Source of the DNA: a virus
Reading direction: 5' to 3' (one strand)
IMG/VR virus record: IMGVR_UViG_3300037474_000073
Length of the DNA: 64,000 bases
How positions within the stretch are numbered: the first letter of the stretch is position 1; each line of letters begins with the position of its first letter. A model generated the notes under the pieces. That model searched no databases. It had not been told where the DNA came from and saw only the letters and a list, made by a program, of their open reading frames with translations. Shown here piece by piece: positions 1 through 64,000 of the stretch. A program made the translations under genes and the position numbers.

Positions 1-1
1 C

Positions 2-2011
2 GTCGGTCCGCACCGCTGGTGGTCGTTCGCGTTCGTGATGGTCGGCTGGTTCGTCGCCGGTCTGTGGACGCTGACCCGTCTCAACGTCACCCGGCAGGAC
101 CCGCGCGCGCCCGAGCAGAAGGAGGACACGGTCCTCGAGAAGCTCGGCCTCGGCGGCTGGGGTTTCAAGGTCAAGGAGAAGGTCACCGACCCGAAGACCG
201 GCGAGCCGATCCGTACGGTCGTCGAGGCGAAGCACGCGCCGGGCGACACGTTCGACAAGCTCGCGGGTGCCGTCGGGGCGTTCGAGTCGCTGGCCGGCGC
301 ACCCGCCGGCCTGTCCGACGCGAACCCGACCGACGCGGCGAACCGGTCGGTGTTCACCATCCAGCACCGCGATGAGCTGAAGTACCGCCTGCCCTACGGT
401 CCGCTCAGTAACGTCGGCGGGTCGATTCAGGACCCGATCACGTTCTCGATCTATCAGGACGGGAACCCGGTCTGGTGCTACCTGGCGGGTCACCCCGCCG
501 GCGAGTTCCCGCCTACCGGTTACGGCTTCATGGGCATGACCCGCACCGGTAAGACCGTCGGCGAGAACGAGATGATGACCGAGGTCATCAGCCGCCGCGA
601 CGTGGTGATCCTGTATCTGAACCAGGCGAAGGGCCTGCAGGACATCCGGCCGATCATTCCCGGTGTCGAGGCGGCGATCCTCGCCGAGGACGCCTCCGAT
701 CAGGGCGTCGGCGAGTACCGGGCCGCGCTGGAGATGGTCAAGACGATCATCACCTACCGGCAGGGCACGCTCGCCCGGTTCGGCAAGTCGGCGTGGGATC
801 CGTCGTGCTTCTCGTCGCCGCCGGTCCGGCGTATGGCGGACGGCACGGTGCAGCAGATGGAGCCGATGCCCGCCCTGATCGTCCACGTCGGCGAGGCGGA
901 CTCGATCCTCGAGCGCGCGGGCGAGATCGCAACGTACGTAGCGAGCAAGGGCCTGTCGACCGGCATCATCGCGGGCTGGTCGCTACAGCGCGCCTCGGCC
1001 GAGTTCATGCCGACGGGCCTGCGGTTCAACGTTGGCGCGTGGTGGTGTTTCGGCTGTGGCGACGAGGTGTCGGCGGGATTCGCTCTGACCGACGACGTGA
1101 TCAGGGCCGGTGCGCACCCCGAATACTGGAAGCAGGAAAAGCCCGGCTATCACTATTTCGTCGGTCCCGGCACGCCTCAGGCGCGTAAGGCGAAAACCGC
1201 TCGGACGATGAGCGGTGAGAATCCCGACCAATTGCAGAACGAAATGTTGCGCCGCAACCTCGAGAATGCACCGCAGATGGCGAAGCTCGATCGCGGCTCG
1301 GCCAAGTCGACCGGCATGCCGGGCATGCCGAGCAACCGATGGGACCTGTTGGTCAAGAACACGAACCGGATCCGCAACGAGCTGCTCGACGGTCAGGCTC
1401 CCGCAACTCCGTCCGCAAACATGACCGCAAGCGACCGCAATCTGACCCCGCAAACGGAGGAGCACGTGTTCCGCAAAGAGCCCGCAACTGTGCCCACGTT
1501 CACCGCAACCGAACCTGCGGACGACGAGACCGCAGACCGGATGCAGTTCGAGGTTCAGTTCGACGACGAGGTTCGCGGTGTCCGCGAGGTTGAGGGCGTC
1601 GAGCTCTACCCCCGCAACGACGACGGCACGACGGACGAGTCGGTCGACCTGAGCCGGCCGCTTCCGGAGCCGCCGGCCGGCGACGACACGTCGTTCGAGG
1701 AGGACCGCCCGGACGCCCCGAGCCGGGAGGTGGCGATCCTCGCCCTCCACGACGTGCTTCGGAAGCTGATCGAGCGGGAGGATCTGCGCGACCCGGCCGA
1801 CCCGAACGGCAACACGGTCATCATCCAGGTCTCGGACATCTACGGTCCGTACAAGTTCAAGAGCCGCCCGTGGTTCTCCGGTGAGCTGAAGGCACTGGCC
1901 GGCGGGCAGCGCACGCCGCCGCCGAGTCTGTCCCTGGAGCGCGCCGACGACCTCGGGCTGAAGGCGGGCAAGTACCGCCTGCGGCGGATCCCGGACGGTG
2001 ACGACGAGTGA
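2..2011 (+). CDS. FtsK/SpoIIIE-family (TraB-like) dsDNA translocase, 5'-truncated by window edge
   Basis: Frame is open back to nt 2. The track Met at 35 lies inside a TM-like segment (FAFVMVGWFVAGLW). Walker A GMTRTGKT, Walker B-like ALIVHVGEAD. Stop TGA 2009-2011. Confidence 0.8.
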   Translation, partial: VGPHRWWSFAFVMVGWFVAGLWTLTRLNVTRQDPRAPEQKEDTVLEKLGLGGWGFKVKEKVTDPKTGEPIRTVVEAKHAPGDTFDKLAGAVGAFESLAGAPAGLSDANPTDAANRSVFTIQHRDELKYRLPYGPLSNVGGSIQDPITFSIYQDGNPVWCYLAGHPAGEFPPTGYGFMGMTRTGKTVGENEMMTEVISRRDVVILYLNQAKGLQDIRPIIPGVEAAILAEDASDQGVGEYRAALEMVKTIITYRQGTLARFGKSAWDPSCFSSPPVRRMADGTVQQMEPMPALIVHVGEADSILERAGEIATYVASKGLSTGIIAGWSLQRASAEFMPTGLRFNVGAWWCFGCGDEVSAGFALTDDVIRAGAHPEYWKQEKPGYHYFVGPGTPQARKAKTARTMSGENPDQLQNEMLRRNLENAPQMAKLDRGSAKSTGMPGMPSNRWDLLVKNTNRIRNELLDGQAPATPSANMTASDRNLTPQTEEHVFRKEPATVPTFTATEPADDETADRMQFEVQFDDEVRGVREVEGVELYPRNDDGTTDESVDLSRPLPEPPAGDDTSFEEDRPDAPSREVAILALHDVLRKLIEREDLRDPADPNGNTVIIQVSDIYGPYKFKSRPWFSGELKALAGGQRTPPPSLSLERADDLGLKAGKYRLRRIPDGDDE

Positions 2012-2022
2012 TCAACCCCCAT

Positions 2023-2172
2023 CTGACACCTGACGACGGAAGGACGGGTGTCAGCGCTCTGTATGTCTATAGGGGCTGACACCCCGTCCATGTATCTGAC
2101 ACCCGTCCTGACACCTGATCTGACACCTGTCTGACACCCCGCCTGACAGTAACCGTCCGTATATCTGACACC
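2023..2172 (+). repeat. Phased array of the 8-mer CTGACACC (7 perfect direct, 2 variant, 1 inverted copy)
   Basis: Direct copies start at 2023, 2076, 2096, 2108, 2120, 2131 and 2165. Variants: CTGACGAC at 2030 and CTGACAGT at 2143. Inverted GGTGTCAG at 2047-2054. Central copies are 11-12 bp apart. The array lies in the non-coding gap between stop 2011 and ATG 2197. Confidence 0.9.
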
Positions 2173-2196
2173 GACCCGAGAGGGAGACGAAAACTC

Positions 2197-2541
2197 ATGG
2201 CTGACGGCCACTCGGCGATCAAACCGCCGAAGAATTCCAGCGAGTTCTACAACCTGGTCACCGAACTGCGTAAGCACCACGAGCTGATGGCCACCCAGTG
2301 GCAGGAGGTCGCAGCCGTGCTCAAGGTGGCGCTGCCGAACGCCAAAGGCAAGAACCTGCCCGGCTGGATGCGCCCCGACCTGAAGATCGCGGCATGGATG
2401 GTGTGCCGGAAGCTCGCTCACGTCTCGGCGTGCAACATCGCCACCGCCAAGGCGCTGACCGCCACCTACATCACCTATAACGACCAGTTCGTCAACCGCA
2501 GGAGCACCGCAAGTCCCGCCGCGTTCGACATCGACAAGTAG
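2197..2541 (+). CDS. hypothetical protein (114 aa)
   Basis: ATG preceded by the CCGAGAGGGAGACGA SD-like element (2176-2190). No domain recognised. Confidence 0.6.
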   Translation: MADGHSAIKPPKNSSEFYNLVTELRKHHELMATQWQEVAAVLKVALPNAKGKNLPGWMRPDLKIAAWMVCRKLAHVSACNIATAKALTATYITYNDQFVNRRSTASPAAFDIDK

Positions 2542-2553
2542 GAGACCGCAACC

Positions 2554-2898
2554 ATGCCCGACACCGTGAACACCCGACCCCGCAAACTCTCCACCATCCG
2601 CAATGACGTCCGCATGATCTGCCACACCGCGCTCCCCGCGTCGGGCGACTTGCGGTCGATGGCGACCTTCGTCGGCGACACGCTCGGCGCGCAGTTGCAG
2701 ACGAGCGCCATGAGCGTGTCCGAGTCGGAGCGCCTTGTCGAAGAGCTCCAAGGACACCTGCGTAACCTCGCCGAGACCCTCGACGCGACCGCTGCCGCCG
2801 GACAGCGGGTCATTGATGCCCTCGACAACGTCCGCACCTCGTACAACAAACACCTTCAGCGATCCGGTAATCAGTCCGGCGACGTGGTGCTGCACTGA
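2554..2898 (+). CDS. hypothetical protein (114 aa), coiled-coil-like C-half
   Basis: ATG 12 nt after the previous stop, in an operon with neighbours. No domain recognised. Confidence 0.6.
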   Translation: MPDTVNTRPRKLSTIRNDVRMICHTALPASGDLRSMATFVGDTLGAQLQTSAMSVSESERLVEELQGHLRNLAETLDATAAAGQRVIDALDNVRTSYNKHLQRSGNQSGDVVLH

Positions 2899-3215
2899 TG
2901 GGTGCGCCGAAGAGCCTGCGGGAATTGCGCGAGGCGATTCCTGTTCGCCGCCGTTCGGCGAGCGGAATATTTGACGAATACGCCGCTCTCGTCTCCGTCA
3001 TTCCGCCTCGGATCAGAAAGGCACTCGTCGATCGCGGCGTCAGCCCGAGTCGGGCCGGCGTGCTGAGTAACGACATCGAGGCGGCACTCAAGGAGATCGT
3101 CCGCGGATACGACACCGTGAGCACGTTCCTCGGCGCGCTCGAGGGCGCGATCGACGAGGCACAGCACGCCGCCGTCACGGCCGGCACGTTCCAAGAGCAC
3201 TTCATCATCGACTAG
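2898..3215 (+). CDS. hypothetical protein (105 aa), paralog A
   Basis: ATG overlaps the previous stop (TGATG). Shares the RGVS..RA..LS..I pattern and the C-terminal F(I/V)ID with 3224-3538. Confidence 0.6.
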   Translation: MGAPKSLRELREAIPVRRRSASGIFDEYAALVSVIPPRIRKALVDRGVSPSRAGVLSNDIEAALKEIVRGYDTVSTFLGALEGAIDEAQHAAVTAGTFQEHFIID

Positions 3216-3223
3216 GGGCAGGC

Positions 3224-3538
3224 ATGGCGACAGTGAAGCTCAGCGACCTTAGGCAGGAAGCGGCCGACCGGCGTACGAACACGGTACGAGCGGCCGACCG
3301 CTACTCCCGTCTGCGCGTCCCCCTCGGTGCGGGTCTGCTGGATCTCCTGCGGGCACGTGGCGTCTCGGACGATCGGGCGCTGGAACTGTCCTCGGGGATT
3401 CAGGACCGGGTCGCTGAATTGGACCGTGTGTACTCTGAGGCAGCAAAGAACCTGGCCGCTCTGATCAGCTACCTTGATCGGGTGGAAACCGAACTACGCA
3501 AGGCGGGCCGGGACACCGAGAAGTTCGTCATCGACTAG
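3224..3538 (+). CDS. hypothetical protein (104 aa), paralog B
   Basis: Same length and motif pattern as 2898-3215. Ends ..EKFVID. Confidence 0.6.
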   Translation: MATVKLSDLRQEAADRRTNTVRAADRYSRLRVPLGAGLLDLLRARGVSDDRALELSSGIQDRVAELDRVYSEAAKNLAALISYLDRVETELRKAGRDTEKFVID

Positions 3539-3943
3539 GTGGGGGTCATGGGACGGATCAGCGGCGACGAGTGGCACTCGCTGGCACGGCGGGAGGCGGC
3601 GCGCGAGTTCGGGAAGCGCCATTACGGCTCGTACGTCGTCAGCCAGTTCGCGCCGCACATCGCGCTGATCGTGCTGGCCGGTGCGGCGGGATTCGGCGCC
3701 TGGTGGCTCTACTCGCGCATTCACGCCGCCCTGTCCCGCCCCTCCGTCACGACCGAGGTCGCACAGGTCCACTCGGGCGTGCCGGTCTGGATCTGGTTCA
3801 CCGGCGCCTTGCTCGCGGTCGGCACGGTCGTCGTCTACCGCCCCGGTCGCGTCCCGTCGATGCCGGGCGTCGCGATTGCGAAGGTCGCGATCGTGCTCGT
3901 GCTGTGGCTCGCCTGGGTCGGATTCCTGCTCGCTCAGATCTGA
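3539..3943 (+). CDS. membrane protein, about 3 TM helices
   Basis: GTG directly after the TAG of the previous gene (alternative ATG at 3548). Hydrophobic segments IALIVLAGAAGFGAWWLY, VWIWFTGALLAVGTVVVY and IVLVLWLAWVGFLLA. Confidence 0.6.
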   Translation: MGVMGRISGDEWHSLARREAAREFGKRHYGSYVVSQFAPHIALIVLAGAAGFGAWWLYSRIHAALSRPSVTTEVAQVHSGVPVWIWFTGALLAVGTVVVYRPGRVPSMPGVAIAKVAIVLVLWLAWVGFLLAQI

Positions 3944-3978
3944 TCTACCGGGCCTTATGGGCCAACCGATAAGAAGAC

Positions 3979-4009
3979 GGCAGCCCCGACCATCCAGGTC
4001 GGGGCTGCC
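3979..4009 (+). terminator. stem-loop after the 2197-3943 operon
   Basis: GGCAGCCCCGACC-atcca-GGTCGGGGCTGCC, a 13-bp perfect stem. No clear U-tract. Confidence 0.5.
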
Positions 4010-4254
4010 GCGCGTTCGGGGTCAGTGCCGTACGGCCTGAGCTTGACCGACGACGGTCGTGAGGATGAACGTCACCGAGAGAGCGGCGACGGTGAGACGG
4101 TCCGCAGGGTCGATGGGACGCGGTGCCGTGGTCCGATGTAGCCGTGACGCGATTCCGACATTCCGACAAGATACGGCACCCGCCCGTCAGAGTCACCGGT
4201 TGCCGCGTGCCGTTGCTCTACTCTGGTGGGCGTACACCGAGAGAGGGAGACGAG

Positions 4255-4710
4255 ATGACTCAGAACGAGGTGACCGCGCGGTACGTGCCTGAAGTGCGCA
4301 CGATCGTCGGCACCGACCTGGAACTGACCCAGGCGCTACGGCGCCAGAGCGCACTCGGCCGGCTGCTCACGCCGCCCGGCGAAATCAAGCCGCGGCGCGT
4401 CGAGGACGGTCGCTGGGCGATCACGGTCCGGCTGGCCCGCCCGCTGACCGCGCAGGAGGTTCGCGACCTGACTCCGACGTGGTGGAAACGCCACCGCCGG
4501 CACGTCGGTTACGCCGCCCTCGCGCTCACCCTGCTCGCCGTCATCGGCGGCATCGTGACGCTGTTGATCAGCCTGTTCACCGCGGTCGCCGACAACGGCT
4601 CGTACCTGCTCGCTGGCGCGATCGGCCTCAGCGCCGTCTTGTTCGCCGCAGTGAAGAAAGGTCACCCCTGTACCGGTCTGCACTGCGCGGGATGCAAGGA
4701 CAAGCACTGA
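4255..4710 (+). CDS. membrane protein (151 aa), two TM helices, Cys-rich C-terminus
   Basis: Trimmed from track ORF 4123. ATG 4255 follows CCGAGAGAGGGAGACGAG. TM segments YAALALTLLAVIGGIVTLLISLF and LLAGAIGLSAVLFAAV. Ends CTGLHCAGCKDKH. Confidence 0.55.
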   Translation: MTQNEVTARYVPEVRTIVGTDLELTQALRRQSALGRLLTPPGEIKPRRVEDGRWAITVRLARPLTAQEVRDLTPTWWKRHRRHVGYAALALTLLAVIGGIVTLLISLFTAVADNGSYLLAGAIGLSAVLFAAVKKGHPCTGLHCAGCKDKH

Positions 4711-4721
4711 GTGCACAACGA

Positions 4722-4755
4722 AACGGCCCGCCACCTCATCGAGGGGCGGGCCGTT
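4722..4755. terminator. bidirectional stem-loop between convergent genes
   Basis: AACGGCCCGCC-12 nt-GGCGGGCCGTT, an 11-bp stem, between stop 4710 (+) and stop 4776 (-). The stem sequence recurs at 34528-34566. Confidence 0.65.
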
Positions 4756-4775
4756 CTCCTTGACTGGCGTCAGAT

Positions 4776-5051
4776 CTACCTTAGCGAATCGGATGCGACC
4801 TCGTCCTCGGGCGCGAGCGTGACGGACGGGACGGCACTGGCGCCCTTGCCGCCGATCTTCGAGGTGATGAGGTTCTTGAGCAGCGAGAACGCCGTGACGA
4901 GCCCGGCCGCGCTCCACAGCTTCCAGTTGTCCAGCTTGAGAACGTCCTGCCAGCCGACCGCGTCGGAGGTGGCGAGACCGAGCACGGATACGACGAACGT
5001 CGCGATCACGCGTTCGGCGATGTCCTTGGCTACGGGGAACTTGCTTGCCAT
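4776..5051 (-). CDS. holin-like membrane protein (r1t-holin-like pattern)
   Basis: 91 aa, AAGGAGA RBS. Pattern AERVIATFVVSVLGL...W..W...AAGLVTAFSLLKNL resembles the Phage_r1t_holin family. Last gene of the lysis cassette. Confidence 0.55.
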   Translation of the reverse strand: MASKFPVAKDIAERVIATFVVSVLGLATSDAVGWQDVLKLDNWKLWSAAGLVTAFSLLKNLITSKIGGKGASAVPSVTLAPEDEVASDSLR

Positions 5052-5066
5052 GATCTGTCTCCTTAA

Positions 5067-5669
5067 CTACGCGCCGTCCACGGCGGCAGGCGCGGGCTGA
5101 ATGACCCGAAGGTCCAGGGCGTAGTAAAGATCTCCCGGCGTCACGTCGCCGACCCAGCGCCCATCATCGAACAGGTTGTACGGGACCGGCTGACCGGCGT
5201 ACCCCTTCAGCGAGAACAGCCCGCGGTCGACGAGCTGCGAGCACATCAGGTTGCCTCGCCGGCCGATGAACGCCTTGGCGTGCGGCACCGGAATGTGGAA
5301 CTGGATGCAGGCGAGCACCGGGTACGAGAGCAGCGAGTATCCGATCGGTCCGCCGTGCGGTCCGGCGGTCATGAACATGGTCGCGACCCGCGGCACGTCG
5401 GCGCGCTGCTCGTCGGTGAGCGGCACCGAGGCGTAGGCGAAACCGGGAGCGAGACGCGGACGCAACGGCTGGTACTCGGCGCCGTGCGGCATGGCCTGGA
5501 TGATCAGACCGTCGGGGTAGTCCGGATGGTCGACGGGATGCACGACCCAGAACGCGTGGTCGAACCGGCACCCGTCCTTGAGCAACGCCTGACCCCAGTA
5601 CGGGACCGCGCCACCCGCGCCGGCGATGGTGGAGAACCCGACGTCCCCGGATTGCGGATTGATCGTCAT
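5067..5669 (-). CDS. permuted papain-like (NlpC/P60 superfamily, YiiX/C92-like) peptidase, probable endolysin peptidase module
   Basis: GDVGFSTI...FDHAFWVV followed by ..NLMCSQLVD (His before Cys arrangement). Lies in the lysis cassette. Confidence 0.6.
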   Translation of the reverse strand: MTINPQSGDVGFSTIAGAGGAVPYWGQALLKDGCRFDHAFWVVHPVDHPDYPDGLIIQAMPHGAEYQPLRPRLAPGFAYASVPLTDEQRADVPRVATMFMTAGPHGGPIGYSLLSYPVLACIQFHIPVPHAKAFIGRRGNLMCSQLVDRGLFSLKGYAGQPVPYNLFDDGRWVGDVTPGDLYYALDLRVIQPAPAAVDGA

Positions 5670-5687
5670 CTCTCTATTCTCTCTCAG

Positions 5688-5722
5688 CCGGCCGGTGTGG
5701 GTACGAACCCCGTACCGGCCGG
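5688..5722. other. GC-rich stem-loop inside the lysis cassette
   Basis: CCGGCCGGT...ACCGGCCGG outer stem with an inner GTACG/CGTAC pairing, between stop 5727 and start 5669. No U-tract. Confidence 0.35.
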
Positions 5723-5726
5723 TCCA

Positions 5727-6218
5727 TCAGGTCGGGCGCCGTAGTTGCAGCCGCGCCCGCGTGAGCTCGGGTGGTCCGCCATTGACGTACTGGTGGCGCA
5801 CCTCGGCGTCGCTGATCAGCGGATCGTTCGCCGCAGTGATCACGCGCTCCGTCCAGCTCACCATGCCGTCCATCAGCGTGATCATCGACTGGAGCCGTTC
5901 CTCGGCGGCGTCGGCGCGGCGGGTCGCCGCCTCTGCTGCTCGGCCGGCAGCGGCAGCGGAGGTCTCGGCGGCCTTGGCCTGCCGGGTCGCCTCACCCGCC
6001 TCGGTCTTGGCGGATCGCGCTTCGTCCATCGCCTGTTTGGTCCAGTTCAGTTGATCCTCGGACAACGAGATCCGCTGCTCTCCGGCCTGCGCCTTGCGGC
6101 TGACCCGATAGTTCAATATCCCGACCAACGCCGTGAGTATCGCGCTGACCGCGCCGACCGCCCAGATCGTGGTCGTGCTGGGGTTTGTCGGCGTTGAGGC
6201 GGCGAGCTCCGCGATCAC
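5727..6218 (-). CDS. N-terminally membrane-anchored coiled-coil protein (lysis cassette)
   Basis: Trimmed from track start 6293 to the GTG that overlaps the upstream stop (GTGA). TM segment IWAVGAVSAILTALVGIL, then an Ala/Glu/Arg-rich helix. Confidence 0.5.
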   Translation of the reverse strand: MIAELAASTPTNPSTTTIWAVGAVSAILTALVGILNYRVSRKAQAGEQRISLSEDQLNWTKQAMDEARSAKTEAGEATRQAKAAETSAAAAGRAAEAATRRADAAEERLQSMITLMDGMVSWTERVITAANDPLISDAEVRHQYVNGGPPELTRARLQLRRPT

Positions 6219-6673
6219 TGGTCGGTTCCCATCGGCCCCAGATCGTGAGTGATCTCCTCGGTCGACGTCGGCCGCCGCGGAGGCTCTGACCACCCGCTGA
6301 TGATGCCGATCATGGTAGCGAACACGAGCCAGACAATGCCCGATACCCAGCCCCGATCAACACCCCCGAACATCCAGGACGTGATCCCCACGAGTCCCCA
6401 GATGACCTTTTGGCAGATCGCCAGCGAGTAGCCGAGGGCATCGTGGCGTAGGAACGCCTGAAAGATCAGGAAGATACCCACGACGATCCATCCCCCGCCC
6501 CACACCCAGAGCGGGAGGTAGTGCTGGCGCCACACGGTCGCCGCGGATGTCGCCTGCTCGGTGGTCGGCGAGCTGATCGACCATCCGAAGATCATGTCGA
6601 ACACGCCGAGGATGAGCAGGATCGACCCGCGGCGACCGAAGCGGGACCGGGACAGAAACCGGAGGTTGAACAT
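6215..6673 (-). CDS. 4-TM membrane protein, holin-like
   Basis: 152 aa with four hydrophobic segments, immediately downstream of the glycosidase-type endolysin gene. Confidence 0.55.
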   Translation of the reverse strand: MFNLRFLSRSRFGRRGSILLILGVFDMIFGWSISSPTTEQATSAATVWRQHYLPLWVWGGGWIVVGIFLIFQAFLRHDALGYSLAICQKVIWGLVGITSWMFGGVDRGWVSGIVWLVFATMIGIISGWSEPPRRPTSTEEITHDLGPMGTDQ

Positions 6674-6679
6674 CAGCCC

Positions 6680-7618
6680 TTAGGTGTTCTTCAGTCCGCC
6701 GAATACTGCGCGGATCACTTCTTCTACATCCTGCTTTGAGGCGCCGGCTGGGATCTGGATCAGCGGGCCGAGCAGTGGGGCGAGCTTCTCTGCTACCTCC
6801 TGCGCACTGGCGCCGCTTTGCTGAACAACCAGCGCGGTCAGTCCGTTGACCGCGGTCATCAACGGACCGGCCGACTCGGAGAAGTCGATCGTGGCGTTGA
6901 GGTTGTTCCGGAACACCCGAGCGGCGGCCACGTCATCGGCTGTGGTGTCATTGATGACGGTCGCCACATCGGCGAACAGATCCTTGATCGCTTCCTTGAT
7001 GATCGGCTTGTCTGCGTTGGTCAGTGCCACGTCATCCTCCTGGTATCCCCATTGGCCGTAATCTCCGACCAGCGCGCGGGTAAGATCGCAATCTCCGCCA
7101 CCGATCGTGACGCCGTTCTTGTACTGGTACAGATCGTTGACCGGGTGCACGCGGTCACCCGACCATGCGTAGGTCTGCCAGTACCACCGGGCCAGTCCGG
7201 TCACCGCGCAATGCTCGATCACGTCATAGGAGCCGTATACCCCGACACGCTCCACGCCGATCACCTGTGCGCTCGCACGTAGCGCTGCATCGATGCCCGG
7301 CCAGTCCTTGCTCCCGGCATCGAAGTCCACCGAGAAGTAGATCGGCCGGTTCGCCGGCATGCCGAGCGCTCGGAAGGCGGACTCTGCAGATTGCGCCCAG
7401 GACCGTCCGGCCGCAGCGCCGGTGTAGCCGCCGGCCGTACCCTCTGCGTTTGCCACCACATCCAGTCCGGCTCCACGTAGCGCAGCAAGCTCACCGGCAT
7501 GCAGGTGCTTACCATCGGAACCGGGACCGCCATAGCGGACAGCGAACTTCTTTCCCGCGGCGGCCAGAGAGGCAGGCGAGGGACGCGAGAACGAGTAGTC
7601 CACGCCTTCAGTGATCAT
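6680..7618 (-). CDS. endolysin, glycoside-hydrolase-like module (DUF1906 / Rv2525c-like, GH25-related)
   Basis: N-terminus GVDYSFSRPSPASLAAAGKKFAVRYGG...LHAGELAALRGAGLDVVANAEG fits the DUF1906 pattern. First gene after the tail genes. Confidence 0.7.
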   Translation of the reverse strand: MITEGVDYSFSRPSPASLAAAGKKFAVRYGGPGSDGKHLHAGELAALRGAGLDVVANAEGTAGGYTGAAAGRSWAQSAESAFRALGMPANRPIYFSVDFDAGSKDWPGIDAALRASAQVIGVERVGVYGSYDVIEHCAVTGLARWYWQTYAWSGDRVHPVNDLYQYKNGVTIGGGDCDLTRALVGDYGQWGYQEDDVALTNADKPIIKEAIKDLFADVATVINDTTADDVAAARVFRNNLNATIDFSESAGPLMTAVNGLTALVVQQSGASAQEVAEKLAPLLGPLIQIPAGASKQDVEEVIRAVFGGLKNT

Positions 7619-7633
7619 TCAAGTTCACCCCCC

Positions 7634-8728
7634 TTATCTCCGGGCGACCGGCGTCGTATCGAACGGCGCGCACACGTCAGCGGTCTTCGCGGCCATCTGT
7701 GCGACCTGGGCGATCTGGAGCAGGTTCGTGTTTCCGGCGAGGTACGTCTCGACGTTCGTGAAGTACGGATCCGCCATCACGCACCAGCGGTTGGCGGGTC
7801 CGACCGCGACACCGGCGATCTCCGACGGCAGCCACGCGAGGCGCATGTAGACCAGGGCGTCAGTCGGGCGCGGCGGGGTGAAGGTCGGCGTGTGCATCAT
7901 GACGTAGGCGGCGTTCGAGGCGAGCTGCGGGGCGAGCTGATACATGCCCCACACCGAGTACGACGTGTGATCGGGATCGGTGTCGGCGGTGCGCAGTTCG
8001 GAGTACGGCCAGTCCCGTGTCGCCGGCCGGTACGCGTAGACCTCGCGCCGGGTCACGTCCTCGGCGAGCTGAGCGATGCCCGCGGTGCCGACGCCCGCGG
8101 CGTTCGCGTCGAGCAGGAACGCGGCGACCCCGGCGTTCGAGTTGTGCACGCAGGTGCCGGGCGCGCGGTCGCCGGTCGCGTTCGAGTAGGCGACGCAGGT
8201 GCCCTGCGCGGTGTTGATCTGCGGGAAGTTCTTCAGCATCACCACGATGGCCCGGAGCTCGGTGAACGAGACCACCCCGTGCTTGTAGCCCTCAAGGAAC
8301 GTCGCGCCGACGTGACCGGCGAGCGTCACCGAATAGGTCGTGGTGATCGGGTTGACCGTGCCGTCACCGAGCTGGTCGTATGCGCACGGCAGACCCCAGC
8401 CGCCGTCCGGGTTCTTCATCGACCGGATCTTGTTCAGGTACGCCGTCGTGGTCGGATCATCCCAGCCGCGCAGCCGGCCGGCAGCCTCGCCCGCCCAGGA
8501 ATAGGTCGACGCCCGCTGCGGTGCCGCGGTGACCGTGCCGCATGGCTGCGTGGAACCGGGGCCTCCGATCGCAGTGTGATCGACGGCCTCGAACGTGGCG
8601 AGGGCCTGGACGGCGATGGCTCGCCAGCGCTCGGAACGGGTCGGTACCGGGTCGGCGGACGCTGACGGAGCGAACAAAAAAGCCGCAGTGATGACCGCGG
8701 CACACAGGATCGACATCTGTCGTCTCAT
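7634..8728 (-). CDS. secreted protein with Sec signal peptide, possible alpha/alpha-toroid fold
   Basis: Trimmed from track start 9217 (the upstream part is off-frame and R-rich). ATG overlaps the upstream stop (ATGA). Signal MRRQMSILCAAVITAAFLFAPSASA/DP. Contains NPDGGWGLP. Confidence 0.6.
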   Translation of the reverse strand: MRRQMSILCAAVITAAFLFAPSASADPVPTRSERWRAIAVQALATFEAVDHTAIGGPGSTQPCGTVTAAPQRASTYSWAGEAAGRLRGWDDPTTTAYLNKIRSMKNPDGGWGLPCAYDQLGDGTVNPITTTYSVTLAGHVGATFLEGYKHGVVSFTELRAIVVMLKNFPQINTAQGTCVAYSNATGDRAPGTCVHNSNAGVAAFLLDANAAGVGTAGIAQLAEDVTRREVYAYRPATRDWPYSELRTADTDPDHTSYSVWGMYQLAPQLASNAAYVMMHTPTFTPPRPTDALVYMRLAWLPSEIAGVAVGPANRWCVMADPYFTNVETYLAGNTNLLQIAQVAQMAAKTADVCAPFDTTPVARR

Positions 8729-9273
8729 AGCGGCAACACTATCAATGTGCGGTTCAAGGCGGTGAGCGCGCCGCCGGTGGGCGTCGTGTACTTCGCAGTG
8801 AAGGTGTTCGATCCAGCGGTGATGGTCGGCAGGTCGATGCCGAACGATCGGTGCACCGTGCCGGCCGTTTCGGACATCAGCCGGATCGCGTTGGCGATCG
8901 CCGCTGCCTGCGTCGTGGCGCCGGACACCGCGTAGGACATGTAGCCACCGCAGCCGACCGAGGCGTTCGACATGTAGGCGCCGTACATCACGATCGCCTT
9001 GGTGCCGGTGACCAGCGGCCCGACGACCGGTCCTACGGTGGCGAAGTCGGCGAACACGCCGGTCGACGGCGTGAACGACTCGTTGGTCGCGACGTTCGCG
9101 ATCGTCGGGGTCCGGGCGGCGATCGCGTTGGCGCCGGTGCTGATGAACATCTGGCCGGCGGTCGTCGCGAGCGCAGGCGCGGTCGTGAGCAGGTTGTCCC
9201 GCACGGACGCATTCCACTGCGCGGCGGTCAGCGGCGTGTTTGCTACCGCCGTGAGCGGCGTCGTCCAGGCCAT
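8725..9273 (-). CDS. minor tail protein
   Basis: 182 aa. N-terminus W..PLTAV.NTPLTAAQWNASVRDNL is typical of actinophage minor tail/fibre proteins. Position after the large minor tail gene. Confidence 0.55.
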   Translation of the reverse strand: MAWTTPLTAVANTPLTAAQWNASVRDNLLTTAPALATTAGQMFISTGANAIAARTPTIANVATNESFTPSTGVFADFATVGPVVGPLVTGTKAIVMYGAYMSNASVGCGGYMSYAVSGATTQAAAIANAIRLMSETAGTVHRSFGIDLPTITAGSNTFTAKYTTPTGGALTALNRTLIVLPL

Positions 9274-9274
9274 G

Positions 9275-9736
9275 TCAGCTTCCGATCTCGGGGACCCGGC
9301 GCTGCGGGTCGAACTGGCCGGCGAGCCGGTTGATGTATCCGCCGATGACGTAATCGCCCTGCCCGACGATGAGCGGACCGCCCTGCTCGAGCGCCTCGTC
9401 GGGCGGCATGATCCCGTGCAGGATGTTCTCCATGAGCAGCCCGTCGAGCGTCTCGCCCGGCTCCCAGTTGCGGGTCTTCTCGTCGGGGCGCATGGACAGG
9501 ATCGCCTCGATCGCAGCGGGGTCGGGCGGCCAGGCGATCGCCTCGGTGACCTGCCCGCAGTCCCAGCAGACCATCGACCAGTCGCCCCACTCGATCGAGT
9601 AGCGCACCATCGTGCCGTGCTCGTCGCACAGGTGTACGCCGACGACCAGCCCCGATGTGCAGTGCGCGCAGTCGACGATCCACCGCGACCAGTTCATCCG
9701 GGTCGCCCCGCCGTGACGCAGCACGATATCGCTCAC
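9275..9736 (-). CDS. Cys-rich (zinc-ribbon-like) protein in the tail gene block
   Basis: Trimmed to the GTG that overlaps the upstream stop (GTGA). Contains CAHC...C...CWDC. Confidence 0.5.
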   Translation of the reverse strand: MSDIVLRHGGATRMNWSRWIVDCAHCTSGLVVGVHLCDEHGTMVRYSIEWGDWSMVCWDCGQVTEAIAWPPDPAAIEAILSMRPDEKTRNWEPGETLDGLLMENILHGIMPPDEALEQGGPLIVGQGDYVIGGYINRLAGQFDPQRRVPEIGS

Positions 9737-11325
9737 GTCGCAAAACCCCCTTGATCGAACATCTGTGTCGCGACCGCGGTGTCCAGCGTGAACATCTGGG
9801 TCGGGTTGCTCAGCGCCCCGATGCCGAAGAACCCGTCGTTGAATCCCTTGCCGGCGACGTCGAAGGTGAAAACGTTCGACGGTTGTGCCGGGTCGACCAT
9901 CTGGCACCCGATGGTCAGCGTGTGGATCAGCCCGTTCTTGCGGATCAGGTGCGCGATGTTCTCGATCCAGAAATCGGCGCTGAGTCCCATCTCATCGTTG
10001 ATGATCGTGATCCGGTCGCTGATCCGGCGGGCGAGGATTCCGGTCAGGTGGGCAGCGTTGACGTTGGCGACCGAGAACGTGACCGCCGGCCGGGGTTGGG
10101 CGTAGACCGCGACGATGCGCTGGGCGATCGCCCGCGCGTCGTACTGGTTCGCCCACGGCGCCGTACCGTCCCACTTCTTGCGGGTGAACGTGAGCACGCT
10201 CGCCGAGTCCTCTTCGATGACCTGGATCGTCCGGGCGATCGGTAGCGGCGTGGCGAGCAGCTTGATCCCCTGGATGATCGCGCCGCCCGCGCCGGCCGTG
10301 ATGGTCAGGAAGCACGATGCTCCGGACGTGCGCGACAGCGTGATGGTCACGCTGCCGGTGACGAGCATGTACTCGCCGACCGCGGCGCCGTCCGTTCCGG
10401 TGAACGTGATCGGCGTCGGCACGAGAGCGTTGATGAACGGGTCGGAGCCCTGCACGACGTAGGTGCGCACCTCGTTCGCGCCGAGGTTGATCTGCTCGTC
10501 GGTGCTCCACACGACCTCGACGTCGGTCGGCTGCCGCTGGTTGACCGTGAGCGTGACGCTGTTGATGATGTTCTTCAGCCCGTAGTCGTAGTTGAACGAG
10601 TCCTTCAGGATCTTCATGTCGCCGGCGGCCACGACCCCGGCGGGCTTCCGCTGGGTGTAGAGCCCCTGGCTGGTCTGGCTTGCGGCGCGGGTCAGCCGGT
10701 GCAGCCGGTCGCGGAACACGAACGTTCCGCCGTCGACATAGGCGATGGCGGGTGGTCCCTCGCTGTTGACCAGGTTCGTGATCGCGGTCGCGGCGTCGTT
10801 GCCCTCCTCCCACCACCAGTCGACGGCGGTCGCACCGGCGTCGAGGTCACGCCCGCCGGTCCAGCCGATCGCGTCGAGGATGACGCCGATCAGGTAGCCC
10901 GTGCGCTGCCCCGAGTAGACAGGCGTCGACAGTTGCTCGCTGCCGGGCGTGCCCCATCCGTCGTTGGCCGAGATGGCAACGGGCTTGCTGGACGCGGTCG
11001 TGTCGAATCCGATGTCGCCGATCGGCCCGCTGAACAGCGTCCGGGTCGCAGCGGTCGCGGGGTCGGTCACGAGGTACTGCGCGAGCGTGCCCGGTAGCAC
11101 CTTGCCGTAGATCGGCGATGCGGTGTTCTCGGGGCTGAGCACGCGGTCGATGTTGAGTAGGACAAAATCCATCTTTCCGGTGCCCGCGTCAGAGGTCGCC
11201 CGCGGTTCGTTGCGCCCGAGCGTGATGGAGATGTCGCCGGTCAGCCGTTTGGTGACGTTCTCGTTGGTGTTGGCGAACGACCCGTTCCGCGACCAGTCGC
11301 AGTCCATCTCCCGGCCGGCGACCAT
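9733..11325 (-). CDS. minor tail protein (530 aa)
   Basis: Trimmed from track start 12150 (that extension is off-frame inside the tape measure gene). ATG overlaps the TMP stop (TGATG). Directly follows the tape measure gene. Confidence 0.7.
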   Translation of the reverse strand: MVAGREMDCDWSRNGSFANTNENVTKRLTGDISITLGRNEPRATSDAGTGKMDFVLLNIDRVLSPENTASPIYGKVLPGTLAQYLVTDPATAATRTLFSGPIGDIGFDTTASSKPVAISANDGWGTPGSEQLSTPVYSGQRTGYLIGVILDAIGWTGGRDLDAGATAVDWWWEEGNDAATAITNLVNSEGPPAIAYVDGGTFVFRDRLHRLTRAASQTSQGLYTQRKPAGVVAAGDMKILKDSFNYDYGLKNIINSVTLTVNQRQPTDVEVVWSTDEQINLGANEVRTYVVQGSDPFINALVPTPITFTGTDGAAVGEYMLVTGSVTITLSRTSGASCFLTITAGAGGAIIQGIKLLATPLPIARTIQVIEEDSASVLTFTRKKWDGTAPWANQYDARAIAQRIVAVYAQPRPAVTFSVANVNAAHLTGILARRISDRITIINDEMGLSADFWIENIAHLIRKNGLIHTLTIGCQMVDPAQPSNVFTFDVAGKGFNDGFFGIGALSNPTQMFTLDTAVATQMFDQGGFAT

Positions 11326-14300
11326 CAGGGGATCTTTCTGTCGTTCTTGAGCCGCTTGATGCTGGTCGCGAGCCACCGGTCCATCTCGGCCTGTGAGCCG
11401 ATCACGCCCTCGTTGTGCACATGGACGTGGAGGTCGCCACCACGCCCGCCCCGGCCGTCGTCGACGTATTCGGTGCGCCCGCTCATGTTGGCACCGAGCG
11501 TGCCTGACGGCCACGCCCCGCCGTTGTCGAACAGGCGTACGGGCCGACCGAACAGACCGCCCTGTGCGAGCTTCGCCGCGCCGACCTGGGCGAACCCGCC
11601 GACTCGGCGGGCGCCACCGCCGACGATGACACCGCGGGAACCGCGGGACTCGAACGGCAGGCTGCCGATCTGACCGGCCATGTGACCGACGGACGCCGAC
11701 GCGGGCGCCTGACCCGGATGCGACCAGCCCGCGATCAACGGACCGTTGCGCTTGCCGTTGGTGAAGTACGAGCCGGCCGACTCGGTGCTGAACGTGTGGC
11801 TGTAGGGGTTGCGCCCCTTGAGGATGTTGTACGCCGCCGACACGATGCCCGAGCAGTCGTAGCCTCCCGGTCCCGCCGACGCCCACACGTACGGCTTGCC
11901 GTTCTGCGCGTGAATGAATCGGGTCGCGTCGCCGACCTTGCCCTTGCCGCCTGCGCCGCCGGTGATGAACTTGACGGCGCCGTTCAGGAACCGCTTGCCC
12001 GCGCCGACCAGGAAGTCTTTCACGAGCCCAACGCCGGGGATGTGGTTGATCAGCGACTCGAACGGCTTCTTGATCGTGGCGATCGGGTCGCTGACCGCTG
12101 ACCAGACGTCCTTGACCCAGCCGACGAGCCCGCCGTCCTTGAACGCCCATCCCTCGCTGCCGTCGCCGGGGTAGTCGGTGAGCGGTCGCCCGATCCGGCT
12201 GCCGATCAGGTTCTTACCGCCCTTCATCCCGTCGTTGATCCAGCGCAGCAACGGCAGCGCGCGGGCGGTGTCCTGCCGGTTGACGATGAACTCGCCGCCC
12301 ATGAGCTTGACCGCGCCGACGCCGGGGATGGTCGCCGGTGCGAGCCGGTTGTCCTCGGTGCTGCCCGCGCCCGAGATCTTCCCGCCGGCCGCGTATCCCG
12401 CGATCTCGCCGCCCTTGGCGAAGCCTGGAATCAGGGCGACCCGGTCCTTGATGCCGACGACGCTCGCCGCCTTGTTGAGCCCGCCGATGAACGGGTTGAT
12501 CACGTGGTTGACCACGAATGCGACAGGGATCCGCGCGGCGTCCTGGACGCCCTGCCACGCCTTGCGGATCGCGGCGACGCCCGAGCGGAAGGCGTTCGGC
12601 AGGGTCTTGGTCACGAAGTCGGCGACCGCCGAGAACACCGGCCGGATCTTGCCGGTCCAGATCGCCGAGAACCCGGCGGCGAGGGCGTCCCAGACCACGC
12701 GTACTGCGGCGAACGTCGGGCGTACGCGGGCGTTGTACCAGGCTGAGATGTAGCCACCGATGGCCGTGAAGATCGCACCGAAGAACGCGCGCAGCGAGAC
12801 GAGCGACGCGACCACCGGACCGAGCACGTACGTGCGGAACAGCCCGAAGATCCTCAGCGCCACGCCCCACCAGAACTGGATCGCCGCCGTGATGCCCCGG
12901 AACGCGACCTCGAAACCGGCGCGCAGCGCGGCGATGATCGGCTGGAGCGTGAAAGCGATGATCTTATACAGCCCGACGAAGATCACTCGGACGGCGAGCC
13001 ACCAGATCTCGACGATCTTCTGGATCGCGCCGAACACCGGCTGGAACACGCCGTGCCACAGGAACAGCGCCGCGCCCTTGACGATGTTGAATTCGAGCAC
13101 GAGCGCCGAGATGACCCCGCGCACCGCGACGACCGCGACGCTGACCGCAGCCTGAATGCCGCGCCAGACCGGCTCGATCACGTTGTGCCAGAGGAACAGC
13201 GCGGCACCCTCGACGGCGTGATAACCCGCGAGCAGACCGGGCCAGACCGTCTTGGTGAAGAAGTCGATCGTCGCCGACACCGCGACCTTGATGCCGGTCC
13301 ACGCCCCCTGCACGATGTTGCGGAACGTCTCCGAGTGCCGGTAGGCGAGGATCACGCCGGCGACCAGCGCGGTCAGGGCGACGATGACCAGCCCGATCGG
13401 GTTGGCGATCAGCGTGGCGTTGAGCAACACCTGGGCGGCTGCCCAGCCCTTCGTGATGCCCGTGACGATGCGGATGCCCTGGATGTACTTGATGACGCCG
13501 CCGGCCGCCGTGACCGCGAGCATCAGCGAGTTGATCCGCAGCGCGATCGTCACGGCCGTGATCGCGAGTGCCCAGTCCCGGAACACGCCGAAGTTGTCGC
13601 GGATGAACCCGAACACCTGTGCGACGCGCGCAAAGAAGATCGGTAGCTGTGTGGCGAGGCTGTTCAGGAACGAGGTCAGTGGTCCTTTGGCGAGCGCGTA
13701 GATCGCGATGGCCTCGTTCTCGAACTGGCTCTTGACGTTGTCGATCGCGCCGCCGAGTCCTTTGTTCTTCGCCGCAGCGAAGTCGGCCGCCGCGCCTTGC
13801 TGCAGCACCGCCTTGCGTTGTGCGTCGTAGACCGGCAGTCCGCCCTTGAGTAGGGCGATGACCGAGCGGCTCGCGTCGGCGCCGAAGATCTGGGTGATCG
13901 CGAAGTCGCGTTCCTCGTCGCTCATGCCCTTCGTGCCGGCCGCCGTCAGCGCGATGATGTCGCGCAGCCCGCGCATCTTGCCGCTCGAGGTGAACGCGAT
14001 GTCGCCGAGGTCGCCCAGGTTCTTATTGTGCTTGGCGACCGCGGTCAGCGCCTCGGTCTGCACCTTCGTCGACCCGTGCAGAATCTCGTTCTGCTGTTTG
14101 AGCGAGACGTTCGCGCCGGCCGCCTTGAACGCGAGCAGCTCCATCTCGCCTTTGGCGTTCTTGGTCGGACCGGTGAGCTGCAGCAACATCTGCTTGAGCG
14201 AGGTACCGGCGTCGGAGCCCTTGATGCCGTTGTTGCCGAGCACGGCGATGGCGGTGTTGAGCTCGGTGATCGCTTCGGTCGAACCGACGGCGGGCGCCTG

Positions 14301-15065
14301 GAATCCGGAGAACACCGACGCCGCTTGCTGGAAGGCCAGCGACACGTCGGTGATCTCCACCGACGACGAGTTCGCGGCGGCCGCGAGCTGGTCGACGACC
14401 TTGGTCGTGTCGCTGGCCTTGATCCCGAACGCGTTCACCGCGTTGGCCGCGATCGTCGCTGCGTCCGCCTCGCTGATGCCCGCGACCCGAGCGAGCTGTA
14501 GCGTGCCCTGCGCGGCGTCCATGGCTTGCTGGACCGTGAACCCGGCCTTGGCGAGCTCGGTCATCGCCGCCGCCGCGCCGGCCGCCGAGACGCCGGGCAG
14601 CTTGACGTCGGCGCCGAGCGCGCGGGCCTTCGCCGCGACCGCGGTCATCTGGTCGCCGGTCGCCTTGCTCACGAACTTGAATATGTTGAGGTTGTCCTCG
14701 TAGGCGATGCCGATCTTCCCGATCGACGCCACCGCGGCGCCGAGACCGATCGGGACGAACACGCCCGCGGCAAGCTTCAGGTTGCTGCCGATGATGCTCT
14801 TGAGTCCGCTCGAGCCCTTACCGAACCCGGTCGCGAACTGACTGCCCGCGCCCTGCCCTGCCTTCGCGCCGGCGGCCGTTCCGTCGCTGACGAACTTGCC
14901 GTGAACGTCACGGAGCTTGCCGTTGATGTCGCGCTTGTAGCCCTTGCCGAACCCGTCGGCGGCGCCCTTGCCCGCCTCCTCTCCCGCCTGGTTACCGGCC
15001 TTGACGAAGTCCTGCCGGTTGACCTCGGGACGCAGACGCACGAAAGCGGAGGCGAGCGCCACCAT
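11325..15065 (-). CDS. tape measure protein (1246 aa) with C-terminal NlpC/P60-like motif
   Basis: Longest ORF, located after the chaperone genes. Central hydrophobic repeats (GAALFLWH.V..PV....IQ occurs twice). GKPYVWASAGPGGYDCSG ... VGHMAG near nt 11680-11900. Confidence 0.9.
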   Translation of the reverse strand: MVALASAFVRLRPEVNRQDFVKAGNQAGEEAGKGAADGFGKGYKRDINGKLRDVHGKFVSDGTAAGAKAGQGAGSQFATGFGKGSSGLKSIIGSNLKLAAGVFVPIGLGAAVASIGKIGIAYEDNLNIFKFVSKATGDQMTAVAAKARALGADVKLPGVSAAGAAAAMTELAKAGFTVQQAMDAAQGTLQLARVAGISEADAATIAANAVNAFGIKASDTTKVVDQLAAAANSSSVEITDVSLAFQQAASVFSGFQAPAVGSTEAITELNTAIAVLGNNGIKGSDAGTSLKQMLLQLTGPTKNAKGEMELLAFKAAGANVSLKQQNEILHGSTKVQTEALTAVAKHNKNLGDLGDIAFTSSGKMRGLRDIIALTAAGTKGMSDEERDFAITQIFGADASRSVIALLKGGLPVYDAQRKAVLQQGAAADFAAAKNKGLGGAIDNVKSQFENEAIAIYALAKGPLTSFLNSLATQLPIFFARVAQVFGFIRDNFGVFRDWALAITAVTIALRINSLMLAVTAAGGVIKYIQGIRIVTGITKGWAAAQVLLNATLIANPIGLVIVALTALVAGVILAYRHSETFRNIVQGAWTGIKVAVSATIDFFTKTVWPGLLAGYHAVEGAALFLWHNVIEPVWRGIQAAVSVAVVAVRGVISALVLEFNIVKGAALFLWHGVFQPVFGAIQKIVEIWWLAVRVIFVGLYKIIAFTLQPIIAALRAGFEVAFRGITAAIQFWWGVALRIFGLFRTYVLGPVVASLVSLRAFFGAIFTAIGGYISAWYNARVRPTFAAVRVVWDALAAGFSAIWTGKIRPVFSAVADFVTKTLPNAFRSGVAAIRKAWQGVQDAARIPVAFVVNHVINPFIGGLNKAASVVGIKDRVALIPGFAKGGEIAGYAAGGKISGAGSTEDNRLAPATIPGVGAVKLMGGEFIVNRQDTARALPLLRWINDGMKGGKNLIGSRIGRPLTDYPGDGSEGWAFKDGGLVGWVKDVWSAVSDPIATIKKPFESLINHIPGVGLVKDFLVGAGKRFLNGAVKFITGGAGGKGKVGDATRFIHAQNGKPYVWASAGPGGYDCSGIVSAAYNILKGRNPYSHTFSTESAGSYFTNGKRNGPLIAGWSHPGQAPASASVGHMAGQIGSLPFESRGSRGVIVGGGARRVGGFAQVGAAKLAQGGLFGRPVRLFDNGGAWPSGTLGANMSGRTEYVDDGRGGRGGDLHVHVHNEGVIGSQAEMDRWLATSIKRLKNDRKIP

Positions 15066-15068
15066 GGG

Positions 15069-15823
15069 TCACTCACCTCCGTTTTCGATGTCCACGAACT
15101 GACGCAGGGCACGGTTCGCAGCGAGGTTCTCGGCAGTCAGACCGTAGAGATCGTTGTCGAACTCGTCGCGCTGCTCGGAGTCCATCCCCTTGACCGCCTG
15201 GGCGTAGACCGCGTTCAGCACCGCCCGCGGGGGCATGGCGTCTATCGGTCCGCCCGACCGATATCCCCGACGGGGGTGAGCCCCGCCAACTGCGGGTGCC
15301 GCTGCATGGCCGGCGAGGATGAGGGTTCCCTCGAACTCGGCGAAATTTGCGGCGAGGAGGATGCAGAGGTTCCACGCCGCTTCCGAGGGCGCGCAGCGAT
15401 CACCCCCATCGCGTCGCGGATGAACCCCATCAGTTCCTCGCCGTCGGCCTTCTCGTCGATGGCGTGGCGCTCGAAGCGCTGCCAGTCCGACGGTCCGTCC
15501 CAGACCGGCTCACCGGCCTCGTCGAACTCCTCCTTGCCGTCGGCGTCGAGTTTCTGCACGCGGGTCTGATCCACGGTGTCGCGGATGACCGCGTACATCG
15601 CGGCCATACCCTCCATGTCGTCGGAGTCCAGCCCGCCTTTGCTCGCGTTGGCGAACGCCAGCAGCGGCATGAGCCCGATGTTCTCGGCGAGCCGGAACCG
15701 CTTGCCGAGGAACTCGATCGAGTTCGTGTCGTCGGCGACCGGTGCACCCTCGACGGCCGCCTGCACGTCCTGCGAGGTGACGTCGTCGGGCACGATGTGC
15801 GGGTATGCCATCGGCTCAGCCAC
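15069..15823 (-). CDS. tail assembly chaperone, putative -1 frameshift extension (G-T type)
   Basis: The -1 frame is open from about 15510 to TGA 15069-15071. It encodes a plausible protein (..EAAWNLCILLAANFAEFEGTLILAGH..AVLNAVYAQAVKGMDSEQRDEFDNDLYGLTAENLAANRALRQFVDIENGGE). No canonical XXXYYYZ heptamer found. Confidence 0.45.
15242..15823 (-). CDS. tail assembly chaperone (G-like)
   Basis: Lies between the major tail and tape measure genes. GTG start overlaps the major tail stop. Acidic protein whose last 45 aa or so turn S/P/R-rich. Confidence 0.7.
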   Translation of the reverse strand: MAEPMAYPHIVPDDVTSQDVQAAVEGAPVADDTNSIEFLGKRFRLAENIGLMPLLAFANASKGGLDSDDMEGMAAMYAVIRDTVDQTRVQKLDADGKEEFDEAGEPVWDGPSDWQRFERHAIDEKADGEELMGFIRDAMGVIAARPRKRRGTSASSSPQISPSSREPSSSPAMQRHPQLAGLTPVGDIGRADR

Positions 15824-16397
15824 GGGTGACCCCGGCGTTGGCGAAGTAGATGGGCTGCGAGCTCGCGTCCGGTTCGAACGTGAACGTCAGCGGGAGGGTC
15901 GCGTTGTCGGCGCCCTTCTTGCGCTGGATGCCGACTGAGCCGGTCTGGAAGCACTGCATCCCCCACCAGCGCTCGGTGCCGTCCACCGACTCCCATCCGA
16001 GCTGGCACCGGACCTCGGCGCCGATCGCCGGCAGGGTGTAGGTCGTGAGCAGCGTCGTGCCCGCGCCCGAGGTGGCCAGCGTGCCGCCGTTGAACGACCG
16101 CTTGATGTTGGTCATGTGCATCTGCATCAGCTCGAACTCGGCGGTGATGGTCCGGCCGGTCACGACGTTGAGCAGCGGGTCGACGTACTCGGCGGCCTCG
16201 ACGGCGTCGGTGTTGATGTCGAGGTTGAGCGTGTGGCCTTCCTTGGTCACGCCCCACAGGTTCCAGCCGACGGGCCAGGTGTCGGTGAAGACCGAGCCCA
16301 CGACCGTGTTGGCCGGTGCGGAGACGGCGAGGGCGGACTGGTAGAGGTATCCGGCGCCGAACGCGAGTGCGCCCTTGGGCACGGTAACAGCGGGCAT
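15816..16397 (-). CDS. major tail protein
   Basis: 193 aa, immediately upstream of the chaperone genes. Preceded by a 219-bp gap and a GAAGGAG RBS. Confidence 0.7.
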   Translation of the reverse strand: MPAVTVPKGALAFGAGYLYQSALAVSAPANTVVGSVFTDTWPVGWNLWGVTKEGHTLNLDINTDAVEAAEYVDPLLNVVTGRTITAEFELMQMHMTNIKRSFNGGTLATSGAGTTLLTTYTLPAIGAEVRCQLGWESVDGTERWWGMQCFQTGSVGIQRKKGADNATLPLTFTFEPDASSQPIYFANAGVTRG

Positions 16398-16447
16398 GGT
16401 GATGCTCCTTCGCTAAGGATCCTGGATCCGGGGGACAGCGATGGCCC

Positions 16448-16466
16448 GAACGCCCCTCGGGCGTTC
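16448..16466. other. short stem-loop upstream of the major tail gene
   Basis: GAACGCCC-ctc-GGGCGTTC. Confidence 0.35.
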
Positions 16467-16569
16467 AGGTGGTCTAATGGGATCGCCGGATGCGTGACGG
16501 GTCGTGCCCGCGCATGACCGGACGATCGGCGAACGTGGAGCCTGGTCACTCCAGGGCGTTGTGCCGCAG

Positions 16570-16611
16570 AAAGGGCTCGGCGCCGGAACGATCGCCGGTG
16601 CTGAGCCTTTT
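16570..16611 (-). terminator. imperfect 17-bp stem-loop just after the tail terminator gene
   Basis: AAAGGGCTCGGCGCCGG-8 nt-CCGGTGCTGAGCCTTTT. On the minus strand it has 3 A.C mismatches and is followed by TTTCTG. Confidence 0.4.
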
Positions 16612-16616
16612 CGCTA

Positions 16617-17045
16617 TTACGTCGGCCGGACCCGCACGGTGAACTGGACGAGCAGGCGCGGAACCTCCTGGTCGGGCGCCCACGTCGGACCCTGGATGTC
16701 GTCGCTGACGAAGATCAGCGCACCGGTCACCGATGCGGGGCGACCGGCGAGTTGCGTCGAGATCTCCTCGGCGAGGGCGACGGCCGCGTTCGTCGCCGCC
16801 TCGCGGGTTCCGCCGTAGACCTGCGCCGAGAGCGTCGCCATCATGTCGGGGTTCTCGGGTGAGTCGTCCGACCGGAAGGCGGGCAGCTCTTCCAGGTACG
16901 CGTACGTGACCGGCGTCGATCCCTCGAGGTGCTTCAGGTGCGCGCCGGCCTGCAGCGGGTTGCCGGTCCCGACCAGCGTCGCGGTCCGGCTGTTGATCCA
17001 TGTCCGCACGGCGCCGAGCGAGTCGGCGTAGGTCTGCGCGGTCAT
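16617..17045 (-). CDS. tail terminator-like protein (142 aa)
   Basis: Trimmed to the ATG that overlaps the upstream stop (TGATG). Last gene before the major tail gene. Confidence 0.5.
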   Translation of the reverse strand: MTAQTYADSLGAVRTWINSRTATLVGTGNPLQAGAHLKHLEGSTPVTYAYLEELPAFRSDDSPENPDMMATLSAQVYGGTREAATNAAVALAEEISTQLAGRPASVTGALIFVSDDIQGPTWAPDQEVPRLLVQFTVRVRPT

Positions 17046-17479
17046 CAGAACGTCCGGCCGGCGAGGTCGGCAACGGCCGCCCGCAGCCACGGGTACGGCT
17101 GCGTGCCGGGGTGGTTGACCCGCTTGCCGAACACGCGCCCGTGCTTGTCGCGCAGCGGATAGTTGCCGTGCGACTCGATCACGTGCGGGCGCGAACCGAG
17201 CTCGAGGATGAGCGGGTAGTTCGTGCCGCTCGGCGTCAGCGCGTCGTCGCCGGTGCCGATGTCCCACCACGGTCCGAGCGCGTCGATGCCGGACTCGACA
17301 TGGATCTTCGATTTGGCGTAGCCGGGCTGCCGGCCGTACGAGCCGTCGGCACTGACCGGAATCCGCGCCCGCTGCCCAGCGGCGACGACCGCGGCGGCCG
17401 ACTCCATCGACGGTCCGACCATCGTCTTGAGCTCACGCTCGAACCCCGGCGCGAGCACGACGCGGACCCCGGCGGCCAT
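17045..17479 (-). CDS. head-tail joining protein, HK97 gp10-like
   Basis: Trimmed to the ATG that overlaps the upstream stop. ILELGSRPHVI ... HPGTQPYPWLRAAV matches the gp10-family ELG ... PFLRPA pattern. Confidence 0.6.
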   Translation of the reverse strand: MAAGVRVVLAPGFERELKTMVGPSMESAAAVVAAGQRARIPVSADGSYGRQPGYAKSKIHVESGIDALGPWWDIGTGDDALTPSGTNYPLILELGSRPHVIESHGNYPLRDKHGRVFGKRVNHPGTQPYPWLRAAVADLAGRTF

Positions 17480-17994
17480 CAGCCCTCGTTCGCGGCCTGC
17501 TGGTCGGACAGCGCGGTCGCGATCGTGTCGCCGGGTACGGGCGCCTGAGCCGGTTCCCACGCCTGCAGGTCGGCCTTCGTGGTGCCCTTGTCGCTCGCCC
17601 ACGCCTCATCGCCGCCGTGCCGGGTGACGTACGCGATCCACTCGCTCTTGTTCGCCGAGTCCGCCGGCCGGTCGGCGAGCGCCACGCTGTCGGGTTCCAC
17701 CGCCTCGAGATCCTCCTGACTCGCGTCGGCCGCCTCCTCGGCGGTCATGGCGCCGATGGCGACGGCGTACGCCTCCATCTGCGCGCGGTTCGCCTCGGGA
17801 CCGGGCTTGGCGAGTGCGGGCTGGACGGCGGCGAGCGTGCCGAGGTCGGTCTCGGTCCCCTCCTCGACCTCGCGCACCTGCGTGTCGTCGAGTTCCCACT
17901 TCTCGACCACTTCGTCGGCAACGGGGTCGCCAGGCTGGTAACCGGCGACCAGCGTGTCCGGTGCCCGCAGCGTGGTCAGTGCGATGTACGGCAT
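17479..17994 (-). CDS. acidic hypothetical protein (171 aa) in the connector block
   Basis: GGGAGA RBS. No domain recognised. Confidence 0.55.
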   Translation of the reverse strand: MPYIALTTLRAPDTLVAGYQPGDPVADEVVEKWELDDTQVREVEEGTETDLGTLAAVQPALAKPGPEANRAQMEAYAVAIGAMTAEEAADASQEDLEAVEPDSVALADRPADSANKSEWIAYVTRHGGDEAWASDKGTTKADLQAWEPAQAPVPGDTIATALSDQQAANEG

Positions 17995-18007
17995 GACGTC
18001 TCCCGAC

Positions 18008-18331
18008 TCAGATATTGCCCGGAATCATATATTTCACTTCGGATGCTGTGCCGTCGATGCCGACCGACACGCGACCGTTCGAGTCGCCCCACAGCGAGTT
18101 GATCCGACCGGCCTTGAACCCGCCTGTCGGGATGGAGATCTGCCGACCGGTGACCGTCAGACCGTCGGCGCTGAAGTTGTTCCCGAGCGTGATCACGTGA
18201 GTGCCCGCGCCCGTGTTCTGCCAGACCACGTACGCCCCTGCGGGAACGGTGTCGGCGGACGTGGTGCCGGTGCGGACGGTGAGGGTGGTTCCGACCGTGC
18301 TGGATGCAGCATCGGCGGCGTAGTCGGTCAT
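18008..18331 (-). CDS. hypothetical structural-region protein (107 aa)
   Basis: Trimmed to the ATG after GAAGGAGAGATC. Confidence 0.5.
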   Translation of the reverse strand: MTDYAADAASSTVGTTLTVRTGTTSADTVPAGAYVVWQNTGAGTHVITLGNNFSADGLTVTGRQISIPTGGFKAGRINSLWGDSNGRVSVGIDGTASEVKYMIPGNI

Positions 18332-18353
18332 GATCTCTCCTTCGGTGCTGCTC

Positions 18354-18794
18354 TCAGATGTCGGTGCGGTCGCCCCACCAGACCGGGTCGGGCGCCGTCC
18401 ACACGGGGTACGCCTCAACGGGGCTGGTGCCGGTCTGGTCGATGCTCACGATGAGCGCCTGGTAGTCGGTGTTGTACTGCTTCTCGAGCGCGTCGGCGAA
18501 CACCAGGTCGGCCGCGCTGCGAGGAAATGACCGGGCCAGCGCGATCGCGGTCTTGAGCGCGGTGACGGCGCTGGCGAGCGGGTACAGCGTGGTCGGCAGC
18601 GTGGCACTGATTCCCGCACCGATGACGGCGACCGACCGGTCGATGTGCGCTTGCGCCTGCGCGTCGGTGGGCGAGGTCGTCGTGGTGAACGTGCCCGCGT
18701 ACGTCTGGTTGCCGGGCGTCGCCGTGCTGGTGGTCAGCCACGGTACCCAGATAGCGACCTGCTCGAGAGTCGGAGCCCATGCGACCGTCATCAT
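18354..18794 (-). CDS. head-to-tail adaptor-like protein (146 aa)
   Basis: Trimmed to the ATG after a strong AGGAGG RBS. The assignment is by position only. Confidence 0.45.
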   Translation of the reverse strand: MMTVAWAPTLEQVAIWVPWLTTSTATPGNQTYAGTFTTTTSPTDAQAQAHIDRSVAVIGAGISATLPTTLYPLASAVTALKTAIALARSFPRSAADLVFADALEKQYNTDYQALIVSIDQTGTSPVEAYPVWTAPDPVWWGDRTDI

Positions 18795-18810
18795 GCCTCC
18801 TGGTTTTGGG

Positions 18811-18908
18811 GCCGTGCGGCGGGCGCGGCGGATGGGGGGTCGCAGTCGCGCGCACCGCCGCACGGCGGCACCACGGCGACCGGGGAGACGAAGCCAGGCG
18901 CCGTGGTG
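18811..18908. repeat. two consecutive inverted repeats in a 166-bp gap
   Basis: IR1: GCCGTGCGGCGG 18811-18822 pairs with CCGCCGCACGGC 18855-18866. IR2: CACCACGGCG 18869-18878 pairs with CGCCGTGGTG 18899-18908. Confidence 0.6.
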
Positions 18909-18960
18909 GTTGTTGGCCGGACACGCCGCGATCGCAGGTGCCCCGCTCTGGGAAGTCGCC

Positions 18961-19548
18961 TTACGGAAGGAAGTAGCACTGGAACAGCCGGTACTGATTC
19001 GACAGTTGCGCGTCTGTCTTGCTGGCCGGCAGGTCGGACGCTGCGACCTCGCCCTGCAGGCGGGGGGCGAACCCCGCCGACTGGAACCGGATCGGGATGC
19101 ACTCGAGGATCGGCATCTGTGTGCCGATGCCGAGGATGCCCGACGCGTACCGCACGCCGGCCTGCTTGGTCCACGACGCACTGAGCGCCTTCGTGTAGGG
19201 CGTGTTGGTCGCCGCCCACAGCGTGACGTCGTTGGGCGTGCTGGCGATGAGCGTGATGTCGCCGTTCGCCGCGACCGAGAAGATCCCGATCCGGGCGAGA
19301 GTCAGACCGGTCGCCGCGCTGCTCGACACGTGCGTGCGGACCTGGGTGATGACCTCGGTCTTGCGGGCGGTGAAGAACGTCAGGTGAAGCGTGCCGGACG
19401 CCGGCCGGTCCTCGTTGGTCATCGCGACCCGAGGGACCGCCTCCTCGCCGGACGCGAGCAGGCTGAACCCGGCGGCGAGCGCCGCGTTCGAGCGGTCGCC
19501 GGCGACCCGCCCGAGGCTGCCCCCGCCGCGGCTGAACCGCGCGCTCAC
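18961..19548 (-). CDS. hypothetical protein (195 aa)
   Basis: ORF in the head/connector block. Start overlaps the upstream stop. Confidence 0.55.
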   Translation of the reverse strand: MSARFSRGGGSLGRVAGDRSNAALAAGFSLLASGEEAVPRVAMTNEDRPASGTLHLTFFTARKTEVITQVRTHVSSSAATGLTLARIGIFSVAANGDITLIASTPNDVTLWAATNTPYTKALSASWTKQAGVRYASGILGIGTQMPILECIPIRFQSAGFAPRLQGEVAASDLPASKTDAQLSNQYRLFQCYFLP

Positions 19549-19841
19549 AGAATGCCCCGCAGGCTGGCGGTCGTTCCCGCCGCGCTGATGAGCTTGACGG
19601 TGATGGCGACGCTGTTGTTGCGGCTGATCTGGATCGAGGCGCCGGTCGCCGCAGTCACGACGTCGCAGTCGTTGCCGCCGGTGGTCGGGTTGGCGGGCGT
19701 CGCCGTGCCGTCATAGCTGGTGTAGATCTCGTCGGACCCGGCGCGGTTGAGTACCTCTACCGACGAGTAGTCGCCGGGCAGCGTGAAGCTCTGGACCACG
19801 CCTGCGGCGAGGGTGATGTGACGTGCGTACGAGGCGGCCAC
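19545..19841 (-). CDS. hypothetical protein (98 aa)
   Basis: ORF in the head/connector block. Confidence 0.55.
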   Translation of the reverse strand: MAASYARHITLAAGVVQSFTLPGDYSSVEVLNRAGSDEIYTSYDGTATPANPTTGGNDCDVVTAATGASIQISRNNSVAITVKLISAAGTTASLRGIL

Positions 19842-19901
19842 GGTCTGCCCTTCGATCGGGCCGGACCCGTGCGCGCTGGCGGGCGCGCACGGGTCACGGG
19901 G

Positions 19902-20345
19902 TTACGAGTTGTCCCGAGCGTTGACCGCGTCGATCACGGCCGCTTTGTTCGGCTCAGCCTCGAGCTCGAGCTGATCCATGCCGATGCTGACGCCGTACGC
20001 CTCCCACGCAGCGCGGGAGTCGTTCGGCTTGGGCTTCTCCACCGGTTCCGCCGGTGCGGCGGGGGTCTCCGGGTCACCGGTCAGTGATCCGAGGGCGGGA
20101 ATCGGTCCGGGCGGGTTGTCCGCCGAGACCGGCGGGAACGGCTCTGCCTCGACCGGCTGGATCCCGTGGTCGCGGTTGTCGCCAACCTCGACGATCATGC
20201 CCGCGCTGGCGAGGGCGTTGATCTGGAACGGCAGCACGTAGCCGGGAACCGGGTCGCCGCGCTTCACGACCTCCTCGTCGCCCGCTGACGTGCCGTCGGT
20301 GTTGGTCGGCTGGAAGGCCAGAGCGCTTGAGTAAACGACGTACAT
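19902..20345 (-). CDS. hypothetical protein (147 aa)
   Basis: Strong AAGGAGG RBS overlapping the capsid gene stop. Confidence 0.6.
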   Translation of the reverse strand: MYVVYSSALAFQPTNTDGTSAGDEEVVKRGDPVPGYVLPFQINALASAGMIVEVGDNRDHGIQPVEAEPFPPVSADNPPGPIPALGSLTGDPETPAAPAEPVEKPKPNDSRAAWEAYGVSIGMDQLELEAEPNKAAVIDAVNARDNS

Positions 20346-20357
20346 GGTCTGACCTCC

Positions 20358-21284
20358 TTAGTCGTTGAGCGTGCCCATGCCGGTGATCTTGCAACCGGCG
20401 CCGGGCTCCTGGACGAACGGGACGACCGAGCGGCGAGCGCGCACCAGCCACTCGTCGTTACCCAGCGGGTTGCGCCGGGTCAGCGACTGGATGGCGTCGG
20501 CCGCGCCCTGGTACTCGGGGCTCGGGATGTTCTCGTACCCGAGGGCGCCGAGCGCGCTGGAGTCGCAGACGATCGCGGTTCCGGCGGTCGGCAGGTTCGG
20601 GGTCGGGAGGATCCGCAGACCGGCCAGGACCGGCAGGTCGCCGGACATGGAGACGGTCGTGCCGGCCTCGCGCGCCATCGTGGCGAGCATGTTGAGGTTG
20701 CCGACGATGTACGCGAACGCGAAGTCGTCGACCGCCACGACGTCGGGGTCGTAGCCCTTGTTGAGCGCCCGGATGGTCGCCTTGGCACGGAGCAGGTCCA
20801 GCAGCGGGTTGGCGCCCGCGCCGTCCCAGACGGCCGTCGCGGGGATGGACGCCGTCACGGCGCTCGTGATTACCGCGAGGGCGGTCGAGTCGACGGTCAG
20901 CACCAGGTAGTTGACGATCTTCTGGAGGTTCCGCTCGACGGCCTGACCGCGGAAGCGGCCGACCTCCTCGTCGGTGATCGGAACTTCCTGGCCCCACTTG
21001 ACCGGGTTGGCGACGGACGCCGTACCGGTCGGGGCGAGCGAACGCGGGTACTGGGCGCCGGGAGCGACGACCTCAGGGGCGTCGGAGGTGTAGATCGACT
21101 CGTCGGTCTCGTACAGGATCGAGGAACCCTCGATCCGGCCGGAGAGCAGTACGTCGGCGATGAACCGGTTCTCACCGATCGTCCGCAGCCGCCGGGAGAC
21201 GGCCGTCGGGTTGTTGAGGAACCGGGAGATCGTAAGCGTGTCGCCAGACAGCGACGGTGCAACGGGTGGGTACGTGATAGCCAT
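20358..21284 (-). CDS. major capsid protein
   Basis: 308 aa, directly after the scaffold and decoration-like genes. Size and position are typical of HK97-fold capsid proteins. Family judged by eye only. Confidence 0.8.
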   Translation of the reverse strand: MAITYPPVAPSLSGDTLTISRFLNNPTAVSRRLRTIGENRFIADVLLSGRIEGSSILYETDESIYTSDAPEVVAPGAQYPRSLAPTGTASVANPVKWGQEVPITDEEVGRFRGQAVERNLQKIVNYLVLTVDSTALAVITSAVTASIPATAVWDGAGANPLLDLLRAKATIRALNKGYDPDVVAVDDFAFAYIVGNLNMLATMAREAGTTVSMSGDLPVLAGLRILPTPNLPTAGTAIVCDSSALGALGYENIPSPEYQGAADAIQSLTRRNPLGNDEWLVRARRSVVPFVQEPGAGCKITGMGTLND

Positions 21285-21298
21285 TGTCTATCCCCCTT

Positions 21299-21670
21299 TC
21301 AGCGGCCGACGAAGCGGCAGATGGCGGTGTCCGCGGCAGCGCGGTCGGCGACGCCGACGAGCTGACCGAAGGTACCGGCGGCGATGGGCGAGACGACCCC
21401 GGCGGCACCGGCCGCGAGGTTGTCACCGGCCGAGATGGCACCGGATGCGGTGACCTTGTGTGTGAGCCCGGCCAGCGGCCAGACGTCGACCTTGGCGCCG
21501 TTGGCCGCGTCGAACGCGGCGACGCCGAGCACCTTGACGGACGCGGCGCCGGCCGGTCCGACGGTGCCGTTACCCGTGACCTCGACGAGACGGCCGCCGG
21601 TCACGGCTGCGCTGGCCTGGAGAGTCCAGGGCGCGGTGCCGTTCGTGAAGACGGGCGTGTAATCGGCCAC
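21299..21670 (-). CDS. small Gly/Ala/Val-rich head protein, DUF2190/decoration-like
   Basis: Trimmed from track start 22120 to the GTG after GGAAAGGAGAAG. 123 aa with a beta-rich G/A/V composition, between scaffold and capsid. Confidence 0.5.
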   Translation of the reverse strand: MADYTPVFTNGTAPWTLQASAAVTGGRLVEVTGNGTVGPAGAASVKVLGVAAFDAANGAKVDVWPLAGLTHKVTASGAISAGDNLAAGAAGVVSPIAAGTFGQLVGVADRAAADTAICRFVGR

Positions 21671-21671
21671 G

Positions 21672-22655
21672 TCACTTCTCCTTTCCGTACAGGCCCTCGT
21701 AGGCCAGGTCGGCCTCGTTGAGGTCTGTGTTGTCGGCCGCGCCGAGGAACCCGACGGACTGAACGGGGATGATGTTGCGCGCGAGCAGGCTGACCTGCGT
21801 GCGGGTGCCCTCGGGATCGACGTCCCAGAGCTTCTCGTACGCGGGGAGCGACGCAGGCGGGATCCGCCCCTCGCGCACCGCGCCCGAGAGGAACGCGTCG
21901 CGCTCGTTGCGGCGGTTCTGGTTGTAGGCGAGCTCGCCCTTGGTGGCGCGCTCGATGAGAACCTGCAGGTTCGCGCGGTCCACGAGCACGGCCTGACCGG
22001 TGCCCGCGAGCGCGCTGAGCGCGGCGAGGGATTCGGCGTCGGGCGCGGTCGAAACCGGCGGGGTAGGCGTCTCGGAGAGAGCGGCGAGCGCCATCTCCTT
22101 GACCTCGTCGTCGGAGACATCGGCGGACAGCCCGAACGCCTCCCGGAACTTGGCTGCGTCGAACGCCACGTCCGTCGCCTCCTCTGGATTGTCGGAACTG
22201 CCCGTCGCCGGTTCGACGACGGGGGTCTGAGTGGGCTCGGCGACCGTGGTCGCGGCCATCTTGCGGATAGCGGCGCCGGCCGGCGTCACGTCGGGCGCGA
22301 TCACGACCGCGGTCCCGCCGGTCGTGCTCGTCGCCGGTGCGGGCTCGGTGACACCCGCCGCGGCCAGCGCCGCCTTGCGGTCGGCCCAGCGGTAGGGGAT
22401 CGCGGCGGCCGCCGCGCTCTTCACCGGCGTGTAGGTCTGCGCGACCTCCTGCGGCTCGCCGAACGTGAACTCCTCGCCCGATAGCTCCACCGGAACCGAG
22501 TAGAACTTTCCGGTCGCGTCGTCGCTGGTGATCAGTTCGAGGGGGTCGATGTGCATGGCCGTGATCCACATCGAGTAACCGGCCGACTCGTAGTACTTGC
22601 GGCTGATGTCCTCGACGCTGACGCTGGCCCGCGCAACGGCGGTCTTAGTGGGCAT
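21672..22655 (-). CDS. scaffolding protein
   Basis: 327 aa, acidic and Ala/Pro-rich in the centre. The C-terminal part resembles the Mu gpI-like scaffold pattern. Position between protease/MuF and capsid. Confidence 0.6.
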   Translation of the reverse strand: MPTKTAVARASVSVEDISRKYYESAGYSMWITAMHIDPLELITSDDATGKFYSVPVELSGEEFTFGEPQEVAQTYTPVKSAAAAAIPYRWADRKAALAAAGVTEPAPATSTTGGTAVVIAPDVTPAGAAIRKMAATTVAEPTQTPVVEPATGSSDNPEEATDVAFDAAKFREAFGLSADVSDDEVKEMALAALSETPTPPVSTAPDAESLAALSALAGTGQAVLVDRANLQVLIERATKGELAYNQNRRNERDAFLSGAVREGRIPPASLPAYEKLWDVDPEGTRTQVSLLARNIIPVQSVGFLGAADNTDLNEADLAYEGLYGKEK

Positions 22656-24036
22656 GGGAGTGGTCTCCGATCGACAGACGGACAGTGGTGCGGATGCGCC
22701 CGGTCGGCGCCGCTAGACGCTCGCCCCACACCGAGACGAGTTGGCCGCGGCAGCGCGAGCCGCCGAGACACGAGACGTATTTGCCGGACCCGTACGCGGC
22801 TTGCGCGTCGTCGCGGTTGTCGAACCGCTCACCGTCGATCGACCGGCACGGCGCACACGAGTTCTCGTCGAGGCGCTCGGAGGCGTAATACTCGGCGATC
22901 GGGGCGACCTCGATCACCGACCAGCGGCCTTTCGCCTGTGCCGCGCTGAGCGCGCCGCCGAGCTGGTCGCGCAGGAACCGGTCGCCGTAGCCGGTCAACT
23001 TCTCGCCGACGAGAGCCGCGATGGTCCTGCCGTCACCGGTCCCGATGAGCTGAGCGGCAGTCCGACCGGCAGCGGTCGCGGTGCTGGCGCCCATGACCGC
23101 GGTCACGGTCGCGGCGAGGTCGTCGAGTTCCTTCTGATCGATCTCGGGCGTCTCCACGACGACGCCCTGCCGCATGGCCTCGGCGATCTGTTCGTCACGG
23201 GCGTCGGCGGCGACCGAGCTCATCCGTGCGGCCAACACGGCCGCCGCCGTCCCCGTGGTGACGACCAGCGCGGCGAGGTCGTCGGTGCGGTCCTTGTCGA
23301 CCGCCTCGGTGATCTGCGCCGTGAGTTCGTCCCGCTGTGCCGAGCTGATGTCCGGCCATTCGGCGAGCAGCTCGTCGAGGGCGTCCGACCACGATTTCTG
23401 GATCGCCTCGAAGTCGGTGGTCGCCGCGATCTCGGCCGGCGTCGACTCGCGTACGTCGGACGCGGCGAGCCGGATCGGGATCGTGGTGCTCAGCCGCGCC
23501 GCCGACGCGGTGACCTTGTCGCCGGGCATCGGCTCGGTGAAGGTTGCGTAGACGTCCTGCATGCTCTTGAGCACGCCGACCCCCGGCGCGTAGGCGCCGA
23601 GGATCGCGACCGCGGTGATGACCGACGGGTGCAGGTGCCCGATCTGGCAGAGGAACGGCTGATAGATCTCGATGGACCGGTCGGGGTACGCCGAGGCGAG
23701 CACGCTCATGCCGTTCTCGTCGGCCTCGGTCAGCCACGCGGGCATGCCCATGTAGTCGCCGATCAGCTTGGCGCCGTCCACGTGCATGTTGCCGATCCAC
23801 CCGAGCGCCGGTTCGCCGTCCCACCGGACGCCGTTCGTCGAGTCCTCTTCCATGTGGCCCGCCTTGATGACGGGGTTACGCACGCCCGGACATTCCAGCG
23901 CAGCGACCGCCTGAGCGAGGTCATCGTCGGTCAGCGTCAGCCATCCCGTACTGGCGTGCCATTTACCGACGGCGGCCAGCTCGATCCCGCCGACCGAGCG
24001 CAACGGCACCGGACGGCGGATCTCCAGGTCGGTCAT
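22645..24036 (-). CDS. capsid maturation protease / MuF-like head morphogenesis fusion protein
   Basis: 463 aa after portal. The C-terminus ..NSCAPCRSIDGERF.. matches the SPP1 gp7/Mu F-type motif. Confidence 0.65.
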   Translation of the reverse strand: MTDLEIRRPVPLRSVGGIELAAVGKWHASTGWLTLTDDDLAQAVAALECPGVRNPVIKAGHMEEDSTNGVRWDGEPALGWIGNMHVDGAKLIGDYMGMPAWLTEADENGMSVLASAYPDRSIEIYQPFLCQIGHLHPSVITAVAILGAYAPGVGVLKSMQDVYATFTEPMPGDKVTASAARLSTTIPIRLAASDVRESTPAEIAATTDFEAIQKSWSDALDELLAEWPDISSAQRDELTAQITEAVDKDRTDDLAALVVTTGTAAAVLAARMSSVAADARDEQIAEAMRQGVVVETPEIDQKELDDLAATVTAVMGASTATAAGRTAAQLIGTGDGRTIAALVGEKLTGYGDRFLRDQLGGALSAAQAKGRWSVIEVAPIAEYYASERLDENSCAPCRSIDGERFDNRDDAQAAYGSGKYVSCLGGSRCRGQLVSVWGERLAAPTGRIRTTVRLSIGDHSHAH

Positions 24037-25331
24037 GACGCGGGAACACGCTCGTTCGCGGGCGCGGGCACCGGTGCGGGCTGCGCGGCGGTCGGGGTCG
24101 GCTCGGGCGCGACCGCTGCCGGCCGTTGCGCGATCGTCGGCAACTGGTAGCGGTTACGCAGGTCGTTCTCCAGCGTGATGTCAGGCGTCAGCGCCCCGCA
24201 GGTCACGAGGGCGGCGATCGCGTCGCTGGTGACCTCGGGACGGGTGATGTCCGTACAGATGATTCCGGGGATCGGCTCCTCGCCGCCGGACCAGTTGATG
24301 TCGACCATCTGCATCGACAGGTTGTTCGCCGGCGTGGTGATCTCACCTGCGGTCGCCCGCCACGACAGCTCGAGCATGCCGATCAGCGTCTCGCCGAGCG
24401 CCCGCGACCCGTTGGCGCTGGCGTCGAGGTTGAACACGTTCGCCATGACCGACGCCGCGATCTGCGCGTCGAGGTAGCGAATGAACCCGAGGGTGTCCGG
24501 CACCGACCCGGAGAGCCCCTTCAGGTCGAACGTGTATCCGTCGGGCAGACCGACGCCGGACTGGTCGCCGACGCGGTATCCGCTGGCGAGTTCCTGCGCG
24601 CGGGTGATGTCGGCGGGCGGTGACCCGGCGGGCGCGGTCACCTGCGGGATGCCCATGCCGAACCGGCGCGATGAGGTAGCGAGCACCCGCCAAAGCTCGT
24701 GCTTGATAAGCCACGGCGCGTACGCGGGCCGGATCATCGACTGACCCTGCCAGGCGGCACCCTCCTTCTCGCGCACGTTCCAGAGCAGCCCCGACGCGGG
24801 CACGAGATCCTTGACGCCGCTCTGATAGACGCCCTTGAGCGATCCGTCGTCGTTGGTCACGATGTTCGTGATCGTCTGCGGCAGCCGCTCTGACAGCTCG
24901 GCGAGCCGGGCACGCAGCGGGTTGCCGATGATGTCGTACCGCATGGCGAACGGCGAGTGACCGAAGATCAGCATCAGGTTCACGGCGAGCCGCAGGTACT
25001 CGTCCCACTGCACGCCGCGGCGCCGGAACGGTCCGGGTCCGTCGTTGTCGCCGACGATCGGCAGCCCCCACGCGTCGGCGACCAGCTCGACGACCTCGTC
25101 CCGGCAGCCTTTCGGGTTGACCGCCCACGTTCCCGAGCGCAGCGGCAGACTGTACGACTTGACGACCGACGAGATTTGCGGGTCGTGCCTCATCTTGGCG
25201 AAGGTCTGGATCGACGTGGGGTAGGCGAGTGCGGGCACCGACTCGTAGAGATCGAGCGCGAGCGTGCCGTACCCGTATCCGCCGTCCTGCAGAGATCCGG
25301 CGAGGGTGCGCGGTGCGTCGGACAGTGCCAC
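24033..25331 (-). CDS. portal protein
   Basis: Trimmed from track start 25478 to the GTG after AAGGGGG. 432 aa. Position between the TerL region and the protease. Confidence 0.75.
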   Translation of the reverse strand: MALSDAPRTLAGSLQDGGYGYGTLALDLYESVPALAYPTSIQTFAKMRHDPQISSVVKSYSLPLRSGTWAVNPKGCRDEVVELVADAWGLPIVGDNDGPGPFRRRGVQWDEYLRLAVNLMLIFGHSPFAMRYDIIGNPLRARLAELSERLPQTITNIVTNDDGSLKGVYQSGVKDLVPASGLLWNVREKEGAAWQGQSMIRPAYAPWLIKHELWRVLATSSRRFGMGIPQVTAPAGSPPADITRAQELASGYRVGDQSGVGLPDGYTFDLKGLSGSVPDTLGFIRYLDAQIAASVMANVFNLDASANGSRALGETLIGMLELSWRATAGEITTPANNLSMQMVDINWSGGEEPIPGIICTDITRPEVTSDAIAALVTCGALTPDITLENDLRNRYQLPTIAQRPAAVAPEPTPTAAQPAPVPAPANERVPAS

Positions 25332-25354
25332 GGTGACCCCCTTACGATGCGGAT

Positions 25355-25750
25355 ATGGAGACGAGCGGAAACGACGACTACCCGCCGATGACCGCGCCGC
25401 CGTGGGGGCGGCACGATCACGACGTGATGGCGGACCTGATGCGCGCGGTACGGGTGCTCGGCATGGCACCGGCGCCACCGTTGCCCGACGTGCGGGCCGG
25501 CAGCGATCAGGTGTTCAGGGATCTCGCCAGCGAGTCGGGGATCCAGACCAGCACCGGCGGCGCGGAAACGCTCGCCATGCTCGGCATTCCGGTGCGGGTC
25601 ACGACCGAGCTACCCGAGAACGTGGTCATCATCGGCGACCGCGTGCTGATGCGCCGACAGCGTGGCGACTGGATCACGTTTCCGCTGAGCGTGCTGGATT
25701 ACGATGGCAATGCCACTGCTGAGCACGTGCGTGCATTCCGCGCACCGTAG
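25355..25750 (+). CDS. hypothetical protein (131 aa), antisense to the late operon
   Basis: Only plus-strand ORF inside the structural block with a protein-like translation (..GAETLAMLGIPVRVTTELPENVVIIGDRVLMRRQRGDWITFPL..). Start uncertain. Confidence 0.5.
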   Translation: METSGNDDYPPMTAPPWGRHDHDVMADLMRAVRVLGMAPAPPLPDVRAGSDQVFRDLASESGIQTSTGGAETLAMLGIPVRVTTELPENVVIIGDRVLMRRQRGDWITFPLSVLDYDGNATAEHVRAFRAP

Positions 25751-25769
25751 GACCTGGTGCCCCTACGCC

Positions 25770-25794
25770 GAACCCCCCGCATCGCGGGGGGTTC
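25770..25794. terminator. bidirectional stem-loop between convergent genes
   Basis: GAACCCCCCGC-atc-GCGGGGGGTTC, an 11-bp perfect stem, followed by TT on the plus strand. Confidence 0.6.
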
Positions 25795-25807
25795 TTGGCG
25801 TCCGGTG

Positions 25808-26752
25808 CTAGTAAGTGCCGCCGTAGCGGAACGAACGGAACACGGTCGGCGCGATCATGATCGCGTTGTAATGCGTGGGCACCGATGGGATGTTGAAGAT
25901 CGTCAACGCGGGCGTCACGCCGGCCGGCACGGTGTTGCCGAGCGTGAACGAGTACGACTTGGCGCCAGCGGTCGTCGAGCCGAGCACGCCGCTGCCCATC
26001 TTGGCTCCGATCGGAGCGGTATCGCTGGCCGCGACCTCACCGAACACCTGCACCTTCCCGGCCTGCGTATACGTCGGCGACGTCCACAGGCTGTTCTGGA
26101 ACGCACCGCAATAGTTGCCCTTATAAGACGTCCACCACGCACCACTGACGTACTGCACGCCGAAGAGCTGCGTTGTGGCGCTGCCGACGCTGACGTCGGC
26201 GTTGATGTCCAGTCCGTGCGGGCAGGTCGTTCCGACAGCCGGAACAAATCCTGTGCCGTAGCCATTGAAAACGCCGTTGGTCCAGCTCCCTGCGAACAGG
26301 TGCGGATTGCTGTTGCCGAACAGGGAAGAGTCGACGGTCCAGCCCCACTCGACGATCTGCTGCTCGTTGGCAGACTTGACCGCCAGTTCGAACAGCGAGT
26401 GATAGCAGAACTGCGTCGAGGTGCACGTCGGCTTCTCGACGGTCACTTGATCCGAGGCGCCGTCCGTGGAAACGGTCTGCTGACCGCCTCCGTAGAAGTA
26501 GCACGTGCCGCAGGGCGACTTGGCGGTCATGCCGACTCGCTGAACGGGCATGCCCTTGCGTACCGAGCCCTGCTTGCCGACCAACGCGTGCGCGTAGTCG
26601 AGCGCCGGCAGCGGCTTGCCGATCAGGTTGCTCGCGCTGACCGCCTGCGCGGGCGCCGCAGCGGCCGGCGTGCTGCTGATGCCGGCCGCGCCGGCGAGCA
26701 ACAACAGGAACGCCCCGAGCAGTGACACCGCCCGAGTCTTGATCGTAGTCAT
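25808..26752 (-). CDS. secreted neprosin-like (DUF239) putative glutamic peptidase
   Basis: Trimmed from track start 27364 to the ATG after GAAGGAGACGAG. Signal peptide MTTIKTRAVSLLGAFLLLLAGAAGISSTPAAAAPAQA. VEWGWTVDSSLFGNSNPHLFAGSWTNG..GTGFV...GAWWTSYKGNYCGAFQNSLW...VFGEVA parallels the neprosin pattern, including both Glu positions. Confidence 0.6.
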   Translation of the reverse strand: MTTIKTRAVSLLGAFLLLLAGAAGISSTPAAAAPAQAVSASNLIGKPLPALDYAHALVGKQGSVRKGMPVQRVGMTAKSPCGTCYFYGGGQQTVSTDGASDQVTVEKPTCTSTQFCYHSLFELAVKSANEQQIVEWGWTVDSSLFGNSNPHLFAGSWTNGVFNGYGTGFVPAVGTTCPHGLDINADVSVGSATTQLFGVQYVSGAWWTSYKGNYCGAFQNSLWTSPTYTQAGKVQVFGEVAASDTAPIGAKMGSGVLGSTTAGAKSYSFTLGNTVPAGVTPALTIFNIPSVPTHYNAIMIAPTVFRSFRYGGTY

Positions 26753-26768
26753 CTCGTCTCCTTCATCA

Positions 26769-28403
26769 TCACCAGTCGGCGCGTTCCAGGTCGGCGCCGC
26801 TGAGTAGTCCCGTGCTCGCGGTGTAGGCGAGATCGGCGTCCGTCGGTCGCCGGTTGACCGGCTCGGGCTTCTCGTGGCGCGGGGTCCAGTGCGCCGAGAC
26901 GATCCGGGCGGCGTACGAGAACGTATCCACCTGGTCGTCATGGGTCCACGACGGGAACCCGGCGATCTCGTCGCACCACTCGTCGAGCCAGTCGGCGACC
27001 GCCGGCCAGAACACCGTGTGGCTTGCGAGCCGCTGCGTCGCCGGCAACGCCCGCGTGACCTTGTCCTTGTCCGGCGTGAGCGGCTGGATCCGGATGCCCG
27101 CGGTCGTAGCGTCGATGACCAGCGTGGTCCCGATGAAGCCGCGCTCCACGTAGACGTCCGGCGCCGCCCACTTCGCGCACAGCGGGCGCAGCATGTCGGC
27201 GTGCGCCTGCTCGGCGATGCGCTTGCGCACCCGGTCGAGCAGGATGAGCCGGCCGTCCAGCGTGATCGCCCACACCGAGGCGACCGTGAAGTCGGCCGAG
27301 GTCTTCGTGCTCGACGCCAGGTCCATCGTGATGAACCGGCGCATGTCGCCGACGAACAGCGCATCGCCGTCCACCTGGATCCGCAGACCGGCGGTCGGGT
27401 CGTGGTGCGACCGGTCGTAGCCGATGACCGACCAGTACCGGAAGTCGGAGCGGGCGAACAGATTGCCCTCGGCCGCGACCGGCGTCTGCATGTAGATCGA
27501 GTTCCAGACGTACATGGAACGCTTGGTCTGCAGCTCGCGGTAGTAGCCCGGCCGGCGACCCTGAACGCTGATCAGCTCACCGTGCGGGTCGTACACCGAG
27601 GCGCCGTCGCCGCCACGCACGAGCGGCTGGGTCACGTCGCGCACCGCAGGGATCCGCAGCACCTTCCAGGTTCCCGGCTCACGCTCGAGCATCCGGCCGG
27701 CGAGGTCGTCGGTGTGCCAGCGGGTCATCATCAGCACGACCCGGCCGCGCGAGCTCATCCGCGTCGCGCCGACCGACTCCCACCAGTCCCACGCGCTCTC
27801 GCGGTAGGTCGGCGATTCCGCCTCGGCGCGGCCGCGCACGGGGTCGTCGATCACCATCAGGTCGATCCGCTCACCGGTCAGACCACCGCCGACGCCGACG
27901 GACACGACGCCACCGCCCTGCGTGGTCTCGTACGCGTCCACCGCCCGCGAGTCGGCCATCAGTTCGAGCCCGAGCTCGGGATGCGCCTCGATCATGCGTC
28001 GGATCCACTTGCCCCAGCGCTCGGCCTTGGTCGCCGAGTAGCTGACGATGCCGATGCGCAGGGTCGGGTCCTGGGCAAGCATCCAGAGCGGGAACCAGCA
28101 CGACGTACGGGTGCTCTTGCCCTCCTGCGGCGGGATGAACACCATCAGCCGACCGCGGTCCTGCTCGGCGTCCGCGAGGTCCACGAGAGCGGCGTCGATG
28201 GCCTGCAGCGCGGGGGTCTGCGTCGTCGAGGTCAGGTACGCCTGCGCGAGGGCGCCCGGCGTGGGGTACCGGGCGCGGAACTCACTCGCCGAGATCCTCC
28301 GGAGGTGGTCCCGTTTCGATCTCACCTCGGACAACTTGGCCTTCAACCGCACGAGCTCGTCGACTGATCTCGTCGTCAAGCTCTCGGATAGTGGCGTCGA
28401 CAT
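26769..28403 (-). CDS. terminase large subunit
   Basis: Walker A PPQEGKST, Walker B DLMVIDDP. 544 aa. Start uncertain because it overlaps the TerS-like ORF by 122 nt. Confidence 0.9.
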   Translation of the reverse strand: MSTPLSESLTTRSVDELVRLKAKLSEVRSKRDHLRRISASEFRARYPTPGALAQAYLTSTTQTPALQAIDAALVDLADAEQDRGRLMVFIPPQEGKSTRTSCWFPLWMLAQDPTLRIGIVSYSATKAERWGKWIRRMIEAHPELGLELMADSRAVDAYETTQGGGVVSVGVGGGLTGERIDLMVIDDPVRGRAEAESPTYRESAWDWWESVGATRMSSRGRVVLMMTRWHTDDLAGRMLEREPGTWKVLRIPAVRDVTQPLVRGGDGASVYDPHGELISVQGRRPGYYRELQTKRSMYVWNSIYMQTPVAAEGNLFARSDFRYWSVIGYDRSHHDPTAGLRIQVDGDALFVGDMRRFITMDLASSTKTSADFTVASVWAITLDGRLILLDRVRKRIAEQAHADMLRPLCAKWAAPDVYVERGFIGTTLVIDATTAGIRIQPLTPDKDKVTRALPATQRLASHTVFWPAVADWLDEWCDEIAGFPSWTHDDQVDTFSYAARIVSAHWTPRHEKPEPVNRRPTDADLAYTASTGLLSGADLERADW

Positions 28404-28806
28404 CGCTCTCCCCGATCTGGATCCGAGTCGGAGCGTTCGCGCCGGTCAGTCGGCTGATGGAGTCGATGATCAGGCGGCACTCGGTGACCGCCTTGATGTC
28501 GCCGTCCATCGCCCGCTGCCATAGCGCCTTCAGCAACGCCTGCAGCCGGTCGAGGGACTCGGCACGGTAGTAGACCGTCTCGTGCCGCAGGTCGGCGATC
28601 GCGTCCTGCATGGCGCGGTGAACTGCCATCCCGACGGCCTGGCGGCTCGGCCACACCCGCTTGCCGTTCTCGTCGACCTGGGTCAACCAGATCTCTTCGT
28701 ACGTCATGCCCGAGCGCTTGCGGATCAGTGCCTCGCGGGTGCGCTCGGCGCGCATCTCCGTCGACGCCTTCTGCTGATGCGGCGGGATGTTCCCGGTCAT
28801 CGTCAC
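28282..28806 (-). CDS. terminase small subunit (putative)
   Basis: 174 aa directly upstream of TerL. N-terminal HTH-like region (GMTYEEIWL), a coiled region and an acidic tail. GTG start. Confidence 0.55.
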   Translation of the reverse strand: MTMTGNIPPHQQKASTEMRAERTREALIRKRSGMTYEEIWLTQVDENGKRVWPSRQAVGMAVHRAMQDAIADLRHETVYYRAESLDRLQALLKALWQRAMDGDIKAVTECRLIIDSISRLTGANAPTRIQIGESDVDATIRELDDEISRRARAVEGQVVRGEIETGPPPEDLGE

Positions 28807-29072
28807 GGCGCCTCACCTGATTCCGGGCACGGTGAAGTTGTCGGCATAGTATGCGCCGCCTGATCACTTCGGCAACTGACCGCCCCTGATCTCACCCAGT
28901 CAGCATGCACCCGCATCACCTCTTCGGCCGAATAGACCGGCGCGGGCTTGCCGCCGGCCGCCGTCATCCGGTGCCCGATAACAGGCGAGCCCGCCAATCT
29001 GCGCTGCAACGTCCGGCGCGGGATCGGCGGGCTCAACCATGAGAGCGCCTCGGTGATGGTCAATCCGGTCAA
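28803..29072 (-). CDS. helix-turn-helix DNA-binding protein (excisionase/MerR-like)
   Basis: Trimmed to the TTG that overlaps the upstream stop (TTGA). LTITEALSWLSPPIPRRTLQRRL..KPAPVYSAEEV. Confidence 0.45.
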   Translation of the reverse strand: MTGLTITEALSWLSPPIPRRTLQRRLAGSPVIGHRMTAAGGKPAPVYSAEEVMRVHADWVRSGAVSCRSDQAAHTMPTTSPCPESGEAP

Positions 29073-30049
29073 CGTGCCTGGCGGGGGTAGCGGGCCGACT
29101 TGAACCCCGAGTGGTGCTGCTCGCGCAGCATCTCGGCAGCCGCGTAGTCGTACGCCTCGGACCAGGCGGCGTCGTACTCGGGCAGCCACGCCTCACCAGC
29201 GAGGTCGTGCAAGGTGCCGAACAGTACCGCCTTGACGGCGGCGTACTCCTCGAGCGTCGCGCCACGGGTGACGCCCTCGCTCGGGCGCCAGAATGCGGCG
29301 TGCGCACGACCCATCGCCTGCAGCGCGGTGTCGAGTGGTTCAAGGCTGTCGGGGTTGTCGGGGTCGTACATCGTGGCGAGCGCCTTGAGCGCGCCATACA
29401 GCTTGTCGCGCTGCTTGAGACCGCGAGAGTCGGGGTCACCGAGCGGGTCGCGAGGGGCGAGCAGGTCGGACGGGAAGATCTCGGCGAGATTCGGCGCCGC
29501 GTCCAGCAGCCGCGAGTAGAACGTCAGGATCGCCGTGTCGCCGGTCTCACCGTCGAGCAGGGCGATCGACTCGCGGAGCAGGTCGCTGGTCGTCATGACG
29601 TAGCCCTTCCCTCGGCACGCCGGGCACGGCGGGCGCAACGCCTGGATCTCCGACGCCCGCATCCTGGTCAGCGTGTCGTCGAGCGGGACGTCGACCGGAT
29701 CGTCGACCGACGTATCCGTCGCCCGTTCCCCCTCGATCCTGCCCGCGCCCGCGTAACCGTCGCCGGTCTGAGGTCGGTCGTCGGCCGTGTCCGGCAGGTA
29801 CCGGCCGACGTTCTGCGTACGGTCCGCATCGCTCTGCGCGGGTGGTGCGCTGATCGGCTGTTCTGGTTGCACTGCTTGCTCCCCTGCTACTCGTCTCCGG
29901 AACATGATGAACTTCCCTACCTCGGCCAGGACCCGCCCGAGCATGACCATGCCGGCCAGTCCCCCGACGACGATCAATATCAAGGTGACCATAGACCACG
30001 GGTTACTGCGGATCGGGTCGTTGAACAGGTGATACAGCCAGTCCCTCAT
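29069..30049 (-). CDS. membrane-anchored globin-domain protein
   Basis: N-terminal TM segment WSMVTLILIVVGGLAGMVMLG, then a linker with CPACRGKG. The C-terminal 150 aa or so align by eye to 3-on-3 globins (FY B10, IF CD1, QRD E7, GRAHAAF F8 His, W..AY..AA). Confidence 0.6.
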   Translation of the reverse strand: MRDWLYHLFNDPIRSNPWSMVTLILIVVGGLAGMVMLGRVLAEVGKFIMFRRRVAGEQAVQPEQPISAPPAQSDADRTQNVGRYLPDTADDRPQTGDGYAGAGRIEGERATDTSVDDPVDVPLDDTLTRMRASEIQALRPPCPACRGKGYVMTTSDLLRESIALLDGETGDTAILTFYSRLLDAAPNLAEIFPSDLLAPRDPLGDPDSRGLKQRDKLYGALKALATMYDPDNPDSLEPLDTALQAMGRAHAAFWRPSEGVTRGATLEEYAAVKAVLFGTLHDLAGEAWLPEYDAAWSEAYDYAAAEMLREQHHSGFKSARYPRQAR

Positions 30050-30056
30050 CGGTCGC

Positions 30057-30497
30057 TCATCGGTTCAGCTCCTTACGCCAGCGATTCGACCAGCGGGCGG
30101 CGTGCGCTATCTCGGAGAACGCGGGTGTGTTCGCGTGCTTGGCGCGACCTGCGGTACTCCACAGCTCGTGATTGCGGGTGTACCGGCCACCGAGGAAGCT
30201 CAGACCGTATTCCTGCCAGCCACGATAAGCGATGACCCGCACCGCGCCCGGATAGCGCGCCCAGATCTCCCGAGGCAGCGACCGGATCACCTCGTCGACC
30301 AGCGCGTACGGCGTGGTCAGGGCGACCGCCTCGATCTCGTCGAGCAGGTCGTGCACCAGACCGTGAGCGTTCGCGCAGAGCTGGATCGTGCGTGTGCCGG
30401 TGCCGCCGCGGGCGATCGGGCGGATATGGTGCTGCTCGATCGGCACGACCTCGGAATGAACGGGATGAGCGAGACAGACACGGCCGATCGTCATCAC
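30057..30497 (-). CDS. HNH endonuclease
   Basis: EQHHIRPIARGG ... CANAHGLVH (HNH/HNN core). Typical position near terminase genes. Confidence 0.8.
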   Translation of the reverse strand: MMTIGRVCLAHPVHSEVVPIEQHHIRPIARGGTGTRTIQLCANAHGLVHDLLDEIEAVALTTPYALVDEVIRSLPREIWARYPGAVRVIAYRGWQEYGLSFLGGRYTRNHELWSTAGRAKHANTPAFSEIAHAARWSNRWRKELNR

Positions 30498-30616
30498 AGA
30501 GCCATCGACAACAGGTAGACGGTGAGGACGACGGCACCTCCCAGCATGGTCACGATGCCGACCATGCCGATGAGACCGACGGCGACCCAGCCGACCGCCC
30601 GAGCAACCTTGTGCAA
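30494..30616 (-). CDS. small membrane protein (about 40 aa)
   Basis: One TM segment VGWVAVGLIGMVGIVTMLGGAVVLTVYLL. Start uncertain (TTG 30616 chosen; the track start is 30691). Confidence 0.3.
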   Translation of the reverse strand: MHKVARAVGWVAVGLIGMVGIVTMLGGAVVLTVYLLSMAL

Positions 30617-30706
30617 CGGATACCCCCTGGTACCCCCCGTTCGGACGCTACCCCTCTGACCGGAAACGCACATGAGCCGAGCGTTGCTCAAAGATCGTCC
30701 GAGAGG

Positions 30707-30877
30707 CTACTCAGCCGACCACTGAGTGTCCGTACTCATGCTGGTCGGCATCTGAGTATTCATCGGCGCCACGTACGGTGAGATCTTCCGGAACGGGCGC
30801 ATCAGCCACCACAGCCGGATCCGAGCGATCGTATAGGCGGCCAGGATGCTGGACCACATCCAGACGATCAGGCCCAC
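30707..30877 (-). CDS. small membrane protein (56 aa)
   Basis: Trimmed to the GTG near the upstream stop. TM segment LIVWMWSSILAAYTIARI. Confidence 0.35.
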   Translation of the reverse strand: MGLIVWMWSSILAAYTIARIRLWWLMRPFRKISPYVAPMNTQMPTSMSTDTQWSAE

Positions 30878-31104
30878 GGGTCGCGGTCCTCTTCGGTAAT
30901 CAGGCCGGACACACTCGCGCCCCACTGAATGACCCACGACTGGCCGCTGCCGACCGTCAACTGCTCGGTCTGCTCGATCTCCACCTTGACCATCGTCGCG
31001 CCCTTGAGTTCGGCGTCCAGCATCCGGACCACCCAGCTCAGAGCGTCATCGACATCGGCGAACCCGCCGCGGGCGAGATTGACGTGCCGCTCTCTGGTCG
31101 TCAC
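30868..31104 (-). CDS. hypothetical protein (78 aa)
   Basis: GTG start after GGAGTGAG. Confidence 0.55.
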   Translation of the reverse strand: MTTRERHVNLARGGFADVDDALSWVVRMLDAELKGATMVKVEIEQTEQLTVGSGQSWVIQWGASVSGLITEEDRDPWA

Positions 31105-31240
31105 CGCTCACTCCGATACAGGTCGGTGGGGGTCCACCACAGAATCCGGCGCCAGCGATGCCGGCCGGCGTGCTGCAGAACGCCGGTACAGCGCACGGGC
31201 GGCGTGGTGAACCGGTACGCCCCGCACTGCGGTCCGTGCC

Positions 31241-31555
31241 TCACGTGCCGACCTTTGACCTGTCCACCAGCCAGACAAATTCGCCGTCGGCTCCAACAGG
31301 CGAGTGCTTATGGCACGTCGTGCAGTAGGTGGCACCGTAGAAATCAGGCTGCCGCGCGTATGTCTCGGCGATCGCCCGATTCATGGTCGTCACTTGCCCG
31401 CACGCTTCGTGTATGTACGACTCCCGAAGAGGTCTGACGAATCCAGCCGCCCTCTCTGATTCACTCAGCACCAGATACGCCTCTGCCTGATCAGCTGGCT
31501 CAGCGTCGGCGCCGTGCGTCAGCCGCGGGTCGTTCGGGTCTTCGGTCGTACTCAT
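31241..31555 (-). CDS. hypothetical Cys-containing protein (104 aa)
   Basis: Trimmed to the ATG after GGAGGGG. Contains HEACGQ...CTTCH. Confidence 0.55.
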   Translation of the reverse strand: MSTTEDPNDPRLTHGADAEPADQAEAYLVLSESERAAGFVRPLRESYIHEACGQVTTMNRAIAETYARQPDFYGATYCTTCHKHSPVGADGEFVWLVDRSKVGT

Positions 31556-31784
31556 GGCCCCTCCATCACAACTGATCCGCTTAAGCCGCACTCGGAACAG
31601 TGCGGGCAAGGGTGATTCGGTGAGAGGTGATCGTGACGGCAACGCGGATCCCGAACCGCTGAAGTGCAGGGCACGCCTCGGGCGCCGTGCGAGAGACATC
31701 GGTCGCCCGCGCCTTCCCGCACGGGACGACCCGAATCGACGCAATACCATTCCTGGTTAACCGTCTCCCACGAGATCACCTCCA

Positions 31785-32114
31785 TCACATCGGCACCGCA
31801 TGGCCGGCGGCGAGGATCTCGGCGGCGTAGTCGTAGACCGCGCCCTGCGGGCTGGTCATGCTGATCGAGCCGAGCGGGCGCCCGTACTTGTCGAGCGAGT
31901 GGCTGGTGAACGTCACCCCCATGCCGATCGGCAGCGCGCCCCGTGCCCACGTCAGCGCGGCCTGGCCCTCCTCGAGCGCGAGCTCGGGTGCGTTGATGCC
32001 CGCGATGCGGCACCGCTCCTCGAGCGTGATGTGCCAGCCCAGGTCGAGCTTGAGAACGAACGTGTCGCCGTCGACCACGCGCACGACGGTCGCGGGTACG
32101 GTCCAGGTGGTCAT
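31785..32114 (-). CDS. thermonuclease (staphylococcal-nuclease-like)
   Basis: VVRVVDGDTF ... RIAGINAPE ... DKYGRPL ... match SNase signatures. ATG overlaps the upstream stop. Confidence 0.7.
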   Translation of the reverse strand: MTTWTVPATVVRVVDGDTFVLKLDLGWHITLEERCRIAGINAPELALEEGQAALTWARGALPIGMGVTFTSHSLDKYGRPLGSISMTSPQGAVYDYAAEILAAGHAVPM

Positions 32115-32464
32115 CGCGCTTCCCATCCATGTCGACGAAGCGAGCGCAACGCCCGCGACTTGGTCCAGCCCGAACCGCAACGGGTGAGCGAGCCGTCCTC
32201 CGGCCAGTGATACGGCTCGGCCAGGTAGCCGTTAAAGGTGTTCTTGAGAGCCCGCCAGTCTCGGTCCCGCACATGCCGAACAACGGTCTGACGGATGTGC
32301 CGTAGCGACGTGTATGCGCGATTGATCCGCCAGGACCAGGGCGGCGACCCAACTGCCGCTGGAAACCGACGGACCGTCACGTAACGCCAGGCATGCCTCA
32401 GGTCGGCGAGCACACCGACCGGGTAGACATCGACACGATGCCGGTCGGTCGGCGCCGTCACCAT
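32111..32464 (-). CDS. hypothetical protein (117 aa)
   Basis: Trimmed to the ATG that overlaps the upstream stop region. Confidence 0.55.
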   Translation of the reverse strand: MVTAPTDRHRVDVYPVGVLADLRHAWRYVTVRRFPAAVGSPPWSWRINRAYTSLRHIRQTVVRHVRDRDWRALKNTFNGYLAEPYHWPEDGSLTRCGSGWTKSRALRSLRRHGWEAR

Positions 32465-32739
32465 TGCACCCGATTCGCTCGACGTTCCTGCAACGAGCGC
32501 GGACCGGAAGCGGTCTGACCGTCGAGCCCCTGAATGCGGGCGGTTGCGCGGCTGATGTCGTCGGTGATCGCGAGCCCGACCAGGGTCGCGCCGTCGACCG
32601 TGCCGAGGATGACGCACTTCTCGCCCCAGCCGTTCGGCCCGACGATCGTGCCGGGCTCGGGCGGGTCGGGGTAGCGCAGCCGACCGAGGATGCGCCGGTT
32701 CTTGCCCTCGTAGGAGATGGTGTCCATCTGATCAGGCAT
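32458..32739 (-). CDS. hypothetical protein (93 aa)
   Basis: Trimmed to the ATG that overlaps the upstream stop. Confidence 0.5.
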   Translation of the reverse strand: MPDQMDTISYEGKNRRILGRLRYPDPPEPGTIVGPNGWGEKCVILGTVDGATLVGLAITDDISRATARIQGLDGQTASGPRSLQERRANRVQW

Positions 32740-32947
32740 CGGTCGTCTCCTTCTCGTAGCGCATCCGCCGGGCAGCCTCGGTCGCCACACCGGCGCGATA
32801 GCCGAGTGTCCACGCGAGCTGAACGGCGCGACGGAACCACGGCTTGCGCGGCGCGGTCGGACCCAGCGCGTAACGATGGACCTCGACATAGACCATCGCC
32901 GGAACCTCGACCAGCGGAACCAGGTCGTCGGATGTGGGCTTATGCAT
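32732..32947 (-). CDS. hypothetical protein (71 aa)
   Basis: ORF coupled to its neighbours. Confidence 0.5.
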   Translation of the reverse strand: MHKPTSDDLVPLVEVPAMVYVEVHRYALGPTAPRKPWFRRAVQLAWTLGYRAGVATEAARRMRYEKETTDA

Positions 32948-33602
32948 CGATCGTCTCCCGGAAGTGCAGTGTCGTTCCGTCGCCGAAGATCAGCTGAGCT
33001 TCCCCCGTCAGCCGGCCGGTCTCCATCGTCGCACGGGTGGGTCTGCCGTCCGCGTCCTCACAGCCGGGGAAGAAACACCGGACCTGCCCGCCGCGGCGCT
33101 GCATGCGCAGCCCGAACGTCCGGCAGTACGGGCACTCGGGCGGTGCCGAGCCGGGAACCGCGGGAACCGGCGCCCACGGCTCGGCCTCGTCGATCGCGGG
33201 TACCTGCCGGGCGAGCCGCGCCCACGTCTCGAGCTTGCGGGCGACGTAACGCAAGGTCTCCTCGGGTGCCGCCGGCAGGAGATTCGCGAGCACGTCGAAC
33301 GCCTCGGCGCCGACCGGCAAGAGGTGGTCGGGGAGGCGTCGCATCCCTCGCGCGTACCGGACGATCGCGATCAGCTTGCCGGGACCGAACCAGAGGTTCC
33401 AGTACGCATCGGCGGCCGGGCCGTTCCACGGCTCGCTGCTCTCCGGTGCGCTCCGACCGATCGTGCCGGTCTGCGGTCCGGCGCTGTCGGGCTCGGGCAG
33501 TAACCGCTGCAGCGGGCCGAGCATGCCGGCCGCCTCCTTGATCGCGTCGTTGACCCGTTGCGAGAGGCTGTCGATCGTCTTCGGCATGCGTCCGATCATC
33601 AC
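32940..33602 (-). CDS. hypothetical protein (220 aa) with C-terminal zinc-ribbon-like motif
   Basis: CPYC...C..PGC. The GTG start lies 7 nt after terminator 33610-33629. Confidence 0.6.
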   Translation of the reverse strand: MMIGRMPKTIDSLSQRVNDAIKEAAGMLGPLQRLLPEPDSAGPQTGTIGRSAPESSEPWNGPAADAYWNLWFGPGKLIAIVRYARGMRRLPDHLLPVGAEAFDVLANLLPAAPEETLRYVARKLETWARLARQVPAIDEAEPWAPVPAVPGSAPPECPYCRTFGLRMQRRGGQVRCFFPGCEDADGRPTRATMETGRLTGEAQLIFGDGTTLHFRETIDA

Positions 33603-33609
33603 ACAGAAA

Positions 33610-33629
33610 AGCCCCGCCGTAGCGGGGCT
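33610..33629 (-). terminator. rho-independent terminator
   Basis: On the minus strand AGCCCCGC-tacg-GCGGGGCT followed by TTTCTGTGT. Ends the 33647-33856 transcription unit. Confidence 0.75.
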
Positions 33630-33646
33630 GATCGGGGGGTTGGAGG

Positions 33647-33856
33647 TCAGACTTCGCTGACCTCCGTGGTCTCCCAGATCATCACCGAGGCGTCTCGGCG
33701 AATGATCGTTCCTGTCTTCTGAACTACAGGGTGACCCATGACCATGAAGGTTTCGCTGCCCTGGAATATGTCCGTGACCTTGATGGCGCGACGTTTCTTG
33801 GCATAGCAGTCTTTGACTCGGATCGTCATCCCGATCTTGATCTCATCTCGCGTCAT
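33647..33856 (-). CDS. low-GC small protein (69 aa), leaderless
   Basis: Trimmed to the ATG at 33856, 6 nt after the -10 TACAGT. About 52% GC by eye, against about 66% for the window. Lys/Ile-rich: MTRDEIKIGMTIRVKDCYAKKRRAIKV... Confidence 0.55.
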   Translation of the reverse strand: MTRDEIKIGMTIRVKDCYAKKRRAIKVTDIFQGSETFMVMGHPVVQKTGTIIRRDASVMIWETTEVSEV

Positions 33857-33862
33857 ACTCAG

Positions 33863-33900
33863 ACTGTACCCCCACCCCACCGACCGCGCAAGGAGCTTGC
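33863..33900 (-). promoter_or_regulatory. conserved promoter/operator module
   Basis: Minus strand: palindrome GCAAGCTCCTTGC (33888-33900) containing the -35 TTGCGC, a 17-bp spacer, then GTGGGGGTACAGT (33863-33875) with the -10 TACAGT. Confidence 0.6.
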
Positions 33901-33947
33901 GGGATCCACATCGTACGATGGCAATTCAACCGATCAGGGGGGCGATC

Positions 33948-34520
33948 ATGACGAACAGCACGAAGCAAGATCAGACGGTCATCCGAGATCATCCGGCAGT
34001 CGGACTCGGGCTGATGCGCCACATGTGGGAGATGTACGCCGAGACGTTCGAGGGGATCAACGCGCTCGCCGTCCAGCGGCACATGATGACCTACGCCGAG
34101 TTCGCTGCGGTCTGCATGGACGACCGGATCCACAAGTACGTGGCCACCGACGCGGCCGGCGTCCAGGGCATGTCGCTGCTGACCAACGACCTGAACGCGT
34201 GGCCGCTGATCAGCCCCGCCTACTTCGAGAGGCACTGGCCGACGCACTACGCGGCGAAGAGCGTCTGGTACGTCGGATTCGTCGCGGTCGCCGAGGGCGC
34301 ACCACATCACCTGTTCCCCGAGCTGATCGCCGCGATGTACGAGCCGGTCAAGGCGAGCAAGGGTGTCGCGGTCATGGATTTCTGCTCGTACAACGTCGCG
34401 AGTCGCAGGCTGCCGGACGTGACGACCCGGATCCTGCGCCGCCTGAACGCCTCGGCGGTCGGCGCCCCGATCGACGCGCAAGAGTTCTGGCTCTGGGAGT
34501 TCCCCGACCTGAACGTCTGA
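33948..34520 (+). CDS. hypothetical protein (190 aa), possibly GNAT-like fold
   Basis: Trimmed to the ATG after AGGGGGG. Opposite orientation to the flanking genes. The segment ..SVWYVGFVAVAEG.. is weakly GNAT-like; function not established. Confidence 0.5.
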   Translation: MTNSTKQDQTVIRDHPAVGLGLMRHMWEMYAETFEGINALAVQRHMMTYAEFAAVCMDDRIHKYVATDAAGVQGMSLLTNDLNAWPLISPAYFERHWPTHYAAKSVWYVGFVAVAEGAPHHLFPELIAAMYEPVKASKGVAVMDFCSYNVASRRLPDVTTRILRRLNASAVGAPIDAQEFWLWEFPDLNV

Positions 34521-34527
34521 GCACGAG

Positions 34528-34566
34528 AAACGGCCCGCTCGCCCATCGGGGGTAAGCGGGCCGTTT
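34528..34566. terminator. bidirectional stem-loop between convergent genes
   Basis: AAACGGCCCGCT-15 nt-AGCGGGCCGTTT, a 12-bp stem with flanking A/T runs. Confidence 0.6.
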
Positions 34567-34588
34567 CATGCCATCGGTCAGCGGCACC

Positions 34589-34804
34589 TTACCATCCGGG
34601 AACCTCAAACTCCTGCCCGTACTGAGCGGGGATCGACGCCGTCTGCCCGGCCTCGTTGACGCACCAGATCGCCACGTTGTCCGGCATCTCCGGTGCAAAG
34701 ACCTCGACACTGACGACGGTCACGTTCACCGGGTTCTTTTCGTGAAAGGCGAACGACTGGATCCGATCGCCCTTGGTCAGGGCTTCGGCGATCTTCGTAG
34801 CCAT
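34589..34804 (-). CDS. hypothetical protein (71 aa)
   Basis: ORF at the end of the early region. Confidence 0.55.
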   Translation of the reverse strand: MATKIAEALTKGDRIQSFAFHEKNPVNVTVVSVEVFAPEMPDNVAIWCVNEAGQTASIPAQYGQEFEVPGW

Positions 34805-34836
34805 CGCGGTCCCTTCGTCGTCGGTGATTCGGGAGT

Positions 34837-35109
34837 CTAACCCGCCGGCCGGTCCATCCGGCGCACCAGCACCTCGAGCGCCAGCACCCGATCGAGGAGA
34901 GCGGCGAACACCTTCACGCGGATGACGTCGTCGGGCGGTTGATTCAGTTCCCGGCAGACCCGGATGATCTCCAGAGCCGTCGTGCGGTCATGCGTGAATG
35001 CCGGTTCCGAGAACCAGTAGCGCTCGCCCATCGCCGCCGAGTCGGCGCGGTGCGCGAACTCGGCCAGCAGCGCGTCGTCAGTACTCGACCGCGGCTCGGT
35101 CATCGCCAT
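34837..35109 (-). CDS. hypothetical protein (90 aa)
   Basis: Trimmed to the ATG that overlaps the upstream stop (TGATG). Confidence 0.55.
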   Translation of the reverse strand: MAMTEPRSSTDDALLAEFAHRADSAAMGERYWFSEPAFTHDRTTALEIIRVCRELNQPPDDVIRVKVFAALLDRVLALEVLVRRMDRPAG

Positions 35110-35393
35110 CAGACACGCTCCATCAGGTGCCACACGAGCTGCTCGCCGCCGATGCACTGGTCGATCGGCACGAGCGCGGTCCCGACGTACGCATACTCGG
35201 CGGGTCCGATCTCGTGACCGGTGCCGAACACCCGAAAGTAGCGGCGGCGAAGCCCGGTGGGAGTCCACAGCGCCCAGAACTCCACCACGGCACGCCGCCG
35301 GCAGGCGACATGCAGGATCCGGTCGGGCACCAGCATCTCCCGGTCGTCGCCGTCGACCGGTACCTCGTAGCGGTAGATCCTCTGGTTCGCCAT
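35109..35393 (-). CDS. hypothetical protein (94 aa)
   Basis: Compact ORF with the pattern YRYEVPV...FWALW...FGTGHEI...LVWHL. Confidence 0.6.
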   Translation of the reverse strand: MANQRIYRYEVPVDGDDREMLVPDRILHVACRRRAVVEFWALWTPTGLRRRYFRVFGTGHEIGPAEYAYVGTALVPIDQCIGGEQLVWHLMERV

Positions 35394-35752
35394 CAGTCCT
35401 CACCTACCGAAGGTTCGTGGATCGCGGTCGGGATCGGTTTGCCGTCGGTGCCGAACAGTTGGGCGGGCGTGTCCGGCGCGTTGTCGGTGATCTCGGCGAA
35501 AGCGCGCATCCAGTGCGTCATCGCCATCCGGAAGATAGCGCCCTGCACCTGATCCATCTCGCTCGGACCCATCAGCGACGGATGCACCGCGACGGCCACC
35601 CGCCACCCGGTCCCGTCGCCGCCGTCGCTCTGCATCGCGATCCAGGTGATGTACCGCAGCGGGTAGGTCAGCGCGGTCCGGATGTCGAGCCAGACCGCGG
35701 TGCCGTCGGGAAGGGTCAGCCACTCGCCGTGCCGCTCACCGCCCATGATCAT
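35393..35752 (-). CDS. hypothetical protein (119 aa)
   Basis: Trimmed to the ATG 5 nt after the upstream stop. Confidence 0.55.
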   Translation of the reverse strand: MIMGGERHGEWLTLPDGTAVWLDIRTALTYPLRYITWIAMQSDGGDGTGWRVAVAVHPSLMGPSEMDQVQGAIFRMAMTHWMRAFAEITDNAPDTPAQLFGTDGKPIPTAIHEPSVGED

Positions 35753-35757
35753 GACTC

Positions 35758-36096
35758 TCACGACGGACCCACCTTCGCGACGAACGACCGGCACTGATCC
35801 ACGTTCCGGCAGGACAGACATACGCCCTCGCGGGCCGGAACGGTGACCCCCCGATCGTCCACGTCACCGTGCGCCGACCTCGGATGCCCGCACAGCGTCC
35901 GCGCACACGAAGGCTCGCCGGCGAGCATCCGCGCCACCGACTTGACCGCAGCCGACGGCCGGCTCATCGCCATCGCCCCGATCACCTGCAGGATCCCGTC
36001 CGTCGTCGGGTCGCTGTCGTCGCCCCAGCTCACCTCGATCGAGCTCGGGATACCGCCCTCGGGTGCGGGGTCGCTCCACACGATCCGGACGCTCAT
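35758..36096 (-). CDS. hypothetical Cys-rich protein (112 aa)
   Basis: ATGA overlap with the upstream stop. Confidence 0.55.
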   Translation of the reverse strand: MSVRIVWSDPAPEGGIPSSIEVSWGDDSDPTTDGILQVIGAMAMSRPSAAVKSVARMLAGEPSCARTLCGHPRSAHGDVDDRGVTVPAREGVCLSCRNVDQCRSFVAKVGPS

Positions 36097-36386
36097 GACG
36101 GCACCTGCGACCAGTCGATGACGACCTCGAGCCGACCGACCGTGAACGGCGGCGAGCCGTCCGGCGGGTCGACGTAGTTGAACGTCGTCTGCAGCCGGTA
36201 GGGCTCCATGCCCGGCGCGCAGATCGGCGCGTCCGGACCGGTGACCCGGATCAATACCGAGTCGTTCTCCCACTGATCTCGGACGCCGGTCACGTGCCAG
36301 CCGTCGGGAAGCTGCAGGATCCGAGACAGTTCATCGACACCCAGCCGCACGATTGCTGCGCGCCGCGGTTCCGCTGGCGCGCTCAT
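36093..36386 (-). CDS. hypothetical protein (97 aa)
   Basis: ATGA overlap with the upstream stop. Confidence 0.55.
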   Translation of the reverse strand: MSAPAEPRRAAIVRLGVDELSRILQLPDGWHVTGVRDQWENDSVLIRVTGPDAPICAPGMEPYRLQTTFNYVDPPDGSPPFTVGRLEVVIDWSQVPS

Positions 36387-36715
36387 GACGGCAGCCCCGC
36401 CGAGTTGCCCTCGGTCGCCTCGCGCAGCGCGTCCACGTCGACCAGCGGTTCCCGCTTCGGCTCGGGCGTCGGAACCCACTCGCTCGCGTAGACCGTGACC
36501 GAGCGCTCGTAGCGGACGGTGCGGACCGGCTTCGGCTTCCTGTCCATCAGCGCACCGGCGAGGTTGCCCCAGGTGACCCTGATGTGCGGTTCCATCCGGA
36601 CGGGCTCGCTGTCGACGACCGTCCCATCGGCGAACTCGCTGCGGACCATCACCTCGCGGTAGGTGGTCTCTCCCGTCGCCTCGCCGACCTTGCGCCCCTC
36701 GATTGCATCCTTCAT
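36383..36715 (-). CDS. hypothetical protein (110 aa)
   Basis: ATG after GGGAGACGAG. Confidence 0.55.
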   Translation of the reverse strand: MKDAIEGRKVGEATGETTYREVMVRSEFADGTVVDSEPVRMEPHIRVTWGNLAGALMDRKPKPVRTVRYERSVTVYASEWVPTPEPKREPLVDVDALREATEGNSAGLPS

Positions 36716-36999
36716 CTCGTCTCCCTGCGTTGCTGTTGCCGTGCGATCACAGCCTCCCAACCAGAGACCGTACTTGCGGTACGTTTTGCGGCTCGGCGGA
36801 CCGGTAAAGATTGACCGGTGCCGGCCGACTTTGCGGGGCGAGTTGCGGGCTTCTCGCCGCTGCGTTTGCGGGACGAGTGCGGAACCTCGGCGAACTGCGA
36901 CGGCAGGGATTGCGGTCCGACCGCGAGCAGCGTGTAGCACGCCCCGCCCTTCTTGGCCTCGCACACGTCGCACGCCAGGTACGATCCCCAGTCGGTCAC
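36712..36999 (-). CDS. hypothetical protein (95 aa), CxxC plus basic tail
   Basis: GTG after GGGAGGGGG. Both ends are 4-nt coupled to neighbours. Confidence 0.45.
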   Translation of the reverse strand: MTDWGSYLACDVCEAKKGGACYTLLAVGPQSLPSQFAEVPHSSRKRSGEKPATRPAKSAGTGQSLPVRRAAKRTASTVSGWEAVIARQQQRRETR

Positions 37000-37121
37000 C
37001 GGTCCACCCCCTCCCAGGTCACGGACTCGCCCCGCAACCACTCCCGCAACAACACCGCACCGACGGACGCCGCGCCCGCAAGTGCGAACCACCACGCCAA
37101 CCACAGTTTGCGGTCACTCAC
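36996..37121 (-). CDS. micro-ORF, 41-aa single-TM peptide
   Basis: VSDRKLWLAWWFALAGAASVGAVLLREWLRGESVTWEGVDR. Its stop overlaps the next start (GTGA) and its GTG lies inside the end of the upstream gene. Below the track cutoff. Confidence 0.4.
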   Translation of the reverse strand: MSDRKLWLAWWFALAGAASVGAVLLREWLRGESVTWEGVDR

Positions 37122-37383
37122 CCCGCACCTCGAACGACGCCACGTCGTACCAGTGGTCCGGACCTGCGGGGGCTGTGTAGAGCGGCGGCTGCCAGCCGGG
37201 CGGGAACAGGTACGGGCGGCCGGCGAGCTCTGCCGCCTCGCGGAACCACAGCCCGCCCAGCAGATTCATCTCCTCGTGATGCCGGATCGCGGCGGCGAAC
37301 GCAGCCTCCTTGGTCTCGCCGACGGCGAGGAACCCGCGCCCGCCGTCGTACTTCGACAAGCTCATCGCTACCCAGACGATCAC
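37114..37383 (-). CDS. hypothetical protein (89 aa or shorter)
   Basis: ORF coupled to its neighbours. Confidence 0.55.
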   Translation of the reverse strand: MIVWVAMSLSKYDGGRGFLAVGETKEAAFAAAIRHHEEMNLLGGLWFREAAELAGRPYLFPPGWQPPLYTAPAGPDHWYDVASFEVRGE

Positions 37384-37544
37384 GACCGATCACCCCACAG
37401 CCTCGGCTCGCACCCGCCGGCCGACCTCGGGATCGGCTGCGGCCACGGCCAGGTGAGCTTGCACCGCTGGCACAACCACTGCGCACCGTCACGGACGATC
37501 CGGTGACTGTCGAGCAGCGCGTCCGTCGTCCGGTCGTCAGGCAT
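37380..37544 (-). CDS. hypothetical protein (54 aa)
   Basis: Trimmed to the ATG near the upstream stop. Contains CQRC. Confidence 0.4.
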   Translation of the reverse strand: MPDDRTTDALLDSHRIVRDGAQWLCQRCKLTWPWPQPIPRSAGGCEPRLWGDRS

Positions 37545-37797
37545 GAGGCACCGGCGGATTCGCGCACAACGCCATCGACGCCGGGTGCACCCAGGCGTTG
37601 CCGGACCACATCGCGGTGATCCCATGCCCGCACACTGCGGTATCGCCGGACTCGGGAACGGGAGGACCGGGCAGCCGGTCGTGAATAGCGATCCACGCCA
37701 TCGTCATCCAAGCCATCGCCTCAACGCGCTCGGGGCTGTCGCCGGTCGATGTCGACGCGTACCGGATCGCCTTCTTGAGTGCCTCGTCGCGGGTCAT
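37537..37797 (-). CDS. hypothetical protein (86 aa)
   Basis: ATG overlaps the upstream stop (TGATG). Confidence 0.5.
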   Translation of the reverse strand: MTRDEALKKAIRYASTSTGDSPERVEAMAWMTMAWIAIHDRLPGPPVPESGDTAVCGHGITAMWSGNAWVHPASMALCANPPVPHA

Positions 37798-38144
37798 CAC
37801 AGCACCAGCCGATACAGCCAGATGAGCAACAGGATCAGCGCGGCCGAAGCACCGGCGCCGAGGAGCCCGACGATCCACACGCCGACCTTCGTGGCAGTAG
37901 GTAGATCTACGTACCTCGGCGCCTCGTCCGGCACCTCAGCCGGCGTATCCCAGTTCCACTTACCCGACTCGTTCTCGGGCAGGCGGATGGTCACCGAGTC
38001 GCTGTCCGGGTCGAACCGGTAGGTGACGATCGGACGCGGCGCGGCCGCGAGCTCAGCGCGGGTCAGCGTCAGTTCCGCCAGGTGGGCGTGCATCATCACG
38101 GCACCGCAGATCGCGCCGTCGAGCAGGATCGGTTCGTCGCTCAT
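37797..38144 (-). CDS. C-terminally membrane-anchored protein (115 aa)
   Basis: C-terminal TM segment VGVWIVGLLGAGASAALILLLIWLY. Confidence 0.55.
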   Translation of the reverse strand: MSDEPILLDGAICGAVMMHAHLAELTLTRAELAAAPRPIVTYRFDPDSDSVTIRLPENESGKWNWDTPAEVPDEAPRYVDLPTATKVGVWIVGLLGAGASAALILLLIWLYRLVL

Positions 38145-38611
38145 CGGGCGGCCTCGGCGCGCTGCGGGGTGGCCTTGAGCCCTCGCCGGTCGATCGCCTC
38201 GGCGATGGCGACGGCTACCGCGGCGACCTGGATCGCCTCGGCGCGCATCTTGGCGTCATCGCCCTCGGCGTGGGACAGGACGATCGCCTCGACGAACTCG
38301 GCGACCTCCTCGAGGAGGATGCCGGCCCACGTCCCGCCGTGTAGACCGGCCTCGCTCTCGCAATGCAGCCGGGCGCGGTTCGCGGTCGGCACCTCGTACT
38401 CCTCGGCGACCCGCTTGGCGACCTCGGTCGGGTGCGAGTACCGCTGCGGACGGCCGAGGCTGTCGAGCCGACCGAGCCGCGCGAGCAGAACCGGGTCGGC
38501 GTCGGCGATGTCCGACTGATCGCCCCACTTCGCGAGCTGACGGAACCGTTCGTCGATCACCTCGCTGATAACCGCGCCCATCCGATTGACCCCTGTGACT
38601 TCGTCGCTCAT
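38141..38611 (-). CDS. MazG-like nucleotide pyrophosphohydrolase (putative)
   Basis: Trimmed to the ATG after GAGGGAGACGAG. All-helical, with LLEEVAEFVEA...EAIQVAAVAVAIAE acidic motifs. Confidence 0.45.
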   Translation of the reverse strand: MSDEVTGVNRMGAVISEVIDERFRQLAKWGDQSDIADADPVLLARLGRLDSLGRPQRYSHPTEVAKRVAEEYEVPTANRARLHCESEAGLHGGTWAGILLEEVAEFVEAIVLSHAEGDDAKMRAEAIQVAAVAVAIAEAIDRRGLKATPQRAEAAR

Positions 38612-38708
38612 CTCGTCTCCCTCGAGTCGGTGGCTCCGTAACCCGCTCCGATCGTGCTCACCGCTGACACCGAGCAAGCACGAGCGGAACGGGAGGCGCA
38701 ACCACCGA

Positions 38709-39185
38709 TCAGAACGGCGGCTCATCGTCGAAGTTACTGGTCTGGGTCGGGCCGCGCGAGCCGGACGAACCGAACCCGCCCGAGGCGCGCGTACCGCCGT
38801 CGGCACCGCCGTTCTCGCCCTTCGCGACCCGGCTCACCGTAGCGGTCGCCCACTTCAGACTCGGGCCGATCTCGTCGACCTCCACCTCGTACACCGTGCG
38901 CTTCTCACCCTCGCGCGTCTCGTACGAGCGCTGACGCAGCCGGCCGGTCAGGATGACCCGCATGCCCTTGGTCAGCGACTCGGCCACGTGCTCGGCGGCG
39001 TCGCGCCAGATGTTGCACGCCAGGAACAGCGGTTCGTCGTCGACCCACTCGTTCGTCTGCTTGTCGAAATGGCGGGGCGTGCTGGCGATCCGGAACTTCG
39101 CGACGCCCGCGCCCGACGGCGTGAAGCGCAACTCTGGCGCCTCTACCAGGTTGCCGATCAGCGTGATCTGCGTGTCACCGGCCAT
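38709..39185 (-). CDS. ssb: single-stranded DNA-binding protein
   Basis: Canonical OB-fold N-terminus ([28 protein letters not shown]..), a Gly-rich linker and an acidic tail ending DDEPPF. Confidence 0.95.
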
Positions 39186-39423
39186 TGCGTGCTCCCTCGG
39201 TCTTCAGTCGTTCGATGTTGGTCATGACGTACTCGGCGGTCGCCGACCGGTTGAACGTAAGTTCGCCGCCGGTCGGCGTGTCGATCACAAACCGGTAGGC
39301 GTGCTCAACGTCCGGCAATCCGACCGCAGAACGCAGGTCGGCGACAGCCTCGGCACCGAACACCTCGCGCGCCTCAGCCACGACGTCCACGATCCGCAAG
39401 TGCGGGTCATACTCGACGGTCAT
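39175..39423 (-). CDS. hypothetical protein (82 aa)
   Basis: ORF coupled to ssb. Confidence 0.55.
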
Positions 39424-39671
39424 GAGCCGTCACCGTGCGGACCCTCGACGTTCTCGGACAGCGGCGTACCCGTGTCGGCATGCTCGCGGTAGTCGTTGAG
39501 CAGATCATCGAGCACGTGCCAGGCGGTAGCACCAGGCGCCGCCTCCTTCTGGAAGTCGTCTCGCGCCCGCTTGATCCACGCCTCCACCACGTCACCGCGG
39601 CGAGGCTCGAACGGCTTGACCTGGAAACGATCGTCGCCGTCGTAACCACCGGCTGGATACGGATGTCTCAC
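39420..39671 (-). CDS. hypothetical protein (83 aa)
   Basis: Trimmed to the GTG after CCGAGAGAGAGCGAGACGAA. Confidence 0.5.
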   Translation of the reverse strand: MRHPYPAGGYDGDDRFQVKPFEPRRGDVVEAWIKRARDDFQKEAAPGATAWHVLDDLLNDYREHADTGTPLSENVEGPHGDGS

Positions 39672-39793
39672 TTCGTCTCGCTCTCTCTCGGTGCCGGCCG
39701 GACCGGCTCGGTCTTGCTGGCGGCCGCGACGATCGCGGTCAGGATCGCGGCGAGCTGGTACGACCTGCTCGGCTGGCGGTGCTGCCCCCTCAT
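39668..39793 (-). CDS. micro-ORF, 41-aa single-TM peptide
   Basis: MRGQHRQPSRSYQLAAILTAIVAAASKTEPVRPAPRESETK. ATGA overlap upstream and GTGA overlap downstream. Confidence 0.4.
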   Translation of the reverse strand: MRGQHRQPSRSYQLAAILTAIVAAASKTEPVRPAPRESETK

Positions 39794-40149
39794 GCGGCAC
39801 CGCCAGCCGCGGCGAGCATGCACGCGCCGCACTTCGCGGTCGCGACCCGCTCGGGAATGGCGAGCGCGGTGGCACTGCACGCGCAGGTCGTGCGGACCAG
39901 GTTGGTCGCCGGCATGCCCGTGTCCGGGTCGAATGCGGCGAACTCGTACTCGCCGGGCTTGCGCACGTCCAGACGGCGGGCGACCAGCTCGGCGCTCGGC
40001 GCGGCGAACCCCGTCCCGCGACCCAGGTGCGCCATGCCGTACCGCACGCCGTGACCCTGCTCGGGCGCACCGCACAGCGCACACCCGTTCGGGTCGGAGC
40101 ACATCAGAACCTCGGTCATCACGCTGACCGGCTCGTGGTCGGTGTTCAC
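39790..40149 (-). CDS. Cys-rich hypothetical protein (119 aa)
   Basis: GTGA overlap with the upstream stop. Contains CALCG ... CAC ... CGAC. Confidence 0.5.
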   Translation of the reverse strand: MNTDHEPVSVMTEVLMCSDPNGCALCGAPEQGHGVRYGMAHLGRGTGFAAPSAELVARRLDVRKPGEYEFAAFDPDTGMPATNLVRTTCACSATALAIPERVATAKCGACMLAAAGGAA

Positions 40150-40448
40150 TCGTCCCCCTCGGCTGCATACCACTCCATGACCACGCCGTTCTCCAGCCAC
40201 CGCCCGTACAGGTGCTCGGCGCAATACGCCCACCACTCGCCCCTGCGAACGTCCTTGCCGTCGATCGCGACGACGCGCAGGCGGCGCATGTCGGCGACCG
40301 GCGGATTCGGGCACATCGTGTGTATTCCGGTCTTACGCCGGCACTGCGGGTACCGGCTCGGCGTACGCCAGTCGGCGGCCGAACGGGTCGCCCGGCGAGT
40401 GCCGGCCGGCGCGGGGAACGGATCGGGACGCGGCGTGTCGGTCACCAT
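40146..40448 (-). CDS. hypothetical protein (100 aa)
   Basis: ATG overlaps the upstream stop (TGATG). Confidence 0.5.
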   Translation of the reverse strand: MVTDTPRPDPFPAPAGTRRATRSAADWRTPSRYPQCRRKTGIHTMCPNPPVADMRRLRVVAIDGKDVRRGEWWAYCAEHLYGRWLENGVVMEWYAAEGDE

Positions 40449-40543
40449 CACCGACCCCCCCGCCATGCCTGAACCAGCGCCACGATCCACGCGCCGACCA
40501 GGATCGCGAGTAGCACGACCATCGCATAGATGACTAGGTCCAT
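40448..40543 (-). CDS. micro-ORF, 31-aa single-TM peptide
   Basis: MDLVIYAMVVLLAILVGAWIVALVQAWRGGR. TGATG overlaps at both ends. Confidence 0.4.
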   Translation of the reverse strand: MDLVIYAMVVLLAILVGAWIVALVQAWRGGR

Positions 40544-40818
40544 CACTTCTCCGATCTCGTGCGCATGCGGTCGGCGTACCGACCGAGAGCATCGGCGAGC
40601 AGGTCGAGCGCGTCCGGGTCGACGATCTCGACGCCGCCGAACCAGAGCGAGCCGGCGACGTCCGCGACGATCAGGCGCCGCAGGTTGCAGCCGACCAGCA
40701 CGTGCCCGGCGAGCGCACCGCGGTCGACGTACAGACCGGGCGCGAGCCCGCCGCTGTCGATGTACGTGTCGCCGGCCGACGTGATGTGCGCGACCGCGTT
40801 CACCCGCTCGGGCGTCAT
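40543..40818 (-). CDS. hypothetical protein (91 aa)
   Basis: ORF coupled to its neighbours. Confidence 0.55.
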   Translation of the reverse strand: MTPERVNAVAHITSAGDTYIDSGGLAPGLYVDRGALAGHVLVGCNLRRLIVADVAGSLWFGGVEIVDPDALDLLADALGRYADRMRTRSEK

Positions 40819-41291
40819 GACGGACCCGGCCCGAGCTCGAGCAGCGGGCGCATGTCACCGGTCGCGTACGCGGCGTCGATCGCGGGCTGGGCCATCTCCG
40901 ACACCGTCTGCCCGTTCGGCAGCACCGTGTACGGCAGGAACTCCTCCTCGAGCGTGACGATGCCGTCCTCGACCGCTACGAACTTCGCCTTGATGATCAG
41001 GGCCAGCGCGCGCCACCGCGCGCGACACGCCTGCGTCCACAGGGCGGTGACCTGCTCTGGCTTGCGAGGTGTACGGCGCGACTCGGTGAACCGGAACTCC
41101 GGCGCCGAGCGGTCCGGCAACGGCACTTGGAAGCGGTAGCGCCGGTCGCTCATCTCGAACGTGATCACCGCGTTGTCACCCTGCCAGCCGTAGACGTACG
41201 AACTCGCCCCGTGCTTGGTCACGATCGCCTCGATCTCGCCCCGCGACCGGTCGATCGGCACCTCAGTGCTCTCGGCGTACCGGCTGCTCAT
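40815..41291 (-). CDS. hypothetical protein (158 aa)
   Basis: ORF with a protein-like composition. Confidence 0.6.
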   Translation of the reverse strand: MSSRYAESTEVPIDRSRGEIEAIVTKHGASSYVYGWQGDNAVITFEMSDRRYRFQVPLPDRSAPEFRFTESRRTPRKPEQVTALWTQACRARWRALALIIKAKFVAVEDGIVTLEEEFLPYTVLPNGQTVSEMAQPAIDAAYATGDMRPLLELGPGPS

Positions 41292-41309
41292 CTCAACCAG
41301 CTCCCAAAC

Positions 41310-41777
41310 TCAGCGCTCGACATCCGGCATTGCCCCCAACTTCTCGATGAACTGCTTGGCTTCCAGGAACGACCGGGTCGGGTTGTTCACGTATTGCCGG
41401 GCCGGACCCTTACGGTTCTGCGGGAGCTTCGCCTCGATCAGGGACCACGCGCGCCTGCGCTGATCCCAGGTCATCGGCTTACTCGGGTCGGAATCGTCAC
41501 CCCGAGCCCATTCGCCGACGACCGAGCCGGCGTGGTTGCCCCGCAGGACACGGCGCACCTCGGCGTCGGTCATCACGGGACCACGGCGCTCCGGGTGTGG
41601 CTTCTGCTGGCGCTGAGCGAAGAACCCGATCAACGGAGGCGGGCCGATCCACGACTTGAGCCGGAAACACCGCCACCCGATCTGGGCACCACACAGCGGG
41701 CAGACCCGCGACAGAGCGCCGCGCGGACTGTCGCCGGCGACGATCGGCGAGCCCTGAGCTCGCGGAAGTCGCTTCAC
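41310..41777 (-). CDS. hypothetical protein (155 aa) with N-terminal CxxC
   Basis: GTGA overlap with the upstream stop. Confidence 0.5.
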   Translation of the reverse strand: MKRLPRAQGSPIVAGDSPRGALSRVCPLCGAQIGWRCFRLKSWIGPPPLIGFFAQRQQKPHPERRGPVMTDAEVRRVLRGNHAGSVVGEWARGDDSDPSKPMTWDQRRRAWSLIEAKLPQNRKGPARQYVNNPTRSFLEAKQFIEKLGAMPDVER

Positions 41778-42028
41778 GGCGCGATCACCTTGCGGCCGGC
41801 GTCGGTGATCCGCAGCCCGAACCGCCACCCGTTCAAGTTCGGCACGACCTCGATCAGACCCGCCGAGACCAGCGGCTTAGCCCGCAAGGTGACGTTGCGG
41901 TACGGTAGGGTCGCGCGCAGGCGGGCGTGATATGTCTCCTGATAAGCGCGCTTGTAGCCGTCGCCGTCGCTCGCCAGCGCCTCGAGCAGGTGTCGCTGCG
42001 AGGGCAACAGCCGGATTTCAGTTCTCAC
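41774..42028 (-). CDS. winged-helix-like DNA-binding protein (84 aa)
   Basis: LLEALASDG...VTLRAKPLVSAGLIEVV...GLRITDAGRKVI resembles a MarR-type wHTH. Confidence 0.45.
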   Translation of the reverse strand: MRTEIRLLPSQRHLLEALASDGDGYKRAYQETYHARLRATLPYRNVTLRAKPLVSAGLIEVVPNLNGWRFGLRITDAGRKVIAP

Positions 42029-42356
42029 GGCAGTTCACCGCCACGTCGAACTCCACCGATACGAGCTCGCCGGCCGAGTCCAGCTCGACCCACCCGTTCG
42101 GATACTCGACGGTCTCCATCGCCATCCGCGCGCCGACCACGTCGAGACGGGAGGGGTAGTGCTCATCAACGCCGATCTCTTCGAACAGATCCTCGAGCCG
42201 GTCGACCAGGTTGAGCACCTCGCCGATCCGCGACGGCGCGGTGATCACCTCAGACACGACCGCAGCGATCTCGGCCCACATCCCGCCACGCTTGACGGCA
42301 GCCTCGTACGCCTTGCGGTCACGCTCGCGCTGGGCGAGCACCTCGGGCGCGGTCAT
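42018..42356 (-). CDS. hypothetical protein (112 aa)
   Basis: ATGA overlap with the upstream stop. Confidence 0.55.
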   Translation of the reverse strand: MTAPEVLAQRERDRKAYEAAVKRGGMWAEIAAVVSEVITAPSRIGEVLNLVDRLEDLFEEIGVDEHYPSRLDVVGARMAMETVEYPNGWVELDSAGELVSVEFDVAVNCREN

Positions 42357-42556
42357 GATCCGCCCTCGATCTCGTCGCGCTTCTCGTCGGCAACGACGCG
42401 GCACAGCTCAACGAGCCGCTTGGCCTGTCGCTGAAGTGTGTAGAGCTCACCGATCGACAGCTCAGCCAGATGCGAGCGAGCCTCGTCGTAATCAGGCGCC
42501 CCATCATCGAGCGCCAGCAGCGCATTCGCCTCGATGAACCGCGTCGGAGCGCTCAC
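42353..42556 (-). CDS. hypothetical protein (67 aa)
   Basis: GTGA overlap with the upstream micro-ORF stop. Confidence 0.5.
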   Translation of the reverse strand: MSAPTRFIEANALLALDDGAPDYDEARSHLAELSIGELYTLQRQAKRLVELCRVVADEKRDEIEGGS

Positions 42557-42711
42557 GACACACGCTCGCGGGTGAACACGAGCAGCCCGAGAACCCAGGC
42601 GATCTCGATCAGGATGAGCAGCACCAGCTCCAGCGGGTGCGCCCACAGCCACGACATCACCTCACGCACGCTCTGCGTCAGGCTCGCGACCAGGTAAGCC
42701 AGGAAATCCAT
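42553..42711 (-). CDS. small membrane protein (52 aa)
   Basis: MDFLAYLVASLTQSVREVMSWLWAHPLELVLLILIEIAWVLGLLVFTRERVS. ATG after CCGAGAGAGAGGGCAC. Below the track cutoff. Confidence 0.45.
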   Translation of the reverse strand: MDFLAYLVASLTQSVREVMSWLWAHPLELVLLILIEIAWVLGLLVFTRERVS

Positions 42712-42740
42712 GTGCCCTCTCTCTCGGATCAGGTACTACG

Positions 42741-42825
42741 TGCGCGACCGGGAATCGAACCCGGTGCGAGGATCCTGGTCCCGCCGAAGCGGTTAGGGGA
42801 CCTCTAGCCCAGTGCTTCTCGCGCT
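42741..42825 (-). ncRNA. tRNA-like element: perfect T-arm and acceptor 3' half, non-canonical body
   Basis: Minus strand ..CCGGG-TTCGATT-CCCGG-TCGCGCA, with a matching 5' strand AGCGCGA (6 bp plus an A.A mismatch) 85 nt upstream. The interior forms a CCGC-UUCG-GCGG hairpin but no D or anticodon arm could be folded. Confidence 0.3.
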
Positions 42826-43042
42826 ACCCGGTTACCAGCCGGACCCCATCTCGGATCGGGTCACATTGGGCGGTTGGTAGCCGCTTCACATTGCCTTCAC
42901 TCCGGTGAACCGCTGCCGCATGAGGTCTTGCGCCCCACTGCCGGGGATGCCTCCCCGACACGCTCGAATACGCTCGCTGCTTTGTCCCGGTTCCAGACAT
43001 TTGAGCGGGGTCGGAACCGGGAAGCTCCACCGCTTGGCTTGA

Positions 43043-43291
43043 TCAGATTTCGAACATCGGGGTCAGGTCGGCGTACATGCTGTCGTCGTACTTCGCGGGC
43101 GTCCATCCGTCGGACGCGATCAGGTAGCCGTGACCGAACAGGACCGACTCGACGGTGCTCATCTCGGCGGGATACGTGCCGGCCGGACCGCAGACGCCCG
43201 CATACCGGTTCTGGATCACGGTCACCGTGCCGACGGCGTAGTCGAACGACGCCTCGAAGGTGACCGGGTCGGCCTTGCTCGGGTAGTGCAT
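43043..43291 (-). CDS. hypothetical protein (82 aa)
   Basis: ATG after CCGAGAGAGCGGAGCACCC. First gene downstream of the promoter module at 43397. Confidence 0.6.
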   Translation of the reverse strand: MHYPSKADPVTFEASFDYAVGTVTVIQNRYAGVCGPAGTYPAEMSTVESVLFGHGYLIASDGWTPAKYDDSMYADLTPMFEI

Positions 43292-43396
43292 GGGTGCTCC
43301 GCTCTCTCGGGCTGTGCTGTAAAGCAGGGCGGCGCCTGTCTCCGGTATGAGCCTTGCGGTCTGCCGGCGCTCTCACCGCCCTGCCTTACGAGAACT

Positions 43397-43447
43397 ACTG
43401 TACCCCCACGTACCGAGCAGCACAAGCCATCCGCGCAAGTTCTTTGC
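43397..43447 (-). promoter_or_regulatory. conserved promoter module (variant)
   Basis: Minus strand: GTGGGGGTACAGT (43397-43409), -35 TTGTGC (43420-43425) at a 17-bp spacing, and a degenerate palindrome GCAAAGAACTTGC (43435-43447). Confidence 0.5.
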
Positions 43448-43501
43448 GGGACCGCCTGAGAGCCTCTGTACCGTTGATCAACTCGCTACCCTCACTGACC
43501 C

Positions 43502-44299
43502 CTACACCGGCCCCGAATCGTCAGCGTGGCGCTCAGCGGGCGGGCGGGCGGCTAGCTTGGCGGCGTGGCGCGCCTCGAGCCCGTGGGACCGCGCCTCGGC
43601 GTGCTGCCGCTGAAACCTCGCGTTCCACTCCCGCTGCCGCTGCTTCGCCGTCATGCACGGACCCAGGTGCGGCTCACCGCCCCGATCGCAGCCGGTCGCG
43701 TCATGCGTCACCTCGCCGAGCGACCGACCCGGCACGACCCGGTACTCCCGCACGAGCTGCTCGGTCGACGGGCGGGCAACCTCGAGGGTCCGCTGCGCGC
43801 ACACCGCGGTCAGGCTGTCGGTGCCCGTTCTCGAGCAGGCGCACCCCTCGACGTGCTGCATCTGAATCAAACCCTCATCGACGAGAGGCGCCAGCGCATC
43901 CAGCTCGGCGGCAAACTCCCGGCTCAGCGTCGCCGGCACCGAAACCCCGAGATCCCGCCGGCCGCGATATGCCTGCGTCCACCGCGTCGCGACCACCGTG
44001 TCCGGCCAGTCCCGACCCGGTTGCTGATTCGGGTGCGGGATCCGGATCCAGTACGGCCCGGCCGGCGTACCTTGCTCGATCGCTCCCCTGACGCCCTCTG
44101 CGATCTGCTCGAGCGTGAACGCGTACGGCGTCCACTCGCCGGCCGTGACCGACGGATGCCCGTCCCGCTCGGTCGTCCGGTACGGAGCCAGCCGCATCCG
44201 GTACAGCCCGAACCCCGGCTTGCCAGGCGCCCGGACCCGGCTCTTCGAGATCTCCACCCCGACCCAGCCCGCCTCGGTCCGTACCCGCTGCTCATCCAT
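43502..44299 (-). CDS. hypothetical protein (265 aa)
   Basis: Long ORF. No domain recognised. Confidence 0.6.
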   Translation of the reverse strand: MDEQRVRTEAGWVGVEISKSRVRAPGKPGFGLYRMRLAPYRTTERDGHPSVTAGEWTPYAFTLEQIAEGVRGAIEQGTPAGPYWIRIPHPNQQPGRDWPDTVVATRWTQAYRGRRDLGVSVPATLSREFAAELDALAPLVDEGLIQMQHVEGCACSRTGTDSLTAVCAQRTLEVARPSTEQLVREYRVVPGRSLGEVTHDATGCDRGGEPHLGPCMTAKQRQREWNARFQRQHAEARSHGLEARHAAKLAARPPAERHADDSGPV

Positions 44300-44664
44300 T
44301 ACTCACCCGCCGCAATCCGCTTGGCAGCCTTGATCGTGCCCACGAATACCAGCGGACAGGACAGCACCTCGGCCGCCCGACCTGCCTCGGAGATTCCACC
44401 CAGCGCGATCCCGACCGGCTCCATCACGTCGTCGGTCCATCCGATGATCGCGTACACGCCCCGCCCGTACTCTTCGTCGCTGACCGCCCACAGCGGCCAT
44501 CCCTGAACCTGCATCACCACTTCCCTCGGCCGGCACGGTGACCCGCGCCGCTCTCTCGTCTCCCACGCCAGACACCGCACACAACGGCGCTGGGTCACTC
44601 GCCAGGAACACCGGCGCGTCCCGAACACCGCGTCGTCCGCATCCCGCCACCCGTGCTCAGTCAT
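44299..44664 (-). CDS. hypothetical protein (121 aa), N-terminal Cys cluster
   Basis: Trimmed to the ATG that overlaps the upstream stop (TGATG). Confidence 0.5.
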   Translation of the reverse strand: MTEHGWRDADDAVFGTRRCSWRVTQRRCVRCLAWETRERRGSPCRPREVVMQVQGWPLWAVSDEEYGRGVYAIIGWTDDVMEPVGIALGGISEAGRAAEVLSCPLVFVGTIKAAKRIAAGE

Positions 44665-44885
44665 CAGACCATCCTGTATCTGAGTGCGGGATCGCCTCGC
44701 AGCACGTGCGCCCCGCCCCTGACTCCGTTCGATAGATCGCTCGGCATGATCGGTACTGCGTACGGCAGCCCGGTCCCCGACTCGAACCCGACCACCAGGT
44801 AAGTGATCACGGTCGCGTCCTCGGGGTCGGTGGTCGTCGCCCACAGCGGACACCGCACCGGAATGATCTCTGCATGGGTCTGCAT
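44664..44885 (-). CDS. hypothetical protein (73 aa)
   Basis: ATG after TCGAGAGAGAGACGTC. Confidence 0.55.
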   Translation of the reverse strand: MQTHAEIIPVRCPLWATTTDPEDATVITYLVVGFESGTGLPYAVPIMPSDLSNGVRGGAHVLRGDPALRYRMV

Positions 44886-44923
44886 GACGTCTCTCTCTCG
44901 ATCTTTACTAGTCGTATGACAAC

Positions 44924-45154
44924 GGGGGAACGGGGGAACAGGGGAACATGTTCCCCCTAGGGTGTCTCTCGCGGTGCTCCTCGCGTAACGCGAATCAAAC
45001 TTGTCTTATATTTATATTTATCTATATACGCAGGTCAGACCACATATCACGGAAATTCGTTGATCCTGCAATAATTGCGGTCGCAAACAAAAAGTGTCCG
45101 CGCGACACACACAGGGGGGAACAGGGGCGATGTTCCCCCCTAAAACGTTCCCCC
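44924..45154. repeat. origin-like region: GGGGAAC iterons flanking an AT-rich core
   Basis: GGGGGAAC at 44924 and 44932, GGGGAAC at 44941, inverted GTTCCCCC at 44950-44957 (palindrome GGGGAACATGTTCCCC 44941-44956). AT-rich 45004-45028. GCAATAATTGC 45068-45078. GTGTCCGCGCGACAC 45094-45108. GGGGGGAAC 45114-45122. GTTCCCCCC 45132-45140. GTTCCCCC 45147-45154. Confidence 0.55.
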
Positions 45155-45166
45155 GTACAAAACCGG

Positions 45167-46711
45167 TCATGACGGACTGTCCGAACCGAGCACCAGACAC
45201 CCGTCGACCTCTTCCTCGGCGATCCACCCGACCCGCCGAGCGTGCGCCAGAGCGGCATCGAAGAACGCCTTGTCGCGGCCCATCTTGTCTTTCTTGAGCG
45301 ACCACCTCTTGACCGGATCGAACGTCTCGTTGACGATCCGGTGGATCCGGCGGGCCACTCGTTCCACGTCCGAGCTGACCGCCACCTTCATGACCTCGAG
45401 CTCGGTCGCCTCGGCCAGACGAGCGGTCCGCTTCTCCTCGGCGAGACGTGCGTTCTCCTCATCTCGGTGCCGGATCAGCCGGTTCCGGATCGCCACCGAG
45501 ACCGACCAGATCATGCCGGCCAGGACCCAGTCGTCGCGGTTGACCAGCATCCGGCCGTCGAGGTAGCAGAGCAGGGCCGACAGCTTGGCGCGCATCAGCG
45601 GCTCGTGCGAGTCCATCGGGTCGAACTGGATCGTTCCGCGATGTTTGCCCCAGATCTGATGCCGGAACCACTTGCGGAGCTCGGCAGGGAACTGGATGAC
45701 ACCTGTCCGGCGCTCTTCGGCCGGCACGGTCATTGGCTCGGGGAACTCGAAGTCCTCTTCAGGGTCGGGCATCTCGGTGTCCGTGGCGCCGAACCAGAGG
45801 AACCGCTGCGGTGTGCCTGGACCGACGTCGGACAGCATGGCGACCGCGGTCTCGGGCTGGTAGCCGATGATGACGCCCATCGTGTACGACTCGGCTGGCA
45901 CGAGGCGGAACCGGTCCTCGCTCGCGTTCGCCTGGCTCAGCGTGCCGCCCGACCATGCCGTGCGCAGGTGCGGGCCGAGGGTGGCGCCAGACCGTTCGTG
46001 CATCAGCTTGGTCAGTGCCTCGCCCTCGTCGACGAAGAAGAACGCTCGGTGCCGGACCGCACGGCGGACCTTGACCATCTCGGGCTCGGGCACCGCGTTA
46101 CGACCACGCCCCCTGATCGCCATCTTGACCGAGCCGTCGGGGTTGGTCGCCTCGAGTTCGACCGTTCCCATGTAGGTCTCGGCCAGGCCCTCGCCGGTGC
46201 TGATGTTCAGACCGTCGCGGAACACGTCCATGTTCACCGCGCCGCCCGGTTCGAGCAGGTAGCTCGGCAGCCGGGTCAGCCGCTTGGCCGCCTTGTACGC
46301 ATCCGACTTGCCGATGCCGGACCCCGAGAGCAGGCAGGCGAACAGCGACAGCGTGCCGATCGACTTTCCTGTGTCGAACGTGACCTCGTGCCCGATGGCG
46401 CCGGCCGCTCGTGCGAGCACGCATGCGAGCACCGCGTCGGGATGGGTCTGACTCGCCCACGCCGCCTGCCGTATGGCCTTGAACATCTCGCGGGCGCCCC
46501 AGAACTCCTCGGGCAGCCGGTAGCGGGCGGCGATGGCCTCCTGAGCCGTCATCTCGGCGGGCGTATCCGCCGTCACGTGCGGTTCGATCCCCGCCCCGTA
46601 CACCTCGTCGAGCGGGAACCCCGAGTCGTCGGTCATGCCCTCCCACAGGTCGTCCGGCACGTGTGCGCCCTCGGCGGGCGTCACGCCGGCACCGCGGCCA
46701 CGGGCGGCCAT
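45167..46711 (-). CDS. DUF3987-type replicative helicase / replication initiator-like ATPase
   Basis: Walker A LSGSGIGKSD, Walker B FFFVDEGE. 514 aa (alternative start ATG 46636). Confidence 0.65.
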   Translation of the reverse strand: MAARGRGAGVTPAEGAHVPDDLWEGMTDDSGFPLDEVYGAGIEPHVTADTPAEMTAQEAIAARYRLPEEFWGAREMFKAIRQAAWASQTHPDAVLACVLARAAGAIGHEVTFDTGKSIGTLSLFACLLSGSGIGKSDAYKAAKRLTRLPSYLLEPGGAVNMDVFRDGLNISTGEGLAETYMGTVELEATNPDGSVKMAIRGRGRNAVPEPEMVKVRRAVRHRAFFFVDEGEALTKLMHERSGATLGPHLRTAWSGGTLSQANASEDRFRLVPAESYTMGVIIGYQPETAVAMLSDVGPGTPQRFLWFGATDTEMPDPEEDFEFPEPMTVPAEERRTGVIQFPAELRKWFRHQIWGKHRGTIQFDPMDSHEPLMRAKLSALLCYLDGRMLVNRDDWVLAGMIWSVSVAIRNRLIRHRDEENARLAEEKRTARLAEATELEVMKVAVSSDVERVARRIHRIVNETFDPVKRWSLKKDKMGRDKAFFDAALAHARRVGWIAEEEVDGCLVLGSDSPS

Positions 46712-47043
46712 TCACAGTCGGGCAGCCGGACCGGCGCGGGCACGTCGTAGTCGAGCAGCCCGGCGTCGGCGGCCGCCGCGCGCCTGCGCCGGGCGAGGGC
46801 GTCGGCGGTCTCCCGTCCGGAGAACGGCGCCGCGGTCCGGGCGACGTGCAGTGCGTCGAGATTGAGTTCGACCACCGAGGCGACGCCGTCCGCGTGCCCT
46901 CGCCAGTAGGCCTCGTCGGTGGCGATCTCGGAGCCCCAGCGCATCGCCTGCTTCATCCACCAGGCGAGCTGTGTTCCGGTGAACATCGCCTCAGGGTCGG
47001 CGAGCGCTGCGGTCATTCGGGTGATTCGGTTATGATCTGACAT
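46681..47043 (-). CDS. hypothetical protein (120 aa)
   Basis: ORF upstream of the helicase gene. Confidence 0.55.
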   Translation of the reverse strand: MSDHNRITRMTAALADPEAMFTGTQLAWWMKQAMRWGSEIATDEAYWRGHADGVASVVELNLDALHVARTAAPFSGRETADALARRRRAAAADAGLLDYDVPAPVRLPDCEWPPVAAVPA

Positions 47044-47067
47044 GAGTCCGGCCTTTCTCGGTGCATA

Positions 47068-47098
47068 CAGCCCCCGTCGCTGACCACGGCGGGGGCTG
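47068..47098 (-). terminator. stem-loop
   Basis: CAGCCCCCG-13 nt-CGGGGGCTG, between stop 47108 and start 47043. Confidence 0.45.
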
Positions 47099-47107
47099 AC
47101 TCGTCTC

Positions 47108-47287
47108 TTACGGCTGTCGCAGGGCAGACCGGATCGCCTGGGTGAACTCGGCGAACTCTTCGGGGGCGATGACCGTCCAGCCGTGGGCGCGCAGGATGAT
47201 CGCCTTCTTCTCGTCGGCGTTGCGACGGCGGGTCGCCTGCGCAGCCGCGATCCGGCGCTGTCCCGCCGTCATCTCACTGGTGCTCAT
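47108..47287 (-). CDS. hypothetical protein (59 aa)
   Basis: MSTSEMTAGQRRIAAAQATRRRNADEKKAIILRAHGWTVIAPEEFAEFTQAIRSALRQP. ATG after GAGGGGGTGAAGAG. One residue below the track cutoff. Confidence 0.45.
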   Translation of the reverse strand: MSTSEMTAGQRRIAAAQATRRRNADEKKAIILRAHGWTVIAPEEFAEFTQAIRSALRQP

Positions 47288-47346
47288 GTCTCTTCACCCC
47301 CTCGGGCATTCTCGCACCTCATCCTACCGACAGTTGACCATGTGGT

Positions 47347-47751
47347 CTATCGTGCGTCCGGATGCACCCGCACCGGATCAGAGGACCGGGCGACGCCGGG
47401 CCGGGACAGTTCCCACCGACCGTCGACCAGGCGGGACTCGTAGACGCCCGCGCCGAGCGCCAGGCACAGTCGCTGCAGCACCTCCGGTGCCGCTTCGGCC
47501 GCTCGGTTCACCTCGCAGTCGAACAACGACCGCCCACCCGACCGGCATGCGAGCGGGTGCTGGATCGTCCACCCGTCGTCACGCAGCTCGATCAGGTGCG
47601 GCTCATTGTCGTCCACGATCCGCAGCCCCGGTATCGCCGCGACGACCGCCTCGGCCGCCCGTTCGGCGTCGCCCCCCGCGTCGGCCATGTCCTGTGAGCT
47701 GTAGTAGTCGGCAATCGCCCCCGCGATCCGTACGGTCAGGTCGTCAGTCAT
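47347..47751 (-). CDS. hypothetical protein (134 aa)
   Basis: Trimmed to the ATG that overlaps the upstream stop region. Confidence 0.55.
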   Translation of the reverse strand: MTDDLTVRIAGAIADYYSSQDMADAGGDAERAAEAVVAAIPGLRIVDDNEPHLIELRDDGWTIQHPLACRSGGRSLFDCEVNRAAEAAPEVLQRLCLALGAGVYESRLVDGRWELSRPGVARSSDPVRVHPDAR

Positions 47752-47980
47752 CGGTGACCACCTCAAAACCCTCGCCGGCGAGCAGCGCCGCAATCAGGGC
47801 ACGGACCGAAGCAGGGTCATCGTTGTCCGTCCAGGCCAGTTCTTGCTGCACTCGCCGGATCAATTCCGGCGTGATGCGCACACGTGTCGCGATCTCAATG
47901 GCCGCCGTTACGCGCGACTCGGGATCGGCGATCTCTGCCGCCTCATGTGCCGCCTGCCGCCGTACGTCGAGCGAGTTCAC
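47744..47980 (-). CDS. hypothetical protein (78 aa)
   Basis: GTGA overlap with the upstream stop. Confidence 0.5.
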   Translation of the reverse strand: MNSLDVRRQAAHEAAEIADPESRVTAAIEIATRVRITPELIRRVQQELAWTDNDDPASVRALIAALLAGEGFEVVTDD

Positions 47981-48312
47981 TTCGCCGCCTCGCGTGCCGC
48001 CGCTGTGGCCTTGCCCTCGCTGATCGCCTTGCGGTAGTCGTCGATCCACTGGTCGACCAGCCGCTTGGATTCCGGCGAGAGCATGTCGACGGCGAGTTCG
48101 CCGTCCAGTTCGGTCAGCCCGTGCAGACGCCGGATGATCATTACCGCCCGACCGTACAGCTCGACCGTCTCCTTGGTGCCGAGTCCGGCCTCCCGGAACA
48201 GCCGGCCGACCTCTTTCTTCGCCTCGGATTTGGCGACCAGCATGAATGTCGTCGGGACGGCGATCAGCAGCGTCCCGAAGAACGTCGCCACGATCGCGAA
48301 CAGGGTCGTCAT
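47977..48312 (-). CDS. N-terminally membrane-anchored protein (111 aa)
   Basis: Trimmed from the off-frame track ORF (start 48951). ATGA overlap. TM segment LFAIVATFFGTLLIAVPTTFMLV. Confidence 0.55.
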   Translation of the reverse strand: MTTLFAIVATFFGTLLIAVPTTFMLVAKSEAKKEVGRLFREAGLGTKETVELYGRAVMIIRRLHGLTELDGELAVDMLSPESKRLVDQWIDDYRKAISEGKATAAAREAAK

Positions 48313-49007
48313 CGGTTCGTCTCCTTCTGTAGCGCGCGGGCGACCCGCGCGGCCTTGGCTCTGACGTCGGCGATGCGGCGCGCGGTGCGCTCGCTCGCCA
48401 GCTTGCGGTAGTCGGCCCGCAGGGCGAGCACGTACGACTCGGTGATGCCGAGTCTGACGGCGATCTCGCCGGCGGTCAGGAACCCGGTTTCGTAGCGGTT
48501 CCCGCGCCGGTACAGCGTCTCGATCGCGAGCTGCCGCTCCCGTGTGGTCGGCGAGTCGCTGAACCCGGTCGTCAGCAACAGCACGTTGACCCGTGAGACG
48601 CGGGTCTGCGGTCCGCGCCACTTCTGTACCGAGTAGGGGTCCTCGGTCTCCTTGCGCTTGAGCCGGGTGAGCCGCTGCACCTCGAGCCGCCGGGCGTGCC
48701 GCTGGACGGCGAGCGGGCACCGGCAGCCGGCCGCGTACGCCGCCTGGTTGTCGTGCTTGTCGCTCGGGCAGTCTGGTCGCAGGGCGACGACCGTCGCGGG
48801 TTTCGGTGACGCCGCTCCGCGCTTGAGCGCGAGCGCCGCCTCGTGCGCCGCGACCGCCTCGGGGCACCGGCACCGGTTCTTCTTCCATGCCGACTGCGTG
48901 CCGTGCGTCGCCGCCGGGCAGTTCGGGTCGGTTCGCGGGCGTGAGTTCCACGCGACCCCCGTCTCTCCGCGCAGTGCCCCCTTGGTCTTCTCCATCATGT
49001 CGGTCAC
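48309..49007 (-). CDS. DNA-binding protein with sigma-70 region-4-like HTH and two Cys motifs
   Basis: Contains ..RCRCPEAV.. and ..GCRCPLAV.. plus a C-terminal LTAGEIAVRLGITESYVLALR. Confidence 0.55.
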   Translation of the reverse strand: MTDMMEKTKGALRGETGVAWNSRPRTDPNCPAATHGTQSAWKKNRCRCPEAVAAHEAALALKRGAASPKPATVVALRPDCPSDKHDNQAAYAAGCRCPLAVQRHARRLEVQRLTRLKRKETEDPYSVQKWRGPQTRVSRVNVLLLTTGFSDSPTTRERQLAIETLYRRGNRYETGFLTAGEIAVRLGITESYVLALRADYRKLASERTARRIADVRAKAARVARALQKETNR

Positions 49008-49516
49008 AGCGTCACGCCCCGACCGTCAGCCTCGGCACGGATGGCGTCGAGCGCGTCGGAGACCGGATCACTCGTGACCATCATGTTGATCCGCTCGTAC
49101 ACCGCCCGCAACACCGACGCGACCACCTCGTTGCGGCGTTCGAACACGGTCTCGATCCCGTCGGCGACCGCCTGGCTGATCTGTGCTGCCGTGATGGCGG
49201 CCGGCAGCGATTCCGGCGAGCGCAGCCCGTGCCGGTCGGCGAACGGCGTCACCTCGTCCGTCGCTTCGGCCCATGCCCCCCGCAGCACGAACCGCCGCAA
49301 GGGTCGGCCGACCGCGTCAACATCTCGCTCCCACGTAACGGGGTAGCGCTTTACGATCTCGTTCGCGATCCGATAGGCGTTCTCCTCGGCGTTACCTACG
49401 CCGTCCTCGCTCAGGTCGACGGGTCCGTTCTGGATTACGACGCTGAGCGACCGTGCCGCGGTGACTCTTGCCGCATCGCTGGACTCCGGTGCGCCCGGAT
49501 CCTGGATCTCTGTCAT
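49004..49516 (-). CDS. hypothetical protein (170 aa)
   Basis: ATG after CCCGAGAGGAACGAGAGAG. Confidence 0.6.
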   Translation of the reverse strand: MTEIQDPGAPESSDAARVTAARSLSVVIQNGPVDLSEDGVGNAEENAYRIANEIVKRYPVTWERDVDAVGRPLRRFVLRGAWAEATDEVTPFADRHGLRSPESLPAAITAAQISQAVADGIETVFERRNEVVASVLRAVYERINMMVTSDPVSDALDAIRAEADGRGVTL

Positions 49517-49568
49517 CTCTCTCGTTCCTCTCGGGAATGCGGGGCGGCCTCGCGACCGCCCCGCTCGT

Positions 49569-49802
49569 TCAGCCTCGGGCAGGGTTGACTGTCCAGTCGG
49601 TCGTCAGTACGTAGCGCTCCAATGCCACGACCTCGCCGGCGACCTTCGTGGTCGTGGTCTCCCGCTCGGCGTACCGGAACTCGCCGACGATCTCCTTCGC
49701 GGTGGCGCGGACGTCACCGACGATGTCCGGACCGGAAATCGTGTCGGCGATCAGGGTCTCGACCGCCTCGCGAGCGGTCACGTCCTCTTCGGGCTTGCGC
49801 AT
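49569..49802 (-). CDS. hypothetical protein (77 aa)
   Basis: ORF downstream of the clamp gene. Confidence 0.55.
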   Translation of the reverse strand: MRKPEEDVTAREAVETLIADTISGPDIVGDVRATAKEIVGEFRYAERETTTTKVAGEVVALERYVLTTDWTVNPARG

Positions 49803-49836
49803 TGCGTCTCCTTCTCGTCCCCGGCTCGGTGCCGGG

Positions 49837-51018
49837 TCAGCTCAGTACAACCATCGGCATGATCGCGTGTTGCCAGTTCGGGTCGTTGGGGCTGGTCAGT
49901 ACGATCGGCCGGCGGGTGAACTCTCCGACCTCGAAGCGCACCTCCACCTTGTCGCCGGGCACCGACCCGAGTGCCTCGGCCAGCCATTGCGGGTTGGTCG
50001 CGATCGAGCCGGACTCGCCGGTGTAGTCCACGTCGACCTGCTCGTTGCCGTCCTGGTCGAGATCCTTCTCGCTGGACGCGATGGTCAGCGTGCCGTCGGT
50101 GAACCGCAGCTTGACCGGTCCCTCCTTGCCCCGTACGATCGCCGCCCGCTTGAGCGGCATCGCCACCTCGGCGGGCTCGAGCACCGCCAGTCCGGCGTAG
50201 TTCTGTGCCTGGGCGAAGTTGCCGTCGAGGTGGATCGCCGGCCAGCCGTTCGGACCCGGATCGCCGAGGCGCATGACCAGCGACCGCGCGGGCGAGGTCA
50301 GCGAGATCCCGCCGTCGTGCAGCCCGATCGTGATTCGGCCGGGTCCGGTGAACGACGCGGCGGCGTCGATGAGGTTCGTTCCGTACGGGGTCGCCGACCG
50401 GCCGTATGCCGCGCCCTCGGCGTCGGGCGTCCACGGCAGCACGGTCTTGGCGACCCGGTACCGGTCGGTCGCGTAGACGGTGAGGTTGCTGTCGCCGGTC
50501 TCGTCGCCGAACCCGAGGAACATCTGCCGGAACACGGTCGTGTTATCGGGGTCTTTCAGGTTGGCGACGCCGACCCGTGCGATCGCGGCGGCGAATTGGT
50601 CGCCGTCGACCGATCCGATGGACGGCAGTTCGGCGGTCAGGCCGGGCCAGTCGTCCTCGCTGAACGTCGGCATCGTGCCGACCCAGCGCCCGACGGTGAG
50701 CATCAGGTGCCCGTTGCCGGCGGTGCCGATGCGCACGACCTGGTTGCCGCGGAACGTCGCGGCGAGCTCGCCGAGCAGGCGCCCGGACACGATCGCGATG
50801 CCGGCCGGCGTGTCGGTCAGGTTCTCCTCGGTGAGCACGGTCGCCCGCGCGGTCGCGTTCTCGTTGTACGTGGTGACGGTCAGCTTGCCGTCGCCGACCT
50901 CGAGCGCGACGCCGAGCCCAATCGGTGCCGCCGGCCGTGCCCCGATCCACTTGACCGCCCACGCCACGGCGGCCGCGAACGGCGCCGCCTTGACGGTGAC
51001 CTCTCCGGTGATCGTCAT
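49837..51018 (-). CDS. dnaN: DNA polymerase III beta sliding clamp
   Basis: Trimmed from track start 51192 to the ATG that overlaps the upstream stop (ATGA). Contains ATDRYRVA, NPQWLAEAL and a C-terminal AIMPMV. 393 aa. Confidence 0.85.
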   Translation of the reverse strand: MTITGEVTVKAAPFAAAVAWAVKWIGARPAAPIGLGVALEVGDGKLTVTTYNENATARATVLTEENLTDTPAGIAIVSGRLLGELAATFRGNQVVRIGTAGNGHLMLTVGRWVGTMPTFSEDDWPGLTAELPSIGSVDGDQFAAAIARVGVANLKDPDNTTVFRQMFLGFGDETGDSNLTVYATDRYRVAKTVLPWTPDAEGAAYGRSATPYGTNLIDAAASFTGPGRITIGLHDGGISLTSPARSLVMRLGDPGPNGWPAIHLDGNFAQAQNYAGLAVLEPAEVAMPLKRAAIVRGKEGPVKLRFTDGTLTIASSEKDLDQDGNEQVDVDYTGESGSIATNPQWLAEALGSVPGDKVEVRFEVGEFTRRPIVLTSPNDPNWQHAIMPMVVLS

Positions 51019-52694
51019 TCCTTTTCTCCACTCTCTCGGTTTTTCTCGCACTCGGCGACGCCGAGCATGACCCATTCGAAGACCGGCACGGCGATCGAGT
51101 TGCCGAGCTGCCGGTACCGCGCCGAGTCGGCCTGCGGTTTGCCGTTGCTGGTCGCCGTCCACCCGTCCGGATATCCCTGCAACCGTTCGCACTCCACCGG
51201 CGTCAGCCGCCGGACCGCCGAGGGCGAAGCGATCGCCCCGCCACTGGTGTTGTGTCCCGAGCGCACCGTGTTCGCCAGTTCGCGTGCTCGCGGTCCGACC
51301 CCATCGGTGTGCCCGAACGCGACCGGCTGGACGATCCGCAGTCCATGGTCGCCCCGCTCGCCCTCCTCGGCGGTGATGGTCGGCGCGGTGTCTGTCGGCG
51401 TGACGGTGATCCCGTCCTGGTTGCCGAGTGCCCGCTCCTTGTCGACGATGAAGTTCGTGTTGTGCCCCTGCCCGACCCCGCCGAGGTCGGCGCGCAGCGC
51501 GTACGCGATGAACGCCTCCTCGTCGGGGTGGTTGCGCTGAACGTGGGACATGAGCGCGGGTGAATTATCTCCGATCACCAGATTTGCCGAATCGCCCGCG
51601 TCGTATCGGTCCGCGCCCTTTCCTGCAGTCAAGGAATATGCAACCTCGGGTGCGATCGCGATGGCATGCGCGCCAGTCGTGTCCAGAGTGAACATCGCTC
51701 CGTCGTCATCGCCGTAGCCCGGTCCCGCTGGTCCAGCCGTGTCGCTACGCCCGATGATCGTGTTCTGCATGGGAAAGACGTGGTTCGCGAGTACGTCGGA
51801 AGCATCAACACCCGCCCGTCCGCCACCCATCCATGAGGTGAGCGCGCCGGCAAGGATCTGCCCGCCGGCCGCCGACTCGGCGTCGTACGGGGTACGGGCG
51901 TTGGTCTCGGACAGCGGCGAGATCACTTCTCCCGGTCCGCCAGCGAGCGCAACGCTGCGTGCAAGGACGCGGGCAGTTCGCGCTCGCGCCGCTTCGCCCG
52001 CCGCAGGATCCCCGTCGCGGCCTTGGGGCTCAAGCAGTACCTGAGCAGGTGCGGCCCAGTCTCGAGAATTCGCGACAATGACGACGCGGCGGCGCCGCTG
52101 GGGGACTCCGAAGTGCTGAGCGTCCAGCACTCGGTAGGCGTACCCATACCCGCGGTCTGCCAGTTCCCCGAGGACGGCACCCATTGCACCCCCGTGGATC
52201 TCGACGCACCGGCCGGGGCCACAGGCTCCTCCCCGAACAGAGTGAGGATCGGTGCAACCGTTTCCGCAGGCTCCGTTGCCTGGGCAGGGGCAGACCGACG
52301 ACAGGAGACCAGGGACGTTTTCCAGGACGACCCACCGACACCGAACACCGGTGAGCTCGAGAATCTCGTCGAGGATCCGCACGATCTCGAAATAGAGTCC
52401 CGAACGTGCGCCGTCCAGGCCCATGCGACGTCCCGCCAGGCTGAGATCCTGGCATGGGAAACCGGCTGTGATGATTCCGTTTCGGGGATCAAACCCGGCT
52501 GCGAGTAGGTCGGCACCGGTCACCTTCCTGATGTCGTCGAACATGGTCATGTCGGGGAAGTGATCGGCTGCCACGCCGGCCGCCGCCTTGTCGATCTCAA
52601 CGGCTGCCACGGTGCGGAACCCGACCCGTGCCAGTGCCAGCGGGAACCCGCTGATCCCGTCGAACATCGAGACGGCGGTCAGTTGGCTGTCCAT
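51015..52694 (-). CDS. DNA (cytosine-5)-methyltransferase
   Basis: Motif I FDGISGF, motif IV GFPCQDLS, motif VI ENVPGLL, motif X QLGNSIAVPV. Very long variable region (559 aa in total). Confidence 0.95.
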   Translation of the reverse strand: MDSQLTAVSMFDGISGFPLALARVGFRTVAAVEIDKAAAGVAADHFPDMTMFDDIRKVTGADLLAAGFDPRNGIITAGFPCQDLSLAGRRMGLDGARSGLYFEIVRILDEILELTGVRCRWVVLENVPGLLSSVCPCPGNGACGNGCTDPHSVRGGACGPGRCVEIHGGAMGAVLGELADRGYGYAYRVLDAQHFGVPQRRRRVVIVANSRDWAAPAQVLLEPQGRDGDPAAGEAARARTARVLARSVALAGGPGEVISPLSETNARTPYDAESAAGGQILAGALTSWMGGGRAGVDASDVLANHVFPMQNTIIGRSDTAGPAGPGYGDDDGAMFTLDTTGAHAIAIAPEVAYSLTAGKGADRYDAGDSANLVIGDNSPALMSHVQRNHPDEEAFIAYALRADLGGVGQGHNTNFIVDKERALGNQDGITVTPTDTAPTITAEEGERGDHGLRIVQPVAFGHTDGVGPRARELANTVRSGHNTSGGAIASPSAVRRLTPVECERLQGYPDGWTATSNGKPQADSARYRQLGNSIAVPVFEWVMLGVAECEKNRESGEKE

Positions 52695-54301
52695 CAGAAC
52701 TCCAACACGGGCTGGATGCCCTTGCTGAGCCGCTTGACGATCAGCGGCAGGTGTCCGGGGTCAAGCTCGATCAGCGTGACGCGGAACCCCTCGACGATGC
52801 ACGCTTCGCCGGTCGTTCCGGATCCGGCGAACGGGTCGAGCACCATCCCGCCGGGCGGCGTGACCAGCTTGACCAGCCACCGCATCAGGTCGACGGGCTT
52901 CACGGTCGGGTGCGCGACGACGCCCTCGGATCCATCGCGCGCGATCCACTGCGGCTCGGGGCACACGCACGGCGACCCGGATACGTCGGTCCACCCGCAC
53001 AGAGCGCACCGGTTTCCGGTCACACCCGCACTCGCGCCGCGCCCGATCCGCGGCCGCTCCGACGCGGGCGCCTTGGCCTCATACCGGAACGTCGGGAAGA
53101 ACCGTGATGCCCCGCCGCTGTCGTACTTGATGGCGATTCCGTCGTTAGTCCCAGCTGCGCCTTCGCCAAACCCGATCCCGCTTCGCCGAGCCGGTCGGAT
53201 CCCGCCCTCGATGTATCCGCTCTGCGCGTCCAGCTCGGCGATCGGGCATCCCGGCACACACCTGTCGGCGCACAGATCCTCGCCGTCCGGCGTCGCCGCG
53301 TGCGACAGCACGACGTTGCTCGGCCACCGACCGAGACCGGCGACCGGCACCGACGAGCGGCCGTTCAGCCCGTGACCGTAGGCGGACACCGACTCGGGTG
53401 CATGGCTATCGAATCCAGGATCGCGCGTGCCGCCGGTGTTCCCGACCCGGCACCCGTCGATGTTGAGCGCGCCCGTGCCGTACGCCTGCACGTTGCCGGC
53501 GACGGTGCCCGCCAGCGGCTTGCGCGCAACGACGATCGGTTCCGACGCCGGTTTGAGCGCGGTACCCCAGCCGGCCCACCGCTTTGCGGCGTCGGTGGCG
53601 GGGGCGGTTACGTCGAGGTAGCCGTTCGCTGCGCCGTTAGTCATCGTCGGAAGCATCCGGCCTGTAGTTGCCGTGTTTGCGTAACCCGGCTGCCCTAGCT
53701 TCGTGTCGACCACCTCACGCGTTGCGCCCGCCGCCTTGTCGATGGCCTTGCTGACGTCCAGCGACTTCGGGAAGCCCGAGCCGTACATCCAAGTGATCGT
53801 GTCGCGGATCTCGAACCCGGCATCCTCGATCCCACAGGTCAGCCGATGCCAGGTACGGGTACCGCCGAAGGCGAGCAGGTGCCCGCCAGGCTTGAGAACA
53901 CGCCAGCATTCACGTGCCCAGTCCTCGGTCCATGCTTGAAAGGCGCGGAGTCGGGGGCCGCGCTCATCAGTGAAATCGGGATTCGCGCATCGGCACGGCG
54001 ACCCGCCGCGCTGCGAGTGACCACAGGACTTGCATCGAGGGTTCACTCCGCCAAGGAAGGTGGGAGCCTCGATTCGGCGCGCTCCATCGGAATAGCCAGC
54101 GGCGCTCATCCCCGCTGTTGCGTTAGATCTAGCTTCGCCGCGCCCGAATGTGTCCCACTCGCGACCCATGAACTCGAGCCCATATGGAGGGTCACACACA
54201 ACGGCGTCGATGGAAGCCTCAGCCATAGCACGCAGGACCTCGAGCGAGTCTCCGTGGAACAGCAGCATGTTGTCGCCGTCACGCCAGTACGGCTCAGTCA
54301 T
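52694..54301 (-). CDS. DNA amino-methyltransferase (N6-adenine or N4-cytosine, beta-class order)
   Basis: DPPY near the N-terminus and DPFAGSGTT near the C-terminus. 535 aa with Cys-rich insertions. Confidence 0.9.
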   Translation of the reverse strand: MTEPYWRDGDNMLLFHGDSLEVLRAMAEASIDAVVCDPPYGLEFMGREWDTFGRGEARSNATAGMSAAGYSDGARRIEAPTFLGGVNPRCKSCGHSQRGGSPCRCANPDFTDERGPRLRAFQAWTEDWARECWRVLKPGGHLLAFGGTRTWHRLTCGIEDAGFEIRDTITWMYGSGFPKSLDVSKAIDKAAGATREVVDTKLGQPGYANTATTGRMLPTMTNGAANGYLDVTAPATDAAKRWAGWGTALKPASEPIVVARKPLAGTVAGNVQAYGTGALNIDGCRVGNTGGTRDPGFDSHAPESVSAYGHGLNGRSSVPVAGLGRWPSNVVLSHAATPDGEDLCADRCVPGCPIAELDAQSGYIEGGIRPARRSGIGFGEGAAGTNDGIAIKYDSGGASRFFPTFRYEAKAPASERPRIGRGASAGVTGNRCALCGWTDVSGSPCVCPEPQWIARDGSEGVVAHPTVKPVDLMRWLVKLVTPPGGMVLDPFAGSGTTGEACIVEGFRVTLIELDPGHLPLIVKRLSKGIQPVLEF

Positions 54302-54756
54302 GACTCGACCCGCATCAGCCGCTCGGCGATCTCGTGCTGCAAGAACGTCTTGAAGTCGGGATAGACCTCGATGTCAGGGTGACAGTGGAACACGTGCTCG
54401 CGCGGTCCGACGACGATCAGGCGCATCGGGGCGTCACTGAGCGAAGCCCGGAAATCAGCGTGCATCAAGGCGACGCCGTGCTCGACGTGTCGACCGCCAC
54501 GACCGCCCTGCCCGGTGAACGACACGATCGCGTCTGCGGTACCGAGGTCGGAGATGTCCCGAGCGCCGTGCGCCCAGACCTCGGCGGGATGCGCCGCGAT
54601 GTAGTCGGACGTAAAGCTGTTGTCGAGTCCGGGTGTGACCTCGCGGTGCCAGGACGACACGACCTCACCGCAGCCCGCCGCCTCGAGTACGTCGGCGTTC
54701 TGCGTCATCTCGGCGTGGCGCAGGTATGCGCTCGCGAAGTAGTAGCGGTTGCGCAT
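54298..54756 (-). CDS. nucleoside 2-deoxyribosyltransferase / DNPH1-like protein (putative)
   Basis: Trimmed to the ATG that overlaps the upstream stop (TGATG). RYYFASAY ... GGRGGRHVEHGVAL resembles the family's Rossmann-like core. Weak call. Confidence 0.4.
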   Translation of the reverse strand: MRNRYYFASAYLRHAEMTQNADVLEAAGCGEVVSSWHREVTPGLDNSFTSDYIAAHPAEVWAHGARDISDLGTADAIVSFTGQGGRGGRHVEHGVALMHADFRASLSDAPMRLIVVGPREHVFHCHPDIEVYPDFKTFLQHEIAERLMRVES

Positions 54757-54950
54757 CACGCGGCCGTCTCGACCGGCAGGCTGAGCCGCTCGCTGGTCTG
54801 CTCGTCGGTCTCTTCGAGCAGGAGGTCGAGCATCGCGGTCAGGTACGTCGACCGGTCGATGCCGAGCCGGTCGCACTTCTCGGCCGCCTTCTGCCAGCGG
54901 TCGGTGGGATAGCGCCAGTTCTGTTTGGGCGTGCCCCTGGTCGTAGCCAT
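54756..54950 (-). CDS. ribbon-helix-helix (CopG/Arc-like) DNA-binding protein
   Basis: Trimmed to the ATG after GAGAGAGGTGACCAC. 64 aa. WRYPTDRWQKAAEKCDRLGIDRSTYLTAMLDLLL fits a strand-helix-helix pattern. Confidence 0.5.
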   Translation of the reverse strand: MATTRGTPKQNWRYPTDRWQKAAEKCDRLGIDRSTYLTAMLDLLLEETDEQTSERLSLPVETAA

Positions 54951-54973
54951 GTGGTCACCTCTCTCATGCAATG

Positions 54974-55007
54974 GATGTACCCCCACTATAGCGCGCTGTA
55001 CCCCCAC
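54974..55007 (-). promoter_or_regulatory. tandem GTGGGGGTACA boxes upstream of the RHH gene
   Basis: Minus strand: GTGGGGGTACAGC (54995-55007) and GTGGGGGTACATC (54974-54986), 21 bp apart. No GCAAG-N3-CTTGC palindrome nearby. Confidence 0.5.
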
Positions 55008-55014
55008 ACGACAA

Positions 55015-55043
55015 CAGCCCCCGACCGTGAAGATCGGGGGCTG
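55015..55043 (-). terminator. stem-loop terminating the 59440-55057 operon
   Basis: CAGCCCCCGA-9 nt-TCGGGGGCTG, followed by TTGT on the minus strand. Confidence 0.6.
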
Positions 55044-55056
55044 TCGTGCGAATTGG

Positions 55057-55341
55057 TCAGGCGGTGCGGGCGTCGCGCTCAGGGTCGCGTGGGTCGTACT
55101 GCGTACAGCGCCGGTTCAGCGAGTTCTCGCCCCACTCGGCCGGCGTCTGCTCACTGATCAGGGCGAGGTCGGCGAGCGGGCAGTAGACTTCGGCCTCCTC
55201 GTCCGCGTGCCGACAGGTCCCGCACCAGCGTGCCGACCACATGTCCCACTCGGTGCCGTTACTGAACGCCCGACCGTCCAGCGACGCAGCCTCGAGCCGA
55301 TCGAGATCGACGATCAGCGGAACCGTACCGCGGTCAGACAT
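55057..55341 (-). CDS. hypothetical Cys-containing protein (94 aa)
   Basis: Contains WCGTCRH...C. Confidence 0.55.
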   Translation of the reverse strand: MSDRGTVPLIVDLDRLEAASLDGRAFSNGTEWDMWSARWCGTCRHADEEAEVYCPLADLALISEQTPAEWGENSLNRRCTQYDPRDPERDARTA

Positions 55342-55744
55342 CGGTGTGCCCGTCCGCGTCGGCGAGCCGACCGTGGGCGTCGTGCAGCTCCATCTCCAAT
55401 CGCATCACCTGCGCCGAGAGTTCCTCAATCTCGGTGCGCTGCTCGGCGAGCACGATGATCGCGGTCAGCGCCAGTGTGTCCAGGTAGCTCCGAGCGGTCA
55501 GCCTGCGCATCTGGATCAGGTCCATCACGTCCCGGCCGGGACACAGCGGCTCAGCTGTGCATCCGGTCTTGACGTGCTCGCCGGCGAGCCTGCCGAACAC
55601 CAGCAGATCATCGCGGTTGCCTCGATCGATCAGCTCGCGCCCCTCGCGGCTCTGTACGTCCCGTTGCCGATTCTTCAGGTAGGCGTCCACGTAGGCGCGC
55701 GTGATCTTCTCGGCGGTCTCGTCGTCCGGTCCCGGCATGGTCAT
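55334..55744 (-). CDS. hypothetical protein (136 aa), C-terminal coiled coil
   Basis: Trimmed to the ATG after GAGGAGACG. Confidence 0.55.
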   Translation of the reverse strand: MTMPGPDDETAEKITRAYVDAYLKNRQRDVQSREGRELIDRGNRDDLLVFGRLAGEHVKTGCTAEPLCPGRDVMDLIQMRRLTARSYLDTLALTAIIVLAEQRTEIEELSAQVMRLEMELHDAHGRLADADGHTDV

Positions 55745-55848
55745 CGTCTCCTCGGTTCTCGTCGTATCGGGTGCTCGAAGGTGACCACCGCCGCGACCAC
55801 GCCCGCGCCGAGCAGCGCGAGCGCGGCGATGGACCACCAGCCGTTCAT
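55741..55848 (-). CDS. micro-ORF, 35-aa single-TM peptide
   Basis: MNGWWSIAALALLGAGVVAAVVTFEHPIRREPRRR. ATGA overlaps at both ends. Confidence 0.4.
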   Translation of the reverse strand: MNGWWSIAALALLGAGVVAAVVTFEHPIRREPRRR

Positions 55849-56636
55849 GCCTTCGGTGCCGCTGCGGCCTGGCGCTCGCGACCGATGCGGGTGAGCAGGT
55901 CGATCAGCTTGATCTCCTCGCCGGTCACCGTGGTCACGACGGTCTCGGCGATGTCCGGGTGCGCGGTCAGCTCGCGCCGGATGCGGATCAGCCGGTCCAG
56001 GCTGGTGCGCTCGCGCACGATCTCGTCGGCGTACTCCTCTGCCGTCGGCGCGGCCGGCGTCGCGATCTCGTGCTGAGTGCCGTACTCGGGGTCCATCTGC
56101 GGCTGATTCGTTGGGATGGCTAGCGAGTTGATGTAAAGCGTTCGCAGTGCAACGCTCATCGCCTTGACTGTGGACTTGTCACCCGAGTCGAACGCCTCGC
56201 CCACGCTGACCATCGGGAAGCTGTCACCCTTCGGTCCGTAGACGACGTACTGCACGCGGGCGACGCAGAGCCGCATCGCCGACCCGCCGCTGGTCCTGAT
56301 GGCCTCGTACGTCGTATCGGCGCCGGTCTGCACGACCGTGACCGCGTGCTTGCGCAGCGCCGGTCCGACCGCGTTGAGTACCGCGTCGATACCGCGGAAG
56401 TCGTACGTTCCGCCCGCGCCGGTCTTGCGCCCGTTCTTCCCGATGAACTGAACCTCGGCCATCACCCGCGACCAGGCCACGAACACCGACACGTCCATGT
56501 CGGCGGGGATCCCCGACGTGTCGACGTCGGCCGGCACCGTAATCGGCGCTGTCCCGTCGGTGATGTTCTGAACGTCCTTCACGTATTCCTCGGTGACCGT
56601 CATCGCCTGCGCGGCTCGCGCACGGAGGTCTGTCAT
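55845..56636 (-). CDS. ERF-family single-strand annealing protein
   Basis: YDFRGIDAVLNAVGPALRKHAV ... GEAFDSGDKSTVKAMSVALRTLYINSLAIPT matches the ERF pattern. Confidence 0.75.
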   Translation of the reverse strand: MTDLRARAAQAMTVTEEYVKDVQNITDGTAPITVPADVDTSGIPADMDVSVFVAWSRVMAEVQFIGKNGRKTGAGGTYDFRGIDAVLNAVGPALRKHAVTVVQTGADTTYEAIRTSGGSAMRLCVARVQYVVYGPKGDSFPMVSVGEAFDSGDKSTVKAMSVALRTLYINSLAIPTNQPQMDPEYGTQHEIATPAAPTAEEYADEIVRERTSLDRLIRIRRELTAHPDIAETVVTTVTGEEIKLIDLLTRIGRERQAAAAPKA

Positions 56637-56654
56637 GATTCCTTCTCTCTCGGA

Positions 56655-57497
56655 TCAGATGAACGGGCGGAACGGGTAGGCGCCGGACACGGTCGCTGGG
56701 TCGCCCTTGTCGGGGTTGCGGGTGAAGTGCTCGCGCAGACTTTCGGCCTGCTCGGCGGCGACTTTGGTCAGCCGTAGGTGCAGGTTATGCGCGTCCAGCT
56801 CGCGCAGGGCGTAGAACGCGCGCACGACCTCCTCGGGCTTGTGACGCTTGCGGTAGCGCTCGAACAGCGTGGCCGACGGCTCGTCGCACCGCTGGGCGAT
56901 CCGCCACGCGATCCGCAGCGCCGCGAGTACGTCGGCGCCCGCGTCGTGCGCACCGGCGTCGCCGAGCTTCACCCCGTAGTGCGCTGCGGTGACCTCGAGC
57001 TTGCGCTTACCGGGCCGGAACCTGTCGACCATCTTGTCGAGCACGAGCGTGTCGATCACGGGGAACGTCGCGACCGTGCGCCCATCCTCACGCAGGTTGA
57101 CCAGACCGATCAGCGAGAACTCGCTCTGTTCGAGCCCGAGCGATCCGATCCCGAGCCGCCTCATCTCCCGGTCGAGCACGGTCAGGTCGTAGTTGCCGAC
57201 GTTGTGCCCGATCACGGGCGCGTCGATCGACGCTCCGGTGAGCAGCGAAACGATCAGCTTGACGCCGGTCTCCCGGCTGATCCCCTCGGCGCGCGCCCGC
57301 TCGGTGCTGATCCCGTGGATCGCGGCCGCCTCCTCGGGGATGTCCCGTTCGGGTTGCAGCATGACGTCCACCGGCGCGCACTCCTTCCCTCGGATCGTGG
57401 TCACGTTCGCCGAGATGATCCGCGCGTTCTCGGGGTCCTTGTCGTCACTCTCGAAATCCAGCCCCACCGCACTACCGGTCCACCATTTAGCCGTCAT
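56655..57497 (-). CDS. DnaQ-like 3'-5' exonuclease (DEDDh)
   Basis: Exo I GLDFES, Exo II GHNVGNYDL, Exo III AHDAGADV. Confidence 0.85.
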   Translation of the reverse strand: MTAKWWTGSAVGLDFESDDKDPENARIISANVTTIRGKECAPVDVMLQPERDIPEEAAAIHGISTERARAEGISRETGVKLIVSLLTGASIDAPVIGHNVGNYDLTVLDREMRRLGIGSLGLEQSEFSLIGLVNLREDGRTVATFPVIDTLVLDKMVDRFRPGKRKLEVTAAHYGVKLGDAGAHDAGADVLAALRIAWRIAQRCDEPSATLFERYRKRHKPEEVVRAFYALRELDAHNLHLRLTKVAAEQAESLREHFTRNPDKGDPATVSGAYPFRPFI

Positions 57498-57934
57498 CGG
57501 GCTTGCCGCCTCTCTCGCCTCAGGTCTGCGTCACGCTTACATATCCGGCATCTGGTAGGGACCTGTCGATCTACTCCATGACGGCATTTCGTCTTGTCGC
57601 GACGGTACGGCCGTCGATTCTCGGCCTGCTCCTCGCTGGTCGCCCAGCGACAGTTCTCGGGCGAGTAGCCCGCGTCGTTGTCGCGACGATCCAGACTGCG
57701 CCCCTCTGGTCGCTCGCCCATGTCGGCGTAGAAATTGGCGAACTCGCGCCAGCGTTCGCAGACCGTGATTCCCCGTCCGCCGTAGTCGGCATAGCGAGCG
57801 TGCTTCGGTCGGGTGCATCGATAGACCATGTCGCACCAGATGTAATAGATCTTGGTGCCACACATCCCGTGCGTGCTCACACCCTCATGACCACCGCTGC
57901 GAATTCGGATCCCGCCACTGACGATCGCGGTCAT
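57494..57934 (-). CDS. HNH/AP2-like DNA-binding (homing-endonuclease-like) protein
   Basis: Trimmed from the off-frame track ORF (start 58708). ATGA overlap. IYYIWCDMVYRCTRPKHARYADYGGRGITVCERW...DRRDNDAGYSPENCRWAT. Confidence 0.55.
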   Translation of the reverse strand: MTAIVSGGIRIRSGGHEGVSTHGMCGTKIYYIWCDMVYRCTRPKHARYADYGGRGITVCERWREFANFYADMGERPEGRSLDRRDNDAGYSPENCRWATSEEQAENRRPYRRDKTKCRHGVDRQVPTRCRICKRDADLRRERRQAR

Positions 57935-58977
57935 GACTCCTTCTTTCGCGGCGGCACCTTGTACGCCTTGTCGATGTAGATCGTGTGACCCGTGCGCTGC
58001 TCGACGACCTCGGGGTCGGCGTACGCGTCGGGGTACCTCTCGCGCAGCTTGTCGAGGTCGACGTGCGTGCGCGAGGTCGGAACGTAGCGGTAGGCGGGAT
58101 TGTCGGAGAACAGCACGAGCTGCCGGCCGGCAGCGAGTTGCGCGAGCCGCGCCCGCGCCTCCTCCAATTCCTTCTTGGCGTCGCCGGCCGCGCGCGACTT
58201 GAGCGCGTAGTCCATCACGTCGCCGATGTCGTCGATGCCGATCTCGCCGACCCGATCCGGATACATGATCGCGTCCATCTCGAGCAGCTTGGCGGCCTTG
58301 CCGGCGACGTCCCAGGCGGGCTCGCGACGCGGGATCAGGTGCTGGGCCCGGAACTTGTCGACCTCGCCGACGATGAACGCCATGAGGTCGGCCTCGCGGT
58401 CGGCGTAGACGATCCCCTGCTTCATCACGTTCCCGCCGATCAGGCAGGCATAGTGCGCGTGGGCGTATCCGGTGACGTAGAGCTGGTGGAGGATCTGCGC
58501 GAGGATCCGGTCGGGGATGTCGGCGTGCCAGCGTGACGCTGAGGCGAACCCGACGTTCTTGACCTCGAGCAGGCACTCGCCCTCGGCGGTGTCCTTGTAG
58601 ACGGGGCATTCCCGAACCCGCCGGTCGATCGTGGACTGGTGCCACGGCGCCGCCGCGTGCGACACGAGCCCGATCTCGTCGATGACCGTCCGGTTGCGGC
58701 GGCACCACTCGGATGCGATCGGGTCTTCGAGTAGGTGCCCCCAGGTCATCGCCTCGTTCTGTGGCGTCTGGTATCCCTCGACCTTCGCCTTGTAGACGTG
58801 GACCGGCGTGTCGACCCCATCCAGATCCAGGATGGACGGCACGTCGGACGACCCGATGCAGAACAGGCCGGGCACGGTCGGACGCATCCGCCGAGCCTGA
58901 AGCCAGTCGGCACGCGCCGCCGCAGCGGGCAGCACGAGCCGCCCGCGCGGCGTGATCATTTCCCCGATCTCAGTCAT
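57931..58977 (-). CDS. YqaJ-like (lambda Exo-type) recombination exonuclease
   Basis: IGSSDVPSIL ... WGHLLEDPI ... LLEVKNV ... ILHQLYVTG fits the PD-(D/E)XK YqaJ pattern. Confidence 0.8.
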   Translation of the reverse strand: MTEIGEMITPRGRLVLPAAAARADWLQARRMRPTVPGLFCIGSSDVPSILDLDGVDTPVHVYKAKVEGYQTPQNEAMTWGHLLEDPIASEWCRRNRTVIDEIGLVSHAAAPWHQSTIDRRVRECPVYKDTAEGECLLEVKNVGFASASRWHADIPDRILAQILHQLYVTGYAHAHYACLIGGNVMKQGIVYADREADLMAFIVGEVDKFRAQHLIPRREPAWDVAGKAAKLLEMDAIMYPDRVGEIGIDDIGDVMDYALKSRAAGDAKKELEEARARLAQLAAGRQLVLFSDNPAYRYVPTSRTHVDLDKLRERYPDAYADPEVVEQRTGHTIYIDKAYKVPPRKKES

Positions 58978-59075
58978 CGTCTCTCACTCTCGGGTCGGCG
59001 ACCCATCCGGATCGGCTGCCGCACCACGCAGGCGAGCAGCCGGATCCAGAACGGGTCGGAATCGTAGGCGATCAT
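58974..59075 (-). CDS. micro-ORF (33 aa)
   Basis: MIAYDSDPFWIRLLACVVRQPIRMGRRPESERR. TGATG overlap upstream and ATGA overlap downstream. Confidence 0.3.
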   Translation of the reverse strand: MIAYDSDPFWIRLLACVVRQPIRMGRRPESERR

Positions 59076-59440
59076 CAGAACGGGCAGGGGCGGTCGGTCG
59101 GGTCCACGATCTCCCACGGTTCGGCGACGCGCGGGATCAGGTGGATCGCGGCGGGGTCGGCGATCTTCCAGCCGACTCCCTCGAACGTCGCGATGCGAGC
59201 CGCCATGAACACGGAGGGGTCGGTGCCGCGCGGGATGGGGAACTCGAGGGTCGTGCCGACGAACTCGCCGCCCTCGCGCATCTGCACTCGCGGGTAGGCG
59301 GCGATGACCCAGTGCTCGGCGTCGTACCGCGAGAAGGTCACGGTCTCGTACACCTCGCCCATCGGGCGGAACATCGTCACCTGGTCGTCGGGGGTCATGA
59401 CCTCGGCCTCGTTATCCCAGCCGATCATGTTCTCGCTCAT
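59075..59440 (-). CDS. hypothetical protein (121 aa), first gene of the early operon
   Basis: ATG after ACGAGAGAGAAACCGAGG. 36 nt separate the -10 (end 59477) from the ATG. Confidence 0.6.
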   Translation of the reverse strand: MSENMIGWDNEAEVMTPDDQVTMFRPMGEVYETVTFSRYDAEHWVIAAYPRVQMREGGEFVGTTLEFPIPRGTDPSVFMAARIATFEGVGWKIADPAAIHLIPRVAEPWEIVDPTDRPCPF

Positions 59441-59476
59441 GCTGACCTCGGTTTCTCTCTCGTTGTGCTGAGGTCA

Positions 59477-59553
59477 ACTGTACCCCCACGGGGCCTCACG
59501 TGCAAGCGGCTTGTGACAAGCTACTTGCACAATCGGGTCGGCGAGTGCATGCT
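59477..59553. promoter_or_regulatory. divergent promoter/operator region
   Basis: Leftward: GTGGGGGTACAGT (59477-59489 on plus) with -35 TTGCAC (59500-59505) at 17 bp. Two palindromes: GCAAGCGGCTTG 59502-59513 and ACAAGCTACTTGC 59516-59528. Rightward: -35 TTGCAC 59525-59530, 17 bp, -10 CATGCT 59548-59553. Confidence 0.6.
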
Positions 59554-59559
59554 GAGGAC

Positions 59560-59898
59560 ATGACAGACATCCGGATCCAGACGACCGGGCGCGACACGCT
59601 CGTGACCGGCGCCCACCGCGGTACGACGCTGATGCGACTGCTCTCCCGCGCCCTCGGCGACGCCGGTCCGCTGGACCGGTTCATCGCCAGTCGGCGTGTG
59701 CCGGGCGACCGCTGGCACCGCTGGTCGGACATCGCCGACGACATCGCGACCGCGACCGGTGAACGCTTCAGCGGTGAGTCGGTCCGCCAGTGGGCGGTAA
59801 CGCTCGGCATCCCGCAGGACACCGGTAAGAACGACGGCGCGATCGCGCGCGGTGCGTTCCTCGACGCGATCAGCAAGCAGGGCATTCCGTACGTCTGA
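59560..59898 (+). CDS. helix-turn-helix regulator candidate (112 aa), leaderless
   Basis: Trimmed to ATG 59560, 6 nt after the -10. HTH-like WSDIADDIATATGERFSGESVRQWAVTLGI. Confidence 0.55.
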   Translation: MTDIRIQTTGRDTLVTGAHRGTTLMRLLSRALGDAGPLDRFIASRRVPGDRWHRWSDIADDIATATGERFSGESVRQWAVTLGIPQDTGKNDGAIARGAFLDAISKQGIPYV

Positions 59899-60156
59899 GC
59901 TTTCCAGGTCAGCGGCGAACGTCCACATGGGCGGCGTGAGCCAGCGTCCGACGCGCGTGGTCCCGGTGCGTGACCGGTTACGGGGCACTAACTCCATACT
60001 TCAAGGCGCGGGTCGTCGGTGTTTTCCGCACTCATATCCACCGCAAGGCGGCCGATCCGGAACTGCAATTCCGGGGAGCCTGTCCTGCCCGCGCCGTGAC
60101 CCGACGAGAGCCGGGTCGGATCAGGGAGCGTGCCGGTCCGGCTCGGCTCTTTCCAT

Positions 60157-60194
60157 GCAAGCTACTTGCGTGATCCGCCACGTGGGGGTACAGT
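60157..60194 (+). promoter_or_regulatory. conserved promoter/operator module
   Basis: GCAAGCTACTTGC 60157-60169 containing -35 TTGCGT (60166-60171), a 17-bp spacer, then GTGGGGGTACAGT 60182-60194. ATG 60201 lies 6 nt after the -10. Confidence 0.65.
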
Positions 60195-60200
60195 AGGGGC

Positions 60201-60449
60201 ATGACGAAGACAGAGGTCGCCCGACTTGCCATCCTCTCGGTTTCCGAAGATCGGGACAGGGTGCGCCCCTCACACCTGACGATCATGGAAATCTGCCGGA
60301 CGCTCAAGCTGTCCACCGATGAGGCGGTTTCTCTGCGGGCGACCGTCGTCACCGACTGGCTGCTCGAAGAGAACGAGGAACGTCGCGACCTGCTTCATCT
60401 CGCTAAGACCGTGATCAACCAGTACGCCCGCGACTACAGCCTTCGCTGA
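60201..60449 (+). CDS. hypothetical protein (82 aa), leaderless, possible HTH
   Basis: No room for an SD. Contains IMEICRTLKLSTDEAVSLRATV. Confidence 0.6.
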   Translation: MTKTEVARLAILSVSEDRDRVRPSHLTIMEICRTLKLSTDEAVSLRATVVTDWLLEENEERRDLLHLAKTVINQYARDYSLR

Positions 60450-60458
60450 GAGGTTTAC

Positions 60459-60854
60459 ATGAACCGCCTTAAGTCGTCAGGCTCGTGCCGTATTTGCCGT
60501 ACCTGGCTCGAGGGCGAGTGGGCGAACTCCAGAATCGCAGCGGTGCGCGCCGAGATCGAACGGCAGATGGCGGCCGGCATCTGTGACGGATGCCAGCGTA
60601 AGCGGCAGCTTGCCGCGCGGGAGTACATCGCCGCCTCGGATGACGTGCGCCTGTGGTTCCAGGTGCTGACCGCGCTCGGTTACCGCACGCCCGAGCAGTA
60701 CGCGAACGGTATGCCGGACGCCATGATCACCCGTGTCAAGACCGCCGAGGAGAGGTGTATCTCCCTCGGCATGTGGTCTCGGCATCGGGGAGCGGACGTC
60801 CCGGAACGGTTCCGGGAGCCGCCGAAGTATCGACCGAGGGAGACGCAATGCTGA
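60459..60854 (+). CDS. zinc-ribbon-like protein (131 aa)
   Basis: Contains CRIC ... CDGC. Confidence 0.55.
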   Translation: MNRLKSSGSCRICRTWLEGEWANSRIAAVRAEIERQMAAGICDGCQRKRQLAAREYIAASDDVRLWFQVLTALGYRTPEQYANGMPDAMITRVKTAEERCISLGMWSRHRGADVPERFREPPKYRPRETQC

Positions 60855-61696
60855 CCATTCCTACGAGTGAGCTGATCGGTCTGCTGACCGACGTGCTCGG
60901 ATTCGTTCCGGTCGTCAAGGACGACCCGCGCCACGGTGTGCTGATCGAGTGGGACGGCGACGCCCTGCACGCCAGCGCCTACGACGTGCTGTCCGCCGGC
61001 CGTTCGACCTGGACGCCGGGCGAGGGTCTGGAAGGTACGACGGAGATCGACGAGAACGACACGATCCGTCCCAACTGGGGCGGCGACGACCCCGCCTGGA
61101 AGGCGTTCGTGTCGCTCGACGACGTGAAGGACATCGTCAAGACGTTCAAGGTCGCGAACAAGCTCTGGTGGCTCCCGCTCTCGGTGAAGATCTCACCGAC
61201 CGGCGGCAAGCTGACGGTGGAGCGTGCCGGCGACTTCGGCAAGCCTGCCGCCCTCGTGACCGTCGCCGTCGACCACGACGTGACCGCCAAGTTCCCCGAC
61301 GTACGCAAGGCATTCGAGGGGATGTACGACGAGTGGCACGCGCTGGACGACACGATCGACACGATCACGTTCAGCCCGTACCGCCTCGCCGCGTTCGGCA
61401 CGGTCCGCTCTCACGGCACGCTCGTGCTGAGATTCGCCGGCGAGCAGGGCGCGGTGTCCGCGTCGATGGGCAGCCGCTTCATCGGGTTCATCTTCCCGGC
61501 CGGCGCGCGCATCGCCGAGGCGTCCGCGATCCTGAACGCGGCCGGCGACCAGGCGGGTTCCGATCTCCTGCGCCACGGCACCGGCGTCCACACCAGCACG
61601 GTGCCCGAGCAAGATGCCAGGGACGACGGCCCGGCAAGCGACACGTCTCTGGATCCGTCCGACGAGGATGACGACAACGGATCGCAGTTCGACTAG
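60848..61696 (+). CDS. sliding-clamp-like (DnaN-like) protein, short form with acidic tail
   Basis: Trimmed to the ATG after GAGGGAGACGCA. MLTIPTSELIGLLTDVL...GVLIEWDGDALHASAYD...AKFPDVRKAF...GFIFPAG parallels the clamp motifs of 49837-51018. 282 aa. Confidence 0.45.
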   Translation: MLTIPTSELIGLLTDVLGFVPVVKDDPRHGVLIEWDGDALHASAYDVLSAGRSTWTPGEGLEGTTEIDENDTIRPNWGGDDPAWKAFVSLDDVKDIVKTFKVANKLWWLPLSVKISPTGGKLTVERAGDFGKPAALVTVAVDHDVTAKFPDVRKAFEGMYDEWHALDDTIDTITFSPYRLAAFGTVRSHGTLVLRFAGEQGAVSASMGSRFIGFIFPAGARIAEASAILNAAGDQAGSDLLRHGTGVHTSTVPEQDARDDGPASDTSLDPSDEDDDNGSQFD

Positions 61697-61772
61697 CCCG
61701 CACACGACGGAGGGGCGGACCCGTGGAGGTTCCGCCCCTCATCGATCCCGAGAGAGATGAGAGAACCATACC

Positions 61773-62912
61773 GTGAGCACCTCAGAGATTCCTGACACCG
61801 TCACCGGATGGTTCGGCGACGACCCTACTCGGCTGTGGCTGCTGGTCGTACCGACCGCCCTCGCCATCGTCATCGGGTGGCGTCTGATCCGGTTCGCCCG
61901 CGGTGGTCGCCCCGATGCACGGGTGACGCTGGTCGCCACCCTGATCGGTCTCGGCTGGTCGGCGCAGGGCATGTGGGACACCGCCGTGCACCACTACAGT
62001 GTGGCGCCGATCCTGGCCGCCGTGCTGTTCCTGCTCTTCGAGTCGTTCATGGTCGGCAACATGCTGCGCGCCGCCCGCTACCGCACCGACCGGGTACGCC
62101 GAGCGCGCCCGGTCCGATTCGTGTGGCTGACCGCGGTCGTGATGGGCGTGATCGTCGCTCTCGCCGAAGGTGCCGGGCAGGCGCCGTTGCGGCTCGCCGT
62201 CCCGTTGTTGGTCGCCGGCAACTGGTGGATTGAGCTCGTCGCCGACGACGACCCTGCCGACAAGCTGAGCACCTCGTGGAAATGGACGCCGCGCCGCCTC
62301 GGTCTCGCGCTCGGGCTGCTCGAGCCCGGCGCCAAGGACGCGGTCACGATCGACCGAGACCGGCTGACCGCCAAGCTGACCGCGCTGCGTTTCCGTCAGC
62401 GCTACGGCTGGACCTGGCTCGGTGACGTGACCGGTCGCTCGCGCCGGATCGCCCGCCTGGGCCTGCTCGCCGATGACGCGATCGTGACCGAGTCGGACCT
62501 GCGCCTGCAGCGCGCCGCCCGGCTGATGGGTGACGAACCGGTGCCGCCGGCCGACCAGCCCGCGCCCGAGTCGCACCCGACGATGCCCGAGCAGCCCGCA
62601 CCGCCCGCCCGTGTTCCCGCACCGACACCCGAGCCCGAGCCCGAGCCCGAGCCCGCCCCGACCGAGGGCACCCCGCTTCCGCAGGGCGTCCACATCCGCG
62701 CCGGCCGCACGTTACGTGGCGCGGCCCTGCGTGCCGACGCCGCTGCCCGGTTGCAGGCGTCCATCGGTGCCGAGCGCCCGCGCGGCATGACCACCGCCGA
62801 GCTCGCCGCGCTCTATACGCCGCCACTCAAGGTCCGCACCGCCGAGGCGATCGCCGCCGAGGCGCGCAAGTCGCTACCGGTCAACGGTCACCGGTTCGCC
62901 GACGCGAACTGA
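61773..62912 (+). CDS. polytopic membrane protein (379 aa), DUF2637/Spd-like candidate, Pro-rich linker
   Basis: GTG after CCGAGAGAGATGAGAGAA. About 4 N-terminal TM helices, a PEPEPEPEP linker and a C-terminal helical region. Confidence 0.6.
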   Translation: MSTSEIPDTVTGWFGDDPTRLWLLVVPTALAIVIGWRLIRFARGGRPDARVTLVATLIGLGWSAQGMWDTAVHHYSVAPILAAVLFLLFESFMVGNMLRAARYRTDRVRRARPVRFVWLTAVVMGVIVALAEGAGQAPLRLAVPLLVAGNWWIELVADDDPADKLSTSWKWTPRRLGLALGLLEPGAKDAVTIDRDRLTAKLTALRFRQRYGWTWLGDVTGRSRRIARLGLLADDAIVTESDLRLQRAARLMGDEPVPPADQPAPESHPTMPEQPAPPARVPAPTPEPEPEPEPAPTEGTPLPQGVHIRAGRTLRGAALRADAAARLQASIGAERPRGMTTAELAALYTPPLKVRTAEAIAAEARKSLPVNGHRFADAN

Positions 62913-62922
62913 CAGACACAGA

Positions 62923-62955
62923 GCAGCCCCCGACCTGAGCAAGGTCGGGGGCTGC
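62923..62955. terminator. bidirectional stem-loop between convergent genes
   Basis: GCAGCCCCCGACC-tgagcaa-GGTCGGGGGCTGC, a 13-bp perfect stem, then TTCGT. Confidence 0.7.
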
Positions 62956-62968
62956 TTCGTGCGGTAGC

Positions 62969-63193
62969 TCAGTACGGATAGACCTTGCGCAGGGCCGTCC
63001 GCATCCGAGAGATCATGTCTTCGGTCGCCGCGCTGTCCTCAGGGTCGCCCATCTCGACGATGCCTGCGGTGATGTCCAGGAAGTCGCAGAGCAACTGAGC
63101 CTGGCTTTCGTTGACGACGATCGTGACGTCGCCGTACTCGTTCTTCTCAATGTCGATGGTGTCGGTGTCCGCGAGGTTGCTCATGCCTGTCAT
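62969..63193 (-). CDS. acidic hypothetical protein (74 aa)
   Basis: Trimmed to the ATG that overlaps the stop of the zinc-finger ORF (ATGA). Confidence 0.55.
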   Translation of the reverse strand: MTGMSNLADTDTIDIEKNEYGDVTIVVNESQAQLLCDFLDITAGIVEMGDPEDSAATEDMISRMRTALRKVYPY

Positions 63194-63342
63194 CCGTTCT
63201 GCGAGTTGACGTCGTGGTCGGTCCTGAGCTCGTGACGCTCGAGTTCGTCGCGGGTCGCATATCCGGCGCCGCACTCGTCGCACTCGTACTTGATCCTGCC
63301 GCGCCCGGTCTGTGCGTCGCTGATGCGCTGGGTCTCGGTCAT
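63190..63342 (-). CDS. 50-aa C2H2-type zinc-finger protein, leaderless
   Basis: MTETQRISDAQTGRGRIKYECDECGAGYATRDELERHELRTDHDVNSQNG (C-X2-C-X12-H-X5-H). ATG 63342 lies 6 nt after the -10. Below the track cutoff. Confidence 0.5.
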   Translation of the reverse strand: MTETQRISDAQTGRGRIKYECDECGAGYATRDELERHELRTDHDVNSQNG

Positions 63343-63348
63343 AGCTCT

Positions 63349-63412
63349 ACTGTACCCCCACCCCCTAAGTTATGCAAGCTACTTGCGCAGACGGGTAGGG
63401 TGGGGGTACAGT
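63349..63412. promoter_or_regulatory. near mirror-symmetric divergent promoter/operator
   Basis: ACTGTACCCCCAC 63349-63361, 12 bp, GCAAGCTACTTGC 63374-63386, 13 bp, GTGGGGGTACAGT 63400-63412. -35 TTGCAT (leftward, 17-bp spacer) and TTGCGC (rightward, 18 bp) lie within the palindrome. Confidence 0.65.
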
Positions 63413-63442
63413 AGTCGTATCACCGAGAGAGAGCAGGACACG

Positions 63443-63895
63443 ATGAACAAGCCGATCACCTTCCAGGTCGTCAAGGGCACGAACGTCCGGCGCAACGCCG
63501 AGACCGGCCTCGAGATCCACCGCGACTGCGACGGTTTCACGTTCTTCTCCCGCCAGCGTGACGGCTCCCTCGCCTACTGGGGCGAGGAGTACAGCCTGCG
63601 CGAGGCGCTCGCCGAGGGCCGCGAGAAGGTCCAGATGATCCGCGACCACATCGACATGGACCACGAGGATGCGCTCGAGATGGAGCAGGAGCGGACGCTG
63701 GCGCACATCACCGAGGTCGCCGCCGCAAACGACCTCCCCCGCAGGGCGCGCGAGCTCGCCGAGGGCATCTACATCAAGGCGATCAACTTTCGCAAGGGCG
63801 GCGAGTACGGCAAGGCGATCGGCTATCTGAACGCCGCAGTCGTCAGCATCGACAAGAGCGCCGAGGCATACGCCTTCATGGCAGGCACCCGATGA
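63443..63895 (+). CDS. hypothetical protein (150 aa)
   Basis: Trimmed from track start 63290 to the ATG after CCGAGAGAGAGCAGGA. Confidence 0.6.
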   Translation: MNKPITFQVVKGTNVRRNAETGLEIHRDCDGFTFFSRQRDGSLAYWGEEYSLREALAEGREKVQMIRDHIDMDHEDALEMEQERTLAHITEVAAANDLPRRARELAEGIYIKAINFRKGGEYGKAIGYLNAAVVSIDKSAEAYAFMAGTR

Positions 63896-63972
63896 GCTTC
63901 CCCGTCGTGGCGATCGCCCTGGGCACGCTCGGGGCGATCCTGGCCGTCATCAACATCATCCGTCACCGCTGA
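63892..63972 (+). CDS. micro-ORF, 26-aa single-TM peptide
   Basis: MSFPVVAIALGTLGAILAVINIIRHR. ATGA overlap with the upstream stop. Followed by CCGAGAGAGCGAGAGAG and an ATG at 63995 that the window end cuts off. Confidence 0.4.
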   Translation: MSFPVVAIALGTLGAILAVINIIRHR

Positions 63973-64000
63973 CCCGAGAGAGCGAGAGAGATCATGCTTC

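Follow-up and report, generated by a model that had tools for sequence, protein, structure and literature searches.

The window analyzed here is the whole 64,000-nucleotide stretch of the IMG/VR virus record IMGVR_UViG_3300037474_000073, and at positions 29069 to 30049, on the minus strand, its open reading frame list holds a gene for a protein of 326 amino acids plus stop. The encoded protein consists, in order, of a short Trp-rich N-terminus, a transmembrane (TM) helix that forms the anchor, a disordered linker, a CxxCxGxG knuckle and a 3-on-3 globin. This ORF, proposed in an earlier sequence-only reading of the window, is real: its GC content by codon position (0.69/0.49/0.85) is coding-like, and the protein has 48 homologues with E-values from 1e-154 to 2e-32. 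An opposite-strand ORF (29111..30235) did not pass the codon-position GC filter and seems to be a shadow ORF. The sequences indicate that the globin family is under purifying selection (dN/dS of 0.13 over the knuckle and globin, calculated for one close orthologue pair).

Gene order shows a single compact operon in which it is grouped with genes for the HNH protein, the terminase and the portal. Its upstream neighbor, 7 nt before the globin start, encodes a 146-residue HNH-type nuclease (30057..30497, minus strand; HHIRP...CANAH motif, weak NCBIfam HNH-like match) and is orthologous in related phages. Downstream is an 89-residue ORF whose sequence looks HTH-like (28803..29072, minus strand) and whose TTG start codon shares bases with the stop codon of the globin gene (TTGA); a search for family matches to this ORF returned none, loci L001 and L002 have a predicted 90-residue gene in this position, and an orthologue is found in L022. 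There follow a putative small terminase subunit, TerS (28282..28806, minus strand; phrog_645, E 8e-17), with a GTG start overlapping the preceding stop, and, directly after it, the large subunit TerL (26769..28403, minus strand; Terminase_6N/6C; phrog_38, E 8.6e-88). The placement of a phage-borne gene between HNH and TerS genes was thus correctly recognized from the sequence, and the globin gene is an optional cassette at this position. Because of this shared operon, the globin is probably made late in infection, a timing that would not be general because other phages carry the globin gene among small, presumably early genes. Approximately 30 window proteins were scanned, and the functions recognized were confined to replication, recombination, methylase, lysis and packaging, with no reductase, ferredoxin or haem-pathway partner among them. 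Scanning for promoters and terminators gave no promoter and one terminator-like site, where 1.0 would be expected; a search for tRNA genes was negative, and the PADLOC defense-system models gave no match.

The globin domain covers residues 154 to 315 (29105..29590, minus strand) and contains helices A, B, C/CD, E, F, G and H. It matches Pfam Globin (PF00042) over residues 176 to 307, the sole substantial Pfam match of the window protein, at a score that for this protein alone (18.4 bits, E 0.0031) is below the Pfam gathering score of 22 bits. Pfam Globin was matched by 37 of 49 homologues (E up to 0.01, best 3.1e-9), and a precomputed PF00042 entry exists for 15 of 48. When the family profile was compared with the PDB, globins filled all the top ranks (3wfw, 8.5e-10; 3s1i, 8e-7; 1cqx, 7.6e-6). 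The AlphaFold2 model of the domain has a pLDDT of 92 (the models all exceed 90 over this region), and all 50 listed Foldseek matches to it in the PDB are globins at a probability of 1.00, including yeast and bacterial flavohaemoglobins, neuroglobin and plant haemoglobins (TM score 0.62 to 0.83, as target TM for single-domain targets). The globin match is far beyond chance, and the protein is predicted, with high confidence, to be a haem-binding globin. The sequence-only reading had aligned the C-terminus with globins by eye, and its helix assignments, G and H included, all coincide with the HMM alignment to 1cqx.

Within the globins, the domain falls into the flavohaemoglobin/single-domain lineage of the 3-on-3 M family. 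In six of six members tested, NCBIfam gave one significant match for this region, to the globin part of the NO-inducible flavohaemoprotein; the NF009805 match spans no more than positions 6 to 134 of the 399 in the profile and, at 24 bits, falls short of the cut-off of 432. We rejected an S-family globin-coupled sensor or protoglobin, given no Protoglobin match in 49 members and no domain after the globin, as well as a T-family truncated 2-on-2 globin, given that helices A, E, F, G and H were all modeled at full length; similarity to truncated globins was confined to a short stretch of helix B, in 2bkm and 1ux8. The domain has a CD-E insertion of ∼14 residues and a nine-residue FG β-hairpin. 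The protein ends 11 residues past helix H, with no domain C-terminal of the globin, in a tail (aa 316–326, 29072..29104, minus strand) that bears conserved Arg residues, R323 being invariant and R320 conserved in at least 90% of the 49-member alignment (127 and 130 of the non-gap rows in wider alignments).

Residue positions in the haem pocket were taken from the HMM alignment to flavohaemoglobin 1cqx, and conservation was counted across 177 aligned relatives. The proximal ligand, His250 at F8 (codon 29300..29302, minus strand), aligns to H85 of 1cqx; its conservation among homologues had been set as a test of the globin claim, and it is kept in 177 of 177 relatives. On the distal side, Tyr178 at B10 (codon 29516..29518, minus strand; Y29 of 1cqx) is present in 175 of 176, Gln213 at E7 (codon 29411..29413, minus strand; Q53) in 174 of 175, and Phe192 at CD1 (F43) in 175 of 176 relatives. 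With Leu at E11 (170/176), Tyr at G5 (171/176) and Val at G8 (169/176), the residues at B10, CD1, E7, E11, G5 and G8 are each conserved in at least 96%, and by this alignment the pocket is of the flavohaemoglobin type. Lys-F7 is the electron-transfer gate of flavohaemoglobin, and it is not kept here, F7 being Ser in 91 relatives, Ala in 27 and Arg in 22. The position assigned to H23, from the 1cqx alignment and the numbering of that protein, is Gln in 115, Ala in 38, Gly in 14 and never Glu, so that the proximal triad His-F8/Tyr-G5/Glu-H23 is incomplete, with F8 and G5 kept and Glu-H23 absent. Positions B10, E7, E11 and G8 are among those named as controlling NO dioxygenase activity (PMC7948479).

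Ahead of the globin, residues 142 to 149 (29603..29626, minus strand) read CPACRGKG, one CxxCxGxG motif of the DnaJ/anti-TRAP zinc-knuckle type. Residues C142, C145, G147 and G149 are invariant in 49 of 49 homologues; in the wider set, the full CxxCxGxG is found in 139 of 178 proteins and CxxC alone in 29 more. The CxxC is 8 residues ahead of helix A, and the knuckle precedes the B9-B10 Phe-Tyr pair by 33 to 38 residues in 132 of 134 proteins measured. A single motif per chain is the rule (136 of 139 motif-bearing proteins), with two in P0049, P0118 and P0160, and a search of 19 phage loci for a second CxxCxGxG protein able to complete a zinc site gave none. Matches of the knuckle to anti-TRAP are weak, and in PHROGs the knuckle drew a weak match to phrog_4104 (E 0.0029) and the globin region drew none. 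CPACRGKG, placed in the linker by the sequence-only reading, is a conserved zinc-knuckle-type motif attached to the globin. Attachment of c-type haem (CxxCH) and a Cys-Pro haem-regulatory motif were both rejected, since neither the His nor the Pro is conserved. The knuckle, the 14-residue CD-E insertion and the nine-residue FG hairpin are all left unexplained by a plain NO dioxygenase.

The N-terminal 19 residues form a Trp-rich peptide, MRDWLYHLFNDPIRSNPWS (29993..30049, minus strand), predicted to lie outside the membrane, and the motif DWLWHLFNDPMRDNPWS within it recurs among TM-bearing homologues. A single TM helix follows at residues 20 to 38 (29936..29992, minus strand), as had been noted before; the mean Kyte-Doolittle hydropathy of this segment is 2.43, and a helix is modeled over residues 17 to 54 with pLDDT ∼92 across residues 21 to 40. 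Next comes a basic juxtamembrane motif, M-F-R-R-R (aa 49–53, 29891..29905, minus strand), with an in-frame ATG at M49; TM-less homologues start with M..FRRR. The net charge of the helix flanks is 0 on the N side and +4 on the C side in this protein, and the means for the 34 anchored members are −0.8 and +3.7, respectively. Because of this difference in mean charge, a single-pass N-out/C-in topology is predicted, with the globin on the cytoplasmic side. We rejected a Sec or Tat signal peptide in view of the 19-residue, conserved, uncharged n-region, and likewise in the TM-less forms, where no hydrophobic stretch follows the RRR.

The membrane tether envisaged in the sequence-only reading is predicted for this phage, but a TM anchor occurs in only 34 of 181 family representatives; on these sequences the anchor is optional, with approximately a fifth of the family predicted to be membrane-anchored. 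In the linker (aa 54–137, 29639..29890, minus strand), pLDDT is below 50 for residues 56 to 117, the alignment consists mostly of gaps, and length and sequence differ among homologues. It is disordered, in keeping with the low-complexity linker described earlier, but it is ∼85 residues long rather than 120. Across the family, the N-termini are modular on a constant knuckle-globin core and include the TM anchor, FRRR, a GPTDEEIS...GGPxYPIP module and extra Cys-rich fingers.

The protein has ∼180 relatives, the family is large (129 clusters at 50% identity, E up to 1e-30), and phage context was seen in every family locus examined. The carriers are a group of uncultured, high-GC, siphophage-like viruses of ∼65 to 70 kb, probably with actinobacterial hosts. 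A tblastn search of the globin protein against 50,697 GenBank phage genomes found no homologue, and a cellular flavohaemoglobin-type globin used as query on the phage genomes retrieved nothing beyond one unannotated record of 1.5 kb labelled 'Salmonella phage' (E 5e-3). In BFVD, neither the full-length nor the domain-only model had a structural neighbor, and among the 185,579 species genomes of GTDB there were only three distant cellular relatives. The description of the gene as unusual phage cargo is upheld by the empty GenBank and BFVD searches and by the lack of a PHROGs match to the globin region. Homologues carry the IMG label 'hemoglobin-like flavoprotein', and no description of a phage-encoded 3-on-3 globin was found in the literature searched.

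What might such a protein do? Of the two roles first suggested, haem sensing and NO/O2 handling, the latter fits better because the domain is of the flavohaemoglobin/single-domain lineage and there is no output domain. We tentatively propose, at somewhat short of an even chance and from the fold, the pocket sequence, the predicted topology and the cellular relatives beside an NOS-like gene, a haem-b globin whose job is NO dioxygenation or NO/O2 handling. Against this reading speak Ser or Ala in place of Lys-F7, the incomplete proximal triad, the lack of a reductase or haem-pathway gene among the window proteins scanned, the unexplained knuckle and insertions, and the small anchored share of the family. 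The distal pocket of flavohaemoglobin, Vitreoscilla Hb (VHb) and Campylobacter Cgb stabilizes bound O2 and turns NO into nitrate. In the phage protein, the N-terminal helix would insert into the cytoplasmic membrane with the N-terminus outside and, as the charge bias suggests, hold the globin on a flexible ∼85-residue tether on the cytoplasmic side. His250 would be the haem ligand, with Tyr178, Gln213, Leu217, Phe192 and Val272 forming the distal pocket as in flavohaemoglobin. Because the phage globin has no fused reductase, a host reductase would be required and would presumably re-reduce the ferric haem. The CxxCxGxG knuckle may be half of a metal site, which would most likely pair two chains through a shared Zn or else dock a partner. 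The likely benefit would be to keep NO-sensitive respiration, and hence the ATP supply, going under the membrane during phage replication and DNA packaging.

A related possibility is that the globin buffers or delivers oxygen, binding O2 and passing it to membrane terminal oxidases to sustain respiration and the ATP needed for phage production in oxygen-poor soil microsites. Pockets with Tyr-B10 and Gln-E7 generally release O2 slowly, and the slow release to be expected here would suit chemistry more than delivery. The Tyr-B10/Gln-E7 pocket is nevertheless the same as that of VHb, which is among the PDB sequence and fold matches and which is reported to interact with a terminal oxidase at oxygen limitation (PMC8306070). 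The tether would place the globin beside the oxidases in this phage, but most family members have no anchor, and delivery does not explain the knuckle; on balance we think this role unlikely. In a haem-based gas or redox sensor, a ligand bound at the haem would change the state of the knuckle, the linker or the anchor and thereby pass a signal to a partner from phage or host, perhaps to set when packaging or lysis occurs. In its favor are the modular N-termini on a constant core, the near-constant knuckle spacing (33 to 38 residues) and the stop/start overlap with the adjoining HTH-like ORF. The pocket, however, is of the enzyme type, there is no match to Protoglobin or the sensor family and no recognizable output domain, and known globin-coupled sensors have C-terminal transmitters (PMC1457004), all of which makes a sensor distinctly unlikely.

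We also considered a haem sink that captures host haem, whether to starve or protect host haem enzymes or to blunt a host response, or a peroxidase or thiol-redox activity through the CxxC. The invariant haem ligand, the CxxC 8 residues ahead of helix A and conserved Arg residues that could hold the haem propionates (R214, R248, R255, R320 and R323) speak for such roles. A sink, however, would have no need of Tyr-B10, Gln-E7, Leu-E11 and Val-G8 at 96% conservation or above, and with no match to a defense-system model and neither the CP nor the CxxCH variant conserved, we regard this group as improbable. Least probable is a non-haem globin fold of the RsbR type, serving only as a scaffold. The sub-threshold Pfam score of the window protein and a weak RsbRD_N match in one homologue point that way, whereas the proximal His and all the distal pocket residues are kept in essentially every member; non-haem globins are not known to have an F8 His.

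The knuckle-globin core could, more speculatively, be a phage-specific haem switch, in which a metal centre (Zn or an Fe-S cluster) is formed between two chains by their single CxxC pairs and the gas or redox state of the haem is read through the interchangeable N-terminal modules, so that the phage senses host respiration or NO and adjusts packaging or lysis. We think this unlikely; if true, no virus would have had a haem-based sensor described before it, and the globin architecture would be new as well. If instead the globin detoxifies NO or manages O2, it would represent a new class of auxiliary gene, one that ties infection by the phage to the respiration of its host and to the turnover of nitrogen oxides. 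Globins are among the most-studied proteins, and a constant knuckle-globin core with swappable N-termini is a new architecture among them that merits structural study. The family suggests an investment in haem chemistry by some soil-type phages.

Soil viromes have previously been reported to list 'hmp' as a viral auxiliary gene (PMC12304974), a likeness at the level of annotation, to NO-dioxygenase-like genes on soil viral contigs, that came without an account of the protein, its architecture, conservation or phage lineage. With flavohaemoglobins (Hmp, FHP 1cqx/1gvh and yeast 4g1v) the phage globin has in common the 3-on-3 fold and Phe-B9/Tyr-B10, Phe-CD1, Gln-E7, Leu-E11, His-F8, Tyr-G5, Val-G8 and Tyr-H12. 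It differs from them in having no FAD/NAD(P)H reductase domain, Ser or Ala at F7 in place of Lys, Gln, Ala or Gly at H23 in place of Glu, ∼14 extra CD-E residues and the nine-residue FG hairpin, an N-terminal knuckle, linker and anchor, and in being phage-encoded. The closest cellular relatives, actinomycete globin-reductase proteins (L008 and L009, 30% identity) that adjoin an NOS-like gene, have the motifs FY..L, (M/I)FP and QRD(K/R)L in common with it, but these cellular enzymes have a second domain, ferredoxin-reductase-like, fused at the C-terminus, and they have neither the CD-E and FG insertions nor the knuckle.

Single-domain globins (VHb, Cgb, Hell's Gate globin I 3s1i and thermoglobin 7dih) are stand-alone globins of the same lineage and, as the phage globin presumably does, need reductases supplied by the cell. 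The sequence matches include VHb, 3s1i and 7dih, and the first two recur in the fold matches. In contrast to the phage protein, they are soluble, cellular proteins of ∼130 to 150 residues that have neither a Cys knuckle nor a disordered linker nor a TM helix. The best single PDB sequence match is the globin domain of HGbRL from Methylacidiphilum (3wfw; 4.2e-6 with the protein, 8.5e-10 with the profile), mostly across the G and H helices. HGbRL is a chimeric globin like the phage protein, but it is cellular, its partner is a C-terminal Roadblock/LC7 domain, and it has no knuckle or anchor. As for the knuckle, its motif syntax is identical to that of the CxxCxGxG zinc fingers of DnaJ and anti-TRAP, in which two motifs within one chain serve each zinc, whereas the phage globin carries one, bar a few members with extra Cys pairs.

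The 326-aa ORF at 29069..30049 (-) is a real gene: its codon-position GC is coding-like, its product has 48 homologues (E 1e-154 to 2e-32), and a dN/dS of 0.13 across the knuckle (a CxxCxGxG zinc-knuckle-type motif) and globin, from one close orthologue pair, shows purifying selection. Two recorded contigs carry this exact protein, and the longer one measures 67.5 kb. Pfam Globin matches the protein alone at E 0.0031, slightly below the curated cut-off, and PDB globins match it at 4e-6 to 1e-2; 37 of 49 family members match Pfam Globin individually. The family profile matches HGbRL (8.5e-10), Hell's Gate globin I (8e-7) and the Ralstonia flavohaemoglobin (7.6e-6). The domain was modelled with a pLDDT of 92 and a pTM of 0.85, and with the full-length model as query every one of the 50 PDB matches listed by Foldseek is a globin (flavohaemoglobins, neuroglobin and plant haemoglobins), with TM scores among them of 0.62-0.83 against single-domain targets. 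The predicted structure thus shows a globin fold, and the C-terminal domain is a globin, as the sequence-only reading had claimed.

Alignment with the Ralstonia flavohaemoglobin structure 1cqx places Y178 at B10, F192 at CD1, Q213 at E7, L217 at E11, H250 at F8, Y269 at G5 and V272 at G8. At the sequence level these are the haem-pocket residues of a globin, kept in 96-100% of 177 aligned domains, with the F8 His in all 177. The profile search and structure model that had been proposed as a check gave globin matches, and the alignment shows the pocket residues retained. NO dioxygenation in flavohaemoglobin is described as controlled by positions that include B10, E7, E11 and G8 (PMC7948479). 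The protein is a single-domain globin of the M family that carries additions. Flavohaemoglobin identity was rejected, there being no reductase domain, Ser/Ala rather than Lys at F7 and never Glu at H23; sensor-family and truncated globin identities were also rejected.

The chain begins with a Trp-rich peptide (aa 1-19) conserved among anchored homologues, followed by a single hydrophobic helix (aa 20-38), M-F-R-R-R (aa 49-53), a linker that is disordered and varies in length (aa 54-137), CPACRGKG (aa 142-149), the globin domain (aa 154-315; seven helices, plus a small beta-hairpin linking F to G), and an Arg-containing tail (aa 316-326). The linker described earlier is present, although it is shorter than the 120 aa claimed and excludes the knuckle. 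CxxCxGxG is invariant in the 49 closest family members. Of 178 wider representatives, 139 have the motif and a further 29 a plain CxxC; in 132 of 134 proteins measured the motif lies 33-38 residues ahead of Phe-B9/Tyr-B10. No second CxxCxGxG-bearing protein was found in these phages (19 loci).

The claimed membrane anchor holds for this protein and is optional in the family (34 of 181 representatives). Other N-termini have an M..FRRR start, a GPTDEEIS...GGPxYPIP module or extra Cys pairs, so that the N-termini are, by sequence, modular. In one subset (P0021, P0034, P0066, P0074, P0076, P0081, P0093, P0100, P0123 and P0127 from the globin-profile search) the anchor is replaced by a second conserved module, ..IRR...GPTDEEIS..SQA.GGP.YPIPP... 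In anchored forms the N-side flank has a charge of -0.8 and the C-side flank one of +3.7, and the globin would therefore lie on the cytoplasmic side. That compartment offers both haem b and reduced thiols. Just past the helix, Met49 (29903..29905 (-)) is an in-frame ATG followed by FRRR; since TM-less homologues begin with exactly this M..FRRR motif, an internal start giving a second, soluble isoform is conceivable.

The gene lies in a one-directional minus-strand array, from ~59.4 kb down to ~11.3 kb of the 64-kb, ~67% GC window, that encodes a RecE-like exonuclease, an ERF recombinase, an RNase T-type exonuclease, two DNA methyltransferases and a primase/polymerase, then many small genes, an HNH-like gene, the globin, a putative TerS and TerL. 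A probable portal gene (24033..25478; Portal_Mu is present in its orthologues in phage loci L001, L002 and L006), a possible tape-measure ORF of 1246 aa and, further along, an Rv2525c-type endolysin also belong to it. Because of this content the whole window looks like phage. No GenBank phage has a TerL more than 38% identical to the one here; a Microcystis phage matches best, followed by phages of Arthrobacter, Brevibacterium, Glutamicibacter and Microbacterium. The adjacent methyltransferase genes (C5-cytosine and N6/N4 types, 559 and 535 aa; 51015..52694 (-) and 52694..54301 (-)) are unusually long, with long inserts splitting the catalytic motifs in each. Wedged between the TerL and probable portal genes, as in phage locus L019, is a 314-aa ORF (25808..26752 (-)) with a signal peptide and a Neprosin peptidase domain (PF03080, E 3.7e-16); L001 and L002 instead have an 82-aa reverse-strand gene there.

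Gene order and tight coupling are evident around the globin gene, which follows the HNH gene by 7 nt and is succeeded by the start/stop overlaps TTGA and GTGA. In the first of these the globin stop overlaps with the TTG start of an 89-aa ORF (28803..29072 (-)), and in the second this ORF's own stop overlaps with the GTG start of TerS. The ORF resembles a helix-turn-helix or excisionase-type protein (LTITEALSWL...RTLQRRL), has no match in NCBIfam or PADLOC, and its orthologue in L019 was passed over by the gene caller. Just upstream of the HNH gene, a 65-aa ORF (30494..30691 (-)) with a strongly hydrophobic C-terminal end (GLIGMVGIVTMLGGAVVLTVYLLSMAL) may be another small membrane protein of the same operon.

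Searched exhaustively with a profile, 1.84 billion representatives yielded 129 clusters (50% identity) at E up to 1e-30 and 268 at E up to 1e-10. Every globin-family locus examined is phage-like in context, nine of these being in IMG/VR. In related phages (TerL 54-86% identical) the globin gene stands just ahead of those for TerS and TerL, and in every case where an HNH gene was identified it follows that gene directly; another phage group has it among small genes near DUF6197. Phage loci L022 and L023 (TerL 65-66%) run HNH, short ORF, TerS, TerL without a globin, the short ORF of L022 being an orthologue of the 89-aa ORF. No globin was found within 6 kb upstream of TerL in L027-L029 (TerL 55-56%), or in the 1.6 kb available for L026 (59%). 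The survey of related phages that had been suggested thus indicates an optional cassette. The phage-globin profile matches the 2461-aa protein P0051 at 14 separate places (summed E 1e-111), and this protein is apparently a multi-globin chain. GTDB species genomes yielded only three matches; two of these, for which full sequence context was available (L008 and L009, actinomycete MAGs), are globin-reductase proteins, ~30% identical, whose genes adjoin NOS-like genes. There the flavohaemoglobin-like gene (L008, 7464..9089; L009, about 8019..9108) lies directly upstream of the bacterial NO-synthase-like gene (WRNSSRCIGR motif; 9185..10819 and 9205..10833), a pair that looks like NO-making plus NO-consuming.

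Judging from its sequence, the globin very probably binds haem. We infer that the domain would face the cytoplasm and depend on a host reductase, and that the knuckle would either form a metal site common to two chains, pairing them, or dock to a partner. The benefit would come from dioxygenating NO or handling O2 close to the membrane, a function to which we give slightly less than an even chance. Delivery of O2 on the model of Vitreoscilla Hb is an unlikely account of the same protein, and a haem-based switch somewhat less likely again; that it serves as a haem sink or in other haem chemistry seems improbable, and a scaffold free of haem highly so. We favour NO/O2 handling, and the sequence-only observation and interpretation stand, with the knuckle, linker length, optional anchor and cytoplasmic side corrected.

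No homologue was found among GenBank phage isolates, no fold neighbour in BFVD, and no match in PHROGs (globin region) or PADLOC. Existing IMG pipeline labels call homologues 'hemoglobin-like flavoprotein'. The literature searched contained no account of phage 3-on-3 globins; the only related report found is a soil-virome list naming 'hmp' as a viral auxiliary gene (PMC12304974). The fold and pocket are known, whereas the architecture and biological setting are new. The phage protein exceeds its closest cellular relative by 14 residues between CD and E and by nine in the FG corner. Its knuckle has the same syntax as those of DnaJ and anti-TRAP, but with one copy per chain.

Follow-up and report, generated by a model that had tools for sequence, protein, structure and literature searches.

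A near-invariant promoter of apparent host type reused along an uncultivated tailed phage genome, often overlapped by a palindrome resembling a repressor site

The locus described here raises the question of why a phage would place nearly the same 13 bp, a G-rich half (the G-box) followed by TACAGT, ahead of genes scattered along its genome. The DNA analyzed (the window, 64 kb, GC ~67%) belongs to an unclassified, uncultivated tailed phage derived from metagenomic data. An actinobacterial host is plausible. In M. tuberculosis, TANNNT −10 elements and leaderless starts are abundant (PMC3898074), and Deinococcus-Thermus is likewise characterized by both (PMC12340547). Our reading, drawn from sequence, is that the phage would repeatedly use a near-invariant host-type promoter, that the palindrome often overlapping it resembles a repressor site, and that the mRNA would often begin on the ATG.

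The 13-bp motif and its placement

A search of the window for GTGGGGGTACAGT with up to two mismatches returned exactly eight sites, compared with 0.76 ± 0.89 expected, and none of 100 shuffles reached eight. Six sites are exact (33863, 43397, 59477, and 63349 on the minus strand; 60182 and 63400 on the plus strand). The other two end in TACAGC (54995) and TACATC (54974) and are thus missing the last T of the −10, so that TANNNT is present, as TACAGT, at six of the eight. A preliminary description had listed all eight positions as copies of one motif; every position was recovered, but those at 54974 and 54995 are degenerate. TACAGT itself occurs eight times on the two strands and is preceded by GTGGGGG in six cases, whereas GTGGGGG occurs 13 times and is followed by TAC in eight. 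All eight motif sites are non-coding, although non-coding DNA makes up at most about 16% of the window, and each faces the next gene of its own strand, as previously claimed. The exhaustive count that had been named as a refuting check therefore revealed enrichment. The sites and their immediate neighbors, including a dyad of the form GCAAG-N3-CTTGC, are as follows.

33863–33875, minus strand: G-box and −10 (GTGGGGG-TACAGT); −35 TTGCGC 17 bp upstream, within the dyad at 33888–33900
33647–33856, minus strand: 69-aa gene, predicted leaderless, target of the 33863 promoter
33888–33900: exact dyad GCAAGgagCTTGC, providing the minus-strand −35 of the 33863 promoter
33610–33629, minus strand: hairpin resembling an intrinsic terminator, then a T-run, directly 3′ of the 69-aa gene (−20.5 kcal/mol, z −4.1)
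43397–43409, minus strand: G-box and −10, served by a separate −35 (TTGTGC, 43420–43425, 17 bp); leader of ~100 nt to the ATG at 43291
43435–43447: one-mismatch dyad, lying further upstream than the −35 used by the 43397 promoter
54974–55007, minus strand: two tandem degenerate G-boxes, right behind a terminator hairpin and without a dyad; the next gene starts at 54950
55010–55050, minus strand: strong hairpin within the leftward early operon, just 5′ of the tandem G-boxes (−33 kcal/mol, z −6.9)
59477–59489, minus strand: G-box and −10 of the leftward early operon; −35 TTGCAC overlaps the dyad at 59502–59514; leader of ~30 nt to the ATG at 59440
60182–60194, plus strand: G-box and −10 with −35 TTGCGT at 17 bp, predicted to drive an operon starting with a leaderless 82-aa gene (60201–60449)
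63349–63412: two-directional cassette consisting of ACTGTACCCCCAC, 12 nt, a dyad (63374–63386), 13 nt, and GTGGGGGTACAGT

The 33863 promoter, the 69-aa gene, and the terminator-like hairpin together form a predicted one-gene unit. The dyad at 33888–33900 lies between divergent genes, the plus-strand gene beginning at 33948. The leftward early operon encodes a YqaJ exonuclease, an RNase T-like exonuclease, ERF, two methylases, and DnaN. For the 63349–63412 cassette, the predicted outputs are a leaderless 50-aa gene on the left (63190–63342) and, on the right, a 24-nt leader to the ATG at 63443. The copies at 54974 and 54995 stand apart from the rest: both are without a dyad or a proper −35, and their −10 is defective; a promoter-like TTGTCG-18-TATAGT (55014–54985) overlaps them.

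Promoter anatomy and the G-run

A TTG(C/T)NN −35 element, consistent with TTGNNN, is found at six of the eight sites, with a spacing of 17 bp (33863, 43397, 59477, 60182, and 63349) or 18 bp (63400). The right arm of the dyad supplies five of these six hexamers, and the sixth is the separate TTGTGC ahead of the 43397 promoter, which agrees with the original reading of the arms. The proposed 6-nt rule also held: the ATGs at 33856, 60201, and 63342 begin exactly 6 nt past TACAGT, and the ATG at 59560 begins 6 nt past a CATGCT (59548–59553). Gene calls and N-termini are consistent with an ATG at the predicted start. The anatomy expected for a housekeeping sigma factor is complete (TTGCGN, a 17- to 18-bp spacer, TANNNT, and, 7 nt past the −10, a purine). 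An extended −10 (TGn, with TG at −15/−14) is absent, since the bases run from T−18 through G−17 to G−13 and position −15 is a G.

The same architecture is common to about ten related metagenomic phages. We compared 54 non-redundant sites from 13 loci, scoring a −35 as a match to TTGCG at ≥4 of 5 positions. A −35 is present at 39 of these sites (17 bp in 32, 18 bp in seven), and TACAGT is read at 47. At 15 sites an in-frame ATG follows the −10 at exactly 6 nt (ATG at +7), extending to related genes the leaderless geometry of the four window genes, and at one site it follows at 7 nt; AT occupies +1/+2 (A at +7 from the −10, then T) at 29. The position of the ATG is kept in relatives, where independent gene calls begin on the same ATG.

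The preliminary description held that the G-run is not explained by the host consensus. In part it is. According to PMC6344877, which cites Zhu et al. 2017, G at −14/−13 is a determinant of the strength of mycobacterial SigA promoters, and GG at these positions is found at twice the expected frequency in Streptomyces HrdB promoters (PMC6344877). Furthermore, a G-rich spacer end adjoining the −10 is reported to be a general promoter feature and promotes transcription in M. smegmatis (PMC12641261). All window copies carry GG at −14/−13, as these actinobacterial patterns predict (PMC6344877, PMC12641261). These published features do not account for the outer part (T−18 and G−17 to G−15) or for the strict invariance. 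A fixed 7-bp G-run together with fixed −10 middle bases, which are normally free, exceeds published polymerase preferences. Also beyond published explanation is a coordinated change of the G-run in two lineages, to GGGAG in six of the seven TACAGT sites of L009 and to GTGGG in four of the five of L010. GGGAG keeps G−13, and GTGGG keeps both guanines (−14/−13). Since all copies changed in step in these two lineages, a specific reader acting in trans is suggested.

These observations invite an alternative in which a phage protein binds the 13-mer, or just the G-rich half of it, as an asymmetric site. The protein could be a repressor covering the −10 or a promoter-specificity factor, and site and reader would have changed specificity in concert in sister lineages. 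Such a site could be likened to the operator of mycobacteriophage L5, where the repressor covers the −10. Both the invariance of the 13-mer within the genome, including the −10 middle bases, and the lineage-by-lineage switching of variants are as this idea predicts. It is also favored by the perfect G-box in the two copies whose −10 is defective, and by G-box copies without a −35, which are arranged as inverted pairs at a single conserved mid-operon location, with one arm opposing the neighboring gene. Cluster A phages offer a precedent in stoperators, 13- to 14-bp asymmetric sites that are oriented with transcription across the genome, contain a core hexamer of the promoter in the case of the true operator, and vary with the repressor among related phages (PMC6550527, PMC9283540). 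However, stoperators number 20 to 30 per genome and lie mostly off promoters, whereas the phages studied here have only six to eight copies per genome, nearly all of them with complete promoter anatomy. The eight promoter-like sites of the window thus do not fit the Cluster A pattern (PMC6550527), and no relative of an L5 gp71-type repressor was found. An activator would face a bootstrap problem, given that the first-operon promoters are themselves G-box promoters and a search for further strong promoters revealed none. Nor did the clade-conserved proteins offer a candidate reader (the 112-aa protein discussed below and a CxxC protein encoded at 60459–60854, neither of which had an informative match), and a G-rich spacer end is already known to be read by polymerase (PMC12641261). 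We therefore consider a phage-protein site unlikely, although it is the strongest competitor of a host-type promoter.

The dyad and the switch region

Allowing one mismatch, GCAAGNNNCTTGC matches the window eight times, compared with 1.32 expected. Exact copies lie at 33888, 60157, and 63374, and one-mismatch copies lie at promoters at 43435, 59502, and 59516; these account for the five loci at which a dyad had previously been reported. The two other matches (10976 and 53511) are probably due to chance. As in operator switches, a palindromic site overlaps core promoter elements and is repeated at early promoters. Additional features surround the copies at 59502, 59516, and 60157.

59502–59528: two adjacent one-mismatch dyads (59502–59514 and 59516–59528), covering the −35 of both divergent promoters
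59525–59553, plus strand: weak rightward promoter, TTGCAC-17-CATGCT, 6 nt before the ATG at 59560 and without a G-box
59560–59898, plus strand: gene for a 112-aa all-helical protein, a candidate dyad binder, found at this position in all related lineages examined
60106–60151, plus strand: terminator-like hairpin, then TTTCC, 3′ of the 112-aa gene and abutting the dyad at 60157 (−34 kcal/mol, z −3.95)
60157–60169: exact dyad GCAAGctaCTTGC, associated with a promoter facing one direction only; its left arm, although not part of any promoter, is kept in four phages

The 60106–60151 hairpin and the adjoining dyad and promoter form a predicted terminator-promoter cassette.

Exact dyads in the window and in L011, L014, and L015 are all found at G-box promoters. 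In alignments of orthologous intergenic regions from the closest relatives, the 13-mer and the dyad arms are invariant, whereas spacers and discriminators diverge. Four diverged phages keep a dyad over the −35, even at promoters that face one way only and make no use of the left arm. This pattern supports the dyad as a conserved element in its own right. However, in the majority of related lineages the promoter occurs with no dyad, and distant ones keep the promoter but lose the dyad, retaining a single CTTG(C/T)GCAAG palindrome next to a conserved small all-helical gene. A palindrome with the same half-sites adjoins the homolog of this small gene in all lineages examined, and the junction of the 59502 and 59516 dyads (CTTGTgACAAG) matches the single palindrome of the distant relatives. 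The different arrangement of the half-sites (CTTGC|GCAAG in distant relatives versus GCAAG-N3-CTTGC) makes a single binding mode awkward. An earlier proposal of one regulon under a common dyad-binding protein is thus partly supported, by conservation of the dyad over the −35, but the G-box promoter can be uncoupled from the dyad.

The 112-aa protein is the best candidate for a dyad binder. It had no Pfam match above threshold and no PHROG or PDB match, weak HTH_32/HTH_33 matches appeared in only two of 45 family members, and its confident structural model (pLDDT 88, five helices) had no significant structural neighbor. Because there is no family or structure match, DNA binding is proposed solely from gene position and a pattern resembling a helix-turn-helix. 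The promoter of this gene is kept in four phages as TTGC(G/A)C-17-CATNNT-6/7-ATG, with the form TTGCGC-17-CATNNT-6/7-ATG in three relatives. Given that one of the two switch dyads covers this weak leaderless promoter, binding would give autoregulation.

The dyad could instead have no operator role and simply be two back-to-back −35 hexamers left from two-directional cassettes. Consistent with this idea, the right arm is the −35, both arms serve divergent promoters at 63374 and at several sites in relatives, and CTTGCG is the −35 consensus in lineages without a dyad. Three findings make it improbable. In four phages, the unused arm is kept at the orthologous promoter facing a single direction, even as the neighboring spacer diverges; the switch region has two dyads where one would supply both −35 elements, as it does in L014; and the second half of the switch palindrome in distant relatives has no −10 partner and cannot serve as a −35.

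Least credible, and by a wide gap from the others, are promoters for another polymerase, either with a stress-type sigma factor (SigB/SigF class, −10 GGGTAC/T) or encoded by the phage, since, although the 13-mer contains GGGTAC and long invariant promoters typify phage-encoded polymerases, the GTTT-like −35 located 14 to 17 nt upstream of GGGTA(C/T) is absent, cTTGCg is instead phased to TACAGT, the TTGCGN at 17 to 18 bp, the final T of TANNNT, and the A at +7 fit the housekeeping sigma factor, no sigma factor or polymerase was matched by Pfam among roughly 100 ORFs (E ≤ 0.001–0.01), and the polymerase catalytic motif DxDGD is absent from the 84-ORF gene set. With no alternative polymerase found, the first-gene promoters must function with unmodified host polymerase.

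A reusable transcription cassette among known systems

Our preferred reading, to which we assign a probability of about 0.6, is that the 13-mer and the elements around it make up a transcription cassette suited to repeated use, composed of a host-sigma promoter, a G-run strength element, and a dyad operator. Based on anatomy and conservation, a full copy would be a strong promoter for polymerase carrying the host housekeeping sigma factor, with a −35 of (C)TTGC(G/A)N, a 17- to 18-bp spacer, and the −10 TACAGT. The most probable start of transcription is the A located 7 nt after the −10. Where this A belongs to the ATG, the mRNA would have no leader, and other messages would begin AT(A/C)CCGAGAGAG…, with a short leader that includes a purine-rich ribosome site. 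The G-run (−19 to −13) is most likely a maximized G-rich spacer end that includes G(−14/−13), for which there is partial backing in the literature; it would strengthen the promoter and lessen its dependence on the −35. Judging from alignment footprints and synteny, the dyad over the −35 in this phage and its closest relatives is most likely an operator for a phage regulator, for which the 112-aa protein is the best candidate.

Temperate phages are known for repressor-operator switches such as lambda OR and the inverted repeats conserved in Streptomyces phage phiC31. The phage cassette resembles them in having a short palindrome over the −35 with copies at several early promoters, two adjacent copies between a small divergent candidate regulator gene and the early operon, and one copy covering the regulator’s weak leaderless promoter. 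Unlike in those systems, the palindrome is only 5-3-5 bp, and the candidate regulator is outside recognized DNA-binding families. Moreover, a Pfam scan of roughly 100 ORFs revealed neither an integrase nor any other lysogeny gene, and neither a prophage copy nor the composite motif was found in 185,579 reference genomes, where a relaxed motif gave only 17 single matches, all in unrelated taxa.

The promoter itself resembles SigA/HrdB leaderless promoters, including the mycobacterial “minimal” −10 with G(−14/−13), in its TANNNT, G−13, and G−14 (PMC3898074, PMC6448022, PMC6344877, PMC6614810). Shared features also include a TTGNNN −35 at 17 to 18 bp, a purine start with C at −1, and an ATG on the predicted start site without a ribosome-binding sequence. 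In contrast, host promoters have a little-conserved −35 and free −10 middle bases, whereas the phage fixes 13 consecutive bases, its G-run reaches −17 with T at −18, and the TG of an extended −10 (−15/−14) is missing. Mobile promoter and stem-loop cassettes of the T4 type (PMC2839356) are similar in that near-identical early promoters stand directly behind terminator hairpins, the cassettes flank small ORFs whose function is unknown, and single-gene units and inserts opposing the structural operon occur, but the phage lineage, host, and sequence all differ from those of the window.

The cassette is a clean new example of phage regulatory logic that is already known rather than a new type of system. 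A more tentative idea, which we regard as unlikely, is that the 7-bp G-run is a promoter-specificity element recognized by a dedicated reader, which could be a phage-encoded protein or a contact made by polymerase and undescribed in high-GC Gram-positives, and that it was re-specified in step across all promoters of sister phage lineages, from GGGGG to GGGAG in one and to GTGGG in another. If so, this clade would represent a natural experiment in the co-evolution of promoters and their readers.

The putative promoter module in the window and in related phages

The 13-mer GTGGGGGTACAGT joins a G-box (GTGGGGG) to a -10 element (TACAGT). When up to two mismatches were allowed, 8 sites were found in the window, compared to a mean of 0.76 in shuffled sequences (0 of 100 shuffles reached 8). 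These are the same 8 sites listed in a preliminary description of this DNA, although only six are exact copies, and those at 54995 (TACAGC) and 54974 (TACATC) are degenerate because the final T of the -10 is missing. The original observation is confirmed in every other detail. TACAGT occurs 8 times in the whole window and is preceded by GTGGGGG in 6 cases, and GTGGGGG occurs 13 times, with TAC directly after it in 8. All 8 sites of the 13-mer reside in DNA called non-coding (~16% of the window) and are oriented toward the next gene on their own strand.

A palindrome that is a putative operator (GCAAG-N3-CTTGC, hereafter the dyad) is present 8 times in the window with one mismatch or fewer versus 1.3 expected, and six copies (33888, 43435, 59502, 59516, 60157, and 63374) are located at G-box promoters, as had been claimed. 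The -35 hexamers (TTGCGC, TTGTGC, TTGCAC, TTGCGT, TTGCAT, and TTGCGC) are separated from TACAGT by 17 bp at five sites and by 18 bp at 63400. The proposed rule for start codons also holds, in that ATGs begin six bases past TACAGT at 33856, 60201, and 63342 and six bases past CATGCT at 59560. A sigma-70 scanner gives TTGCGN/TACAGT a score of 8/12, so these promoters go undetected, and its count of zero promoters is therefore uninformative. A full-text literature search for the motif string yielded irrelevant primers only.

About ten related metagenomic phages were recovered. The closest group (L011, L014, and L015) encodes a 112-aa protein that is 63-65% identical to its counterpart in the window. 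These three phages carry the exact composite (dyad, 12-13 nt, GTGGGGGTACAGT) at orthologous as well as extra sites, and each exact dyad in them is located at a G-box promoter. Alignments of orthologous intergenic regions show variable spacers and discriminators around an invariant 13-mer and invariant dyad arms. More distant lineages (L038/L001-L007, L034, and L046) lack the dyad and retain the promoter as cTTGCg, 10-11 nt, and (G/C)TGGGGGTACAGT, often directly 3' of a terminator hairpin. In two other relatives, the G-run reads GGGAG at 6 of 7 TACAGT sites (L009) or GTGGG at 4 of 5 (L010), and GC content does not separate the lineages with variant G-runs.

Promoter counts were pooled to give 54 non-redundant sites. 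A TTGCG-like -35 is present at 17 or 18 bp in 39 of these, AT occupies the predicted +1/+2 positions in 29, and an in-frame ATG begins exactly six bases past the -10 in 15, compared to a single case at seven bases. Independent gene calls for the relatives begin at those same ATGs. At sites that lack an ATG, the transcript would start with AT(A/C)CCGAGAGAG and have a short leader containing a purine-rich ribosome site.

Terminator-like hairpins that fold far better than shuffled sequences accompany the promoters:
60106-60151: hairpin followed by TTTCC, abutting the dyad at 60157
55010-55050: hairpin before the tandem G-boxes
33610-33629: hairpin after a 69-aa gene

The 69-aa gene, with its own promoter and predicted terminator, is a complete unit. 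Phage L001 has G-box promoters with their own small genes at 5760 and 13288, opposed to the structural-gene operon, and these units resemble morons inserted between tail and capsid genes. The units of the window and its relative are also similar to the promoter plus stem-loop cassettes of T4-type phages (PMC2839356).

Two further structures were observed. The two-directional cassette at 63349-63412 is a 64-nt near-perfect palindrome (RNA fold of -39 kcal/mol, z of -6.2) that might extrude as a cruciform or, in read-through transcripts, fold into a hairpin. A long inverted repeat (GGCAGGGCGG … CCGCCCTGC) that may serve as an attenuator or stabilizing hairpin is found in the ~100-nt leader of the 43397 promoter (43291-43396, minus strand).

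The phage and its host assignment

The window derives from a tailed phage with ~67% GC, in which the following genes were recognized:
Minus strand: tape measure (11325-15065), capsid, Mu-type portal, and large terminase
Leftward early operon from 59440: YqaJ-type exonuclease, RNase T-like exonuclease, ERF, two DNA methylases, sliding clamp, and SSB

Searches of GenBank phages for near-identity with the window gave no match, and the best isolate relatives of the terminase and portal share <41% identity. The same proteins are carried by metagenome contigs. Portal matches are overwhelmingly to actinobacteriophages, and it is only these portal and terminase relatives that suggest an actinobacterial host. 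The TANNNT -10 elements and leaderless starts, which had been taken as actinobacterial traits, are indeed typical of that group (PMC3898074, PMC6614810) but are also typical of Deinococcus-Thermus (PMC12340547).

Among 185,579 reference genomes, the full composite motif has no matches, and a relaxed pattern has 17 single matches in unrelated taxa, which is the chance level. Therefore, these genomes offer no prophage sign and no direct host clue. A Pfam scan of ~100 ORFs detected neither a sigma factor nor an integrase nor any known repressor family, and the window yielded no tRNA and nothing from Rfam at gathering thresholds. The 658-aa protein encoded at 35-2011 (plus strand) combines a hydrophobic segment at its N terminus with a P-loop (GMTRTGKT); it has no Pfam match and looks like a membrane-anchored DNA translocase of the FtsK/TraB type.

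The switch region and candidate regulators

Every lineage keeps the gene for the 112-aa protein (59560-59898 in the window, plus strand) in a constant position, oriented divergently from the early operon. Between this gene and the early promoter of the window are two adjacent dyads, each with one mismatch. One dyad covers the -35 of the leftward G-box promoter and the other covers that of the weak promoter serving the 112-aa gene itself. The latter promoter is kept in four phages as TTGC(G/A)C-17-CATNNT-6/7-ATG. Where the two dyads meet, the sequence CTTGTgACAAG matches a single palindrome, CTTG(C/T)GCAAG, that distant lineages carry at this location. In those lineages, a non-G-box early promoter takes its -35 from one half of the palindrome, and because the other half has no -10 partner, promoter needs do not explain the element. 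This palindrome is the one element that always adjoins the 112-aa gene, and by its position the 112-aa protein is a candidate dyad binder.

In distant lineages, the -10 hexamers of the divergent switch promoters overlap (L010 4360-4410, L038 8950-9000, L034 6470-6520, and L009 8995-9035). The early operon uses TTGCGC-17-nAnACT and the regulator gene uses …TACAGT on the other strand, and therefore there is room for only one polymerase at once.

An exhaustive profile search of 1.84 billion representatives placed the 112-aa protein family in 47 clusters with the conserved pattern SW..IA…TGE.V(S/T).E..R.WA. A structural model built from 5 sequences was poor (pLDDT 49), whereas one built from 45 sequences confidently predicts five helices (pLDDT 88). 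The protein itself has no Pfam match above threshold, and weak HTH_32/33 matches were seen for 2 of 45 relatives. Fold searches with the model against the PDB and viral models revealed no significant neighbor, and PDB sequence searches with this family and with 131-aa, 282-aa, and 379-aa proteins gave no match.

A second candidate regulator is the 131-aa protein (60459-60854, plus strand), which has two CxxC pairs and is present near the 112-aa gene in every related lineage; searches for family and structure matches returned none. PHROGs and Pfam searches with the small genes adjoining promoters gave nothing except for a 50-aa protein (63190-63342, minus strand), which is predicted to be leaderless. 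It carries a eukaryote-style C2H2 zinc-finger pattern (YECDECGAGYATRDELERHELRTDH), matches Pfam zf-C2H2 below threshold (E of 2.4e-4), and is present only in the window and L014.

The non-coding stretch downstream of the 112-aa gene is also conserved (window 59899-60100, L015 445-640, L009 7700-8630, and L048 750-1630) and may be an unrecognized RNA gene. The window and L015 have ~90 nt of it in common, in L009 this position is occupied by a tRNA-Val and ~950 nt of non-coding DNA, and L048 has ~900 nt with a tRNA T-arm-like sequence, GGTTCGAATCC. Rfam detected nothing in this stretch.

The G-run and the reading of the module

The earlier assertion that the host consensus does not explain the G-run stands in part, but guanines at -14/-13 and a G-rich spacer end are published features. 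In both M. tuberculosis and M. smegmatis, guanines at -14/-13 matter for SigA promoters (Zhu et al. 2017, as cited in PMC6448022 and PMC6344877), and HrdB promoters of Streptomyces have GG there at about twice the expected frequency (PMC6344877). Furthermore, a cross-phylum study found that a G-rich -10-proximal spacer end preceded by an AT-tract promotes transcription (PMC12641261). The same arrangement occurs in the distant lineages (…tta, then GTGGGGG…). Several G-box copies have no -35 (window 54974/54995, L011 5034/5058, L038 13870/13887, and L001 5760), which agrees with the G-run as an element that lessens -35 dependence. A phage activator is unlikely to be required because the first operons already have G-box promoters and neither a phage sigma factor nor a phage polymerase was found among the ORFs scanned.

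Several characteristics are left unexplained by these published features. The middle bases of a -10 are normally free. Here, they and all seven G-box bases are strictly invariant, the G-run copies have switched in a coordinated manner in two lineages, and inverted pairs reside at one conserved mid-operon position with one arm against the neighboring gene. A specific reader of the G-run may therefore exist, perhaps similar to that of the asymmetric sites (stoperators) of Cluster A mycobacteriophages (PMC6550527), although the sites in the window differ in number and in being promoters.

Paired mid-operon G-boxes without a -35 (window 54974-55014, L038 13870-13900, L009 13300-13340, L010 9195-9230, and L011 5030-5065) form a tandem pair in the window and inverted pairs in the relatives. 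The pair in the window is overlapped by a TTGTCG-18-TATAGT site to give TATAGT+GGGGG+TACATC, and the L038 and L009 site reads GATAAT+GGGGG/GGGAG+TACAGT. The inverted pair of L038 is followed by TTTTT and resembles a terminator with a 3' arm that would also act as a promoter.

Other readings fared less well. A SigF/SigB-type reading of GGGTAC was rejected because the matching -35 is absent, as was a phage-encoded polymerase, whose catalytic motif is absent from the 84 ORFs of the window gene set. The idea that the embedded GTAC serves in methylation or restriction is without support.

The finding is real, conserved, and was well described at the outset. The module is best interpreted as a host-type promoter that is strong, carries a G-rich extension on its upstream side, is frequently fused straight to the start codon and, in the sub-clade of the window, is joined to a putative palindromic operator built on its -35. 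Every component is already a known kind of element. For synthetic biology in actinobacteria, these sequences offer promoter parts that are compact, probably very strong, and possibly repressible, among them a 64-bp two-directional version. A small, testable question, namely what reads positions -19 to -13, is posed by the coordinated G-run change between lineages. For an uncultivated clade of high-GC phages in which almost every protein is unannotated, the cassette provides a regulatory map of promoters, probable operators, terminators, and likely start codons, several of which had been over-extended by ORF finders and are put right by the cassette.

Follow-up and report, generated by a model that had tools for sequence, protein, structure and literature searches.

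The locus is a gap of 281 bp at positions 44886–45166 of a 64-kb stretch of viral DNA, which was analysed at its full length and is called the window here. The gap is an intergenic spacer between two co-directional genes of the minus strand. The gene on its upstream side (45167–46711) encodes a helicase of 514 amino acids, and the TGA stop codon of this gene directly adjoins the gap, as the original prediction had it for a helicase of the DUF3987 type. The first downstream gene (44664–44885) encodes a protein of 73 amino acids with no match in Pfam or PHROG; its frame has a GC3 of 0.80, unlike the overlapping 184-aa ORF. This gene is outside the putative origin described below and marks its outer limit, and the gene in this position is not constant among the relatives.

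The GC content of the gap is 50.9%, against 67.5% for the 64-kb window. The lowest-GC frame of 281 bp in the window starts at 44862 and the lowest-GC frame of 100 bp (36% GC) starts at 44991, which confirms the gap as the most AT-rich stretch of the window. Reading of both strands located every element that had been listed for the gap. From the helicase gene towards the downstream gene, the features are the following:

45167–46711, minus strand: putative initiator-helicase gene, 514 aa (DUF3987 / SF6 MCM-like AAA+)
45170–45373, minus strand: coding region of the predicted winged-helix domain, residues 447–514 (AF2 model)
45167–45169, minus strand: stop codon TGA of the helicase gene
45114–45154: helicase-proximal iteron set, with copies at 45147–45154 (minus), 45132–45139 (minus) and 45115–45122 (plus)
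45132 and 45147: inverted GTTCCCCC(C) copies
45114: GGGGGGAAC
45084–45108, minus strand: small hairpin GTGTCgcgcgGACAC followed by TTTTTGTTTG, a terminator-like match, which includes the palindrome GTGTCcgcgcGACAC (45094–45108)
45068–45078: palindrome GCAATAATTGC
45029–45038, minus strand: conserved block CTGACCTGCG, on the helicase side of the AT-rich core
45004–45028: AT-rich core TCTTATATTTATATTTATCTATATA (TATATAGATAAATATAAATATAAGA on the gene strand), where the GC content of the 64-kb window is lowest
44982–44998, minus strand: TTGA(C/T)TCGCG block running into the small palindrome TCGCG-TTA-CGCGA
44924–44957: helicase-distal iteron set, with copies at 44950–44957 (minus), 44940–44947 (plus), 44932–44939 (plus) and 44924–44931 (plus)
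44941–44956: perfect 16-bp palindrome GGGGAACATGTTCCCC
44940/44941, plus strand: (A)GGGGAAC copy, matching GGGGGAAC in 7 of 8 positions
44924 and 44932, plus strand: two exact copies of the iteron GGGGGAAC
44890–44899, minus strand: ribosome-binding stretch GAGAGAGAGA of the downstream gene
44664–44885, minus strand: first downstream gene, 73 aa

The repeats are far above chance in the gap. GGGGAAC occurs 17 times in the 64 kb, with 9.2 copies expected for the whole window, and seven of these copies are in the gap; the remaining ten represent the chance level. For the exact octamer GGGGGAAC, six of the seven copies of the window are in the gap (2.25 expected in the whole window). In gene orientation the distal set reads > < < < and includes the palindrome at 44941–44956, which is formed by a direct and an inverted copy, as had been noted. 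The proximal set reads > > <, its inner pair being an 11-bp inverted repeat with a 7-nt spacer, and its first iteron is found about 13 nt after the helicase stop codon. The repeat sets and the flanking GGGTGTCTC / GAGACACCC motif make up a long interrupted inverted repeat, with 26-nt arms (44949–44974 and 45098–45123) that are 81% complementary. This long repeat and the common direction of the flanking genes were not part of the original prediction. As for the smaller palindromes, the relatives show GCAAATTGATTGC at the relative place of GCAATAATTGC, whose half-site spacing differs from that of the phage operator GCAAG-N3-CTTGC, and the small hairpin at 45084–45108 is not kept in the relatives and is at most a local add-on.

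Searched as DNA against 50,697 phage records, the gap with its flanks gave no match, and a single-protein pattern scan of genome contigs found no relative. Many relatives are present in IMG/VR, in JGI metagenomes and in a large protein collection. The homologues of the helicase number more than 100, and 20 related loci were compared, comprising phage contigs of about 67 kb and two integrated Actinoplanes elements, with helicases 41–78% identical to that of the window. The complete relatives (CheckV 100%, n = 4) are 66–70 kb long, and terminal repeats are reported in three of the four. Some helicase homologues are situated in Actinoplanes genomes (P0071, P0073, P0100), which points to the Micromonosporaceae as the host group; the host of this uncultivated phage is most likely an Actinoplanes-like actinobacterium.

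All 20 related loci present a first set of repeats 3–30 nt after the helicase stop codon, mostly in the order > > <, to which a copy is at times added or in which one is missing. A second set, made of the same word, occurs about 150–190 nt from the first in 19 of the 20, and the contig of L011 ends before this position. The second set is mostly > < <, with departures in L002, L119, L120, L122 and L126, and not every set in the relatives has both orientations. The AT-rich core lies between the two sets wherever the sequence is complete, and the spacer follows a shared plan, with the blocks CAAGATCTCAAAAAAC and CTGA(C/G)CTG, the core TATATAGATAAATATAAATAT or a variant of it, TTGACTCGCG, and often the small palindrome. 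The layout of the repeats, whose conservation in relatives had been named as a test in the original prediction, begins directly after the helicase gene in 20 of 20 loci.

The repeat word itself differs between the loci. Its seven cores are given here with the loci that carry them and, for five of them, with the helicase motif found around residues 477–482:

GGGAAC: the window and L012; motif K-M-GRDK
GGGACC: L001, L008, L010 and L011; motif F-GR(L/W/Q)KP
GGGGAC: L002 and L122; motif I-GRDK
GGGTAC: L007, L118–L121 and L126; motif (F/M/Y)-GRDK(P/K)
GGGTTC: L003 and L004; motif L-SRDKP
GGGGGT: L015
GTGGAC: L016 and L125, and with an added C in L123 and L124

Within each locus that is complete on both sides, the word is identical across the AT-rich core. 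Since the word varies between loci and is the same on both sides, it points to one sequence-specific binder, the specificity of which has diversified. The word is concentrated here, at one locus, in each of the four complete relatives (5 of 6, 5 of 9, 5 of 5 and 6 of 14 copies), so that the binder would have one target per genome, which fits an origin and not a general regulator.

The helicase is the best candidate for this binder by gene context. The upstream genes vary by locus, among them small ORFs without relation to each other and methyltransferases that differ in size, and the downstream genes vary too. The pairing of helicase and repeats is kept also in the integrated elements, of which L016 encodes a tyrosine integrase and an HTH_17 protein, and L125 a serine recombinase and an HTH_3 protein. 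As the flanking genes vary and the pairing persists, the helicase is the sole constant partner of the repeats. A conserved small protein encoded upstream was also considered as the binder, and none is common to the window, L015 and L016.

Divergence within the helicase is highest in the tail, which has 36–60% identity where the core has 58–89%. A natural swap is observed in L008, the core of which resembles those of the window and L003 (81–84%) and the tail those of L001, L010 and L011 (71–73%); its word is GGGACC, as in the three loci matched by its tail. Conversely, L002 has a core 86–89% identical to the L001 group, a tail only 40–43% identical, and a different word. In a column-by-column association, residue 477 was the best word-tracking column of the whole helicase, and 16 of the top 20 columns fall in residues 436–510, which are 15% of the protein. 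Residue 477 directly precedes G478-R479, where helix 3, the recognition helix, starts, and the local motif of residues 477–482 changes along with the word. On the other hand, loci that share a word can have tails of only 41–54% identity. The word changes number 10 on the tree of helicase cores versus 9 on the tail tree, which is poorly resolved, and this count favours neither domain. As the tail is encoded beside the repeats, part of the association between tail and word could come from linked inheritance.

The product of the helicase gene matches DUF3987 in Pfam (E 9e-7). The PHROG primase/polymerase families match its helicase part only, and the isolated phages with the best matches are those of Gordonia and Mycobacterium, the matched part being the C-terminal half of their primase/polymerases (25–30% identity). 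An AF2 (AlphaFold2) model built on an alignment of 94 sequences reached a pLDDT of 90.8 and a pTM of 0.83; a model from a 10-sequence alignment (pLDDT 47.6) was not used. The model presents, in order, an N-terminal helical domain, the AAA+ core, a very long helix (392–462) and a C-terminal winged helix, composed of helix 447–462, a short strand, helices 469–476 and 478–493, and a beta wing at about 497–507 (pLDDT 85–97). From this model and the word-tracking columns, the winged helix of residues 447–514 is proposed as the iteron reader.

Fold comparison in Foldseek gave MCM2-7 and archaeal MCM as the top PDB matches (E 2e-5, TM about 0.35), and the phage DUF3987 helicases as the nearest in the viral library (best E 5e-18). 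A sequence-profile search of the PDB with 10 helicases returned no solved structure at E values up to 1, no SaPI Rep chain was among the top 50 fold matches, and an MCM N-terminal OB/zinc domain was not identified in the helicase. The fold results agree with the description of DUF3987 as an SF6 class, distantly related to MCM and with a C-terminal wHTH (Kazlauskas et al. 2016, PMC4889955), and helicase activity has been demonstrated for a PriCT-DUF3987 protein (PMC11724360). The window also encodes a sliding clamp (49837–51192), an ERF recombinase, two exonucleases and two DNA methyltransferases, and no primase or DNA polymerase gene was recognised in it, which counts against the reading as an origin given below.

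Taken together, the gap is probably the origin at which a phage of about 67 kb starts its replication, with a design suited to a self-loading initiator-helicase. Of the readings of the gap, that of an origin, as originally proposed, is the best supported, because the layout lies 3′ of the helicase gene in 20 of 20 loci, the same word stands on both sides of the AT-rich core, and the start of the recognition helix in the winged helix tracks the word. We infer that the iterons are bound, the DNA melts, the helicase is loaded and DNA synthesis starts, in the following succession. The winged helices of the helicase subunits would bind the 8-bp iterons (GGGGGAAC), whose sets of opposite polarity flank a spacer of about 160 bp. 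One helicase oligomer may assemble on each set, so that two oligomers would face each other across the spacer, and the 25-bp AT-rich core at 45004–45028 would melt first, as the first opening of the strands. The loading of two helicase rings would lead to bidirectional replication, and the host replisome and the phage sliding clamp would then take over. Transcription of the helicase operon may, in this phage, also be stopped here by the GC-rich proximal hairpins in combination with the small hairpin and its T-run (45084–45108).

In the origins of theta-type plasmids such as pPS10, R6K, RK2 and F, direct repeats of 17–22 bp are found on one side of an AT-rich element. Their Rep_3-type initiators are winged-helix-only proteins that recruit the host DnaB, and DnaA boxes are usual. 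The gap resembles these origins, and that of lambda, in having repeats, here putative initiator sites, beside an AT-rich element and near the putative initiator gene. Nevertheless, the theta-type iteron layout by which the gap was originally described is less fitting, since the repeats are opposed and of 8 bp, the helicase is not of the Rep_3 type, and a search for DnaA boxes found no such site in the gap.

The alpha protein of P4 is a fusion of primase and SF3 helicase, in which a C-terminal winged helix recognises short octamers in both orientations, and besides its ori, P4 depends on another iteron region at a distance (crr). The octamers in both orientations and the C-terminal winged helix, which is here the proposed iteron reader, are shared with P4; the single site, the lack of a primase domain and the SF6-like fold are differences. 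Archaeal and eukaryotic MCM proteins are the best structural matches and also have an AAA+ core followed by a C-terminal winged helix, and the mirror layout of the gap fits the paradigm set by their loading in two opposed rings. However, MCM is loaded by ORC/Cdc6 and does not itself read the origin, and the TM score to the helicase is only about 0.35.

The right comparator is the self-loading initiator-helicase origin of SaPI/PICI elements, and not the classical iteron origin of theta plasmids. The SaPI Rep initiator is a hexameric AAA+ helicase, of the SF3 or SF6 class, that loads itself, and its C-terminal winged helix recognises short iterons (PMC9371898). Rep2 and the Rep of SaPIbov1 belong to the SF6 class (PMC9371898, citing Ubeda 2007 and 2012). 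The SaPI ori has 6–12 iterons directly downstream of the rep frame, with an AT-rich centre and at least two opposed iterons per side, and one hexamer is thought to load on each side; iterons and Rep specificity differ between related elements (PMC9371898). Binding, ATP-independent melting and plasmid-like replication have been shown for SaPIs (PMC9371898).

In its layout, the locus in the window agrees with this description in every point. It has an AAA+ helicase of the SF6 class, like Rep2, with a predicted C-terminal winged helix (DUF3987, AF2, Foldseek) and a putative ori immediately downstream of the initiator frame, it has 3 + 4 repeat copies, the two sets flanking the lowest-GC point and each including both orientations, and its iteron words differ between related loci. 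On the other hand, the helicase has no detectable sequence similarity to solved Rep structures, the iterons are G-rich and of 8 bp where those of SaPIs are penta- or hexanucleotides, no primase gene was recognised beside the helicase, and the sequence of the central region is kept even in very distant relatives. In addition, the carrier is no satellite but a phage of full size (about 67 kb), from actinobacteria of high GC. As no homology to SaPI Reps was found, the relation is a functional analogy among initiator-helicases: judged by its parts, the locus would work like the SaPI Rep-ori system, without descent from it being claimed.

A different account of the gap is that it is a regulatory region, in which the repeats are bound as operators by a transcription factor of the phage, which would control a promoter in the AT-rich core that drives the genes from 44885 on. 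Short palindromic repeats are typical of operators, ordinary ribosome-binding sites precede the downstream genes, whose transcript has to run through the distal set, a conserved TTGACT, similar to a −35 element, follows the AT-rich core, and the next recognisable promoter module is only at 43399. However, a sigma-70-type promoter scan of the gap found none, and no locus has a TANNNT −10 element at 16–18 nt from TTGACT. The promoter module of this phage, GCAAG-N3-CTTGC followed about 17 nt on by GGGGGTACAGT, occurs at 33865, 43399, 54976, 54997, 59479, 60184, 63351 and 63402, none of these eight sites being in the gap, and it is constant in the relatives, whereas the repeats vary. The earlier suggestion that the promoter of the 44885 operon may also be in the gap is therefore not upheld. 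The iteron GGGGGAACA and the promoter G-box GGGGGTACA are only one base apart, and the former was considered as a copy of the latter; this was rejected, since the G-box is constant in relatives with divergent iterons. In the form GGGGTACAGT it is unchanged in relatives with GGGACC, GGGGAC or ACGGGTAC iterons, and being constant whatever the iteron word, it argues that the iterons are not promoter elements and that the two signals are separate. Moreover, the word occurs at no other intergenic region, the downstream genes differ by locus while the repeats always accompany the helicase, and no candidate regulator is conserved beside them, so that we regard an operator function as unlikely. It is just as improbable that the helicase tail binds the repeats while replication starts elsewhere, the gap being an autoregulatory, enhancer or parking site like the crr of P4. 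All the evidence for the pairing of helicase and repeats would fit such a site equally. The GC skew, proposed earlier as a check, does not mark the gap either: the cumulative curve of the window goes up to 26 kb and then falls steadily to 58 kb, with no turning point near 45 kb. As all genes between 5 and 59 kb are on one strand, the skew is dominated by transcription and coding bias, and it neither supports nor refutes an origin. Against a site of this kind, neither the window nor any of the four complete relatives has another cluster of the word, the site comes after the helicase gene and not before it, and the most easily melted DNA of the window lies exactly between the opposed sets, which autoregulation does not need.

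The GC-rich inverted repeats could also be mere terminators or RNA hairpins that separate two operons, with the AT-rich centre as filler. A strong hairpin does begin about 25 nt past the stop codon, the small hairpin with its T-run is next, and the RNA of 45085–45166 (minus strand) folds with −33.4 kcal/mol. Its z-score of −1.9 is modest, however, as folding z-scores here are in general, the small hairpin with its T-run is not conserved, an Rfam search of the gap gave no match, and the central 80 bp are conserved in sequence. Terminators, which need pairing only inside one hairpin, also leave unexplained the second set with the same word 170 bp away and the unpaired direct copies present in nearly all loci. 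Termination as the whole function of the gap is thus very improbable, and a secondary terminator role in this phage is possible. Repeated protein-binding words around a core occur also in attP and parS-type sites, and the gap could on that ground be an attachment site with arm-type sites or a centromere-like partition site. Nevertheless, no integrase or partition gene was found beside the gap and no tRNA was found in the 64-kb window. The recombinases of the integrated relatives are unrelated to each other (tyrosine type in L016, serine type in L125), and both are across the helicase from the repeats, which still lie directly after the helicase gene. An attachment or partition function is, on this evidence, scarcely credible.

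For the putative origin, the central 80 bp are kept in sequence and not merely in AT content. The 21-mer TATATAGATAAATATAAATAT is found almost letter for letter in L002, L012, L015, L118 and L122, and it is almost unchanged even in L015, whose helicase is only 43% identical. Of 20 aligned loci, at least 80% keep CTGA(C/G)CTG, and TTGACTCGCG is conserved in most loci. The small palindrome after TTGACTCGCG is missing in five loci, and in L015, L118, L119 and L125 its arms show double changes, from CTCGCG..CGCGAG to CTCACG..CGTGAG, which preserve it. A search of IMG/VR for the exact 18-nt AT core gave about 100 loci, all but one of them in AT-rich unrelated genomes; the sole related match was the contig of L002.

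As a simple unwinding element needs no sequence conservation, the AT-rich core should have some further function. It is a reasonable guess that the central 80 bp have a second, lineage-independent reader, which may be a host factor or a conserved part of the helicase, or that they hold a priming signal. We put forward only tentatively, as a possibility somewhat on the doubtful side, that the origin is modular, with two recognition layers that evolve separately, the outer iterons being changeable and the inner region of about 80 bp constant. In the outer layer, the iteron word would change with the helicase tail, giving each phage lineage a private origin. The inner layer would consist of CTGACCTG, then TATATAGATAAATATAAATAT, then TTGACTCGCG and the small palindrome, near constant at 43% helicase identity, and would be read by a host factor, by the host primase or replisome, or by the conserved helicase core.

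The kind of origin proposed here is already known from SaPIs, and it involves no new principle; the value of the locus is that of an unusually clean comparative series. The gap and the helicase provide a candidate origin and initiator for an uncultivated clade of actinobacterial phages of 66–70 kb that has no DNA match in phage records. With them, the self-loading initiator-helicase origin of staphylococcal satellites would be known also from phages of full size whose helicase is an MCM-like DUF3987 protein. The seven repeat cores and their helicases, with cores 58–98% identical, form a series in which the reading of 6–8 bp by a winged helix can be mapped, and residue 477 and positions 480–482 are the first candidate specificity positions. 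The cassette of helicase and gap is also a possible replicon for Actinoplanes or Micromonospora genetics. In the integrated Actinoplanes elements, the iteron (ATGTGGACA / TGTCCACAT) resembles the host DnaA box, and these elements may have captured the host initiator.

Otherwise related phages differ in the genes located directly downstream of the origin and directly upstream of the helicase gene (43502-44885 in the window and the corresponding regions of the related helicase loci, L001-L126), and the helicase and origin stay together as a constant unit flanked by two gene-replacement hot spots. The same helicase-plus-origin layout is also present in two small integrated elements of Actinoplanes genomes:

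4483-4700 of L016 (A. solisilvae): helicase-plus-origin layout
4483-4720 of L125 (Actinoplanes sp. M2I2): helicase-plus-origin layout

Besides the helicase, the L016 element encodes a tyrosine integrase and an HTH_17 protein; in the L125 element the helicase is accompanied by a serine recombinase, an HTH_3 protein and a portal gene. The iteron of both is ATGTGGACA / TGTCCACAT, which is similar to the actinobacterial DnaA-box consensus, TTGTCCACA.

Regarding other replication genes, a phage-encoded sliding clamp was identified:

49837-51192, minus strand: sliding clamp (DNA polymerase processivity factor; phrog_947, E 3e-35)

Neither a primase nor a DNA polymerase was recognised within the window, and the phage is therefore probably dependent on the host replisome.

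Two palindromes are included in the origin spacer:

44982-44998: small palindrome CTCGCG-N3-5-CGCGAG, adjoining the AT core
45068-45078: palindrome of the type GCAA-N3-5-TTGC

The first occupies the matching place in L002, L012, L015, L118, L119 and L125, is changed to CTCACG..CGTGAG by double changes in four loci, and is missing from L001, L010, L011, L120 and L122. Possible readings of this palindrome are a hairpin and a binding site for a dimer. The second, also conserved, lies about 95-110 nt 3' of the helicase stop in L001, L008, L010, L011 and L126, and reads GCAATAATTGC in the window and GCAAATTGATTGC in the relatives. It resembles the phage operator GCAAG-N3-CTTGC, but is shorter, and might represent a link between regulator binding and replication.

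This operator palindrome opens the phage promoter module, where it is followed, after about 17 nt, by the G-box GGGGGTACAGT. Eight copies occur in the window:

33865, 43399, 54976, 54997, 59479, 60184, 63351 and 63402: phage promoter module

The G-box differs by one base from the origin iteron of the window, GGGGGAACA, and its core equals the iteron GGGGGTAC of the relatives L007, L120 and L121. Among the relatives, the G-box is unchanged whichever iteron they have.

In the related contig L011, the sequence stops within the distal repeat set (3780-3823), in the G/C run GGGGGGGGGGGGGGCCCGGGCCCCCC, what looks like an assembly break due to the repeats.
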